Notes: generated by a model from the letters alone, not told the origin. Positions 1 to 64,000 are shown, counted from the stretch's first letter. The stretch: DNA of 64,000 nucleotides from Raillietiella orientalis (GCA_036172245.1 JAYWIR010000044.1:496001-560000); one strand, 5' to 3'. Program-made: numbers and translations.

Positions 1-1000
1 CTAGCCAGAAACTTTTAGTTTTGATAATGCCACACTTCTGGTTCCGTCTCACTTTTTCCAAGAAGAGTGCTCGCAGGTTGGGAGGCTGGGAGGAATCAAC
101 GATCGGCAGCCACTTGCGACGTGGATCCAAATGTCCATTACCTGCTTTCTTGTTGTGTCTCATCTCACAGGGCATCAAGAGTTCCTATATGTTCTTTCCA
201 GAGTGTGACAGTCTGCCTCAGCTGGAAACCAATAAGCCACATCCGGTCTCGGTTGACAGTTTCCTGGGGAGGGTAAGCAGAATGCCGATTCTTCTTTTCC
301 AGAGAGTTCCAGAATTGCAGGAGTTTCATGATAATCGCACTATATCAAGGATCCTTGCGAAGTATGATTTTCACTTCATCAGGATCTTTGTTATCGTCAT
401 CATCGAAAACAGAAAGTCCAGAGGGCTCCAAGGGAGAAGACATTATCCTCAATTCTGTGGACACGAAGGATAATCTGACGCAGTGGTAAATAGCAATGTT
501 CCAAAGCATTTTGGCGTTTGGATCTTTTATGGTCACCTGACGAATTCCCGGGTGGTGAAGGATGTATCGATTACCGCGTTTATTGGTGGAAGCTCTCTTT
601 CAGGCATACTTTTTTCTTCGTTTTTCTTCGCCAATCTGTTTCGGAAGTTCTTTGCACAGGAAGAGTCCATCATCTCATTCACACCGTCAGGCTCACTAGA
701 AACCCGTTAAAGACCCATTACCACCACTGCAACCACTAAATAGATGCATCGACCTCCAGCATTTGCAGATGCTTCTTTAAAGTGGTAGGTTAGTACTGTT
801 CCTGCATTTGTTTTTCAAGTTTGTTCCTGCTTCCCGAGAGTTTTTTGAAGGAAGAATAGCACAGAGCCAGTTATCATTTTTGATGACATATTTACTTGAG
901 TTGAAGATGTTACGAAGAGCAAGGAAGATCAGGTTGAACATCCTCTTTGACGGTATTTCTGATTTCAACTACTTTGCTCTGGAGCCATAGTTGCCTTCTT
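1..1000 (-). mobile_element. Decayed Ty3/Gypsy pol fragment (RT connection, RNase H, start of integrase)
   Basis: Frameshifted minus-strand peptides LEVDAS (RNase H start), MPERELPPINAVID (ERE.LA motif) and KDPNAKMLW (KDP.GRL.RW) occur in Gypsy order; many stops. Confidence 0.45.
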
Positions 1001-3399
1001 GGCGTAACCCTTAAGTGATTGCCAGCGATAATTATAAATGGTTTACTTTTCCAAGGATTAAAACCAGAAATACCCGTGGAATTGGGTTGTATATTATATG
1101 CTCCAATTGCTTCTTTTCCATCTTTAGGATTGGATCTTTTTTACAGCTGTGAGATAAAAAAAAGGACATGAATGGGGTTTTGAAAGCTAACAAAAAAGGA
1201 GCAAAGGAGCCGGTCCGGTTCATTATTCTTAACATTCATGGCCAAAAATTAATACAACAAAAATGATAAAAGATTTTATTGCATAATTAGTGGAAAAACA
1301 ACAAGAACCGAGGCATAGTTAAATAATCAAAAAACGCATACCAGTGGATCACACAGCATTTTATAAGCAACTTTTGCAGACTGTCTAAAAGGATGTTCTT
1401 AGGATATGAACACTGTTGCTAAATTTACGGAGCTTTTTGTCAACATGGCTGCAAAGTTTCAGGAAGTGACTGCTTTTGAGAAAATTCGATCTTCTCCAGT
1501 TTTAGTGTTTTCATCCGCCATTGTTTGTCCTGAATTGTGGTCTGCCGGTTGGTAAGCTGCATACCTTCGGAAACCCATTCTGCGGTTTCCACTACTGCCT
1601 CCAACACTGTGTGCTGCCATACACTATTTCCTTTTTGATTTTTTCATCCCATTTGGCTTCAGCTGCTCTCAACACCCTTTCGAGTCTCAAGCTCCATGGG
1701 CTCCTACAACAGTGGCTCGTGCTGATGCAAGTCAACTTGAAGTATTCACTCCTGTGTTTCCCTAGAGTCTCACAAAGCAGAGAAGTTGCTGCCTTAAGGG
1801 TCAAATGACCTCGAGTGTAGGTCGGGAGCCGCATGTATGAAACGCGTATACGCGAAACCTATGTGGTGCCGGTTAGTAGCTGCAAAGACGGTCCTCACCA
1901 ACGCAGTTCATGACCTTTGCATGGTCAACATGCTTTTCTGTCAGGAAAAGCCCATGTTGTGCGCCGGAGAGAGCTCAGATCAGCACTTGGCTTCTTTCTT
2001 ATTGCCTATCATAGGTAGATGAAGTACTTGATGGTGAACCCAGGCACTCCAACGCCCAACACTTGACTTCCCTTTACTCACTTAGAGGTCTGCCTTCCTA
2101 CTATCCATAGTTACCCACAGACTCTTTACAATTTACTTCAAAATTTATCTAACCTACCCTAACGCACCCTACTCCACCAAACACTGCACCATCCTATTCT
2201 TACCTGACCTAACCCAACGTAAGCTAAGCTACCATAGCCCAACTGGGGAGAGGGCATTATCCACTGGTTAATCCCCAAATAAATCCTTAGCGCAGTCAAA
2301 ATACCACTGGGGGCTGCCAGTGGTGGGTCCGTATTTTATTCTTCATTACTAGACTTCCCTCCATTAGGATATCACGAGCTGAATTGCAGACTGCTTGATG
2401 CGGCGATTCCTGCTTTCTCTTTCCACAAAGAGTGATTTTCTAGGCGAATACGTGGAATCACTCACAAGGGGATCGTACTGAATTCATTTCGATTGATTCT
2501 TAGCGTACAACCCTTCACACTTTGTACGCTCCGTAGGAAAATTAGCATGTTCCTTTTAACGGCCAAATGAGTTTTTTTTTTTTTTTTTTGCTTTCCTCAG
2601 TTCGTTTCCTCGAGGATTGAGTAAATGCTGGCTCAATGAAAAACGAAAATGACCTCCTTGCTGTGCAGCAGTTGTAATGGAGAGTGTTTGCTCGATTGCA
2701 CTGATTTCCAAACCAAGAAAATCGAGTTCTACCGTGTTCTCGTTCTCGACGAACGAGCTGCAGAAGCAAGAAAAAAAGTTTTATCACCTCCGAGGACGAC
2801 GATTCCCGCCACTGACCCTTCATCGTTTCCATCACCACGAAAATATGCCCATGTTCTTCGGCATTCTCTTTCTTACGCATTTGGTGTACGCACATCTTGA
2901 TACACCTTCACACCCGCGCAGCGGCACTAACAAACCCTACCACCAACCTCACAAGAGCTGTGCTTAATGCGGGGATGATCACCTCCATGGAGGACAGTGC
3001 TTCCAGTGGAAATACTGAGGGCTAAAGGTACGAATCCAAAGATCGTGGGCGAAATCCGGAAAGTAGCAGTGCCGGAAACTCGAATCTCTTTGGCGCCTGT
3101 TGGCAGGAGCACTCAAAGGCAAAAGTGCTGCACACGGGCAGCGAAATCATCCCACTGAACACCTTCTTCCCTCTTGCGTGCACTGCAGCCATTTCTTACC
3201 TCGCCCTTCCATCTCCATAAATTAGGACTCACGAACTTTGCTGTACGTCTTCAGGTCTTTTTCATGGAGCACGCCCTGCGTACGGCTGCTCTCGTTCGGG
3301 AGCTCCTGGAAATTATAAACTTAGCAGACTCTTTAGCTAAACGCGAAATTGCTGTCGAAGTCAGCATTCTAACCTTTCGGGGTCATGGATAAGATGTTC

Positions 3400-5500
3400 T
3401 GTTAGGCAAACCTAAAAAGGGGGGGAGGGGGGCATCGAGCATCCGGCAGAACTGTCCACGCACGCGCACATCGTACCAAAGGTTAAAGTCGGCATCGGTC
3501 TTGAAGGGAAGGCCTCTTGCGTCGGCATAGCCGCATGCAAACACGATCCGGGCGCTCGGCCAATTCGGATTCAGTAGGACTACCAGCCCTAGTGTTGCTT
3601 CCAAAAGCCAACCTGGAGCTCAGACCTGGAGCGGGTTTCGCGAAGAGAAGGAAGTGCCATTAGCCGCCAGTCAGCCATGTCGCTACTTAAAGCGAATTCA
3701 ACAACTCCAAAGCGCAGTCGGTGGGTGGAATGCCCACCAAAGTGTTGTTGCGGGGGTTTGTTCTGCTGAGTCCGTACCCGTGCCGAGGCGGCTTGGTTGC
3801 GATCCACTGTCTTCGGATGCCCTCGGATCTTTACATGGCATCTCCACCATCCCCCACGGATAGAAAGTTTCTCTGAAGAAAGAAGATTCGTAGGCATAGT
3901 GCAGCAATATGAATCCTGGTTCGGCTACTGAAGGAAGGGGTGCTCAAAGCAACGTTGTGTCTACCGCTGCTGAACGAGTCCTTATGAAGGGAAGATGTAT
4001 GATTATAATGCACCCAGTGCAACAGATTTTGCTGTGCTATTTTCCCGAATGCGGGTACACGACATGTGGAACTCTGTCACTGTCTCAGACTGAAGACATC
4101 ATCGACCACATGAAAGAATTCCATGGATTGGAGAATATCTTGGTCAAATTTCAGTGCCGTCATTGCCATATTTGTGTTTTTACTGAAGAGATCCTTGACC
4201 ATGTGTGTGCTCCAACGAAAGTTACTTTCTTCCGTGATCCAAAGACGCAATCCGTATTCAAATCTGCGTCCGCTGAGCCTGGTTGTGCGGACGCGCTTGG
4301 TCCATACAAAGGCTTTCTGAAACACACGGTTCACGACCGAGAAGAATCGAATCCCTTTCAACAAGGGGAAAAGGCCCTCTTTAATGAAAGATGCTCAGAC
4401 CATGGTGGTCCGGGGAACTCGCGATGGAGTGAATGGGCGCAGCCGACGGAGAAAGCTCACGCGGAAGCTAAGATGGAATCTGAAGGACCAACGGATTTGC
4501 CACGGAGACACAAAGGCTTCTTTGAAGAGCTCGATTCCATTTTAGAGAGGGTGGTGTGCGACGAGCTTAACATCCCCGTAAAACCCAAGCTTTAAAGGTT
4601 AAACACCAGGAAAGTTTCCTTCCCAACGTGGGTCTCCTGCAGGTGAAAGACGGGATCGACAAAGAACCGTTCGACGATGTGGATGAGATGCTTTGACTGA
4701 ATGGAGTCCAGTAGAGAAGTTGACTTTTCTAAAATAAAGCGCGACTGAGTGCACGGAAGCAAAATTCCTCTTACCAGGGACTGGGGCAAGATGGGATGAC
4801 GATCATTGGATCGCCTCCAAATCATCAATTATCCCTGGAATGCGCACACTCCCATGCGTAGGACTTGGGAATTGTGCCGGCAATGAGAAATTCTCCTGCC
4901 TAGGAGAAGCAGGATCTGATGTGGTTCACTTGGACGCCGCGTCAGGTGACAAAAATCATCGCCTCTCGAGGGCTTCAAGTTCCTAGGAGGTGAGGGTACC
5001 TGCTTTATTGAATTAGGAAGTGGAGGACTTGCGTGGAACAGAGGAAAACATCTTTACAACCTGTCATTCTCTCCCATCGCTTTTTTTTTTTTCTGGCATG
5101 AGAGGTTCAATCTATATAGAATTACTTTGAAAATTTTCCGTTCAGGTTCGCCATAGTAGGCACATTTTTTGTTGGGTGTTCTGGGAGACTCCTTCATGCA
5201 AATCGCAACCGCATTGAGCGAAGGAGACAACCGGAAGGCTCCTCAGTTTGTAGAATTAGAACAGCGAGTTCTTCAGCTCCGGCAGTCGGAACTTCTTTTT
5301 CGGAATTCCTGGACTCCATACGGATCTCGTAAGCACTTGAGCGTCATTCGTTGGCAGGCAGGCAGTGAGATGAGCGCCACCCTCCGTGGAAATTCCATTT
5401 TCTGTGATCATCTACGCTGGAGTGTCACTCCGAACTTGATGTCTTCTGCAGCTGCCATTTGGAATACGATGTGCAAATCACCTCTCACTTGGCGATCGCA
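3400..5500 (+). mobile_element. RLE retrotransposon-derived unit 1 (5' leader, ZF ORF, decayed downstream body)
   Basis: Leader and downstream DNA align with units 2-4, e.g. gcgaattcaacaactccaaagcgcagtcggt and gagtgcacggaagcaaaattc. Confidence 0.6.
3909..4595 (+). CDS. Zinc-finger protein copy 1 (228 aa), derived from the N-terminus of a NeSL/Utopia-like retrotransposon
   Basis: Uninterrupted ATG ORF. Finger 1 C-x4-C-x18-H-x4-H (CYFPEC...HMKEFH), finger 2 C-x2-C...H-x-C (CRHC...HVC), finger 3 degenerate; PTDLP at the position of the paralogs' PxDLS. Aligns with the ORFs at 18306 and 25335. Confidence 0.65.
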   Translation: MNPGSATEGRGAQSNVVSTAAERVLMKGRCMIIMHPVQQILLCYFPECGYTTCGTLSLSQTEDIIDHMKEFHGLENILVKFQCRHCHICVFTEEILDHVCAPTKVTFFRDPKTQSVFKSASAEPGCADALGPYKGFLKHTVHDREESNPFQQGEKALFNERCSDHGGPGNSRWSEWAQPTEKAHAEAKMESEGPTDLPRRHKGFFEELDSILERVVCDELNIPVKPKL

Positions 5501-6961
5501 TGCAAAGATGCAACACGGTTCCGAGATCTAGAGGGGACACTTTCCGGGATGCAGTTTCAGGACCTGGAAGCGCAATGACGCATCCGACATCCGACTTCGC
5601 TGGACGTTGCAGTGCAAGTTAGCTCGATGTCTCGAAATGAGCACCAGGCGTCGAACTTCCGGGTCTCAGGCGCGAAGGTTGCAGTGGTCTGGCCTGCTCC
5701 CAAAACGAAGCTCTCGCGTAGGACTGGATGCTCCGTTCTACATCTCTCCGCCTCATCTCATGAATGGTAGAGGTGTTGGAAGTAGAAAATTCGCATCTTC
5801 TGAATTTTTTTCATGCATTTCAAGTACAGACTTCGTTCTAGAACAGGCAAAACAGATAACATGAAGAGTGGACAGAAGATGCCACCTGATCCACTGTTGG
5901 ATTGCTCTTGAAGCAGCTTCCGTTGAAGTGGGAGCATCCACATCCGATTCATCAAGGCAGCAAAGCCACTGAGAGGAAGAAACAGTGCTACCGGATACGC
6001 TGAAGAAGAGGGGCCTTGAAAAGAGTGTCGTTCTCTAGAGTGGACCGGCTGCTAACCAGAAGTACTCCACGAAGAATAGGATTCTCAGTTCTGTTGCTTG
6101 CGAGTTGATCTGCATTTCTTGCAGGGTTGCGATTCACTCTTGTAGCCTGCGTGGCAGGAAGCTTTTCGAAGACTTGGAGCAACCTTTTCCCCTTCCTCTT
6201 TTGTGCATTTCCTTTTTTTCTGGAACCCTCCCGTTGATCCTCGCTGCCCTTCCTTTCCGCCGAACTAAGAGTCGGCGTTTCATTCCTCCCTCTTGGACTC
6301 GTGCAATGGTAAAATCGATGACCTACCTTGTCTGTGCATTTTCTCATCTTCGGAGAGTCAGCATCCAGGATTCAGCGGATGGCAGAGGAGCGCGCCGAGT
6401 TTGAGCAGAAGACGTGACCACAGGAGAACCAACCCACAGTCCTACCACAGTATGGAACAATGCGAGAACATCCCTGAGGTGGAAAAGAAATAAACATAGA
6501 TGGTTTCGTAAGAAACACAGAGGAATGTTTCCGGGACACCTTTGGATTAATCACCTCCGTAGAAGCCTTCCCATCTGAATCAGGAAGAGGTGGTCGACGC
6601 CACGGAAATGCAGCTGGCTTTCCTTAGTGATTGGGGAAAAAGGAATGATCACGCAGCCTCCACGATTATCTTTGACACTTCCGGTGAGCAAACCAGTTTG
6701 CCAGTTCCATCTCTGCCTGCACCATCCATCCGAGGTAAGCAGCACAACATGCGAGAACACGGAAGAGCATTGCACGCATAAATCCCATGCAGAATTTCCT
6801 CCAAAGTGAAATCGGGGGACGCAGAAGCAGACATCGCGCTTCTGCACCGAGTCCATCGCTGTGTTCAGCTCTGCTCTTCTTAATGATCTGTCTCAGCGCA
6901 AGGGGATAAGAATGGTCGTTCCGGTGTGGCGCGCTCTTTGCAGAGCGCCTCTGACGCGCTC

Positions 6962-7072
6962 GGAAGTGTCCCATAAAGAAGAGGGGCCGAACACAACGAC
7001 GTCACAGTGTCCCTCTCAGCATGTGATGTTCGTGTACTGGAGAGAGCCACAGAGTCCAGGGACTCCGAAAAC
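6962..7072. repeat. Donor of a ~108-bp inverted duplication
   Basis: Reverse complement of 8539-8646 with two substitutions and a small indel. Confidence 0.9.
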
Positions 7073-7792
7073 CAATCGCTGATGTCTAAAGAATCCATTG
7101 CTCTAATTTTACAAACCGTGAAGCATTACGGGTGTCTCTTTCGTCCAACGCGATTGCGATTCGCATTGGACCTCCTGGATTGGGACACCATGCTCATGAG
7201 GAAGACCTCCCAGAACAAAGATGTCCAGCTACGGCGGATGCGAACAAGAGATTGTTGAAAGTGACTCTGGACGCTCTGAAGGAGAGGGAAAAGCGACGGA
7301 GAAAACAGGAAGACGGCAAGGATGGCGAGGATGCCGCCATCTTGTTCCATGTAAGCTACCGATGAACGGAGCCCATACTTCTTCCCCTTCCTTGGAATTT
7401 TCAGCTCCTTGAGATCCCGAGGGAAACCATGCTTTTCGACCTGACTCGTTGTTGAAGTGATCTCATCGTGTGGTTTCTCGAGGCAGATTTACTTTCTTGC
7501 ACGCGCGGAAGTGCATTCAGCGTTTCAAGACCTCATTTGGGCACCATCCCGAATGGTCACTCCATCCTGGTGGGCACATTTCTTGGCACGTGCAATTTCG
7601 TTCTGCGTACTCTATTCCTCTTTATTTCAGTAGAGTTGACGCCCTTCACGCAGTCGAAACATTTCTTTGTCTTCATCAATCGGTTCTTCACCAATTCGCT
7701 CTCTCAATTCTGAGGAGCGCACACTGAAAGACGAACTTTCCCGGAACTTTTCATTTACGGCAGGTCATGCACAGAACTGCCTCCCTCATCGC

Positions 7793-8417
7793 TCATTTGA
7801 AACGCCTCGAGCAGCCTACGGATGTCCGTGACAAATACAAAGGTTATTCCCGTGTTATGCCCCATTAGGTGTTGACGTGTCTGGTTCCCGATCTTTGATG
7901 TGGGAATGCGTCCATTCCGCAGTTTGCGAGCATTGATCGCCATCGGGATTTTTGCACAGTTCCACACCGTTGAGGAGATCTTCCCGTTGTTGCTTAGCTG
8001 CAAAGATCTCATTCCGGTGCCATCTGCAGTGCTTCTCCAAAGGCCACCTCGTGCTGAATTCTTTCCAGCAGCCATGCCAATCACATAGAAACGGAAGTTC
8101 GCCTTGCGTCGCGAGATAAGTTTTGGGTAAATGTGGACCTTCATTTGGCTTGTGGGGAATGTAAGCTTCCTAAAATAACAGACTCGTTACGAACGCGCCA
8201 CATAAATTTCACCAGGACCTTCTGCATTGCTTGGAATTTTATCGTGCCCTCCATGATATTTTTAACCTTCGATAATTGCTTTACAAGAGGATGCCGCGTA
8301 TTCGCAACTGGGCAAAGCAACACACCAAGATCCGGTGCAATGGGTACGTAAAAGTCACATAATTTTCTTCAACAAAAATACTTGGAGCAGTAGCAGGACT
8401 GTTACACCAGGATTCAC
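7793..8417 (-). pseudogene. Zinc-finger family copy 2, pseudogene
   Basis: GTG in place of ATG, frameshifts and stops. Recognisable pieces: YPLHRILVCCFA, ILVKF-like QKVLVKFMWRVR, intact finger 3 CDWHGCWKEFSTRWPLEKHCRWH and C-terminus GITRE*PLYLSRTSVGCSRRFK*. Confidence 0.75.
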
Positions 8418-8538
8418 ACTGCTGCACCGCGCCTACCAATTTTCAATCTTCGGAGAAAGTTTCTATGGATGGAGGGATCGTCGAAGTGCCATCTAAAGAT
8501 CAGACGACACCCGAAGACAATGGACCGCAAGGTCGGGT

Positions 8539-8646
8539 GTTTTCGGAGTCCCTGGACTCTGTGGCTCTCTCCAGTACACGATCACATGCTGAGAGGGACA
8601 CTGTCACGTCGTTGTGTTCGGCCTCTCTTCTTTATGGGACACTTCC
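8539..8646. repeat. ~108-bp insertion in the leader of unit 2, inverted copy of 6962-7072
   Basis: Absent from the homologous leaders of units 1, 3 and 4. Confidence 0.85.
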
Positions 8647-9105
8647 TAGCGTCCCAGCACGGAGACGGACTCTGCAGAACAAACCCCTGCAACACCTCTG
8701 TGGGTGAAACACTCACCGACTGCGCTTTGGAGTTGCTGAAGTCGCATCGGGCAACGAGCTGACTAATTGGCGGGAAAGGCGCTTCCTACTCTTCGTGGGA
8801 CCCTAACCGTCTGGCTCTAGGTTGGTTTTCGGCAGCACCTTTTGGACTGTGGGTCCTCCTGAATTTTGGTCAACCGAGAACCCAGCTAGTGCCTCTTTTC
8901 GCACGTGTTGGGAATCGTAGGAAGAGGCTTCCAGCCTGAGCTCTATCAACCTGTGGTAGGGTTTGAGAGTGCGGCGAATGAGCCTTCCATATGTTAGGTG
9001 TCACTCTGTGTAGGAGCGCCCAAGAGCTCTGTCTATCGATGACCAATAAAGATTAAGAGCAAACAGCTATTCTGCGTACGACTGAGGAACGAGATTGCAG
9101 ATTTG

Positions 9106-9950
9106 CACCCGGTGATGCTGGGACGCTTATTTTACAGGAAAATAAAATGAACAAACAAGAGGGAAGCGCAGCCGTGGAGACCACCATTTCCTAGAAAGAC
9201 GTTCCATGGAAGTTCAAGGAGGGGAATCCACCGACACTCTCGACTGGGTTCCTGAACATCCGGAGCGAGGAGATTTGGAACAAAAAAACAAAAATACATT
9301 GGGAGGCGGGAGCAGGGTCTTTGGCTTTTCCCATTTCTTCATGAAACACCGGGAAAAGTCCTGAACGGGCGGGCGTGGGGTGTAAAAAAAAGGGTTGGGC
9401 CAAGCGTCACCGGCAATGCCCGGGCCTTTTCAGAAACGGCGCAGGATGTCGGCGATCTCCTTCCTCACTTCCTCGTCTAGGTGGTGCCACCTGGCAGCCA
9501 TCCTCATGCAGACAGATGCGATGTTGCTGGGAGCATCCGTTCTCCGCTCCAGCAAATGGCGGACCGTAACGATGGCACGGTTGCAACACGTCATCACTAC
9601 CGCGGCGCCTGTCGTGGCTCCACCTCTCGCGAAGAATCGCCTTAGCAATTCCACCGCAGTGTCTCCAGTGTTCAGAAGCGCAGAGTTCAGCCTCCGCCAA
9701 AGCTCCTGGAGGGCACTACAGTTCAACGAGAGGTTCGGGAACGACTCGGTCGCTGCGCACCTCAAGCAGTTCGAGGACACGGCGCTCTCGGAAATCCGGT
9801 TCCTGAGCTGGTTGCACTGGTAGTTCCAATGCAGAAATAGCAGGATGTCCTATTTCCACTTCAGTGGGAACACGCAAGAGCTTGGGCACCCACAGGCAAG
9901 GAACAAGTTGCTCACGAACGAGAGTGGCCACACACTGGAGCACTCAATGC
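9106..9950 (-). mobile_element. L1/Tx1-type LINE 3' fragment (subfamily A)
   Basis: ORF2 C-terminal Cys motif CLRCAATESFPNLSLNC, end ...EIADILRRF*, then a pyrimidine-rich 3' UTR and degenerate AATAAG-hairpin end. Confidence 0.7.
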
Positions 9951-11195
9951 GAAAGAGCTGAAGAAGTACAGGTCAAGATTGCAGGAAAAGGAAAAAAAAA
10001 ATCTGTGGATGGATCCAGCACTCCACTGGGTGGGGTTAGGAAAGGAGGGCTTGGGATAGATATTGAGGTGCGATGAAGGAAAGAGCAGCTCACCAAAGGG
10101 AATATGTCCACGAAACTGGCAGCGGGAAAGGCGGAGAGCGATGTTTTCGGTGTGTACAGACGGCACGCATGGGAAGGATGTATCCAAATGATTCTGCCGC
10201 TTCGGGGGGCCGGTTACGCAGCGAGGGGTCGCCACTTGGGCGGGCAAAGGTTGCTACGGAGTGTCCTTGCACCCACCGGCTGTGTTCGAAGCCAATCTCG
10301 GACTCCAGAGTCGCAGAGCACGCGGTTGGTAGCGGCGAGGCGGGGGCTGGGAGTACGTTAGATGCGATGACATATCACAGGAAGAACACCAAAGGAGGCC
10401 GAAACCTATGTGCAACCAGAAGAACCCAGAGATCAGCACTTGCGAGTCAGAAGACACGATGCCAAGAAAGCAACAGAATAGGGGGACAATAAGCGCCCAG
10501 AAACCGGAAAGGATACAAAGAGTCCCTCGTGTAATACATTACTAAATTGTAAATTTGAAAAATAAAAAAGTTCCTTGACAAAAATTCAAGAAAGAAGAGG
10601 GAGGAATGGAGATCTACGAAAAATCGAACCGCGACTCGTTTCTGCTATTGGCAGCGAGGCAACCCTTGACCCCATCGGCGACGCGGTCAGGACTACAGAG
10701 GTAGTGCAGCATGACGAACCCTCCCTTACTCGTCACGAAAGGAGCCGAGAAGATGCCTCCTTATACGAGGTGGTCGAGGGGCGAGAAGAAACTCTTCAAA
10801 CTCTCGAGGAAGGCGTTTAAGAGTGCAGCAGCCGACCATCAGCGAGAGCACCCTGTTCTGATACGAAGCTTCGAACCGCCGACTGAGAACGAGCACATCT
10901 GCAGATTTTCGTTGAGCAAGCCAGAAGCCCCCATACCCTCAGGAAGAGGATGCAGTGGGTGCCTCTTGACACGCTCCACTGCAAAGCCGGATGCCACTCT
11001 GCCGTTTTCCCGGAACCCAGATAACCAAAGTCGCGCGTGACCTTCTGGAACTTGACGAGCCACGAGCGGAAGGCAAAAGACGAGACGAAGAGGCCACCCT
11101 GCACCCCTTCGGTCCCCCTCAGCTACAAGAAATTCAAAATCGAAAAGCGGGGGACGCCTGGGAGATCAAGGTGATCGCAGGTGGTAAGCTGTTTC

Positions 11196-11609
11196 TCACC
11201 CGGGTGCGCCGGGGCGTTTATTGCTAAACTATTCAAGAACAGAATTTCCGGACAAAGGACTCAGAAAAAACGAAGGGGGGATCCCCGACACGCAGGTCGG
11301 TACACCGAAAGGGAGGGGACCACAAATACGCACATAAAAAATAGAAATAAAGGTATGGGGAGGGGAGGGGACAGAGGTCTTTGGTTTTGGCCGTTCCTTT
11401 CCTTCAGAACCGGCTATGGATGCCGGTGATCTCTCTCCTAACGTTCTCTGGAAGATGGGCCCACTCGGTAGCCGACATCATGTTCTCATCGGCTATTCCG
11501 GTGGCCTGAGGACGAGTCGCCTGCTTCTCCAGCTCTCGGTGGGCCTTGTCGATGGCGCGGGTGCAACAGACCGTTGCAACGACAGCACCCAAGGACAGGC
11601 CGCCTGGTT
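11196..11609 (-). mobile_element. L1/Tx1-type LINE, short 3' fragment in tandem with the next copy
   Basis: Diverged duplicate of 11611-12040, encoding GAVVATVCCT.AIDKAHRELEK...EITGIHSRF. Confidence 0.8.
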
Positions 11610-11610
11610 A

Positions 11611-13560
11611 TCACCCGGGTGCGCCGGGGCGTTTATTAAAAACTATCCGGGAACAGAGTGCCTGGACAAAGGGGAAGACAAGAGACGAAGGGGGTGGGAT
11701 CCCCGACACGCAGGTCGGTATGCCGAAAGTCCGGAACGGGAGGGAGGGGACCACAAATACACTACTATAGAAAAATAAAAAGAAAAATATGGAGGGCAGG
11801 GGACAGGGGTCTTTGGTTCGGCCGTTCCTTCCTTTCAGAACCGGCGATGGATGCCGGCGATCTCTCTCCTTACGCCCTGTGGCAGATGGGCCCACTCGGC
11901 AGCCGACGACATGTTCGCGCTGGCTAATCCGGTGGGCTGACGAACGATGGCCAGCTTCTCCAACTCTCGGTGGGCCTTGTCGATGGCGCTGGTGCAACAG
12001 ACCGTTGCAACGACAGCACCTAAAGACAGGCCGCCTGGTGTGAAGAAGCGGCGCATCAAGTCCCTCGCGGTGTCTCCCTGGTGCAGGAGAGCTGAGGCCA
12101 GCCTCCGCCAAAGTCCTTGGAGGGCACCGCAGTCCAGGAGCAGGTGCGGGAGCGTTTCCACTTCCCCGCACCGCTTACAGTTTGGGGAGACAACTCCCCC
12201 GGAAACACGGTTCGCCCGCTGGTTGGAGTGAAAACCCCAATGCACCAGCAAGATGACGTCCTGCTTCCAAGAAAGGGGGAACACAGAAGTGTTCAAACAG
12301 GTGGGAGGGACCACAAGTTCTTCGAAGGGCACACTTAAGTGTTTACTCCACCGAAGTTCCTTCGGAACGTGGCGAGGCGTGGAGGCGTCTGCCAGCTCGC
12401 AAGTCCTCCAGCCGCCTATGGGTCGTGTTGCTCCTGCGATGGTGCAGGCGACCTCCCATCTCGCCGGTTGGCAGCTGTCATCTCTTGCCCTGAGGGCTGA
12501 CAGCGCGTCGGCGAGGGGCGTGACGGCCAGGCGAGTCCACTTCTCCTGGCTGTTGCAGACCTCATCCACCGTACAGGTGGATGAGGTGCAGCAGCAGAAG
12601 CTCCGACTCCTGCCGCTTGAAAGGAAGGGTGCAGTTCTTCAGGTGCTCTGGGAGGCACCCGGGCTATTCATGGGGATCTCAGTAGCTCATTCCAGCTTAC
12701 AAGTCCCTCTGGTAGGAGACTTGGGATCGCAGCATCCATCGGCTGATCCGTGGTCGTGGTCGAATCATCTAGCGTACTGCGCCTGGAGATGATTTCACAG
12801 CAGAAGGCTTCTCATCTCGCTGGTACGTTGCTGTCAATTTGCTCCTTCAGGCTGGGTAGCGCCGCTGCAAGGGAAGTTCTCTCCGTCCACGCACACTTGG
12901 TGGGACGCACGATGATCTCCATCTCCTGGAGCGAGTTTTCGGGAGTTCCCCTTGAAGAACTACTATTCGTCAATTTGCGTTTGCACACTCCCAAGTTCCC
13001 TTTGATGTTCATGCACGAGATGGCGCTGTTTTTTTCACTTCCAGTGCAACAACCAGTGTAGGCGCTTGCTGTCCGTAGGAGCCAAGACCCCAGTCCGTTT
13101 GAGATGCGAGGCGATTGAATTGTTCTAGCATCTGCTTTTGGACTGAGATGTTCCTGAAAACCGAGAGGGAGCGCGTCTGCAACACTTTTGCGTCCGGAGA
13201 TCACCAAGGACTCGCTGCAGCGAACTTACAGCAGGTGCCACGATTGCAACCATCATCACCACCCGCCATGAGTTGGAGTGTCGCGATAACCACACTATAG
13301 CAACGATCCTGATGAAGTAAGAGTGGCGGAGGCAGCGAAAGAACGTCGCCCGCATGGCAGCCGCCAACATGAAATGGATGGCGATTTGCCTTCATCTCGA
13401 AGAAATACAGTCAGAGATAGCCGGCATTCTGTACTAAGCAAGAAGTATAGGACGCTTTCAGAGACTCCTGTCGTAACTTCCCCTGGATTTATGAATTTAC
13501 TACCCTAATTCCTTCCGCTTTGGACTTCTCCTGTAAAATAGGTGATTGTCCAGCTGGGTT
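11611..13560 (-). mobile_element. L1/Tx1-type LINE, 5'-truncated, ORF2 C-terminal part
   Basis: ORF 11835-12569 has the zf-RVT/CCHC motif CKRCGEVETLPHLLLDC; decayed RT thumb upstream (SPRISNGLG); ends AATAAACGCCCCGGCGCACCCGGGTGA. Confidence 0.75.
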
Positions 13561-13744
13561 CGGCTGCGCTTGGTGGACTTCACACTCGAGGTAGAATTCT
13601 CCTGTTTGCAACTTTCCTCCTTGCTGTGTTCCAGGTGCTCGTAGATGTCAGTTTCTGGTAACCAATACAAGTAGAAAGTTCACTGATCTTTCACTGAAAA
13701 TTGAACGTATTATTTTTTGCTGGGAATTAGAATGCATTTAGATA

Positions 13745-15100
13745 ATTTACCAAGACATGAAACGGCAAGTTTCACTTGCAGGAACGGTCCACGGTGTGGA
13801 ACGCGTTTACGATCTCCCTCCTTCGCCCCCTACTTTTTGTTTGTTCTGTCCCATCCAATGTCAGGAAACGAACCGAGGATCTCCTAAGGAAAGCCGTTTG
13901 GGGCACAGGGAGGTCCAGTGTTTGATTAAAGGACTTGAGTGCTCCGTATAAGGATGGTGGACTGGGCCTCCTTACGCTAGAGGCGATGGAACAACAGCTC
14001 CAATTCAGAACACTTGCCCTTGCCCTTGCGTTTTGGACCACACCTTGGAGCGCACCTGCACGCACCCTCACCAGGAGAGCGACCGGCTGTGAAGGACTGA
14101 CCTCGCCCCTCGTGGCCAACAACACCAGCCTGAGGCATTGTGGCCATCAACTGTGCCGGATGGTTGCCCTGGTGCAGAGCACCTGCATCTCCTACCTCTG
14201 CGCGAACTCCACTACCTGGCTTCAGAAATCAGTATCATCATGGCGAAAGATCACGGCTCGAGCGATGAGGAGTACTCCTGCCTCCGGAGAGGAACGTACG
14301 CTCGACAGCCCCTGCGGGAGATCATGTCCAACCCACGAAAATTGCTGTGGGCTTTGTTCATTCCCCTTGTCCCAGTGCTGCCCTCCCTTTAAAACGCTAG
14401 GGACAACGACCCCTCGGCAAGATGGGAAGTGTTCTGTCGTATCTAAGGCAGGAAAATCTTTTAAGGGCGTGGACAACTCGGCAGCCAGCGGAGCCTCCGA
14501 CCCCGAGTGTCGCGCCGAAAGGACTTGTAGGCTGGGGAGAGCTGCTCACGATGTCTCCGGAGGAGGTGAAATGGCTCCCAACGTGTTGGGACAGTGGCAC
14601 CCTCTCCCTGAAGTGGCCAGAGGTGGCGTTGCTGGTGTTGCATCGGGGAATCCCATGCGAAGGACGCCTCCATCATTGAACACTTGGGAGTGTGGATGCC
14701 AATCGCGAAAGTTGCGGAAAGACACCTTCCCGCGCTTATTTATAGACTGTTTGGCCCTCCGAGCCCTTTGAGATCGACTCTCCTTGATCCTAAAAATCCC
14801 TGTAGGCGACCCTAAGAACATTCCCCAGAGCGTCTTCATGCGTGATGCCCTGCCGCCAGCCGTATCTCTGCTGTGTGTCCGGAATTGTGGCAAACTGGAA
14901 CTCCAGAAGAAGGGATCACAACAGCAGGGATTTCATACAATGGACGGGAATCTTCTTAGGGATTGTATCCCGATGACATGCCAGGGGCAAAAAAAAAAAA
15001 CAGGAGGATGAGGTCGCATGCAGGTCAGCATGAGGATGCAGAGGACGTCTCCAGGCAAACAATGATCCCTTTCCCGCCCCCCTTTCTCATCCCGTACCGC
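13745..15100 (+). mobile_element. L1/Tx1-type LINE ORF2 remnant (subfamily B)
   Basis: FHLQERSTVWNAF...KAVWG...LSAPYKDGGLGL (L1-type thumb) and LLVLHRGIPC; homologous to 58014-58797. Confidence 0.7.
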
Positions 15101-15114
15101 ATCACTATCCATCA

Positions 15115-18100
15115 TCAGGCGCTAAGGTTCCACTGGAAGAGGATTTTCTCTTCTGGCGGAGCAAAATTTATCTGCACGATACCAAGATCCGTGCTCAGCT
15201 TCACGGTAGGAAGTCAGCGCAAAGCAGGAATGCCAGAAGGGCCTTCGAGAGGCCTCAATCGGAGAGAGCGTGCGCGTGAAGACGGCCACGAGCGACAAAA
15301 GCGGATTAGGGATCACGTGCGAAACCACCCTCGCTTCGCACGTGCGCCCACTCAAGCAGCACGCGAGAGAACGCGGAGACTGCAGCCTGCACCACCTTCC
15401 ATTTTATTCTCAATGCTTCCGGTTACCTCCCTGTTCTCCTTCGACACGGCACGTGGAGCAAGAGGAAGCAGCGCCGGTCGAAGAGCGCATCCTTCCCGAG
15501 AACATAGCCGAAAGCAACTTCACAGCTTCTTACCTTCGCGATCTGGTCAGCCCTGCGCATCTCCCGCCTCCGGTTTCGTCACCCGTCACTCACTTTCGCC
15601 AAGGATTCGGTCCTCATCCAGCATCCCGTCATGCGAGGGCACGGTGCTCGGAAGAAAGCCGTGCGATGCGGGCCGCGTGAGTCAGCCAAGGTCGTCCACC
15701 GGGGCGCAAAGCTCCACTTGCGCTTCGACGTCTTGCAGGGTCCGAACAACAGGCGCGCGCTTCCCATGGAGAAGAAGCACCAGAAGTGGATTACCCACGT
15801 CAGAAGAACCTCGGCAAGGACCATTCCCTCGACGACGGTTCGTCTGGAGGGTTCACTTGAAATGGATTCAATCGAACTTGAGACACACGGCGACGCAAAG
15901 TGACCCCAAGCGCGAGAAACGCCTCCGCGATGCCTTTTTTGGCACCATGCATTTCACGGAGCACGCGAGACTCGCATTCGATTTCCGGGTGCAAGGAAAA
16001 ACTTCCGCTGCGAGGTCAGCAGATGGTCTGTCCGCGAGGTCGCTGCACCGCAGCTGCCGATCCTTCGGCATTTCCTTCGAAAGAAGAGCCAACTTCTTCC
16101 GCGGAGCGCACGTGCGACCGGGAAAGCCGTGCGCTTTCCCAACCAGCTGCATCCGGACCAAAGTCGGCATTCAGCTCGTGGTATCCTTGGGGATGCCGTT
16201 TTCGGAGGAATTTTGGTAGCGCCTTGCCATCCCTCGTGGCACCGAGCAGCAGCGTGCGTTGCATGTCTTGCGCTCTGCTGCCTCCCGGAGTCAGGAAGAG
16301 GAGTCGGATCTGCAAAGCCATTTCCGAGAAACCTATCGTCCCGAGTGCGACGTCGAGACAGCACGCCATGCTGTCGCACGTGTGCCGGTGACAGGAAAGA
16401 AGGGCGCAGGCAGGAGAGATTCGTCAGGTTTCCCCGGAAACCGCGGATTCGGCAGTGTCGTGGGACAACGCGGATCTCGGACGGATTCAGGAGCGCAGCA
16501 GATCCGCCGCCAAGGGACACCAGCCTCCGCTGTTCGCTCTTCCCGCACAGACGAGTCGTCGAGATGCGTGCCAAGCAACGCGCCGCGACGGAAACTCCGA
16601 TGCCACCTGCAAGCGATGGAAACGCGCGCGTTCAGCATCATCTAGCGGCGGAGCTCGTGAACTCAAGCGGTGGCACCGTCGGGCGGTTCGATTGCACTTA
16701 GCAGATGGCACCGCACGTTCCGGAAGAGGAACTCGAGATGCAGACGAGTAGCAACCAATTCCTTTGCTAGCAGATGCCCATCTCCCGTTACGAGGGATGC
16801 TGCGAGTTCAAACCGTGTCAGAAGAGTGTCAGCTCCCCTTTGCCTCCGGATAGACTCGAAACTCATTTCAAACTGTGGTGTTTCGGCGGTGTTTCTTCCA
16901 TGTCCGGTTTGATTAAGGACAATAGCACAGGGAGAGATTCGCCGCACGGGAGTGGAATGCGGGCTTCCAGGTGAGGAAAAGGCCGCCGAGCTGGTGGCTG
17001 CTCTGCAGCCTCGACGGCGCCACCCACACGCAGCGGAGCTTCTGCAGCCGTAGCGAAGAAGAAGAAACTCCCGTTGCCTACGCACGCGGTTTCTTTCAGT
17101 GCGAGAGGAATTTCGCGCTTCGAGCGTTGCCACGAGGAAACCAAGGTGTAACGAACGCTCGAAGATCGGAACGCACAGTGGTGCGCGCAACTCAAAACGG
17201 TCCCTGATTGCGTTTACTTGGGACAGTCTGCACGGGCGTTGAAACGGGAGGACAATTTCCACGGGAGACGCGTGCAGGTTTGCATGAGCTAATCAGTAGG
17301 TAAGCAGCCTGCAGGTGTCTCCGCAACCGGGGAGGGTGCACTCTTCTGCGGAAGGCGTGCATGAAGGAGTGCATCGGACATCTTAAGGATCGACATTCTG
17401 CTTATCCAGCTGGCAGTTCCCTGTCCCCTGGAAGGGGTCTCGCAGTTCTTGTGAAAGTGAGGAGACCGCGTGCAAAAGTGTCGTCGTTCCCTGCCCACGG
17501 GTGATGTTTCGGCGACCTGGGGGTACTCGTTAGTCGGCTGTGCATTGCCGTCGACTCCTCTAGATGTCGCAGCGATCGGAGATTGGAGGAGATCGCTGAC
17601 TTTGGTTGCCTTCTGGTTGCCGTGGGCACCAAGCATAGCAACACGGTTGATTGGGCTCTTAGACGTTGCTCCCTTGAAACATGGAAGAAGCATCGTTCGA
17701 GAGGCGCGGAATGCTCAGAAATCCCTGCGAACGTCGTCCGGCTTGCAGTTTTGGCTGCTCGTCTGGGAACGCAGTCTCATCGGTCGTGCGATGGGACGAT
17801 TTTTGGAAGTGATTCCGTAACCTACTGTGGAAGGAAAAGATGCTGAAGCGACTCGGAATGCTGCCTTCCGCACCATGTGAGCCCTTCAGTGGTTCAACAA
17901 GAAGGGCAGGTGCCCCAGCTCTTTTGTAATTTCCGAAGGGGCCACGCTTGGTGAGCAAATGATCCACGCAAGAGCTCGCTTTCTCAGGGCAAAGCACTTG
18001 GCGCCAGCATCGAACTCCCTTCTTGTACGCACAGAAGTGCATTCAACTGGTTTGGGCACCATCCAAAATCATCCTCCCATCTTCCTCAGCAGGATCCTTG

Positions 18101-18293
18101 GCCCGTGAAATTTGCTTTCCGTGCACTTTGATCGCTGTTTATTGTGGTGAGGTCAAATCGAAAGATTTCTTTCTCGTCATGGGTCGGGTTTTCCTTGTGC
18201 CGTTCTCACAGTTCTGAGGAATCCACGGAGGTCTGGGATTGTGCGGCAGAAATTCCACATCGTCACTGATGAAGCATCGCCGCGCAGAATCGC
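15115..18293. repeat. Left arm of a 3.18-kb near-perfect inverted repeat
   Basis: Reverse complement of 25947-29126. The mirrored ORF sets are identical apart from about eight visible substitutions or indels. Confidence 0.97.
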
Positions 18294-18305
18294 GTCCTCC
18301 ATCAC

Positions 18306-18911
18306 TTATTTTGAGCTTGCAAAGCACTTCGTAGATGTCCCTGACAGGTCCAAGGGCTGTTCGGATGTCACCCCAGTTGCGGATCGAGCAGTCTGTGCTG
18401 ACTTCGGCAATTCGGGACTTTGCTGGCTCGCACCAGAGATGTGTGCGGGCTGCTCTTCACAGGGAGCGCCTTCTTCACTTGCCTGGGGAGCACACTGAAC
18501 TTTTGCATGAATCTTCTTGTGTGTGACTAGACCGTTTTTCGTTGCAAAGACCTCCGTGCAACCAGGAGAGTCGCACGGAAAGTGAAGAAAGACTTCCTTC
18601 AACTGGGTGTAGGCAAAAGCGTTTGGTTCTGCCTGGCACAACTGCTGGTGGTGGCTCTCTAGCGAAATGCTCAAATGGCAAAAACGGCACACGAAGATTG
18701 CCTGGACATTCTCAATCCTATGGGAGTTTCGCATGTGCTTTTTCATGTCCTGAATGCGCTGGGTCCGATTTTTTGTGGATGTTACGTAACCGCATTCAGG
18801 GAAATGGCAAAGCAAAATCGGATGCACTGGGAACATAAAAATCACATGATTATATTGAAGGTGGACCCGCTCAGCAGTGACAGACACAGCACCCCTTCCT
18901 TCAGTAGCCAT
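18306..18911 (-). CDS. Zinc-finger protein copy 3 (201 aa) with C-terminal PLDLS motif
   Basis: Intact ATG ORF. CHFPEC-x18-HMRNSH, CRFC...HHQQLC and a canonical C2H2 finger CDSPGC-x12-HKKIH; low-complexity linker; EQPLDLS near the C-terminus. Confidence 0.78.
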   Translation of the reverse strand: MATEGRGAVSVTAERVHLQYNHVIFMFPVHPILLCHFPECGYVTSTKNRTQRIQDMKKHMRNSHRIENVQAIFVCRFCHLSISLESHHQQLCQAEPNAFAYTQLKEVFLHFPCDSPGCTEVFATKNGLVTHKKIHAKVQCAPQASEEGAPCEEQPAHISGASQQSPELPKSAQTARSATGVTSEQPLDLSGTSTKCFASSK

Positions 18912-19430
18912 GTCAGGATTTTTACACTATGCCTACCAATCTTCTTTCAGCAGAGAAACTTTCTATCCTTGGAGGATAGCCGAAATGCCATCTGAAGATC
19001 AGACGACACCCGAAGACAATGGACCTCAACCCGGGGTTTCAGCACGAAGACCTAGTTGGGCTCAGCAGAACAAATACCGCAGCACCTCTGTGGGCATTCC
19101 ATTCACCGACTGCGCTTTCGAGTTGTTGAATTCGCTTCGGGCAGAGAGGTGGCTAACTGGCGGCAAAGGCACTTCCTTCTCTTCGGGGAACCCGCCGTCT
19201 GAGCTCCGCGTTGGTTTTAGGCTGCACCTTTTGGAGTGTGGGTCCTTCTAAATCCAAATCAACCGAGAACTCAGCTCGTGCTTCTTTTCGCATGTGTTGG
19301 GGCTTGTAGGAAGAGACTTCCAGCCTGAAGTCTTCAACCTCTGTCAGGGTTTGCGAGGGTGGCAGGCGGACTACCAAATGTTAGGTGTCTGTGTTTGTGG
19401 TAGCGACCGGGAGCGCTCTCTATCGATGCA
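18912..19430 (-). promoter_or_regulatory. Conserved ~500-bp leader/promoter region of ZF copy 3
   Basis: Aligns with 8430-9045, 24830-25334 and 3400-3908; ends at a DRE-like CATCGATA (19421-19428). Confidence 0.45.
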
Positions 19431-19439
19431 CAAAAAATG

Positions 19440-20110
19440 TTAGGATAATGACATTCACAGGCATTTCGTGTATGGGGGAGGAATGGACTGAGTATGAAAT
19501 TCGGAGGCCCTCACAAACGATGGAGATCATACACTGGAGCTCTCATTGCGAAAAACTCGAGGACACACAAGCAAAGGTGTTGTAGGAAGAAATAAAAACG
19601 TGGATGCACCATTGGGGGCACACAGGAAACAACAACGTTGGGAAAAAGGGTAGATAAGAAGAACAAACAAGTGGTGTAGTGAGAAAGATGCTTACAAAAT
19701 TGATACTCAGAAAGCCGGCATTTTTGGTCACACTCTCCAAGATGTAACGAGGAAAGAAATTATTCATTTGAAGGACGAGCTGGTATCCTTGTAATCACGA
19801 AGACTTCAGCATGAAGAATCAATCATGTAGTCGGTTCAAAAGCGAAGAGTTCTCCTTTTTCTAGAGCTCTAGGTAAAACAAGACACGAATTCCCATCTTA
19901 GACTGTTCTGAACTGGACACCAAAATGCACCTACTGAGTCACGTGTTGGATTCATCAGAAAGATCTCCATGGGAGGAGATGGAGGTGATTCTATAAAAAG
20001 AACGGCTTGTTTCCAAGATACAGCAGTATGCCCTAAAGGCCTATCGTCTCAAATAGGAAATCGATTATAACGAGGACAAGAAAGCTAACGGACAGCTCAG
20101 TCACAAGTGC
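19440..20110 (+). mobile_element. Possible decayed Gypsy integrase C-terminal fragment
   Basis: Weak remnants RPSQTME (YHPQTNG-like), LNWTPKCTY (P.W.GPY-like) and YALKAYR. Confidence 0.3.
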
Positions 20111-20499
20111 GAAGCTAAAAGGAGTTGAGCGAAAAAAGAACCACCCCTTCGAAGACGCAGCAGAGACACAAAGCAAATGTATCCGGGTTCTCTTCCGGGA
20201 ATGAGAAGTAAAAGAGATTATTGAGATGGAGGTGGGAGGATAGACGATTCAGAAAATTGAATGCACGTAAGCGCACAATGCTCATAAGAAAGAAACACCC
20301 GTTAACATGGGATGATTTCGCTGCCTGAGTGCGCTTCTGCCTCTCGCAGCTGCTGTCAGAAGCCATCGAGGAGATTCAGAGTTCCCGGTTTTCAGTGCTG
20401 AATCCCTGCTTCCCATGAATCATCATTTACTTTTTCATTTGATGTTTCCACACCGACCGCCTTCGTTCCCTTCAGTCTTCGAGTCTTTGGTGCCTAAAG

Positions 20500-23400
20500 G
20501 ATCGGATGCGAGCAAAGGAAACAAAATGGCGCGTGCCCATTCTCGAGTCGGACTTCAGGAGAGCGCCTCCTTCCCTACGGCCACCCGAACTCTCCCTCCT
20601 CCTTCCACAGACAACTGCATGAGCCTTCCCAGACTTCGCCCATGATCTTCAGATTTCTGTCTTCAGCATTGAAAACTCCTACGGCAGCAACGGTTCTGAA
20701 GCACGCGGAAACTCATGCACGCAGCACAGCTCTTGTGCAATCCTTGGTGTTTCATCTTTACCGAGAGCTGCTGCCTGCGTACGCAGGTGTACCAGGATCC
20801 ATCAGACCAAATGCGCGAGAAAGTACCTTCGGGAACGCAGAACGTGAGCATTCAGTCGAGGCCTGCAAAACCACGAAGTCTTGTGCGAAGATGATGGAAT
20901 TTCATCTACCTTCTCGAGTGTGGCTGAAAGAGGAATAGCGGGAAAGCGTTCAGGAACCCACGTTGCGAGGAGCCCGACAGATGAGACGAGTCGACGGTGG
21001 CAACCGTGTAACCGTGTGCTAGAGCACCTGTTTCACCCCATAGTGACCCCGGTCCCAAGAACGCGGGATGCGCTTTCGAAACCTATCGGATGCCCCAGGG
21101 TGAAATGTCCGTTCTTTGCTTGACAAATTGCACCGGGTGCTGCATGCTTGCTGCAGATACACCACTCAGTGTATAGCAGAATCTCCTCCTCGCAGGTGAT
21201 ATGGAATGGGAAGCGTGGACGATATTTCCTCTCTCTTGCAAGAAATCTTTTCCTCTAGACTGCAGCCAGAAGCGAACCGAAGAATTCACAGCTCCTCCAC
21301 AAAGGGAAGCAGTGTGGTCGAGGATGTCCATCCGGAATGAGAATCCTGTTGGAGGTTTGACATCAAGAAGTTCATCCCGCCGACCGGGAGGGCCGCTCAT
21401 CCGACGCCCACCAGTTGCACACGTTCCAAAGCAGCAGCAGCCTCCGAATCAGAGGCTGCTGGAAGATTGGCACCCCGCGCGAGTCGAGGTGGGCACACCG
21501 AGGTTTGTTGCAACGAACGTGAAGGTCTGCCATTCGCACCCCTGCATCGAGCGTGGATGTGCAGCTCCTGCAGTCGTGTCTTCTCCGATCGGTTCGAAGA
21601 TGCAACCACTTCTGGTGCTGTCACGGATCTGGTAGGCACGAATTTCTCACAGGCGGTCCATCGGTGGATGGTGCACGCGACGGAACGGCGGCGCGAAAAG
21701 GGCGTGAAAGTTTGGACTGCTCTTTGTGCTTCTGCTCTTGTCGGCTTCCACCCTCCCGTGATCCAGCACTGCAGGATTGCAACGGGTGGACACCTCGTTC
21801 GCAGTCGGCGAATAGGGGATAGAAGACTCCAGAGGCAGAAGAGGAATTAAGACAACGCAAGTCCTGTGAGGACGCAGCGATGCAACGCAAGATACCTCGA
21901 GGGCGCGTAATACCTGGCCGGAGGAGCATCAGTCTGGACTTCCGAAGAAGGTGGGTCGGGCATTGCATGTCGGGGCGCACGTGAGAGGAAACGAATTCGG
22001 AACTACGAGCGATCCAGCGGAAGCAAACATGTCTTGAATTCAAGAAAGGTTGCCGGGAACGGAAGAAGCCCATGTGTGGGGATAGATGGTTGAAGGTTGC
22101 ATTTGTCTATATGGAGAAGATTGACGTGCCGAGTATGAGAGAGAAGCGTCCATGGAGAACGATGTGGATGGAATTCCAGCAAGTTGGCCATGTGGATGCG
22201 TATCTTCAGCAAACTTGAGTTTTGCTCAGCGAAGGTGAGCCTCCCATCGAAAGGCGGATACTGGAACCACCTAAACAACTGGCTGGAGAAGAATGCGGCA
22301 AAGAATTGAAAGTGCTGAAAAGGATACCAACATCTTCGTGGCTCCGATGCACCCTCGACAGCGCCATCCTGACGTAAGGGGGTTTCTGTAACGGTCTCGA
22401 AAAATAGGAACTCCCAAAGCTTACATACGTGGTTTGTTGCAGCATAAGCGGAATTTGACGCTTCGGGCGTTGCCAAGGGGAAATCGTGTTCGCCATGGTG
22501 CACGTAACTCAACTGTTCCTGTTCGATTTGCGTTGGGACACTCTGCGCGCGCTATGAAACGTCAGGAAAATTTCGGGAGATGATGTGGAAGTAGTCATGA
22601 GCTAATCTTCAGGGAAGAACTAGGTGTTTTCGCAACCGATGAGGATGCACTCGTCTGTTGGTCATGCCGCGGGCGGCAGAATCTCCACTTGATGGAGAAA
22701 CTCTCAAGAAGTCCATGCAGTTAAAAATTGTTCGGCTACTTCTTTTCTACTGTCTCCTATAATGTCTGTAGTTTGCAAGGAGAAAGAGTGTAAAGTTCTG
22801 TGATGTGGTCCTAGAAGCCGGTGCTCTCAGTGCAGCATGCCAAGCAGATGCCATAAGTTCGTTGTTTTTCACGAAGATGCGTGTGAACGAAGTTCTCGGG
22901 AATTCCGATGCACTGCTGACAGATTCTACCATTCCGCGTGGTAGAGCCCACCGTACACGAAGAGAGGGTCGCACTGTGCGTGATGGGTTTCCTACTTGCC
23001 ACGATGTCTGTTTCATTTTCAGGAATCGAGGAGTGGCCCCTTTCGGCCACTAGAGGTATTTTCAAGCCTTAAAGATGCCTCATTATGCCAAAGAATACGT
23101 GAAGCAAGCGCCGTCAGGAAAAGTGACAATGATGATGATGTCCAAAGGCCGTGGTAGTTGTCACACTTCCATTAAGAGCACCTGAGAATTGGAACTAAGT
23201 CCGTTCTTTTCGCTTGCGGCTGGACCATGGACGCTCAGTGCCGAGAACGATCCGATGGTCAGCAAGCCGTTCGTGAAGCCGTGCTTTCCATTCTCGCAGT
23301 TCACAACTGTGAAGTTGCAGACGTCCGATAGCCAAGTAATTCCGGATCGTGATCCAAATCGCTGTTCCCACCAGTGCTCCTCTACTTGTACAGTTGCGTA

Positions 23401-23500
23401 GACACCGCAACGTGTCGTCCGCGCAACAACTTTCAGTCGAGGGCGGATCCCGTAAACTTCAAGTCGATCGCAAACCTCATAGTTTTCATCCACATTTCCA
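20500..23500 (-). mobile_element. Decayed NeSL/Utopia-like RLE retrotransposon
   Basis: Minus-strand remnants in RT-to-RLE order: KNGLSSNSQ, GSTTRNGRICQQC, TISPWQR (LAPWQR) and CRSC...LHVRC. Confidence 0.55.
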
Positions 23501-23699
23501 TGGCGACTTGAAAATTAGGATAGCCCCTTAGAAATAGGACGAATAGGGGACTCGACAAAAGAGGTAGAACGCTCCTCAAAGAGCAAAGATTAGTGCTTGC
23601 TCGAAGATTGGTCGCTTTCTTACTTTGATTTCTTTGTCAAGGGAGAAAAGCTGTTATTCGCTATCTTTATTCACTTCAACCGGTAAATTGCCGTGAGGT

Positions 23700-24800
23700 T
23701 TCTGTTGAAGAAGTAGCTGACGTCCTACCTCAGTTGTTCTCCTCGAAAGCAGAGGCGCTCTTGAAGCATCTTTCCACCCCCTCACGATCTATCTTAAGAA
23801 GTAGGGGGAAACCTTCCCCATGCAGGCGCGGGTTCCATCTCTTTACTAGAATACGACGAGACTGGAAAGGGACTGCCTTCCCAGACGAGCAGCCAAGACA
23901 TAGCAAGACAGAGGACGCTGGGAAGGATTTCTGAGCATTCCGTGTCTCTAGAATGGGGATTAGGTGTTTAAGGAGGGCAGCTGCTTTCTGGCTGTCATCT
24001 CTTTGGATCTGACAGCGCTCCCAGTGGCACACACAAACCCTCGCCATACGAGGCAAACAAGGGCGGCTACCTTGCACGCTGATGCGAAGTTGCCAGAATT
24101 CCCATCAATGGAACTTTGCAAGATATTCGTTTCCCATGGAGTCGACCCCCGAGACGCAGGTGCCCTCACGAATCACAAAATGAGTGTCTTCGGTCGCAGA
24201 CGCACAGATCGTCGCCGGCCACAAGGTGCGAGTGAAAAAGACGAGGAGGCAATTCGTCTCTCTATTAGCTTCAGCCACCGCAGCCAGCCCGGCATCCCTG
24301 GGGAAAATGTTACAACCACCGTAGAGGGGTCACATCACGCATTGAATTGCATCGAAGATTGGTCCACTTTTGCAACTCAGGAGGATAGATCTGCTTCGAG
24401 ATTCGTTCATGAACGATGAAGAACGTGCTCGCGATGCAACGAATTGCTATTATAGCTTAAAAGAGGTCTGCATAAGACATTGCCTCAATTGCTAATTGTC
24501 GCAGTGTGTGGCATTCTCTCCAATACATTCAGGGATGCCTGGACCGACTCATCGGATGAAAACACACATGGTAGGCGGCACCAAAGTTGCAAATTTCCAC
24601 TCGAGTGGACAACGTTTTCGTCCACATCTACGAATGTGTAACAAGAAAAGGTCATCTTGGAGATCAACGTGCATGCTGACCATTTCTGTCTTTTTGATAA
24701 ATCCTTGACCAACCAACGAGCTCTTGTATACGTTCGAACTCATTGGTGGACCCACCAAGTTCGAGATTTTATACTTAGTTCGTTCCTGCGCCATACGCCA
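23700..24800 (+). mobile_element. Decayed RLE retrotransposon RT fragment
   Basis: GRISEHSVSLE followed by LAVISLDLT; 23871-23952 is homologous to 26465-26545. Confidence 0.55.
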
Positions 24801-24829
24801 AATGACCTTTGATGATCCTCACCTTCTTC

Positions 24830-25334
24830 ATTCACCGTTAGAGGGAGCTGTCAGGTGAACCTGAAAGGTTGGTCTCCTGACACCTGGCAGACCCGTCTGC
24901 GCACATGCACGTTGTGCCAAAGTTTCACATCCACAAAAGCTCTCCTTAGGCAGAAAGCCTTTTGCAGGCAGCGTCAACGCACCTATTCGCAAGAGCACGA
25001 GCTGGTTGCCTGGCTGTTCCTCACTCGGAAGGGCTTGCAAATTCATGGATTGAGGCCAAAAGCCAACCTGAAGCTCAGACGGCGGGTTCCCCGGAGAGAA
25101 GGAAGTGACTCCGCCATCGGGTAGCCGCTTCGCCACCCGAAGCAAATTCAACTCCCAAGCGCAGTCGGTCGGTAGTGAAGTCACGGGACCGCTGCGGTAT
25201 TTATTCTGCTTAGCCTGGGCACCCCCGCATGCTAGGGTGCTCGGTTGCGCTCGTTGTCTTCGGGACCTCAATTCCATGGCATTTCGACCACACCCTTGGA
25301 TTCTTCTCACGAAAGTTGGCTAGAATAGTGCAAG
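24830..25334 (+). promoter_or_regulatory. Conserved leader/promoter region of ZF copy 4
   Basis: Homologous to the other three leaders (ccaaaagccaacctg.agctcagac, aattcaac..ccaagcgcagtcggt). Confidence 0.45.
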
Positions 25335-25934
25335 ATGAGGAATCCTGAATTGGAAATGGCGGAACGGACGATTCTGGAAGGGAATCATTTGGTTCTCATG
25401 TTCCCAGTGCACCCGGTTTTGTTATGCTGCTTCACTGATTGCGATTATGGGACGCGTTCGCAAACACGTCTCGAGCGTATTCGCGATATCAGGAGGCACT
25501 TAAGAGAGTACCATGAGATTCAGAATGCTCGGACCACCTTCGTGTGCCGCAGGTGCAAGACGGATGTTCTTTTAGACTCCAATTACCATCTTTTCTGTGA
25601 TCCAGAAGAAACAACTGTTTTCAGCAATCTGGCCACGGAGGCCGAACTTGTTTATCAGTGCGATTGGCCCGGATGTACCGACTTGTATTGCTCAAGTAGC
25701 GGATTGCGTCGTCACAAGAGCTGGCACCTAAGCAGTCGGAGCTATGGTGAGATGCGAGTGGGAGGCGCTTCTCGTAATGTGAACCGTCAGCAGCCCGATA
25801 ATGACCGACCAGGATGCTCCCGATACCAAGAGTCACAAAACAACGATAACCAGGCCACCACCCATTCCGACTCAAGCGACCTGTCCGACCAGCCCATGGA
25901 TTTGTCACAAAGCAGTACGACAAGTTCACAATGA
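25335..25934 (+). CDS. Zinc-finger protein copy 4 (199 aa) with C-terminal PMDLS motif
   Basis: Intact ATG ORF. CCFTDC-x18-HLREYH, CRRC-x10-HLFC and C2H2 finger CDWPGC-x12-HKSWH; DQPMDLS near the C-terminus. Confidence 0.78.
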   Translation: MRNPELEMAERTILEGNHLVLMFPVHPVLLCCFTDCDYGTRSQTRLERIRDIRRHLREYHEIQNARTTFVCRRCKTDVLLDSNYHLFCDPEETTVFSNLATEAELVYQCDWPGCTDLYCSSSGLRRHKSWHLSSRSYGEMRVGGASRNVNRQQPDNDRPGCSRYQESQNNDNQATTHSDSSDLSDQPMDLSQSSTTSSQ

Positions 25935-25946
25935 GCAATGTCAGGG

Positions 25947-28900
25947 GCGATTCTGCGCGGAGATGCTTCATCAGTGACGATGTGGAATTTCTGCCGCACA
26001 ATCCCAGACCTCCGTGGATTCCTCAGAACTGTGAGAACGGCACAAGGAAAACCCGACCCATGACGAGAAAGAAATCTTTCGATTTGACCTCACCACAATA
26101 AACAGCGATCAAAGTGCACGGAAAGCAAATTTCACGGGCCAAGGATCCTGCTGAGGAAGATGGGAGGATGATTTTGGATGGTGCCCAAACCAGTTGAATG
26201 CACTTCTGTGCGTACAAGAAGGGAGTTCGATGCTGGCGCCAAGTGCTTTGCCCTGAGAAAGCGAGCTCTTGCGTGGATCATTTGCTCACCAAGCGTGGCC
26301 CCTTCGGAAATTACAAAAGAGCTGGGGCACCTGCCCTTCTTGTTGAACCACTGAAGGGCTCACATGGTGCGGAAGGCAGCATTCCGAGTCGCTTCAGCAT
26401 CTTTTCCTTCCACAGTAGGTTACGGAATCACTTCCAAAAATCGTCCCATCGCACGACCGATGAGACTGCGTTCCCAGACGAGCAGCCAAAACTGCAAGCC
26501 GGACGACGTTCGCAGGGATTTCTGAGCATTCCGCGCCTCTCGAACGATGCTTCTTCCATGTTTCAAGGGAGCAACGTCTAAGAGCCCAATCAACCGTGTT
26601 GCTATGCTTGGTGCCCACGGCAACCAGAAGGCAACCAAAGGCAGCGATCTCCTCCAATCTCCGATCGCTGCGACATCTAGAGGAGTCGACGGCAATGCAC
26701 AGCCGACTAACGAGTACCCCCAGGTCGCCGAAACATCACCCGTGGGCAGGGAACGACGACACTTTTGCACGCGGTCTCCTCACTTTCACAAAACTGCGAG
26801 ACCCCTTCCAGGGGACAGGGAACTGCCAGCTGGATAAGCAGAATGTCGATCCTTAAGATGTCCGATGCACTCCTTCATGCACGCCTTCCGCAGAAGAGTG
26901 CACCCTCCCCGGTTGCGGAGACACCTGCAGGCTGCTTACCTACTGATTAGCTCATGCAAACCTGCACGCGTCTCCCGTGGAGATTGTCCTCCCGTTTCAA
27001 CGCCCGTGCAGACTGTCCCAAGTAAACGCAATCAGGGACCGTTTTGAGTTGCGCGCACCACTGTGCGTTCCGATCTTCGAGCGTTCGTTACACCTTGGTT
27101 TCCTCGTGGCAACGCTCGAAGCGCGAAATTCCTCTCGCACTGAAAGAAACCGCGTGCGTAGGCAACGGGAGTTTCTTCTTCTTCGCTACGGCTGCAGAAG
27201 CTCCGCTGCGTGTGGGTGGCGCCGTCGAGGCTGCAGAGCAGCCACCAGCTCGGCGGCCTTTTCCTCACCTGGAAGCCCGCATTCCACTCCCGTGCGGCGA
27301 ATCTCTCCCTGTGCTATTGTCCTTAATCAAACCGGACATGGAAGAAACACCGCCGAAACACCACAGTTTGAAATGAGTTTCGAGTCTATCCGGAGGCAAA
27401 GGGGAGCTGACACTCTTCTGACACGGTTTGAACTCGCAGCATCCCTCGTAACGGGAGATGGGCATCTGCTAGCAAAGGAATTGGTTGCTACTCGTCTGCA
27501 TCTCGAGTTCCTCTTCCGGAACGTGCGGTGCCATCTGCTAAGTGCAATCGAACCGCCCGACGGTGCCACCGCTTGAGTTCACGAGCTCCGCCGCTAGATG
27601 ATGCTGAACGCGCGCGTTTCCATCGCTTGCAGGTGGCATCGGAGTTTCCGTCGCGGCGCGTTGCTTGGCACGCATCTCGACGACTCGTCTGTGCGGGAAG
27701 AGCGAACAGCGGAGGCTGGTGTCCCTTGGCGGCGGATCTGCTGCGCTCCTGAATCCGTCCGAGATCCGCGTTGTCCCACGACACTGCCGAATCCGCGGTT
27801 TCCGGGGAAACCTGACGAATCTCTCCTGCCTGCGCCCTTCTTTCCTGTCACCGGCACACGTGCGACAGCATGGCGTGCTGTCTCGACGTCGCACTCGGGA
27901 CGATAGGTTTCTCGGACATGGCTTTGCAGATCCGACTCCTCTTCCTGACTCCGGGAGGCAGCAGAGCGCAAGACATGCAACGCACGCTGCTGCTCGGTGC
28001 CACGAGGGATGGCAAGGCGCTACCAAAATTCCTCCGAAAACGGCATCCCCAAGGATACCACGAGCTGAATGCCGACTTTGGTCCGGATGCAGCTGGTTGG
28101 GAAAGCGCACGGCTTTCCCGGTCGCACGTGCGCTCCGCGGAAGAAGTTGGCTCTTCTTTCGAAGGAAATGCCGAAGGATCGGCAGCTGCGGTGCAGCGAC
28201 CTCGCGGACAGACCATCTGCTGACCTCGCAGCGGAAGTTTTTCCTTGCCCCCGGAAATCGAATGCGAGTCTCGCGTGCTCCGTGAAATGCATGGTGCCAA
28301 AAAAGGCATCGCGGAGGCGTTTCTCGCGCTTGGGGTCACTTTGCGTCGCCGTGTGTCTCAAGTTCGATTGAATCCATTTCAAAAGTGAACCCTCCAGACG
28401 AACCGTCGTCGAGGGAATGGTCCTTGCCGAGGTTCTTCTGACGTGGGTAATCCACTTCTGGTGCTTCTTCTCCATGGGAAGAGCGCGCCTGTTGTTCGGA
28501 CCCTGCAAGACGTCGAAGCGCAAGTGGAGCTTTGCGCCCCGGTGGACGACCTTGGCTGACTCACGCGGCCCGCATCGCACGGCTTTCTTCCGAGCACCGT
28601 GCCCTCGCATGACGGGATGCTGGATGAGGACCGAATCCTTGGCGAAAGTGAGTGACGGGTGACGAAACCGGAGGCGGGAGATGCGCAGGGCTGACCAGAT
28701 CGCGAAGGTAAGAAGCTGTGAAGTTGCTTTCGGCTATGTTCTCGGGAAGGATGCGCTCTTCGACCGGCGCTGCTTCCTCTTGCTCCACGTGCCGTGTCGA
28801 AGGAGAACAGGGAGGTAACCGGAAGCATTGAGAATAAAATGGAAGGTGGTGCAGGCTGCAGTCTCCGCGTTCTCTCGCGTGCTGCTTGAGTGGGCGCACG

Positions 28901-29126
28901 TGCGAAGCGAGGGTGGTTTCGCACGTGATCCCTAATCCGCTTTTGTCGCTCGTGGCCGTCTTCACGCGCACGCTCTCTCCGATTGAGGCCTCTCGAAGGC
29001 CCTTCTGGCATTCCTGCTTTGCGCTGACTTCCTACCGTGAAGCTGAGCACGGATCTTGGTATCGTGCAGATAAATTTTGCTCCGCCAGAAGAGAAAATCC
29101 TCTTCCAGTGGAACCTTAGCGCCTGA
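25947..29126. repeat. Right arm of the 3.18-kb inverted repeat; decayed RLE-element RT/endonuclease
   Basis: Mirror of 15115-18293. Plus-strand remnants FAGISEHSAPLERC (DG..EH) and ETSPVGRERRHFCTRSP (GV.QGCPLS). Confidence 0.95.
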
Positions 29127-31000
29127 AGATGGAAAGTGGGCAGTAGTGGGTTGCGAGTCATTCTTTAAGAAGAATCTCTTATTGCATTGCATCTTTGGAA
29201 ATTCTTTTACAGTGCATCGACTTGACTGGAGGCGATTCAAGAAGAGTGGTGGTTTACAGCACATCCGAGTCGTCTTGTGGCGATGATGATCCGGAAGGGA
29301 CTCACCGTGTCTGCCCATCTCAATCGAAACATCACACTGCAGTAAAGATTTGCGCGCTTTCCTACACCCTGATCGAGAGTTGTTCTGTTCTGATGCACGA
29401 CACTCGAATGTACCGCGGCTGCTGTCCAGGGGAAGATGGATTGGAATTTCGCGTTTGCCTTTCGCCTTTTCCAAAGTCCAAAGTGCCGAGGGCTTTTCCT
29501 TGGTCCCAAGGCATTTTTTGTTCTGCTCATCAGAGATTTGGATGACGAGAGCTGCGAAACCGCTCAGGGACCTCAGCACGTTTCTCCCGAGTCCGCAGCT
29601 GTCCCAGAAGCAGGTGTGGGAACGAAGAACGGACGTTGAGTGGGCATCAGCGCGAGTCGCATGATGGCGGGGGTTGCGGTGTGGGGAGCGCGTTCTTACT
29701 CCCCGTGCCGCCAATTTGCACGTTCGCTGTTTCTCGTGAACCATGCCTGAGGCTTTTGCGAGGAACAAACTGATGCGGATTCTCCGTGGAAGGAGAGATC
29801 GGAAGGGTACTTGGATTCCAGTGCCACTAGATTTTCTCGTCACTTGTGTGCCCTAGCAACGAAGATTCCCGTTTCTCTCATTCTTTTTATATTTCCTGTG
29901 TCCATGCTGTGCATTTCTTTGAGTGGCGTTGCATCCTGAGGATGCTTGGCTAAACGGATGAGGCGAGCAGGAGCGGTGGCACCGAAAGGGTTCTTTCGAA
30001 TGGTGTACTTGGTACATTGAGAAGCTGGGTTGCATCCGTTTTCCTCGGTTCCTGATGGATAAGAAGCAGTGCTGCATCTTGGGCCTGATGCAGATAAAAG
30101 TTGGGTGACGACCTACGCTGGATTCGGGGTTTTCGTCAGTGGGTGAATCGTGAGCTCGATTGGTGTCTTCCCGACTGCACCACCATCATTAGAAAAGTTT
30201 TCCGTTCCCGTCCTCACTGCCCACCGTTGTGTGCTCCCTCCAGAGTCATTTCAGACTTCGTGTGACTGAAATAGGATTTATTTTTGTGGAGCGTTCTTTT
30301 GTTGGTAAGTGTGGCGGATGACTTCGAAGGATCACATGTGGAAAATCTCGTCATCACTTGGTGGTTCCGATTGTGTGAGACGTCGGGCGTTCCTTCGGCA
30401 AGATGGAGCACTTGAACGAATGAGCGGCTCGGAGGTGGCAGGGACGGACTTCGTCGCAGCCGTGAGGAGCGAAGGTGCCGTCACATTCGAGGATGCGCGG
30501 GGAGGCATGGAAACTCTCCTCCTCCTCAGCAGAAAAGGAAACTTCTGTGCGTGCACATGGGGTTTGCGCCTGGAGGTGCAAGCGCTTAGCTGCAGCAGTT
30601 CAGATGCCCTGGTGCTCCATTTGGTGGCTTGCAGCTGCACCTGCGCCCGTTTCTCCTCCGCTCGATTCGGCAGTCGGTGGCAGCAGCGCGAACCGAAAAG
30701 CACGAAACACGGCGGAATGTGCTTTTTCAGAATGTCTTCCTGCGGACATTTGCACGCCAACAGACACTTTGTTTCTGAGGTGCCGGGAAGAGTCAGTCGC
30801 AAAAACAAAACGAGTCATGAGCATATGGGCGTATTTTCTTTTTTTTTTTTTTACGTTCCTTCGGCAGTGGCGGAGGACGCTGGGGGTGAAGGAGCAGAGA
30901 GGATGCCGACGTCTTTTCATGTTCTGGAATTAAGTCCCCAAAAAGCCCAGAAGGGGTTCTGTAGGCAGATAGGAGGCATTTTGATGTGAACGGTAGGAAC
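28640..31000 (-). mobile_element. Decayed RLE retrotransposon convergent on unit 4; its 3' end lies inside the right arm
   Basis: Minus-strand remnants RILECDGTFAPH (LD..NAFGSVPH), LFLAKASG and GITCETT (DVTCPFE-like) run across 29126. Confidence 0.45.
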
Positions 31001-31321
31001 ACCACCGGACCTCAAATACATCCATGCTGGTCTGCGCAACCATCTTTTGCTCTGCAGGTGACGATGACCTCAGTCATCTAATTTCTGGTGATTTTCACTT
31101 CTACAGGATTCCTAAGTGGCTCTCTCCAAGTTGGGCTTCGCAGCGTGGGGTCTGCGCGCACGACCAGCTTGGCGACTAGCAATGCAATCAAGAACCCACG
31201 ACGGGCGACTTGCAGCCGGCGCCCTCGAGACCGGCTTTGCTGCGAAAGGTTGCAGAGGGGCGGGAGAAAGACAGATTTCAAGTGGCTCACCCTAGATGAT
31301 AAACTGACACTGACCACCCGC

Positions 31322-31800
31322 GTTGGCAGTCGCATGGCTGCGGTCTCTCCGCGCGTAGCACAAAGCCTTGCTGTTTCGAATCCCTACGCGGAGGATCGAC
31401 ACCGGGAATGGAGGGTGCGTCGTGGGTTCCGAGTCCCCCCGCAGGTTGGCTTCGGGGGCGGTGCTGGTGGAAGACGGATGCCCCTGCTGACCGGCCGGGA
31501 TCGGAAGTTGGACCTCTGAGGTCCTTCCAGGAATGCAGGGGCTAGTTCCCGCCGAGTGCCACGGAGCTGGTTGCTACTTCCCTATGGAGATTGCCTCTCC
31601 AGAAGAGCTCCTCTCTTCTCACAAAAATTGGGAAGGGTCCCTCCGGGGTTCTTTACACATCATGGGAGCCTTCCAGGATTCATAGGGTGATCTCTTCAGG
31701 GTTGTCCCCTGACTTGAAGAGTTCCACGCACCCTCTGGTGGCGTGGACGAGTGTTAAAAAGCTTGGTGAGCCCTCCCAAAGAAGGCGAACGGTTCTCAGG
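31322..31800 (+). mobile_element. tRNA-headed SINE-like repeat, copy 1
   Basis: Head tggctgcggtctc...gtttcgaatccc (B-box-like); body blocks shared with four other copies (ccggccgggatcggaagt, gattcatagggtg). Confidence 0.65.
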
Positions 31801-31849
31801 TACCTTGATACATGTTGTAACGCATATTAATAGGTACTTTGTACATAAT

Positions 31850-32340
31850 AATAAAATTTCACTACGCCTTGCTGCAGGCCGTAAGATCAAACCCGAAAAA
31901 CACACGAGCATGCGCGCGCATCTATGCGCGCCACCGATAATAGCGGTAGCTACGAGACCAGTAACAACTCTGCTGGCGACAACGGTGGTTGATGAATGTA
32001 GCGACAAGCATCAGCTGGCGCGATCTTCGATCCTGAAATTCCAAGAAGAAACCGGTGTTTTGCAAGTGCTGGAATTTTCCTTAACGTGCGCGAACCGGGC
32101 GGAACCACATTGTGGCGCCGTACGGCACACGGCACAGCCGAGGGACATCCACCGGACGAGTCGGCTGCGGCAGCCTCGGACAGAGAGAGGGCAGGTCCAA
32201 ACAGGCGAGTTCTCAGAGGACGACCGTCTCCGAGCCAGCGGCTTGCACTGTTCTGCGCCAACTGCCACGATGGGGGTGGCATAGCGACTGGGGTCTCATG
32301 GCCGTCCGAAGGTCGCAGGGAGTTGTACTGCTGTTTGGAT
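31850..32340 (-). mobile_element. R2/NeSL-type 3' fragment
   Basis: GGCPSAVPCAVRRHNVV, the RHN motif that follows the CCHC knuckle. Confidence 0.45.
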
Positions 32341-32345
32341 TCGCG

Positions 32346-32682
32346 ACGGCTCCGGAGTCCAGTAGCGGGAAAGCAGTGAAGAAGGCAGGCAAGGCGCAGA
32401 AGATCATCACGAAAAGAGAGACGAGGGGAAGAAGCGGAGGACGAAGGAGAGAGCTGCGCCATCTACATCTATAAGTCTCCAGCAAAGCCATGTCGATTAC
32501 GAGCAGCTTCGTGAATGACACCTTCGAGTGTATCGCAGAAGAAGCGTCCCGCCTGTCCCATTAAAAGAAGCGCACGACCCCCCTCCATCCGGAAAGCGCT
32601 CCTGTCGCTGCCGGGAAACCTGGCCAAGCATGCCGTCTCGGGAAGCACGAAAGCCGTGACCAAGTACACGAGCTCGAAGTAA
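32346..32682 (+). pseudogene. H2B: Histone H2B pseudogene
   Basis: SGKAVKKAGKAQK...AIYIYK, a deletion, then VSSKAMSITSSFVNDTFECIAEEASRLSH*...LPGNLAKHAVSGSTKAVTKYTSSK*; ACG start, frameshifts and an internal stop. Confidence 0.93.
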
Positions 32683-33180
32683 ACTCTTCTTCCATCGGCC
32701 CCTGCATTCTAGCCAGCAGCTCCCCGAGGGGGAACGCAGAGTGACCATGCGTTTCCGCCTGCGGCACGACCGATCGGAATTCCTTGAAGGAAGGCTCCAT
32801 CAGCATGAGAATACTTCTTGGATGAAGGAAGGAGGAAGGCGGTGGCCCCAAGACATTTTCGTGGTGCGTGCCTCAACCCTGCGAACGGAAGATGAAGGGG
32901 TTTGGCTGCCACGTTTCTCACGGCCTGCTCGATGAAGCAAAGACGAAGGTTTTTCTCGGCTTACAATGGACGATTTAGCAATTTTTATTTTAGTGTATTT
33001 AATTTGTACATGGACAATTTACCCCATCGCGAATGAAAAGCACTACATACTGTGCAAGATTGGAACTTTTAATTCATTTTCAAAATATTCACACTCATTT
33101 CACTGCTTGAAATGATGACAAATCATATGTTCAAAGCACAATTAATTCCCAAACTTCACACACACACCCATCCCTCCATC

Positions 33181-34531
33181 AACGCGGTACCTTTTACACG
33201 CGGTGTCAATTCGAGGGATCTCATTGTACGCGGCCTTTGACAAGGTCAGCCTTATTTCTTGAAAAGGCGTTCATAACCCAACACACAGTAAGTAACCAAC
33301 TTTTTTTCGAGCTGCTTATTCTTTCTATTACAATTCTCAACCCACAAATGTGAAACGAAGGCCCAATAACACGGCGGAGAAGAAAATCCGTGCCTTTGGG
33401 TACGGAAACGGAAATTTCGAGTCGATCTGAAGAAGAAGGAAAACCCTCGTCAATTGCCAAGTCGCGTGGAATAGACGGATGCACTGTGTGGACCACAAGA
33501 AAAAAAAAAGTATGAAGGAAAGTATAGGAAGCAAGCGTGTCATCTCGATCTCCAGCAAGCTCAAGTGCTCTTCTCGTGCAAGAAACCCTACAATAGAAAA
33601 TAGGGAGACGGCACCGAGGACCCGGGCTGCAGACAAGACCCGAGGGAAGACACCTATGAGCAGTTACGACAAAAAGCTGTGAATATTTGCAACGGTTCGA
33701 AAAAGAAAGCTTCAGCATCCGATAAAAGGAGGGGGTGTGGTTCTTCTGGCGGTAAAGGCTGGTTCCATACATTTAGAGAAAGACGTCCATCACGCAACCT
33801 TAAATCCGAAGGCGACGCTGCAGAATTTCTACCCCAGATTGCGAAAATAGTCGAAGAAAATGGGTTCGTTCCAGATCGCTATTTTACACTGCGTTGGGAA
33901 CACTGCTCGGGCCTGGAGGGATCCAAAACAGCCAACTTCAAATGCTTGCTGGAAGGCAATATGGCCAGAAGTAGCTGTACCAGGCGATGCGGGTCCAGAA
34001 ACAGAAGAAGGAATAAGCAGTGCTGTGAATTCATCAAATGAATTTGGAATAGAAGGCTTCGACAATTCAAATGATGATGACAGCAGCGAATTGCCGATTG
34101 ATTGATTCCCATGACGTCCGGGACCCAGCCTGCCACGGAAGGCGGCAGGGAATACGACGAACCATCTAAAAGCTCCTCAACCGGTCGCAAAATTAGACGG
34201 AAAGCGCTATTTCAGGTATTGATCCGAGCGTTCGGCAGTTTTATTTAGCAAAAGATGCTGAAAAATTCATCCGCAAAGAGAAAGCCTAATGATGCAGACG
34301 GGGGAAAACTGAGTGACGGTTCAGATTCGGACACCGAATGAAAGCTGCTTTGGTCTTCTGGGATGACCGCATCCCTTTTTTCTGTTTACCTATGCGAAAA
34401 CAAACATCTTCACGACTCGCTCCGATTTTTTCTCGTCAGCGATTTCTTCCGACTCGGTCTGCGCGGTCCTCGTCCGCGTAAAAAAAGAATCCGCGTGCAA
34501 CGGACAATCCGCGTGGATGGAGGTCGGCGTG
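33181..34531 (+). mobile_element. Internally deleted Tigger/pogo DNA transposon
   Basis: HTH remnant RRKSVPLGTETEI...SIAKSRG...TVWT, CENP-B-type GKGWFHTFRER..NLKSEGDAAEF..IVEENGFVPD; degenerate inverted ends 33181-33235 / 34470-34531. Confidence 0.7.
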
Positions 34532-34749
34532 TTCAGCAACCGCGTGTTCTCATGGAACTACTTCTCGGTTTTTACACAAATCACGGAGTCACCAACTGTT
34601 CATCACCAGCCGAAACATCCAGGCTTTCGCATCTTCGCGGAAGAAGGAACAGGAACAAAATACAACATCTGGAACAACACCTTCGAGAGCGAACCAAAGG
34701 CAACGGAGCAGACTTCTGAATGAGGAATAAAACTGAGATGGAATCGCCT

Positions 34750-36400
34750 TCCCAGCTAAGGAGCATACGAGTGGTGCACTTTGGAAAATGGACAGCCTCA
34801 GAATTCCTCGGGAGCAGAAAGTACGGGCGAGGGTGGTTGCACGTTCGGTAATTTCAGAAGTTGTTCGTCCCCATGTCAGGGAGAAGCACTCTTTCCTCCT
34901 GAAGAGCGTGGCATATGCGGGAGGCATAGATGAGCAGTTCGCTGTTCGAGACGAGAATATCCAGTAATTTAGCGCGGCTCGCTCCAGGTAGTGGCCCAGC
35001 TGGTGATCTCTTCAGGGAAGGTACTGGGATGTCTGCTCGGACCGTCATCGAAAGTGAGTGCGGTGGGGAGCTTGGTGGAGATGAACCCACTGGTGCTTGA
35101 GACCGCATTCATTGCTCAGGATCGACTCCATCCAACTGCAGAGCTGCACGGAAGAGCAGCGTGAAAGACGACGAAGGAAGGTGAGGCGGGACCGGCAATC
35201 TTTTCAAGTGAAGAGGAAGAACGGGAACCTCAAGGATAAGAAAACGCATCCAACTCGGCGAGTTCACTCGTCTGAATTGAAGATTCTTGAAAGAAATATC
35301 TGCTTACTCAAACCATCAGCAAAACAACTTTACCCGAACCTATTTATAAGCCTGCTTCCTATTCCTGGAGCTCTCCTTCCGGGGAGGGAGTGACATGAGT
35401 GTCTGCACCTTCTGCCAGCACCGTTCTTCAAAAAGCCTTTTTTAATTACAGTCGCAGCCATGCATGGAAATGAACTGTATCTGGATGCAAAGAAGAAGCT
35501 GACAGTGATTTCTTGATGATCGCGCATTCCACCTTCGTCTTTGAGAGGCAGACTGGTTCATGTTTCCCTTGTCTGCATGGGATGGAAGATTTACAAGAGG
35601 GGTAACAAAAGCACGTCGGGAAACGGAGAAATCCACTGCCTCGCCTTCGTGCGTGCTGTCTGCAAACTGCAAGGAACGATGATGTCATTCTGCAAGTTAC
35701 GTCAAATTCAACAGGAAAGCAGAGTTGTCGCTCCATCAGAAGGCGCTTGAATATGCCGCAGATGGACACTTCTTCATGTTCGTGTCGCTTGCCTGCTGCC
35801 AGTCCAAGGTGCGGTTTCTTCGTCATCTCACGGTCCGTCCAATGAAAAGTCAGAAGGTCAGCGAGAACCGGTAGATGAATCCTAAGAACGTCGTCCAAAA
35901 AAGTGGTCCAGCCGGAAGTCTGATTCACAACTCGACGCTGTGTGAAGTGCAAATCTTCCAGCCTTTTCGAGATTCTTCAGGAAGAGGGCTCTCCCCCTCG
36001 CTGCATCCCTTCCTTTTTTCTGCGACAGTGTGTGGCCGGCGATGAGCAGCATCCCGCTCCCTCGGTGAACCAGAAGAATCTGTTTCGCGCCGTTGCTTCT
36101 TGGAGAAGGATCGCAGACAGAAAGACGTGCGTTGCTGGAGCAGCCTCCCCGATTCCAGCAGCGCGTAAGGCAAGGCTGCCACCGTTCCCACAGTGGCGTC
36201 CCTGCCGTAGTGAGCACCCTGCTTCTTCTGGAATGGTAGCGCCTCTCGACTCGGGCCAGGGGTCTGGTGGGTGAGGCAGCAGGATAGCAGTCAGCTGGTA
36301 ACGTAGTAAAAAGACGAAAGTGTCGACCTGAAGTGCCGAGAACCTTAATCCCATCTCTTTGGATCCTGGGAGAGGTCTTTTGCACGGCCCTTGTTAGCCA
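34750..36400 (-). mobile_element. Decayed RLE retrotransposon RT region
   Basis: ALFLKNLEKAGR (Q.LY..N.K.A.R) and ICGIFKRLLMERQLCFPVEF (L..IFN.CL..R..P..W). Confidence 0.45.
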
Positions 36401-37799
36401 TCCGAGGGGTTTTTAGATGGGTTTGGTGGGCCCCCGTAATCCGACAGATCATCAGCTGAATTCCGAGCTGAGGATTCCGAGGGAGGAACAGAGGAAGGAG
36501 GAAGAGGGGTGGTCGAAGGTAGGGAGGGGAAGGAAGAGCGAAAAGGGGGCCAAGCAGCTGCAGACCAAGCAGCTGCAGAGTTTGCTCAACAAGAGGAGAA
36601 ACGCTACCTCTTTCACTTCCGGTTGAGAGAAGCTCTTTCGCCTTCTCGCCGAGCGGAGCCGGGTCTCTGAGGAAGACTCGACGACTCTCAGGTCCCCTTT
36701 CTCAGCAACGCGGGCAAGCCGATGTGAAGGCGCGATTCGGCACCCTCGGTCGCACAATCTGAGGGGGAATTCAAGGCTGTGCTTGCTAAGGAAGGCACGC
36801 GCAACCTCGCCTTCCTTCTGGAGCGCGCACAGGTGCCAGTCGATGGCGCCGCGTCTGCCGGCCGCTATTCGGCGTTTCCCCGCAGCGCGGCAGCTGCAAC
36901 CGGAAGGCGCTCGAGCCATGATGGAGGAGAGACGCGCAGGCGCGGAGCAGCCTTCCGCGCTGGCCGAAATTCCGGATGCCATCGCGAGGACTGAAGAAGG
37001 GAATAGCACCAGGGAGACTGCCAGTGCTCCGCTGAGGAACCCTCGTGCTGCGGCTGCCGGAACCCACCGGGAACAGATCTACCACACGCCCGCGCTCTTC
37101 CCATCGGTAAGGGTTCGTCTGTTCCCGGTTTGCACAGGCCGAGCGTCAGCCAGCCGATCGCGGCTGCCAATCAGAAAGTCGACTTGCCCTTCAATCTGTA
37201 GGCTGCTGCTGCTCCGCATTTTCTCCTTTTTAATCAAAACGCTGGTGATGAAGAGAAAGAAGATAGATGCGTGGACTGCGGGATGGTATCGGCGAACGTT
37301 CCTGTTCCCTCCGAACATTCCCGCCATGATCTCCATCTTCTCCTCCTTCGGCGTTGCGAGGTCCTGGTGCAGCTTCGGGAACGTGAGGCGAGGTTTTCCT
37401 ACCACCAGAGGCCTTGCAGAGCTCGTCTTGGCTGCTGTCTGTCCGGTATTTCACTCTGGAGTCACTCGGGATTCCCCCAAGACAAAAGCAGCAGACGGTC
37501 GTCCTGAGTTTCCAACGGCAGATCGCTCCTGCAGACCGTCTCCCCAGCCACCTTCAAGTTTCGGATATCGTGCCGGCTGGAAGCCATGGTGAAGACATCC
37601 TAGTTTTCGTTTCTAGTGCGAAAGAGTTTCCGGAGGTCTTCTTTTACCGTTTTGAACCACGCATAGTTGTTTTGGTTCTTCTAAAGCTCGAGTTTGAGGA
37701 ACACTTTGTTGTGCCTGTGGGCAGATCTTGCATCGAAGAAGCGCGTTCTACCTCCGGAAAGAGCAAAGAGCGCTGAGCCTACTCCTGAACGTCAGCTCT

Positions 37800-38640
37800 G
37801 CCATGCAGCAGCGAGCCTCGACACAAAAGATCTTCTCTGACCCTCTCCTCCGTCTTCAGCTTCTCGCTCAGGCGAGAGGATGCACCTTCGAGGAGCCCTC
37901 CGAGGAGTCAAAGCAGGAGTCTCAGTGTTGTGAAAGACTTGTTGAGCCTCACGCCGACACTGGAAGAACTAAGAATGGTCCGGTTCCTCTGGTAGCCCGT
38001 CAGCGAAACGAGCGCTGCTGTCTTTGCGTGCAAAGTTCCTCAGCACGTGACCTGCTGAGAGGGACTAGCAGCCTCTCTGCTCCTCCGTAGCTTCAGCAAC
38101 AGATGGAAGAACCGTCTCCTTGGAGTAGCCGGCTTCTCCGCTACGGCAGGAGACATGAATCTCCTGTCTCGCGTCGGATGAGGTTACCCACAGGCATAAG
38201 GCGTCAAAGCAGGAGAAGGAGGATACCTGGGAATGGTTGGTTCCGTTCCGTCCTAGACCACAGCAAGCCACTTCTCAAGGTCAGTCAGGAAGTGGAGGCC
38301 TTAAGACCTGGACACGCGCCATTGCCAACCGATTAGCCGCATCTGCAGAGAGTCACTCGCTACTGGTGGTTTCCTGACTGACGGCAAGAATGGCAAATCC
38401 CTCGAGGGGCTGGAACAGAAGCCATCCATTCTGCACAATGACTATCCAGCATTCCTGTGGGTAAACTTGTCGGTCCCGCATTCCTTTTGGAAAGATCGGT
38501 ACATCCCTTCCGGTAGCTGCACACGACTGGATTTCTCGTGCAGCCAGCGCCGATAATTTTTCGAACCAAGAAAAATAAACAAAGCAGGTCATCAATCTTG
38601 CGATTTCACGAGGAGTGACATTACTATGCGTGTGAGAGTC
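37800..38640 (-). mobile_element. Non-LTR RT fragment
   Basis: GRDVPIFPKGMRDRQVYP (G.T..I...GVRQG.PLSP) followed by AILAVSQE (LAYADD-like). Confidence 0.35.
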
Positions 38641-39199
38641 ACACCGTGAGCTCCGATGAGCTCTTCGAAATTGCGATCGGTTGATTGGAGCAGCACTGTA
38701 GTTCCGTAATTGCAGCGATGCTTGTATAGATAATGTAGGCTGTATACACGTTTTTTTTTCTTTTTATGATGAAGATATTGACTTACATAAAGCTTCTTGT
38801 AAAAGGACTTCAAGATTTGAATTCTATTGGAACTTTAGGTATTTTTTTACACTGATGGCATCCTTTTCATATCTTTCAAAAATGGTGAATTTCAACGGAG
38901 GGTTAAACAGTCTGCAGTCCCCATGATTGGGCTTTGGTGCATCCAGGAATTTCGATTTGAAGATCCAAAGAGGGAAACATGTTTTGGATGTCCTCTTTGT
39001 AACTATGAATCATTTGAATCACATCCAGCAAATTGAAGGATGAAAGCACATTGATAAAGTATTGAAAAATGGTTTTGGATTGTTATTCCCAGAGCATAAA
39101 ATCCTACAGCAGGCACAGTATCTAGAGGAAAAACAAGGACGTAATGTCACTCAATGACTCCCCAGCGACTCTCAGGTCGTCTGGACTCGGCTAAGAGTC

Positions 39200-40600
39200 A
39201 AGAAAAGGAGGGTCAGAGAAAGCGGACAAGAACGAAAGAAAGAGAAAAGGGATAGAGGGGGAAAAGTCAATGGTTCCAGTCGCTGCGTCTTCTGCAGCCT
39301 GCCTATGCAGACGGCGTCCTCCTTCAGTCGTTGCTGCAGATGAGGACATTTGGCCACATGCCTCTTCCCTGAGGAAGCTAGCATCGCATGGCTTTCAACG
39401 CTTCCTGCATCTCTTCCTGCCTCCGAGACGATCTCGCAGTCGGCTGCCTTCCGGGAAAGTCAAGTGAGAAAGTCAAGGCAGAGAGACGCGGGTCATTCCA
39501 CAACGTTCTTCATCTCCGAGCTTTCCGTTCTTGCCGGCTCGACTCTTGAGTGTGGCGAGAAGCCTGGAAGATTTGAACGATCCGGTTGGCAGGGGAAAGT
39601 CTGTCACTCGTGAGGCAGTTCTTCGACGAGGGCGTCCAGCTGCAGCCGGGCACGCTTATGTCGAGGGGCCCCATGCTGTGGCTTCTTCCAGGCTTACAGG
39701 TGTGAAGAGACGTCAGTGAAGTCACCATGGAAATGGAGGGGTCCCTCGTTTAGCCGGGTCCTGAAACGGGAAGCGGTCGAGGAAGTTCATGAATGCACGC
39801 AGGAATCGAGGAAGGGAGGGGTCTCCCCCTCCTCAGCTGCCGTTTTCCTGACGACCGCCACTCGCCCATCCACCCCGCATTTGATCCTTGACTCTCGAGT
39901 CAAGTCTGCAGGTCGCATGCTTGCTGCCGAGGCACCACCCCGCTTCCACGGCGCCCGCGTTATTCGCCTGCTACGTGATACAGGATGCCCTGGAGGATAT
40001 TCTTCCTTCCAGGGCACACTCGATCGGAGCGTCGCTGCCGAGGTTGGAACCCGCTCTGTCGAGAGCGGAGAGCGCGCCGCTGACTCCGTGCCTCCAGTGC
40101 TCAAGGGGATGGACGTTCGTCCCCGGGTTCCGCGGGTGAAGCTCCGTAATCCGTTGCCGAAGCAGTAAACAGATCTCCTGCTGCAAGCACATTTTCCAGC
40201 TGATCTTTGGTTTGAGTCGTCCGATGTGTGGGTCACCTCGGACGTTGCGGTCCAGCCGACGCTTTCTCTGCATCCGGTGCCGGAGGGCGCCATCGATCGG
40301 GCGCGCGGATCTAGGATTTCCGGATATCGGAGTGTTCGATCGCTTCCGGGTCCCGAGTTCACGAGCACGTTCTTCCCCCTACCGGAGTGGTCCTCCCGCA
40401 GAGCACGTTGGGGTCGACCTCACGAGATTTGCTGTTTCCTAGCTGTCGAGTCAGGCCAGATGTTTCCGGAACGCTCTCCAGGAGACGCGCGTCGTCCTCA
40501 GGCGCATCCCGACCTTTTCTTCATAGAGAAAGGTCTGGGAGTGGCTGCTGGTCAGCACCTTAAGAATCAAGCGTTCCCTAGAATTCCCGTCTCGTGAGAC
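39200..40600 (-). mobile_element. Decayed NeSL/Utopia-like RT
   Basis: NSGPGSDRTLRYPEILDPRAR matches NTAPGPDRLTY..W...DP.A; EEGETPPF lies downstream. Confidence 0.65.
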
Positions 40601-40859
40601 GCTGCCTTCGTCCCGCGGCTGCCAGGAGCTCCGTGAGGCCGTGAGAACAGATGATACTGCCTCTGGTAGTGGCTTGTTATGTTTCCTTCCTCATGCCCTG
40701 CATACGAGGCAAACTACTCATGTTAACCTTGCTTCGTGGCCACTCTTCATGTGACTAAGTGATCAAGTTGGGTCGCACTTGCAAATCTCGGGTCTCCATT
40801 CCTCGGGTGTGTGCTCGCTACAGATTACCTATCCTGATGTTTGGTTCGCCAACAACTGA

Positions 40860-42130
40860 AGAACCGTTGGCTTCTTTAGAAGAAGGGGGGCTAACGAAGT
40901 TGTTTGACCCTGTCCACGAGTGTGACTTTCCAGGTTATACGAGGGTACTCCACTAGGAGACCACCCTATGAATCCAAGAAGCTTCCTCTTACGCTTAGGA
41001 GGAAACCCCTAAGAAAACCATTGTTCCGGTTGTCTCTGAAGGAAACTCGAAAGAAAACATCTTCCTGATCCCCCCTGGAAGGGTCCTTTAGATGGGACCC
41101 TTCCTTGTTTCTACTCTGGAGGGAATCCGAAAGAGAACCGTTCCATGTTTCCTCGGCAGAAAAGAACGCCGAAGGGTCGCTTCTCGAAGGTAGCAGAGCG
41201 CTTCTTGCACTCTGGAGAGACAACCCTCCGATGGAAGGTATCAACCAGCTTCATGCTACATGATGGAGGGTCCCCCTCTATGGGTGGGACGACTCCATTT
41301 TCACATCCGGAAAGAAACCCCGACGCTCTTTGATGTCTTGGAAGGAGCCCGGAGGGTCGATTTCCAATCCCGGCCGGTCAGTGGGGATATTCGGCTTCCT
41401 GCTTCCACCAGTTCCGCACCTCCTGGTAGACTGTGTTGCCCTCCAGACCCTTTGGGGATTCTTAGCCACGGCCCTAGGGACTCCAGACGGCAACGCCAGA
41501 AACGTTTTAAAGCGCCTCTTCCTGAACGACACCCTCTCGCCGGCCTCATCCCTAGCAGCACTGGGCTGCCTACGCGGGATCGTGGCCTCATGGAACAACG
41601 CCAGAGGGCAGAACGATAGGGATGCCATCCATTTTGCTGTCCTCTACATGAGGACAGAGTCAAGATGGCCCCATCTGGGAACCATAAAACAGAAACTTGC
41701 CGGCATCCTTACAAGGATACAGCGGGTACCCTCCAACACACAGTGGTCCCTTACCGAATCCTCCCTCTTTCCCTTCACCCTTTTGACTGCAGTTTTTTTG
41801 GTTTGTTTTTCTCTTTTTGTTTGTATTTCCTTCCCTCGTGCTGAGCACCCTGCTGGCCTGCGTGCCGGATCCCGGCATGCCCCTTTTCGTATTCATAAGT
41901 AACGTGGCAGAATCAAACGTCCTACCACAGACATGTAGGTTTGGAAATAAACGCCCCGGCGTAACCGGGTGTCAACCAGTGCCGCACCCGAAGACAAGCA
42001 ATGTCATCTTGCAGGGAGACTCGAAACTCATGACGCACTCGCCATTCCTTGCATCGATCCTCCACGTGGGGATTCGAACCCTCAACGCTTGACACCACGA
42101 GCGCAGACCTCAACCACGCGGCCTTCAGCG
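40860..42130 (-). mobile_element. tRNA-headed SINE-like repeat, copy 2, interrupted by a LINE fragment
   Basis: Head with B-box GGTTCGAATCC (reverse of 42070-42080); body 40860-41420 aligns with 62390-62930. Confidence 0.7.
41421..41974 (+). mobile_element. 5'-truncated L1/Tx1-type insertion with target-site duplication
   Basis: PHLLVDCVALQTLW...RWPHL; ends AATAAACGCCCCGGCGTAACCGGGTG; flanked by accagt(t/g)ccgcacc at 41407-41420 and 41975-41988. Confidence 0.8.
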
Positions 42131-42699
42131 CAGACTCTCCCAACTCTGACGCATGGCAGCAGGAGGCCAAGGACAGCTGCAAGCAGGTTCGATTTTGCAT
42201 CTAATCCGGCATCTGGGAAGAGACTGCTCGGAGATAACGGGATCGAAACGGGCCCGCTTCCACGGCATTAGTCCCGGTACCCTTCTACTTCCTATGGGAG
42301 GGCAGCTTCCGGCCGGAAGAATGAGAGTTCTTGCAATGCCTCGATCCCCGAAGCAGCGAAACCCCTAGGCAGCATCTCCGGACAGTGCGGCCTCTGTAGG
42401 GTTCTGGAGAAACCGCGGTTTCCGCCAACCTTTTGAGAGAACGCGTCTCTACGGTTTCCCTCTCCGTGCGGCCGGCCTCTGGAGAGCTTCGTCTTCCGAT
42501 GAAAATAAGCATGAACGGTGGAAACATGATCTCTTCTCAACTTCAAGAAGAGATGGGTTGCCTTGCGGACTTGTGAGACGGTCACTAGAAGAATGTCTCT
42601 TTATTTGCTTACTCCTAACCTCAACCGTACCGGTCGAGGTGAGGAGCCAGCAAGTAAAATGAAGAAATGCGTGTGGTAGGATAAAGGTGGTTCTCTGCA

Positions 42700-45300
42700 G
42701 CGCCTGTGTGTCATGCAAGTGGGTGCCTGCCTTCTCTTCTCGTTTCAGATGGGGTCATCTCTCCACCCTCGATATCTTGGGAAGGACGAAGCGCCTTGCC
42801 TCCGAGATTTGCTGGCTCAACCCTTTCGGCATGGTGAATCGCCTGCGCCCTTCCGGGCTCTAAACGGAGGCAGGACACCCGAGTGGCAAGTGAAGGTCCG
42901 TCCTGAGTGAATAAAGCAGAAGCAGAGAGACCCCCAGTGGATTTCGGGGTGAACCTAGGCAGCTGCAAAGAGCACTGAGACTCTCACGAACAGACCCAGC
43001 GAGAGTACAGCAGGGTTCTTCAAGTCGAAGGACCTGCGGCTACTCTGCTTTCCTCACCGTCTGAGCAGAGATCTCAACACTCAAGCTCCGTGTCCAAGAA
43101 ATGCAGATCTCTTGAAAGCTGCCCTTGTCTCCAGCTGGCCACTGCGGAATCGTGTAAGATGAGGCGCCGTCCCACCCTGTGGCTGCTGCCACCGGTGCCG
43201 AATTGCGGAAAACAGAAAACGCACTTCTGCACTGGCGCCGCAAACTATCTCTTCATTTCTTTGCCAGATGTTCGAGCACACATCAGAATCGCCAGATTGG
43301 AATGAAGCCATCCCAGAACTTGACAACGTCGTGCATCGTGTCTCACGCATCTATTTTTTCCCCTACAACAACGCACTTTCCGTATCCATGACTCAACCTG
43401 AGACGGTTGATCAAGCTGTTCGCGTCATTTCCAGCTACCCAAGCAGCTTCGCATCCTCTGCTGGACCGTTCGCGAGCATGGAGCTCCCGCTGTAGCGTGG
43501 GTTCTGACCTTCTCCTTTGGCTCTTTTGGATTTCAGATAGCAGTGGGATCTACAATCGCCATCGTCCAAAGTGAAAGACTCTCCTGCGAGTTGGTCCATC
43601 TGTAGACGTGCAGACTCTCGTACGTAGTCCTCGTGTCAGCACAGCGGTGCCCAGGTCGGTCTTGTTTTGCCCTCAATCACAGCAGAATCGTGTCAGAAGA
43701 CGAACATGGAGGTACCTGCTCGAGATAGTCACGTGAATGCGCACGTCGAGGATCACAATCTCTCCTCAAATTCTGAATACACGAGTCAATCATTAAGTGC
43801 AGGGAGGGAAGCTCCGTAGAAAATTGTGCTGAACCCATTCTCAATGAAAGCTTAGTCGCGGAAGCCATCCAGATTAGTGGGGGAAGGTGCACTTGCTGCA
43901 TTTTTCTCTTGAAATGTGTGCGTGTCTCATCCGGAGGGAATTCGCTGGAAGAGGACAGCGAGCGCTTGGAACGGGGGCTTCCATTTTCCAGCTTGCCTGC
44001 ACTTCGGATGGGTTCACACTCATGGGCTGACCTTCGAAACCACCTCCTTTGACCCTGAATCAGATAGAGAACCAAGCCCTGATTAGTTATCCCTTGCGAA
44101 CCATTATCCCGAAGGTGGAATCCTGGTTCATTTCTTCTGCTTTCCACATCCATCCAGCTTCCTTTCTCTACGTACTCAGGGACCGTTGTTGCACCACATA
44201 GGGACATCAGAGCAGCCTGAAGCAACGTGGGCATATGGGGGATAACAGAACCCTTCCCCTGCTCCGCATCCAAGGTTTGCGTGAATCCTAAAGTTCCAGG
44301 AGAGAACGCAGAAGGGCTCACTTCTAACTCACCCGAAGCCTGGAACCGTCCAGGCGTCATCTTTCGGGGAAACTCGAAACCATCTGTCCCTGCAGGTATT
44401 CGAATCTAAAGTACCGGATTCTGGACCGCCGGCTCCAGCCACATTCCTCAAATCAGCAGGCGTGGTGACACGGCAAACAAAGTAGGCCTGTTCCCGGAAA
44501 CAGATTCGAAAAGGACGAATGTCAGAGCACTGCACAAAGAACAACCCATTCTCTTCACAGAAAGACACTTCAAAGCATGGTTCGCACCTAATGGGCTCCG
44601 AGTTTGGGAAACAGCGTGCGCCACCAGAGTGGCCAATTGGGTTTTCGAAACTTCCCATGGCAGTGGTACTTCTAAAGCAAACACAAGAAAGCATGCAGCA
44701 GCTAATTAAATGCATGCAGCAGCTTCGTGAAAAAGGACGCCGCCACGAAACGTGTCGGGGGTAGCAAAGGCGTCTGCAGGCTGGAGCATTTGGATTGCTC
44801 AAAGAGACCACAGAAGACACTATCGGAAGCCTCTGAGAAACGGCAAGAAAAGCTCTCGTAATGAACGCCGGCAAGATGGAATTGTGTTTCCTATTTTATC
44901 TCAAAGCACGGCAAACACTGGGATGCTACGGGATGGGCAGGAAACACGTCCTTCTGTAGTTGTTCCAGTTGCATCCTCCATTGTGTTCTTCAGAGAGAAG
45001 AAACGTTCCTCGGTCGTCAGCTGCGGTGAGGTTCCGATCTTTGGTCCCTTCTCCGAGGTTATCCATCCGACCGTCTTGTTCGGTTATGATCGTATCAGTG
45101 ATGGGGCGATGATTCTGAAGCGATGTTCACGCACCGAATCCCCTAACGTTTCCATCCCCACGGCTTTCTCCCCAGACTGCAAGCGGGCGCGGTCAAGGAG
45201 AGAGAAGGCCACAGCTGCAGCTCGCTTTCCCGGTCAGGCTTTGCGCACGGTCAGTATCCCAGACGGGGACGGAAGCCGGCATGGGATTACCGCTAGCTGG
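42700..45300 (-). mobile_element. Decayed RLE retrotransposon
   Basis: RKHNSIL, GSFENPIGHSGGARCFPNSEP, VKGGGF and LCSCLGS occur in RT-to-RLE order. Confidence 0.45.
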
Positions 45301-45699
45301 AAACCTCATCCGATGCCAGGACCAGAACGGTGCGAAACGCCGCTGCCTCTTCAAGGGGGAACGACGCAGGCGTGTCATCTGTGATTTACGAGCTGTCCGG
45401 TGTTGCACCAGAATGGTATACGGCAGTGACGGAGCCTTTTCGAGTGGCAGGCTTGGTTAAATCTGTCAGCACACGTATCGCAGAGGGCAACCAGACGCTT
45501 GTTGCTCGGCGAAAAAACAGTCCCGGCATCTTAAATAGTGAATTTATTCTCACGATAATGTACTTGAAAAATGAAATCACCTCATGGGATTTTTATACCG
45601 CATCACGTGAGGAAGGAGGCTGATGGATAGTACGATGAGTGCTTGATTTATACGTTTAACGCGCTGAGATAATCCGCACTTTGGGATGATTCGGTGCCA

Positions 45700-48350
45700 G
45701 AGGTTCGCTCTGCTTCTGGAGCCAGTGTTCCAGTGTTTGGTTCGTGTTGTTTGTCGCCTCCAAGGCAGCTCAAGGTCCGGAATTTTCAACAGCGGATTGA
45801 TTTATTCCCTCGGAAATCGTAACCGAAACGAAGTCTCGCGCAAACACGTCGAAGAGGAGGTCGTCAAAGTTGGGAAACGCCCTTCCGCCCTTCTTCCTGA
45901 ATTCAATAAATGCGCCTCTCCGTGTCGGACGGGACTGGAGACAGGCAGAGACTCGCGCTCAAGATCGGATGGGTGCCGAGAATTTCGGCAGCCTCCCATT
46001 CCGTGAACGAAGCACTGATCGATATGCCTTGGAAACCGAAATGAATGGTCCATTTTCTTTGGCTCTTTTTCTTATCCCCGTATCTGGAGAAATGCTTTCT
46101 GCGTGCCAGCGAAATATTGCGCTGTGCCGATTTTGGCATCCATGACGCTGATGCAGGGCACGACAGACTTCCGAGCGTGTGGAACGCAACTCAAGTCTGG
46201 CGCCGTTGCTAGGAGAGGATTCTAGTACCAAAGTTTAACCCACTGAGAGTGTGCTGTCCATTGCAGTAAGCGGTAGGCGAGGGAAAATCACGAGAGAATT
46301 CCTCAGGATCGTCAGTGTCAGGAAAAAATCGCTTTAGCATTTAAGGGGCGTGGAACATGGAATGGAAAAGTTCCCACGGAAAAGCGAGCCACAGGGTACG
46401 TCATCTATTCCTTTTATCATGTACCAATAGATTGGGACGGGAAGCAGGGAATAGATTCGCTCACTTGGAATGATGAAGAATTCGCCAGCACGGAGGGAGA
46501 TTGTTCAAGGTCTCCGCAGAAATTTCGCAGCAGAACCATTGAGGACCAGTTTCGAAGACGCAGAAGAATGCACATGACCTGGAACATGGAAGAGATCGCG
46601 GCACTCCTGGTAAGTTTCGGAACCAATTGGCAGTGGTGGTCAAAGCAAAGCACATCCTAGTGTTCACCAGATACTGTAGATGGTTGCTGCTTTCAGCGTA
46701 TCCTTATCGGGAGCACTGGGCTCCTAGTAAGGAAACATTGGGTCGGAACATAGGGCCACTGGGGAACAGAAAAGTCTTTGAGTATCCAAGAAAAGAGGCA
46801 GGGAACCCGACGTCTGTGGGAGTCCTGTTCTTATCTACAAAATGTGAATTTCTTTTCAATACGACCGCTGCCGATCGCACACATCCCTGTCTCACTGGCA
46901 TATCCTCGTAGATGCTGAAACAAGCACGCACTCAAGAGTTTGCGTCTCGGTGGAACAATCAAGGAAGATTCTGGAACTTCTGGAACCTTAGCGGCCGCTG
47001 CCCCAAAGCAAGCACGACAATCCTCCTCGAACAAGTTTTCCATTGATCTTGTCTCATCTGTGGAGAGGAAAGAATTCAACTCTGTACCACTTCGACCACG
47101 TGTGCGCTATGTGTGGCCTCTTTTGCTTTCTGGCATCGTATCTCAGAGCACGAGCCATCTGAGCGTCGATCCCAATCGTGTTCTTCTGTTCCCTCTCTAC
47201 GTTCTTTGCGAACCCCATTTCTGAATCCGATGATGCAGTTTTAATTGCGGATTCCATTTTGGTGGGATCCAAGGTAGCTCGCATGCTTTCAATTGCTGGA
47301 TGAAGGATGCAAATTGTCCTTCTCTCCCAACTTCTGGCAGAGGCAAACGCGTAAGCACACGGGAAGAATCCCTAGTCAAGACTTTTCCTTCTACGCAGCA
47401 GGTGCTATGCACTCCAAAAGGCAGCTTGCTCCGGTTGAAAACTCGCACAGCGTTTTGGATGGGTTCCTTTTGGAGTCACGTCTTTGGTTCGCTCTTCTGC
47501 TTCGCCTGACAGAAGGCAATTCAAGCCCACTGAGCAAGCCATCAACACTTCTGCTGCGTTCGAGGCGTGTGGTGAATCATTTCGCACTTATTGAGGATCA
47601 GCAGGTATTCCGCAGGACCATTTGTGCTCATCAGCACATCCATTGGTTATAGGTAGCCTCAAAAAGCCCATCACGCACTCCCCACAACCAATGAATGCCT
47701 TCACTTTTGTCAACACTTTTACCGAAACGATATTAGAAATCGGTTTGGAGGCGTAGAGTGTATGAATTTTCTCGGTACGTTTCGCGTTGTCCGGTCAACT
47801 GCTTCCGGTTGATGCATAGAGGGACGGCGAAATGTTTCGCCCCAGATACTTGGTAAGAAATTTCTGAGTGGATTCTCCCTTTCCAACTGCTCTTTAATGC
47901 CTTCAGAGATCCTATCTAGGGATTTTGGGACGAGTCACCGGCTTGCCTGTGTCGGAAACGAAACGACAAGCTAATAAAAGTGGATCGTAGGTTTCCTTTC
48001 CGATGATTTCCAAAGCTTTTCCAGCTTCCGAGTATTTCCAAGAGTCCATGGCGGGCTGCGAGAATGAACGGGCAGGCAGCCACACGAAAGTTCCTTCCAT
48101 TGGGAAACTCGTTTTGTTTTCATAAAGGGGAAAATAATCGAAGCGGCTATCGAATGCAAGCGGTCGTTCGGGCTCGTTGCGTACATCACCTGAGGCAGTT
48201 TGAACGAGTGCACAGTCTCAGACACATGTGTTGCGTTGACCCTTTCGCAGCGCGGTTTCCGGGCCTCAAAGAACACGAGCTTTCGGATCCGACCCGCGAC
48301 CCTTCCGCTTTTTGATAAAAAGCGGGAGGCATGGAGAGTAACTAGCAGGT
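45700..48350 (+). mobile_element. Decayed RLE retrotransposon
   Basis: FLIPVSGEMLSACQRNIAL (LIPK.GD...WRPIAL), LSHWHILVDA (PWQ.LDA) and AVVRARC (VVGALG). Confidence 0.55.
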
Positions 48351-48559
48351 AGGGAGGAGAATGGGTCGCTCCTGGTGAAGTCAATCCAGGAAATCGCTGA
48401 ATCTTCCACTCTGAATTTTAGCACTCTGAACGGAAAACTTTTCGTACTTCGCGTAGCACGTTCGTATCCGTCAAGTTGCGAAGTTATTAACCATCAGTTG
48501 GTCTCTGGTGATTCTGTGAACAGTGGCATAATGATGTGTCTCAAATGATTCCTGGACAT

Positions 48560-49050
48560 GACGACTGAAAAGTTGCTTCTTCGATTCTTTTTTTTCGTAG
48601 CTGCTTGAGGTGCTTCTGTATTCTCTCTTAAGAACCACCTGTCTATCCACCAAGGCAAAGGTAGACCAGAAACCTGTGAAAAGAGTTCCGCCTTCTAACC
48701 ACACAGGGGGTCTGGTGTTTCGTGAAACAAATGGACCTTGCTCATTCATCCTAACCATGTATAAACCTAAGAACTCGCATGCGCCTTTATGCGCAGAAAG
48801 ATGGATACCTGATGACCCGCCGAATACAGTAACCAGGTGCTTCATGAAGGTCACGGTATGCTTGCCAGTGGTCTCGGAACGAAAGTTTGGCTATCCGTTT
48901 CCAGACTGTCTCGAAGAGACCCCGGAACGTGACCGTCCACCTGAGTGGATACCGACTCAGGTTCACCTGCACCTTCCAGCGGAAATATAGAGGCCTGACG
49001 TAAGTCTTTTTAGTTGTGCTCATAAACAGAAGCAACCACCCGAAAGAATG
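48560..49050 (-). pseudogene. Possible carboxylesterase-family pseudogene fragment
   Basis: VQVNLSRYPL (VT.NYRLG-like) then VTVFGGSSG...GLY (VT.FGESAG...GLF-like); frameshifted. Confidence 0.25.
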
Positions 49051-49355
49051 CATCGTCGATAAGAATGCAAGATCACTTCTTTCTCATTGATTTCAACTAG
49101 AAAGCACTTTCGAAAGAGCTAATCGTGGAAGGTCTGACTGCCCAGTCGATGCGTGTGTGATGCGTATCTTAGCCGAAAGCGCGTCGCGCGTGCCAATGGA
49201 CAGCTTATTGTACGTGACGTGTTTGCTGAGACTTGCATTGTTTTTCTTTTTTCTTTTTTTTTTTAAAGGCCAGTAGCGACCTCATGGGAAGATCGTTGCT
49301 GGGATGATGGGAAACCCCTTTGGATTCCTCTGTTTTCGCTGCTTTTCCTTCCACC

Positions 49356-49885
49356 TTTTTTTTTTTTTTTGGTCCACTAAGTGCTGAAGAACTGTCCGCT
49401 TCCTTAAGGGGCCCATCCAAGGATGCATGTAACTCTTCAGGTTATAGGGAGCAGTCCTGTCAGGACCACCCTATGAATCCGGGAAGGTTCCGGAGGAAGC
49501 AGCGTGTTCCTTTCATGCTTGGTAGGGAACCTCTTCCCTGTTCTCTCTGGATGGACCCACGGAGAGAGGCGCTCCTCATGTCTTCTCTGGAGGGAACGTG
49601 GGAAGGATCCTCTCCTGGAATGTGTCCTCCGGAGGGAACCTCTCCTTGTTACGTTCCCGAAGAGAATCCCGAACGGACACTTCCAGATTTGTCTGGAGAG
49701 AGCTCCACGAAGGGAGCAGCGCGCGCTTCTTGCACTCTAGAAAGGCAATCCATGCTCCGTGGTACGGCTCCATTTTCACAACCGGGGGGGAACTCCAAAA
49801 GGTTTCTTAATTCCTGGAAGGATTTAGCGAGATTCGAACGCGCAGCGCTCGGCACTACTTGCGGAGACCTCAGCCACACCCAGCC
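49356..49885 (-). mobile_element. tRNA-headed SINE-like repeat, copy 3 (internally deleted, A-tailed)
   Basis: Head gtgtggctgaggtctccgc...gttcgaatctc, shared block ccaccctatgaatcc and a T-run at 49356-49370. Confidence 0.65.
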
Positions 49886-50349
49886 AACTTGTTTGCTCGG
49901 ACTTGTTTCCTAAGAAGGCTTATACGACTCTCAAACGTTAGGTCTTGCCTTTTCTTCTTACGAGGCCGCTCACACGCCTGCGCGAGTACACAAAGTCTGT
50001 GCACAAAAAAAAAAAAAAATCACAATCGCAATCTCCCAAGATATAGTGACCGTGAACCACTGACGGAGAAACTGAAACCTTTCGGAAGTTTGACGTCCGC
50101 ACTGTGACGGCAACTCTGTTTCAGGTTACCCAGAAAAGATTTCACGAAAAGGAGAGACTTCGTCGTTATCCCACCTCTGTTGCTGACCACGCCGTTCACG
50201 GTCCGCTGTGATTTCCAGCGGCATGCCTTCTTCAATTCCTTTTTCTATTTCTCTCGTTGAAGTGTAAACCACGGAAAAGAAATTTTTTTTTTTGATGGAA
50301 AAATAAAAACCAAATTTCACTTTTCAGCAGGCATCTCAACTACTGAAAA

Positions 50350-52150
50350 GTCTTATTGTTCACATTTACAGTTATATGACAGGTTACGGGGGGAGGGGGG
50401 GCTCTGGACATTCTTCCATAGTTCCCCTTCTGTTTATCTGGGGCGCTCGCCACCCTTCATCATGTGGCTTCCTCCACTTCCTGTCCTCCGTATGGTAAGA
50501 GCTGGCCGCTGGGGTTTCTCCGGCTGGTCCTCGCCTTTTCGTGTTGACGTGGGCTGCATAGATGTTTCTGGAGTACCGGATGCACGCAGCCACCATCCGT
50601 TTGCCTCATTGTCACCAAGTGCTTCTTCGGAATCCCTAGATCTTGCAGTACTTCTTCATTTTCTGGATCCCAGGTTCCCAGAGAACCAACGACGCATGCA
50701 TGTACCTTGCATTGCTTTCCCTCTCTGCCCAGCTGGAGGGCCACCCCCTTGGAGTTTTCCTCCTCGCTTCTTCCGGCTGTGCTGAATGCCTCCCTTTCAT
50801 TTTCGTATGGGCAGCGGGCGTCCAGCCCTAGTACCCGGTTTCCTTTTTCCGTTACTAAATTCGGTCTCGGGAGGGAATTTGTTCCTGGAACTCTCTATTC
50901 ACCAGGCACAAGGGTCCATTCCGCTTCATCCACGGCGGCCTTTCTGATTACCTCATGAATGGCGTTGTGGCGTGCAATGGACGAACAAGAGTGTCTCCTG
51001 CATCCGTTTAGTATGTGAGGCAACGTTCCGTCTTCTTCCACAAAAGCAAGCAGCTGAAGAACGGAGGTGTGGTGAAGAAATTCAGCTGAGCTCTCCGCAT
51101 TCGATTCCTGGTTGAAACTCAAGTACTGCTTGACGAATCTCTTTCAAGAAACTTTTGTTCCTCTTTACGATCGCAGAGGCTTTCCCATACCAACTTCTAC
51201 CACCAACACTTCTTTCTTGAGCACGGTAAAGCTTCACTACGATAGTTCCGTGGCAACCACCGGTTCTTCTTCGGAAACCCTCAGAAATTCTGTCCACTGC
51301 CACTGTTTGACAATGACGGAGAGGTGCGGTCGTTTTCTCCTGCTAGCCAGAGAGGCTCACTTACTCTGGAGGCGACCACATCAACGTGGGAAAGATATGG
51401 ATAGAGGAGCTTCTGTGGGGGGCTCGGTCACAGATGTCCACGATGAAGCGGAGTATGGGAGCATTCTTCAAGTACCTTACAATCCTGGCGCAAGTGTTTC
51501 TGTCCCGGTGATTCCCGACAAGGCAAGTTCTTCCTCCTCCGTGCTTCCTTTAGGTTAGGGCGTCACTGTTAAGCTCATCTGTTCTAGTGAGTTATCACAA
51601 CGCCAGGCTTTCATCCTTCTCTTTAGAGTGAGCGCGACTTTGCGCACGCTGAATGCTCTTGGACGTGCAAGCAGAGCCCTCAGGAGAATCGGTGACGTTC
51701 GGGGTACGAGTAGTGCCGGATCCCCGCACCTTCCGGATTCGAGAGGCTGCGTTCGTAGCGCGTCGTCTCTCTTTCAAGCCCCTCCCGGCCGCTACAGCAA
51801 GCCGTCCGCCCGCAAGCAGCGTTGGCCCCAAAATCTTCCATGCGTCGGGGCACTCGGCCCAGCCAAGTGGCCCCTCGACTGTTTCATCCGAGATCCTCAC
51901 TTGAGCGCCAGCCAGATTTGAATCCCAATTCGCCTCGAATGGCATGGAGCCTGCCGATTCGACTTTGCAGAGATCTACCCATGGGGAGGAGGTCGAAAGG
52001 CAAGGTGTCCTCCAGCTAACGAAGACTTCTTGCACCTCCCTCCCTTGGGTATTTGATGCTAGGATCTGTCGGTCGGTCACACGTCACGAAGGGAGGCTTC
52101 GTTTTTCATTCTATCTGGACGTTCGGACATTTCGTCAGCCTTTTTTCAAT
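50350..52150 (-). mobile_element. NeSL/Utopia-like RLE retrotransposon 3' half (best-preserved endonuclease)
   Basis: TLPHILNGC...IARHNAI and VVGSLGTWDPENEEVLQDLGI...MVAACIRYSRNIYAAHV. Confidence 0.85.
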
Positions 52151-52199
52151 ACACGCCATCATCCGCCTGTTTCCATGAGTCCAGGGACTACACTACTCT

Positions 52200-52640
52200 T
52201 CTTTGTTTTTTTTTTTCAGCGTTCATCGTCTCGGAGTATAAGGCAGGAAGAGTCACCAGCATCTTCCTCATAACCTTCCCACAATCCGATAGGCGTTCTC
52301 CTTGGTATCTGGACGGAGATGAGGTCATCTTCCTACCCCGGCTCATCAAGGAAGGGATGAAGCGACTGGTCGTCCTCTGATGCAGCTGCCTCTCCACTGC
52401 CAGGTGATTCGCGCGACCGCTCCACGGATGCAACACAGCAACTCCAGTGGTCCGGCGTCTGAGAGCCGTTGAGGAGTGAAGAACCTGTCCAGGAGAGTTT
52501 TGAGTGCGAGGGCGCTGCTGCCACTCGCTGCATCCACCGGCTCAGTTCGGGAACGCGTTCCCTCTGATCCATTGTCTCATGAATTGAGAGATCCCTGTGC
52601 ATGAAAGGTGTCGTGCGTGTTGCTGCCGGAGGGGGAGTAC
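52200..52640 (-). mobile_element. L1/Tx1-type 3' fragment
   Basis: LLDRFFTP...LCCIRGAVA...PHL resembles the C-termini at 41421 and 58357. Confidence 0.5.
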
Positions 52641-53150
52641 AGGAAGATGGTTGTCTCTGAAGGGAACCTCTTTTTTATTTTCTACGGAGGGATCCTTTGG
52701 TCTGTGGGGTCCTCTCCTGAATTTCTTCTTTGGAGGGAACTCATAAAGGACGCGCTCCTTTTTACTCCTCGGAACAAAAAACCTAAGTGAGGCTCCTGAA
52801 TTTCTCCGAAGGGCGCTGCTTACACCCTGGAGATTACAATCACCTGAGGTGAGACCAACCACCTCCGTAGTGAGCGATCGACTGCTTCATATTTGCACAA
52901 CCGGAGGGAAGCTCCGAAACAGCTTGATTTCTGGAATAACCCGAAGGGTCGACTTCCAATCCCGGCCAGTCAACGGGTGCATCCGGCTTCCAGCTTCACC
53001 ACCCGAAGCCTACGGGCCAACCAGCGTCATTTTGCTGGAGGAGCTCGAAACGTTAAGATGCACCCCCATTCCCAACCCTTCTTCGGGTGGTATTCGAACC
53101 TACAACGGTTGGTGCTACGCGCGGAGACCGCAGCCACACAACCTCCAATG
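52640..53150 (-). mobile_element. tRNA-headed SINE-like repeat, copy 4
   Basis: Head gtgtggctgcggtctccgcgcgtagc...ggttcgaatacc and block agggtcgacttccaatcccggcc. Confidence 0.65.
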
Positions 53151-53159
53151 CAGTCTCTC

Positions 53160-56100
53160 TTTCAAAGACGCAACACTCTTCCTAAGATGAAGCAGAAATC
53201 CAGTCTTCCATACCCACTGTGTTTCTTCCGTCATGACCCTTCTAACACTGTTGAGAGCCTTCAGCGATCGTATAACCCTTTCGACATCTGTCTTCAGCTT
53301 CAAATCTGCTCTCAGAGCAGCCTGATTGACGGCTACCAGCTCCTTAGTGTTTCAGGACGGCTGCCTTGATGCGGATCGTCACGCCTTTCCGTGAACAACT
53401 AGCATCTCTACATGCGCTTTCAGAGTTCTCAGTGGCAGCAACTGCCACCCGTATAACCTTAAGGAGTTAAAGAACTCAAAGGAATCTTTCTCTGTTCCGA
53501 AACGCCCCTTTTGGAAGGTTACTAAGAAGATATGCGACGTTTTTTTCATTTGGTTCACTGCAGCATCCTCGTGCGATTGTAGAATTCGTTGTCCGGTTCT
53601 TTTTCGGAACAGATCCTTGCGGACTGTTAGCTCTAACAGAAGATCATCAGACGGCGCATTCTGCGAAGTCGCAGGCGTAGTATTCGCGATTGGCAACTGC
53701 GGCAATGGCAGTGGCTCCAATTGAGAAAGCGGAACTTGGGTTTCAACCGCGTTCAAGAAGCCTTATGGAAGAAAGAATTCTTCTTAGACTCGCCATGCTG
53801 GCTGACTTTCAAGAACAGTCTTTTCCTTCAAGCTCCAGGATTACGAGTGCCATCGGTAGACGGCTGTCACCGATGATGCCAATCCGATTTTACTGCAGCA
53901 AATCTTCCTTGCATTGGCTCAATGGAATCAAACCAAAGCTCGGAGACTTGGAAGCACACAGAGAAGTGAGCAACACGAAGTGAAAAGCAGAACATCCCTT
54001 AGCGCCTGATGAGAGACGACGAGCTACCACACATCTTAAATCATTGCCTGAGGCTCCTTCAATTCTGTACCAGGAGCAGCGAGTTTTTAAACGACTGCAT
54101 CCAGAAAACGACAGTGGTAAAATTGGCAAAATGGGACACCCTCGGAAGGCGACCAAGGTGATCGCCTTTTTCCAAGTGACCTCTTCTGACAGAGGAGAAA
54201 TGTGTTCCAATGCACACAAGAAGCATTCAAAAAATCGGGCAAGTGGAAAGAGGAAGAATTATCGTCAGGTCCAAAAGTCGCAAAGTCTCAAGTGATCCAA
54301 GGATGCAGGATACGAAATCCCAACATTTCTAAGGCTTTAAAAACTTATACGTAAGCAGCCATTGCTTCGAGCTAACAAAACACGCAAGCCCATTTTCCAG
54401 AAGACTTTCCCACTCCTTGGAAACCTAGCGTATCAAGAAACCTCCACACTCAGCTGACAATCTGTCTTCTGCCCATTTCCTCATTCCAGCAACGGCTATC
54501 TTCTGCTAGCGCTTCTGCAAACAGAGTACGCTGAATACCGTCCGTTTCTCGAGTAACCAGAAAACATACATAAAACTTCGGGCGACTCTGCATCCTTTGG
54601 CGTGTATCTGAGCTGAAGTAGGAGGATCAGGGAATTGGCAAGGAAAACCAAGCTTCCCGAAATGAGCCCATCCCGCAAGGGCGATTCGCAGCAATCTCAT
54701 TTCCCTCCCGGTGATGCCTTCAGCGTTGGATTTTCCATTGGGCGGCTCAAGAAACTCTTTCAGCAATCTCTTTGTGTACCCACCTGCAAGCATCCAGTAA
54801 GACTCAATGAATGCTGACAACCCTCAGAAATCCACTAAGGAGAGATGGAACAACGCTGAAGAGCAATTATTCTTTTACATGGAGGACACTCAACATTCGA
54901 AAATCTCTGCTTCGACCATTGCTTTACGCCCCAGGGATGGAACGAAGCAACTCAGCCGCGAGTGACTTTTCTCAGCTCTTTGTTGGCTGTCCCTTTTCCA
55001 AGTGTGGGATGCCTTGTTCGAGGTAGGAGCAAGTCGCCATTGCCACTCCAGGGCATTGCAGCTGACAATCGTAGCATGTCGAAAGGCCAGCAAGATGTAA
55101 ACATCTCATACAGTCCTCGTCACCTAAAAATGGGGACTCCTCCTCGAACGAGCCACGTAAGATTCACTGCCAGATGATGATCGGCGAAGCCATCCTGTCC
55201 ATCGCACCTTGGAAAACGTGGGCGGTTTAGCATGCATGAGAGATTCAGCATCCAGAGATTCCCACATCCTACCTATGATCCAGCCTCCGAATTGAGAGCG
55301 TCCGCTGGTATCCATTTGCCCTCCTGCGTGCCCCGAAAGAGGTGGACTCGATTCGCGGATCGGTGCTCTGGTTGTCTATAGCTGTGTGCACGACAAGAGA
55401 CATTTACTCCTGCAAAACTTCTCCATACGGTTCCGCAACTTCCCGAGTGCGTATCTCCTTCGGGAGTTTCTTATGATGTTCCCGAAACGATGTGGTCGCT
55501 TTCTTTTGCCTGCGCGCGGATTTTCGATTTCGGTTTCATTCGTCGCATCTACGTTTCTTCCCTGAGGGCTTCTCCTGTAGCACTGTCCTAACGTTCTTCA
55601 AGGGGGTCTTTGTTCCCTTACTAACCTTGTCCGAATTGACGTCATCATCCGCAATCATGTGCAGAAAGCGGATCTTCTGCTCCGCAAATGGTGATGAGGA
55701 GCTCTTCAGGTTCTGCCTCCTCGTCTTTCTTGGACCACTTTGCTATCTCTTCCAAAGACACCATGAGCTGACACTGCCATTCCCTAACGTTAGTTTCTTT
55801 ACGTTCCTTCAGCACATTCCGGAGGCATCCTTCAATGGCATCAACTTCTGCGACCTGCATCATCGAATTCTTGGGAGTGGCAATAGCACTTCGCCCGGTT
55901 CTTCTATCGGTGGTCCGTGAAGTCGACCTCCCTACTCGGACCGATTCATGTGGATGAGCAGAGATCTCCTCCTCCCTCCTTCGTCACTCGAATGAGGCTG
56001 GTGTCCATTCGATTGCACACTGGAGCTTTTCCTCCGAATTGCCGAAGTCATTCCGTTGGAACAGTCTGAGAGTGCACGATGTGTCGGCTCCGCTTTTGTT
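53160..56100 (-). mobile_element. Decayed RLE retrotransposon
   Basis: DGQDGFADHHL (PGPDG..Y), RIALAGWAHFGKLG (VAWLD..AFG) and RLYGWQLL (RFADWRF). Confidence 0.5.
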
Positions 56101-57499
56101 TGCCGTTCTCCCCTACCCAGCCATAGGCTGCTGCTTAGTGAGGTTAAGGTAGGCCGACATCCGTTCGGTGACCTGGCCTACCAAACCTACATTCAAGTGC
56201 AGATGGTGCGGTTGCCTATTCCGATCTCAGAAGGACTTTAAGCTCGAGATGCGTGGCCAAGACCCACCTGGACTTAAGCTGATGCCCTTCCTGTGGCTGA
56301 GAAAGGTAAAAACCTTCACTTTGGTCGCTTCAGGGTTTCCATCTTGCGATCCGAGACTCTTGCGACACGCACCATTCCGAAGCTCTACTGGTGCGTCGAG
56401 CGTCACCGCACTGCCGCGGTACATATTCTGAGGGGCAACATCACTTGTCCACACACCAACGCCAGACGGTCCTCACTGCCATCGAGGAAACACCGCGCGC
56501 TTTTCTCGATGACCTCATTCCACGGGCTGCGGGTGCGCCTGCCTCAGAATTCGTAGGGATAGTCTGAAGAGGTGGATCCCGGTGCGGCTGACGAGGAACG
56601 AGCACTTCTCGAAAGCAATCATTTGATCCTCCGTTATCCAGAGTCCAGGACCTTACTGTGCTGCTTTTGCATGGACAGATTTTCAGATTCCGATCCGATA
56701 CTCTTGCAACACGCACCGGTTTCCCCAGTCCGACCTGCGGAAGGGTAAATTTTTTGATCGAATTTCAAATAACGAATGGAATCACGCAATTTTTACAGAC
56801 ACTTTCTTGTATGCTCCTCCGAACACTTCAGTTCTTCATTTGACACTTTTGTGTGCACTTTGGAAATCTCTCTTTATTGCTGGAGGGGTCACTAGGTTCT
56901 GGTTGGCTGTCCACTCATTTGGACCACTTCCTTCTTTTTCAAGATGTAGCGGTCAGGTAGCTGGTACTGTGTCACAGTTCCTGATCTCTATTTCCCTCTT
57001 GATAACTCCTTAGACGATGACTATGGCAGGCACTGTCGCTCGAGTGTTCCTCAGCTTTGCCCTTATCATGATGCTCGTGATGAAGAGGGCGATTGTGGTG
57101 TATTGTATCGAGAGTCTTCCTTTCAAACATTCCCACCAAGATTTCAATCTTCGTTCTCGCCTGAAGGCCGGTCACCGTCTTCAGCGTTGTTCAATCCTGG
57201 AGCAACGTCGGGCAGTCGAAAACGTGAAGATGAGTTTCCCTATCTCCAGAGGCCTTGTAGAGCTCGTCTTGGCTGCTTCCTGTCCAGTGTTTCAGTCGGG
57301 AGCCAGGCAGGAAGACTTTATAGTAGTACATCAGGAAGTTATCCTGGTAGGTCGCTCGTCCATGTTGTTGCAACCTCTGGCAGCTTCACTTTGCGGATCC
57401 CGCAACGTGAAGTTTTAGGAATCGCATTTCTCGAAAACAATTATTTGATCCTCCATTATCCAGTATCCAGGACTTTTCTGTCCAGAACTTGGTAGGCAA

Positions 57500-59154
57500 A
57501 GAGCAGGAAGGCAGCTTCCAGAAAGAGGAAGCCCCCTCCTCAATATACTGTACACCTTGTAAACCTGTTCAATGCGGTTGTTGGATGAAATGGGGGAGAC
57601 GAATTAGGAATCTTCTACTCCCTCAAAGAGAGAAGGTCTCCTCCAGAAGAAAGATGAAGGAAGGACAGCATGCCGAACCACCTCACAAGCATGCCTGTGG
57701 GATGCGACTGGTCTACTGGAGACCAATGATCCACGCACTCCTGACCAGAAAGGGCAAGATGAACCCCATACGGTGGACAGCCAATAAAATGACCGTTCTG
57801 GAGAGCTACACGATCGAGGAGCAGCACTGGAATCTTCTGGATGACTTCGTAAAAGTCGGAAGTGGTAGAGCCGAGCGAGTAGCTGGAAACGGTTGTAGGT
57901 TCAACCACCGGAGGAAATTCACAAGAGTCTGCAAGGGGGACCACCAAATCTCTGCCTGCAAGGAGGACTATTCTTCGGCGGAGGCGTGATCCAGCCTCCA
58001 GAAGGCAGGGTCGGTGATCGGCCCTTTCCAGGATGGCAAGTTTCTCTTGCTGGAACGGGCCGAGGTGTGGAACACGTTTGTGATCCCTCTCTTTTGCTTC
58101 CTGCTTTTTGTTTGCCTTCCACCAAGCAACATAAAGAAGCGGACAAAGGTCCTCCTCAAAATCGCCCTCTGGAGCACAGGGAGGTCCGGAGTCTGCTTGG
58201 AAGAATTGTGCGCTTCGCGTCGCAATCGAGACCTCAGCCTCTGTCATGAGTACGTGCGCGGCACTTCCCTTCCTCAGGTAGCAGTAACCTGGACAGTAAC
58301 CAGCAGGTCAGATGGAATGTCCGATGTGAGATCGGTGGAAGAGCGGAAGCATTAGGTTGTTGGACCATGGGTCAGCTCCCGAACGCTGCAACCAAAAAAA
58401 CTGTTGCGCTGGGATGAGCCGCTGGGAATCCCACAAGAAGAACTTGAGTGGCCCCTGGGCTGAAGAACAACAGGAACCTCCCCCTGAAGTGGCAGGCAAT
58501 TCTGAGCAGGCATTTCTGCAGTTGCACTGGGGTATCCCGTGCAAAGTCCACCACTCTCAATGGACCCTGGGGGCTATGGACCTCAACTGTTCCTGGTGCG
58601 GGGAACAGGAATCCCTCCTGCCCCTGCTTGCAGACTGTGTTGCCCTCTGGTCCCTGTGGTCGCTTTACGCAACGGCCCTCGGTGCACCGACGGACAATCC
58701 CAGGGACTTGATGAAGCGCGTCTTCGTGCGCGATTTCCTTTCGCCTGGTGCATTCCCAGCAGCTCTTTGCTGCCTACGCGGGATTGTGGCAGCCTAGAGG
58801 TACACGAGAGGAGGACCTCATGAAAGAGATGCCATGTGCTTCGCTCTACGCTTTCTCAGGACAGCAGCAAGATGGCTTTACCCGAGGCGCACGTGCTGGC
58901 GTCCTGGAAAGGATGCAGAGGACTCCAGAACCCAGTGATCCCTTCCCTAACCCTTCCAATTTTTTGTATATATGTTTTAGTTTTAGTTTTATTTCTGTTT
59001 GCTCCCTCCCCCTCCGCTGCCGGGGACCTCGCCGGCCTGCGTGCCGGTTACTCGACAGGTTCCAAGCATTTGAGGGCAATGTAGGGCCGATGGCTTTACA
59101 TATGTATGCTTGTTTTCTCATAATAAACGTCCCTGAGTGACCGAGTGATAAACC
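57500..59154 (+). mobile_element. L1/Tx1-type LINE ORF2 remnant (subfamily B)
   Basis: RGSPLLNILYTL (QGCPLSP.LY), LLERAEVWNTF, CSWCGEQESLLPLLADC; ends AATAAACGTCCCTGAGTGACCGAGTGA. Confidence 0.75.
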
Positions 59155-59499
59155 AAATCTCTGTCCACCAACTTCTCTCAGTCAGCCTGTGGTATCTGCA
59201 GGAAATCCAGGCAGCGTTGGGGAGACATGCGTTTGGAAATCGAAGCATCGGGGAGCCGCGGTCGTCATTTACCAGTCATCCTTTGCATCGTAAAAGAGCC
59301 CCCACAGGGGGTACCAGAAAACCATCGTTCCAGGAAGGTTCATGGATGTTCAACTCCCCTTCAGCCAGGAGGAGCCACTAGGAAGAGCCAGACCCCTTAC
59401 TCTGCCTATGAAGCTTCCACCCAGTGAGGTGTCAGGATCACCTGCTACCGAGGTCTTCGCCTCTCGCCGGAGGGCCAACTGCAGGTGCACGAACAAACT

Positions 59500-62340
59500 G
59501 ACCAAGCAAGACCCTGTGCAGATGCTTGACAAGAGCGAAGCGCGTCGGCCTCGAAGGGAACCGTCGATACGAACGACTCACCGTTTTCACGCGTGGACGA
59601 ACGTAGGAGGAAAGGAAACCTGTTGCCATCTGGAAGAAGGGAGCAAACCGGACCGACCGGGCAATGACCCTCCCCTGCGAGCATCGGAGACCTTGGACTG
59701 AACGGATGGCACCGTCCTCTACTTTGTTCCATCTCGAGGCATGTGATCTGGGGGTTTGAAGATCTTCCGCTTGATGTCCGGTTGGTCCTGAGTGAGAAGG
59801 CGCTGAGACGCGTGAGGGGATCAAGACCGCATTTCCCAGATGACATGAAGTGATTTCAGTTGAGAAAGAGTCTTGCGTTTCTGGGCAATTCAAGGCACGT
59901 CGTGTATCCTGGTTTCTGTGACTTACCATCAGCGAATGCTGCCCTGGATCATGCCGAAGATCAGGGAACACTCTATGGGAACTGACTTCTCACGGCAGCA
60001 TCGAAAAATATATCACTGCGACACCCAGCATCCGACTCACATAAGAAGATTCGTTGAACGCATCGGGTAGGTATGCCCTCCAGCAAACAGGCTCAGTTCA
60101 ATGAATCATGCACCTCTGTCTTCGAACGATACCAAGGTCCAAGCAATCAGGCTTGTGGTATCAGTGGCGTACACACTCTACAGGGTCCTCGGAAACCCAC
60201 GGAACGCATTTGCTTCTGCGCATCCATGGTGAACCATTCTCGGATGATGGGATGAATTGTGACATCAGAAGCAGGACGAGGCGCAGCTGTGCACGCGGTG
60301 GTCCGCTCACTCAAAAATTTGGAATTCCATGCGGATTATTCACTCCTCTGTCTTACCCACTTCGTCTTCGTTCCCTAATCTGCTGTTTTGGACGCTGCCA
60401 GTGATGTTGCAATCCGGAGTACTTCCTGCTTCGAATGCTGTGCCTTGTTTCTTCAGAAAGTCAGGTTTCGCATCGCTGCTGCGTTCAAGAAGTGGCTACT
60501 TCTTCGGACAGTTCCTTGTCCATCTCGTGCTCCACGTTCGCCCACTTTCACGGCGAAATGTTGAGAACGGCGAAGACCCTTAGATGGCTCCTGACTTCCG
60601 CGAAACGGTTTCCGCTTTCGTTTCACGCGGTTTTCCCATGCCGACCTCTAAAGAGGAAGCTACTGACACCACCTCGGTTCCTTCTGGAAAGGCGAACCGA
60701 CACTGAATCAGCAAATCAGTGTCGGGGAATGGAAGGAATTTTCGTTGCAGGAACCGCGTTGAGTCAACAGGGGCCGCAAAAACCTCGGTATCATACAAAA
60801 CAGAATAATGGCAAACTCTTGACAAAAAGACCGAACTCGCGGGAGGCTTGGGTTAATTTCTTTCTCGTGAGCAGAATGACAAAAGGCGAGGCGAAGGCTG
60901 AAGAAGGAGCCATTTATCTTGATCCCGAGATCAAGATAAACGACCGCTTCCTGAGGATCAGAGTGATATCTCGATCGGAAGAATGGGATCGCTTCGATTG
61001 ATTTACGCGCGGACAGAAAAGCCGATATTCCGTGAATTCTTTGCCAGTGGTCGATGACGATGTCCAAAATTTCGGGGTCAAACGACACGTCCTTTGTCAT
61101 TTCAAGGAGCGCTTCGAATTTTGAGCAAACAGGCAACCTTGACTTCCCTGGATGCGATCGCCATAATGCAAGAAGGCGGGGGGACGTCCGGACTGGCATC
61201 TTCATTGTTCTTCAGTTTTCAACGTGCTCTTTCTGGGAACAAATCCTTTTTCTTTCGCCTGCTCGGGGGAAGGCGCAGTTTCCCTTTTTTGGTCGTATCT
61301 TCCTCGACTCGCTCAGGTAATGAAGGAGGGCATCAAAGGAAATTATTTGCTGCCCCCAGTCGGGGAATTTTGGAGAATGAGTGATGGGGCAATGCTCGGT
61401 CACAGCTTAATCACGCATCCGACCACTGCAGATGCGAAAGAGATATGGATTCCTCCAGCTGCCGACCTCACAGTGTGGAGGATCGAAAAAATTATGCAAG
61501 GAAAAAGCCTTGCAAAGGTCTCGTGGACTCGAAAAATTCCCCGAGGCAGGCTGAGGTCCCGAGCTTCACCGAGGCAGCTCATTTTGCTGCGCTGAAATGG
61601 GGGGGACGGGATTTGGCTCTCTCGGGTTGCACCCAGCGGTAAAAATTCCGACGGCATCCCGGGAAAAAAAAACCAGCTCTGTTCGGAATGGGAGGGCGAA
61701 GGGAGTTTCCGGACTGTGGGCAAAAGAGCGAAAGGAAGGGATCCTTCTAGCATGAGGGCAGATGGGCGGAATCTTCAGTAAGATTTCATCCCATCAACTC
61801 TTACGGAGGATGTCGGAGTGTGTCCCTAACGGGAGTGACTTTTTTCTCAGCTTCCTTCAGGCGTGTCAAGGTAGGTGACTTGTTCGCGAAGCCTGGATTC
61901 CCGGAGTCTCGAAGCAGGTTGCTTTTTCAAGGGCAGCAATCCTCAAAATTTGGTGCAGATCTTGGAGTTTCGCAGAATCCTGAACACTCAACGATCAAAG
62001 ACAAAACGGCTGAAGCTGAAGGAGTCGCGGTTAAATCGAACTTGGCAGCATCTTCTGCATCAAGAGCTCTGGAAGTACAGACTTTCTGCAAGGAGGGCAA
62101 AAAGGAATGCTGTTGGGGAAAGACCTCTTGCTCTTCGGTTCCCGATTCTGCGTCGCACCTCGAAGGACTCTCGACGGAGTTTTGATTCTTCTGCAGCTGA
62201 CTGGTGTGGACGATCCAAGGGAACAGTTCCCTCGCTACCCCTGAACTTATCCCGAAGGACCTCATTTGCAACAGTGGAAATGAGGTCTTTAGGGCGGAGG
62301 AAATCTTCCAGGGTTCTTCTGCTTTTGCAGCTTTCCTTCC
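59500..62340 (-). mobile_element. Decayed RLE retrotransposon
   Basis: GNRRAR, TEHCPITHSPK, VVYLDLGIKI, FCMIPRFL and VGPVCSLLPDGN occur in order. Confidence 0.5.
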
Positions 62341-62343
62341 AAC

Positions 62344-63075
62344 TTTTTTTTTTTTTCTGTTTTTTTTTTTTTTTTTCGGTTCTTTGCCTCCTCAGGGTGG
62401 ACTTACAGAGCTCTTTAGCACTGGTCCATGCCACCTGAGGGTGCGTGCAACCCTTCAAGTCAGGGAGCAACCCTGGAGGGACCACCTCATGAATTCAGGG
62501 GGACTCCGGAGAAAGGAGTCCGTTCCCCTTGCGCTTGGGGGGTAACGCCAGAGGAAACTGTAGCCCTGGTTGTCTCCGAAAAAAACCTCGAAGAGTTCCT
62601 TTTCCTTATTCTTCCCGGAAGAATTCCACTCCTCGTGTCTTCTCCGGAGAGAGCCAGCAAGGAAACCGCTTCTTGTTACTCCTCTGAAGTGAACGGTCGA
62701 AGAGACGCTTCCCGATTTCTCTGAAGTGAGTCTCTCTGAATGGAGCAGTGCGCTTCTTGACACGCTGGAGAGGTGTCAACCAACCATCACCATGGTACGA
62801 GATGGAGGGGAGTTCCACTTGCACAACCGGATGGGAATCCCGAAGGGAACCGACTCCTTGATTCTTGGAGGGATTCCGGAGGGTCAGCTTCCAATCCCGG
62901 CCATGCAATGGGGCATTCGGTTTCCACCACTGCCTCACCCAGAGCTAGAGACCAACCAGCATCATTTTTCCGGGAAGAGGACCCGAAAGTCACAACGCAC
63001 CCCCATTCTCGTCCCTGGGTGAGGCACTCGATCTCGATTCTCGATCCTCACGTGGGGATTCGACCACGCGAGGAA
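62344..63075 (-). mobile_element. tRNA-headed SINE-like repeat, copy 5 (longest body, poly(A) tail, head truncated)
   Basis: T-runs at 62344-62376, body aligned with the other copies, partial B-box cacgtggggattcga at ~63050. Confidence 0.7.
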
Positions 63076-63539
63076 AACGTAGCGACACGGTCGCCAGCTG
63101 CCGGAACTCTTCTCGAAGAGGAACGTTTCGTAAATCTTTATCCCGCCGGATGCTCAAGTTTCCCAAAACCGCCCTCAGTGGAGAATGGAGGAAGGATGCG
63201 GCGGCACAGGAGGGCTGAGGAACAACGAAGGCCAAAGATGGAAGGGGTTTGAATCTGGTTTTCGGGATGCGGAAGCATTCCCGTCGACGTGCCTCGCTCC
63301 GGAGGTGAAGTCCAGACCGGCCTGCGCGGGAACGTGCGCCTGCTCGCGCTCGTTCCTCGAGGAGCGCGTCCGTCTCCCCACATAGCGAACCTGCAGGATC
63401 CTCCTCCGCTGAAAGTGGCGCGCTTCAGGTTCGGCTGGAGGCGCCGTCCCATCGCCACCTTTCGCTTGTCGGCTGCTGCTGCGCAGCCGCCGTCCTTCAG
63501 GCGGGCATCAGGAATTTCAGCCTCAGCGCGGAACCTTTA

Positions 63540-64000
63540 ATTTCCGCAGTCAGCAAGGAAAGGCAACAAATCAAAGAGCGCCTAGCTGAGAGAAAGGATG
63601 TTCCCTCTTAATGCAACTGATCCGTCCTTTGGATAATGGGCAGGTCTTCTTTATGGGTTTCGAATGGACACTCAATTGTTTCCTTGCAATAAAAGGGTCA
63701 AATAAATCACAAAAACTTGGGTCCCAGTATAATTTGCCTTTTATTCCTCGCACCAAGGAGGTGAGCGCGGTGCGCCCGCTTGGGCAGCAAACAAGGTGGG
63801 GGTCAGCTTAGGGATTCGGTTGCATGGAAACCAGATTCATTCGAGATTCTCCGGAATGCTCCACTTCTCCAGGACCGTTCTTGAGCATCATAAAGCTGTC
63901 GGATCTCTAGTCGTCCAGCCGTTCGATCCAGCGAGGCTGCGACTGCTTCTGACGAGGCTGCATGGCAAAAGCCTGCAGCCATTCTTATAAAAGGTTCTTC
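63540..64000 (-). mobile_element. RLE-type RT fragment running off the window
   Basis: LAGSNGWTTRDPTAL...LEKWSIPEN (PG.DG..W..DP..L...IP..W). Confidence 0.35.

Follow-up and report, generated by a model that had tools for sequence, protein, structure and literature searches.

Three-finger R2 proteins are defined by a CCHH, CCHC, CCHH finger order in the available text of two studies (PMC11204384, PMC7650587), and the former treats this array as the ancestral state of R2 throughout animals. Utopia and NeSL elements, in the accessible part of PMC4640811, have an N-terminus with one to three zinc fingers ahead of the RT, and NeSL and Utopia-1_TSP have an Ulp1-type protease domain. Here, we describe a family of small proteins whose finger module is, as judged by profile comparison, homologous to the N-terminal array of R2-like, RT-bearing proteins. 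Within the RLE group, we would place the family no further than "R2-like", the likeness to the Utopia/NeSL module being one of description only.

Four paralogs had been proposed in the window (the whole 64-kb stretch of DNA analyzed), and we could confirm three open ORFs and one broken copy. The three uninterrupted ORFs are copy 1 (3909-4595, + strand, 228 aa), copy 3 (18306-18911, - strand, 201 aa), and copy 4 (25335-25934, + strand, 199 aa), each with an in-frame stop 6-15 nt 5' of its ATG. Their proteins share 27-41% pairwise identity, with every Cys/His ligand in register in the alignment. Copy 2 (7793-8417, - strand) is a pseudogene, as predicted: GTG replaces ATG, the finger-remnant frame contains four in-frame stops, at least one frameshift is present, and only the last finger is readable. 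Together with an N-terminal leader and first-finger remnant (56596-56667, + strand; 58% identity to copy 4 over 24 aa) and a second short N-terminal remnant (57391-57480, + strand; 86% DNA identity over 58 nt with the remnant at 56.6 kb), the window holds six family pieces, just two of which have the full feature set. The six pieces are arranged as tail-to-tail and head-to-head pairs within 64 kb, which fits local DNA duplication.

Copies 3 and 4 retained 12/12 zinc ligands in the order CCHH-CCHC-CCHH, spaced as C-x4-C...H-x4-H, then C-x2-C...H...C, then C-x4-C-x12-H-x3-H. ZF3, ZF2, and ZF1 lie at 18720-18809, 18636-18689, and 18507-18575 in copy 3 (- strand), and at 25425-25514, 25545-25598, and 25659-25727 in copy 4 (+ strand). 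In copy 1, ZF3 (4035-4124, + strand) and ZF2 (4155-4208, + strand) are intact, and the last finger (4269-4334, + strand) has Ser for the first Cys and H-x2-H spacing, so that two fingers are kept. These ligand patterns agree with the prediction of three fingers in copies 3 and 4 and two in copy 1. AF2 predicted residues 1-73 (ZF3 and ZF2) as one unit, with mean pLDDT of 87-97 in 10-residue blocks, and the last finger with pLDDT ~90; packing of ZF3 and ZF2 as one unit is likewise reported for R2 in the available text of PMC11204384. The expected C-terminal motif after a low-complexity linker was also present near the C-terminus, as PLDLS in copy 3 (18342-18356, - strand, within a 66-aa low-complexity tail) and PMDLS in copy 4 (25893-25907, + strand, within a 68-aa low-complexity tail). 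Both stand at aligned positions, preceded by 50-55 low-complexity tail residues, and form an island of identity within a tail otherwise 18-28% identical; the accessibility of this PxDLS-type motif was judged by composition alone, the full-length model being too poor. Its counterpart is degenerate in copy 1 (PTDLP, 4488-4502, + strand), where a 19-nt insertion is followed by continuation of the ORF beyond the ancestral stop, and in copy 2 (PLYLS, out of frame). PxDLS comprises five residues and is shared between the copies by descent.

A profile built from the three window cores matched 110 proteins at E<=1e-3 among 1.84 billion representatives, most of them generic multi-finger proteins matched at the last finger only; P.DL[ST] occurred in only 3 of the 110 (58,134 residues in total). 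Nineteen full-module relatives were chosen by eye from these matches, with the best stretch covering at least two fingers. They come from spiders, ticks, and a crayfish; several carry the name R2 pol, and four of the 19 have RVT_1 downstream of the module; one of these four (P0083) also has Peptidase_C48, the Ulp1-type protease domain seen in NeSL and Utopia-1_TSP. These R2-like proteins and A-clade R2 (9nl2, 9nl3, 9dou) have the finger order of the window family. The window family also has the "FP" leader strand of these proteins ahead of the first finger, and the match to the R2-like proteins spans the entire 114-column module in a single stretch, including this leader and the CCHC middle finger. 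Comparison of the window profile with 11 relatives by hhalign gave a probability of 99.1% (E 7.9e-19, 114 columns), and the best solved relatives of the RT-bearing P0074 were the three A-clade R2 structures (E ~1e-56). Profile search, hhalign, and ligand order bear out the suggested origin in the N-terminal array of an RLE retrotransposon, as R2-group homology. However, the window family is only 20-30% identical to any relative, has C-x4-C in the last finger of copies 3 and 4 where most relatives have C-x2-C, and lacks the first-finger Trp that is near-invariant in relatives. Searches of the protein collections returned no close homolog, and the exact ORFs were absent from a collection of 15 billion proteins.

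The original prediction also placed degenerate RT/RLE sequence after each copy. This was not borne out: no RT/RLE remnant was found 3' of any copy, and therefore the picture of a live head trailed by a dead element body was rejected; the copies are RT-less units with common non-RT flanks. Pfam detected no family in nine stop-read-through frames (4596-7790 on both strands, 25935-30000 on the + strand) or, RVT_1 included, in the 294 stop-to-stop ORFs of at least 90 aa in the whole window. Neither tBLASTn with 13 relatives as queries (four with a Pfam RT domain) nor an HMM built on what follows the fingers in the four RT-bearing relatives, searched against 2247 six-frame fragments, found RT in the window, and the HMM matched nothing adjoining the copies. 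Compared to R2, the window copies are without Myb, RT, zinc knuckle, and endonuclease; Pfam found no Myb after the fingers in ORFs or read-through frames, and the ORFs of copies 3 and 4 stop 66-68 residues after ZF1. According to the available text of PMC11204384, Myb and ZF1 give high-affinity site binding in R2. The window's only RLE remnant, a degenerate, R2-like C-terminal RLE region in three reading frames (50387-51143, - strand; tBLASTn and HMM), lies ~21 kb from the nearest copy, with no RT upstream and no similarity between its 3' sequence and that downstream of the copies. Rfam at gathering thresholds had no matches in the window, neither the 28S rDNA that would flank R2 nor the U2 snRNA or spliced-leader genes targeted by Utopia and NeSL, respectively. 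The window has no Pfam-recognizable gene and many other repeats, as in a transposon graveyard.

The non-coding 5' flank is conserved in all four copies. That of copy 1 (3236-3908, + strand) aligns with copy 3 (flank at 18912-19576, - strand) over -673..-1, and homology between the two extends to -1091, broken by insertions. The copy 2 flank (8418-9092, - strand) shares 76% identity with the copy 3 flank and carries a ~116-nt insertion at 8539-8651, and the copy 4 flank (24735-25334, + strand) is the most diverged, with 58-62% identity to the others. Nucleotide identity is lower in the CDS (49-55%) than in the 5' flank (58-76%), and therefore much of the protein evolves almost freely. Downstream, non-RT homology links copies 1 and 2 (+11 to +773) and copies 2 and 3 (+77 to +299), and copies 3 and 4 are followed by the arms of an inverted repeat. 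The left arm (15103-18293, 3.19 kb) starts ~13 nt past the copy 3 stop, has no detected protein family, and over its first ~300 nt from the copy 3 side is homologous to sequence downstream of copy 2; the right arm (25947-29138) lies downstream of copy 4. The arms are 99.66% identical: over 3193 nt, they differ by 8 mismatches and 3 gap positions. Given that the stop region is alignable in copies 2, 3, and 4, and that all four copies share some non-RT downstream sequence, the truncated, finger-only architecture is, on these alignments, older than the divergence of the copies. Outside the shared unit, flanks are unrelated between copies, with no common repeated insertion target.

The proposed truncation and selection of the module fits our results, as simulation and ligand retention indicate that the ORF and zinc ligands were maintained beyond neutral expectation. 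For each copy, 4000 neutral simulations with at least 0.3 substitutions per site left the ORF open in at most 0.7% of runs. By the NG86 method, finger-core dN/dS was 0.42 (copies 3 and 4), 0.60 (copies 1 and 3), and 0.53 (copies 1 and 4) with dS of 1.07-1.30, and maximum-likelihood estimates scattered from 0.07 to 1.6. Given the saturated dS and this scatter, constraint is not quantified, and values of 0.4-0.6 are neither refutation nor proof of domestication. Between copies 3 and 4, codon position 3 differed most: for positions 1/2/3, core identities were 0.60/0.63/0.49 (p=0.05) and tail identities 0.40/0.58/0.32 (p=0.011), in a test biased by the protein-guided alignment. Stop-free frames of at least 199 codons are not rare in this GC-rich window (24/3697). 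Mobility domains are absent and the ORF is open, and since divergence is saturated (dS ~1 or more) while neutral survival is so improbable, we conclude that the RT-less, finger-only ORF was probably selected over a long period.

The best explanation, to which we give a probability of roughly 40%, is a locally duplicated family of RT-less small proteins consisting of the ZF3(CCHH)-ZF2(CCHC)-ZF1(CCHH) array of an A-clade-R2-like element, long-selected, putatively DNA-binding, and CtBP-docking. The array, followed by a short low-complexity tail, would have been severed ahead of the Myb, RT, and endonuclease of an RLE non-LTR retrotransposon, and would have spread through inverted or segmental duplication of DNA instead of retrotransposition. 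The products may bind DNA via their fingers, and copies 3 and 4 may dock the corepressor CtBP via PLDLS/PMDLS and repress bound loci, possibly target sites or copies of the parental element type, while copies 1 and 2 would be members in decay within a family evolving by birth and death. On the basis of sequence features, we propose domestication by the host and recruitment of CtBP.

Less probably, in our view, the ORF is still transposon-borne, either as the separate leading frame of a two-ORF R2-like element not yet described or as the payload of an internally deleted, non-autonomous derivative mobilized in trans, and was kept open via recently active lineages, not host use. In favor of this, the R2-like character of the module is clear, and the repeat-rich, gene-poor window also contains an RLE remnant from this type of element; the family has broken copies and short fragments, and the repeated unit has more than 600 nt of common 5' non-coding sequence resembling a 5' UTR; moreover, R2-like elements without site specificity are known (PMC7650587, available text). 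However, RT follows 0/4 copies and is absent even from the 3.2-kb arms, which, at their level of identity, were duplicated too recently for a recognizable RT to decay away. Target-primed reverse transcription generates 5'-truncated and not 3'-truncated copies, and LINE families typically have a CDS more conserved than the 5' flank, the reverse of the pattern in the window. The sequence downstream of the copies is also unlike that 3' of the RLE remnant, and the presence of six pieces within 64 kb, with no repeated target, favors local DNA duplication over retrotransposition. Finally, according to the available text of PMC11204384 and PMC4640811, R2 and Utopia families each encode a single protein; the term "ORF1" is absent from the text available of PMC4640811, PMC7650587, and PMC12247875, as is "two ORFs" from that of PMC4640811 and PMC12247875.

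We think it improbable that the copies are remnants of ancient R2-like 5' ends now in decay, carried along when the DNA around them was duplicated, and that their ORFs, ligands, and PxDLS are functionless leftovers: the death of copy 2, the loss of one finger and the motif in copy 1, the two further fragments, the fairly common long chance ORFs in the window, and a poorly estimated dN/dS not far under 1 would all suit it, but three of four copies are open against the simulated odds, copies 3 and 4 keep all 12 ligand positions at 41% core identity, the motif is an identity island in a diverged tail, and codon position 3 differs most between these copies, within the alignment bias noted above. 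An ordinary lineage-specific host C2H2 cluster without transposon ancestry, its R2 likeness being generic zinc-finger similarity or reverse-direction capture, is very unlikely. Consistent with such a cluster are the generic bulk of the 110 matches, the fit of AEBP2 to the profile over three fingers, the sub-threshold zf-C2H2 that was Pfam's only hit in the three ORFs, and the Foldseek search, with no match at E<=1e-3 and WT1 and other host finger proteins ranking first (E 1.1e-2 or weaker). On the other hand, the R2-like match covers the full module and 4/19 full-module relatives have RT, and in the VIA structure comparison N-termini from the three A-clade R2 structures took the top 3 places among 271 chains, though with Z of only 3.3-3.7. 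In addition, the available text of PMC11204384 regards the array as the ancestral R2 condition across animals, while the window family is without close relatives in the collections searched.

Returning to the preferred reading of a selected, locally duplicated finger family, its fuller form is rather unlikely in our judgment: an R2-type ZF3-ZF2-ZF1 head captured as a stand-alone gene would have gained a CtBP-docking motif and diversified by duplication in place into a small set of sequence-specific repressors of RLE retrotransposons or their insertion sites. If true, the family would represent a counterpart, derived from a non-LTR element, of KRAB-ZNFs and the P-element KP repressor, and the fast-changing CDS between conserved or homogenized flanks would be an arms-race footprint. 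The KP and 66-kDa repressors of the P element are truncated forms of a transposon's DNA-binding protein and act against their own family. Similarly, the window family, on sequence alone, has a DNA-binding head without the catalytic part that could occupy the element's binding sites. However, KP and the 66-kDa protein come from internally deleted or alternatively spliced DNA transposons, whereas the parent here would be a non-LTR retrotransposon, and the window copies are highly diverged from each other, with no parental element linked. CtBP-recruiting finger repressors, reported to include ZNF516 and ZNF366, combine a DNA-binding array with a corepressor-docking element, for which the window family has a candidate. 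KRAB-ZNF and ZAD-ZNF clusters likewise consist of clustered, fast-diverging C2H2 paralogs with birth-and-death dynamics. No KRAB, ZAD, SCAN, or BTB domain was detected in the three ORFs (Pfam, E<=1); in contrast to KRAB- and ZAD-ZNFs, the window family has three retrotransposon-type fingers only, and its putative docking element is a five-residue linear motif.

The three uninterrupted ORFs originally described among the four paralogous copies of the finger family were confirmed, namely copy 1 (3909–4595, forward strand, 228 aa), copy 3 (18306–18911, reverse strand, 201 aa) and copy 4 (25335–25934, forward strand, 199 aa), each with an in-frame stop 6–15 nt upstream of its ATG. Copy 2 (7793–8417, reverse strand), previously called a pseudogene, is indeed broken, with four stops in the frame of its finger remnant, GTG at the start codon and its C-terminal motif in a different frame. 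All Cys/His ligands are in register across the aligned proteins of copies 1, 3 and 4, with 41% of finger-core residues identical between copies 3 and 4 and 32% between copies 1 and 3. Copies 3 and 4 keep all three fingers, as had been proposed, retaining 12 of 12 ligands in the patterns C-x4-C...H-x4-H, C-x2-C...H...C and C-x4-C-x12-H-x3-H, and in copy 1 the last finger has Ser at its first Cys position. The expected PLDLS (18342–18356, copy 3) and PMDLS (25893–25907, copy 4) were present at aligned positions close to the ends of low-complexity tails of 66–68 residues; the equivalent DNA encodes PTDLP in copy 1 and, out of frame, PLYLS in copy 2. A Pfam scan of the three ORFs returned zf-C2H2 alone, below threshold. 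The AF2 model of the copy-3 finger core had a mean pLDDT of 82.6, with two separate confident units made up of residues 1–73 and of the last finger, and that of full-length copy 3, based on a three-sequence alignment, had a mean pLDDT of 38.7, too poor to inform on tail disorder. The family is also represented by two short fragments of its N-terminal leader and first finger (56596–56667 and 57391–57480, both forward strand), about 820 nt from each other, which share 86% DNA identity over 58 nt and lack the conserved 5′ flank motif found in the copies.

To trace the fingers we used a HMMER profile of the three window cores, which matched 110 of 1.84 billion representative proteins at E ≤ 1e-3, the majority being ordinary multi-finger proteins aligned at the last finger only. 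We chose 19 full-module relatives by eye from these 110, in which the best stretch covered at least two fingers. The RT domain RVT_1 follows the module in 4 of the 19, one of which also has an Ulp1-type protease domain. Named relatives came from spiders, ticks and a crayfish, several being labelled R2 pol, and for one RT-bearing relative the best solved relatives were the A-clade R2 proteins 9nl2, 9nl3 and 9dou (E about 1e-56). When the window copies and 11 relatives were compared profile to profile, the probability was 99.1% (E 7.9e-19) over 114 columns that take in the leader strand and the full set of three fingers, and a profile that included the relatives matched 9nl2, 9nl3 and 9dou in single stretches at their N-terminal fingers (E 7e-5 to 8e-4). 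The accessible parts of two papers describe three-finger R2 proteins as carrying CCHH (ZF3), CCHC (ZF2) and CCHH (ZF1) fingers from the N-terminus, then Myb, RT, a zinc knuckle and a restriction-like endonuclease (PMC11204384, PMC7650587), and a third, likewise in part, describes one to three N-terminal fingers in Utopia families and an Ulp1 protease in NeSL (PMC4640811). Foldseek found no match of the core model in the PDB at E ≤ 1e-3, and a VIA second-look fold comparison placed the three A-clade R2 structures at the top of 271 chains with Z of only 3.3–3.7, a weak hint. The profile–profile match, the RT-bearing relatives and the R2 ligand order agree with the R2-type origin first proposed, and judged by these sequence comparisons an R2-group origin of the finger module is quite likely. 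Searches at near and longer lengths found no homologous proteins of copy 3, the exact sequences of the three ORFs were not in a 15-billion-protein collection, the Protein Atlas returned generic C2H2 clusters only (scores 0.91–0.93), and a metagenome scan with the window profile yielded 122 pattern matches, none of them confirmed.

Degenerate RT and restriction-like endonuclease (RLE) sequence, said to lie downstream of each copy, was not borne out by Pfam, tBLASTn or HMM searches. Pfam families were absent at E ≤ 0.001 from 294 stop-to-stop ORFs of at least 90 aa across the whole window, and at E ≤ 0.01 from nine read-through frames, with stops translated as X, over 4596–7790 (both strands) and 25935–30000 (forward strand). 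RT was found neither in the whole window by tBLASTn with 13 database relatives as queries, including four in which Pfam detects an RT domain, nor among 2247 six-frame fragments by an unfiltered HMM of the post-finger parts of the four RT-bearing relatives. The sole product of the tBLASTn and HMM searches was an RLE remnant of an R2-like C-terminal region (50387–51143, reverse strand; HMM E 4e-19), split over three frames, whose only PDB matches at E ≤ 1 were the endonuclease regions of three A-clade R2 structures (E 0.27–0.4) and for which a search among longer lengths found no homologous proteins. The PD-motif region of this remnant is readable, with a D to N change, and RT is absent upstream, as for a 5′-truncated dead insertion. 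A 3′ end common to the copies and the sequence downstream of the remnant was rejected, as only chance-level matches of 13–22 nt were seen. Rfam at gathering thresholds gave no matches in the whole window, whether to genes for rRNA or snRNA or to those for any other RNA. The copies are RT-less units and not, as had been pictured, the live heads of otherwise dead R2-like elements.

Homology between the copies reaches beyond the ORF into both flanks. The upstream 600 nt aligned in all six copy pairs at 58–76% identity, and the coding sequences at 49–55%; this flank is the best-conserved section of the repeated unit and exceeds the coding sequence in every pair. The conserved non-coding 5′ flanks (3236–3908, 8418–9092, 18912–19576 and 24735–25334 for copies 1, 2, 3 and 4) include near-invariant blocks, among them a 22-nt block with 0–2 changes across the four copies and no other occurrence in the window. 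Homology extends upstream to about −670/−673 and, in copies 1 and 3, with insertions on to −1091/−1967; a sharp common boundary at about −590 was rejected because pairwise searches show homology to −673 and beyond. Candidate reasons for conservation above that of the coding sequence are a constrained promoter or 5′ UTR and gene conversion. Conserved RNA structure was unsupported by RNAalifold over about 300 nt of 5′ flank in the four copies (covariation term +1.56; compensatory pairs 1 of 63), and Rfam at E ≤ 10 over 18800–20300 detected no HDV-like ribozyme, its two weak matches being irrelevant. A 116-nt segment occurs twice, inverted and at 95% identity, once inserted within copy 2's 5′ flank (8539–8651, reverse strand) and once near the end of that copy's downstream homology (6957–7072, forward strand).

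Downstream, 800 nt are 50–61% identical between copies, except for copies 3 and 4, with homology from +11 to +773 in copies 1 and 2 and from +77 to +299 in copies 2 and 3. The stop region is aligned in copies 2, 3 and 4, and copy 1 continues after a 19-nt insertion. Given this shared stop region and the downstream non-RT homology, the common ancestor of the copies already had the finger-only ORF end and the non-RT 3′ sequence. The arrangement is tail to tail for copies 1 and 2 and head to head for copies 3 and 4. Target-primed reverse transcription produces copies truncated at the 5′ and not the 3′ end, and the six family pieces (four copies and two remnants) occupy 64 kb without a repeated target; we therefore infer that the family would have spread by local DNA duplication. 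Copies 3 and 4 are flanked by 3.19-kb inverted-repeat arms (15103–18293 and 25947–29138; 99.66% identical, 8 mismatches, 3 gap positions), whose inner ends lie about 13 nt past the two stop codons, and identity jumps from 55% in the ORF DNA to 99.66% within about 15 nt of them. No protein family was detectable in the arms, and neither the search for internal repeats within an arm nor that for tandem repeats across the window was informative. Either these 3′ flanks were recently converted or duplicated, or there is an assembly problem; it is possible that selection kept the two coding regions distinct during such a recent event.

Nei–Gojobori dN/dS in the core was 0.42 (copies 3–4), 0.60 (1–3) and 0.53 (1–4), and maximum-likelihood estimates scattered widely (0.07–1.6); because dS was saturated (1.07–1.30), dN/dS is only a rough guide. 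More robust is a neutral simulation of ORF survival, in which at 0.3 or more substitutions per site the ORF stayed open in at most 0.7% of 4000 runs each, compared with three of four copies observed open; substitutions were random, indels were ignored, and the data imply a per-lineage divergence above 0.3 per site. Given that long chance ORFs do occur in the window (24 of 3697 frames of at least 199 codons), it is the persistence of homologous open ORFs, rather than their length, that carries the argument. Between copies 3 and 4 divergence was greatest at codon position 3, in a test biased by protein-guided alignment. The ancestral truncation, together with an ORF maintained through saturating divergence, argues that the finger-only protein was long under selection, in line with the original claim that the module was truncated and selected, and we consider such long-term selection probable.

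Taken as a whole, a finger-only, RT-less family that is selected, binds DNA and recruits CtBP has a probability of about 0.4 from the sequence. DNA binding through the fingers would be the most likely function of the products, and CtBP could be recruited via PxDLS in copies 3 and 4. PxDLS is an established CtBP-recruiting motif, and P.DL[ST] is rare among the profile matches (3 of 110; 58,134 residues) and is not a general trait of R2-like N-termini; recruitment by these two motifs is a tentative and rather doubtful component. Against this reading count the bulk of the finger protein, whose rate of change comes close to that of unconstrained DNA, the completeness of only two of six family pieces, and a window otherwise repeat-rich with no recognisable gene. 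The main rival, which we think somewhat unlikely, would keep the ORF in the service of a mobile element, either as its first ORF or as a non-autonomous derivative, neither of which is reported in the accessible parts of the R2 and Utopia papers (including PMC12247875, PMC4640811 and PMC7650587). Less likely than this rival are chance relics, an improbable reading against which the low simulated survival of neutral ORFs counts, and, at the far end, a C2H2 family without transposon ancestry, which would fit the sub-threshold zf-C2H2 hit and has to accommodate the R2 ligand order.

The surroundings look like gene-free, repeat-derived animal DNA, with none of 297 stop-to-stop ORFs of at least 90 aa reaching a Pfam family at E ≤ 0.001 and a GC content of 43–58%. 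The second half of the window holds moderately diverged interspersed repeats (68–77%; 31331–31534, 41972–42139, 52891–53159 and 62814–63016, and also 41416–41669 with 58620–58876), which bear no relation to the finger family and have no recognisable protein domain, and about 430 nt are duplicated in tandem at 11189–11608 and 11604–12039 (82% identity).

DNA transposons and retroviral genes are well-documented sources of domesticated DNA-binding domains. Searches of the domestication literature and a look-up in the accessible parts of PMC12247875 yielded no host gene that descends from an R2-group zinc-finger head; that transposon DNA-binding domains can be domesticated is in itself already known. 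If the proteins are expressed and bind DNA, transcription-factor families could arise from site-specific LINEs as well, and the copies would be a natural experiment on what the poorly understood A-clade R2 ZF3–ZF2 unit recognises, which matters for gene-insertion tools based on R2; if they are a mere repeat family, they still document an unusual RT-less, 5′-end-only R2-like derivative. Unlike R2 proteins, in which Myb and ZF1 provide high-affinity site binding according to the accessible part of PMC11204384, the window ORFs have no Myb domain, a further point against a selected, DNA-binding family. In the same partial sources, the finger order of copies 3 and 4 is exactly that defining three-finger R2 proteins (PMC11204384, PMC7650587), and the predicted unit of residues 1–73 in copy 3 agrees with the reported joint folding of R2 ZF3-2 (PMC11204384).
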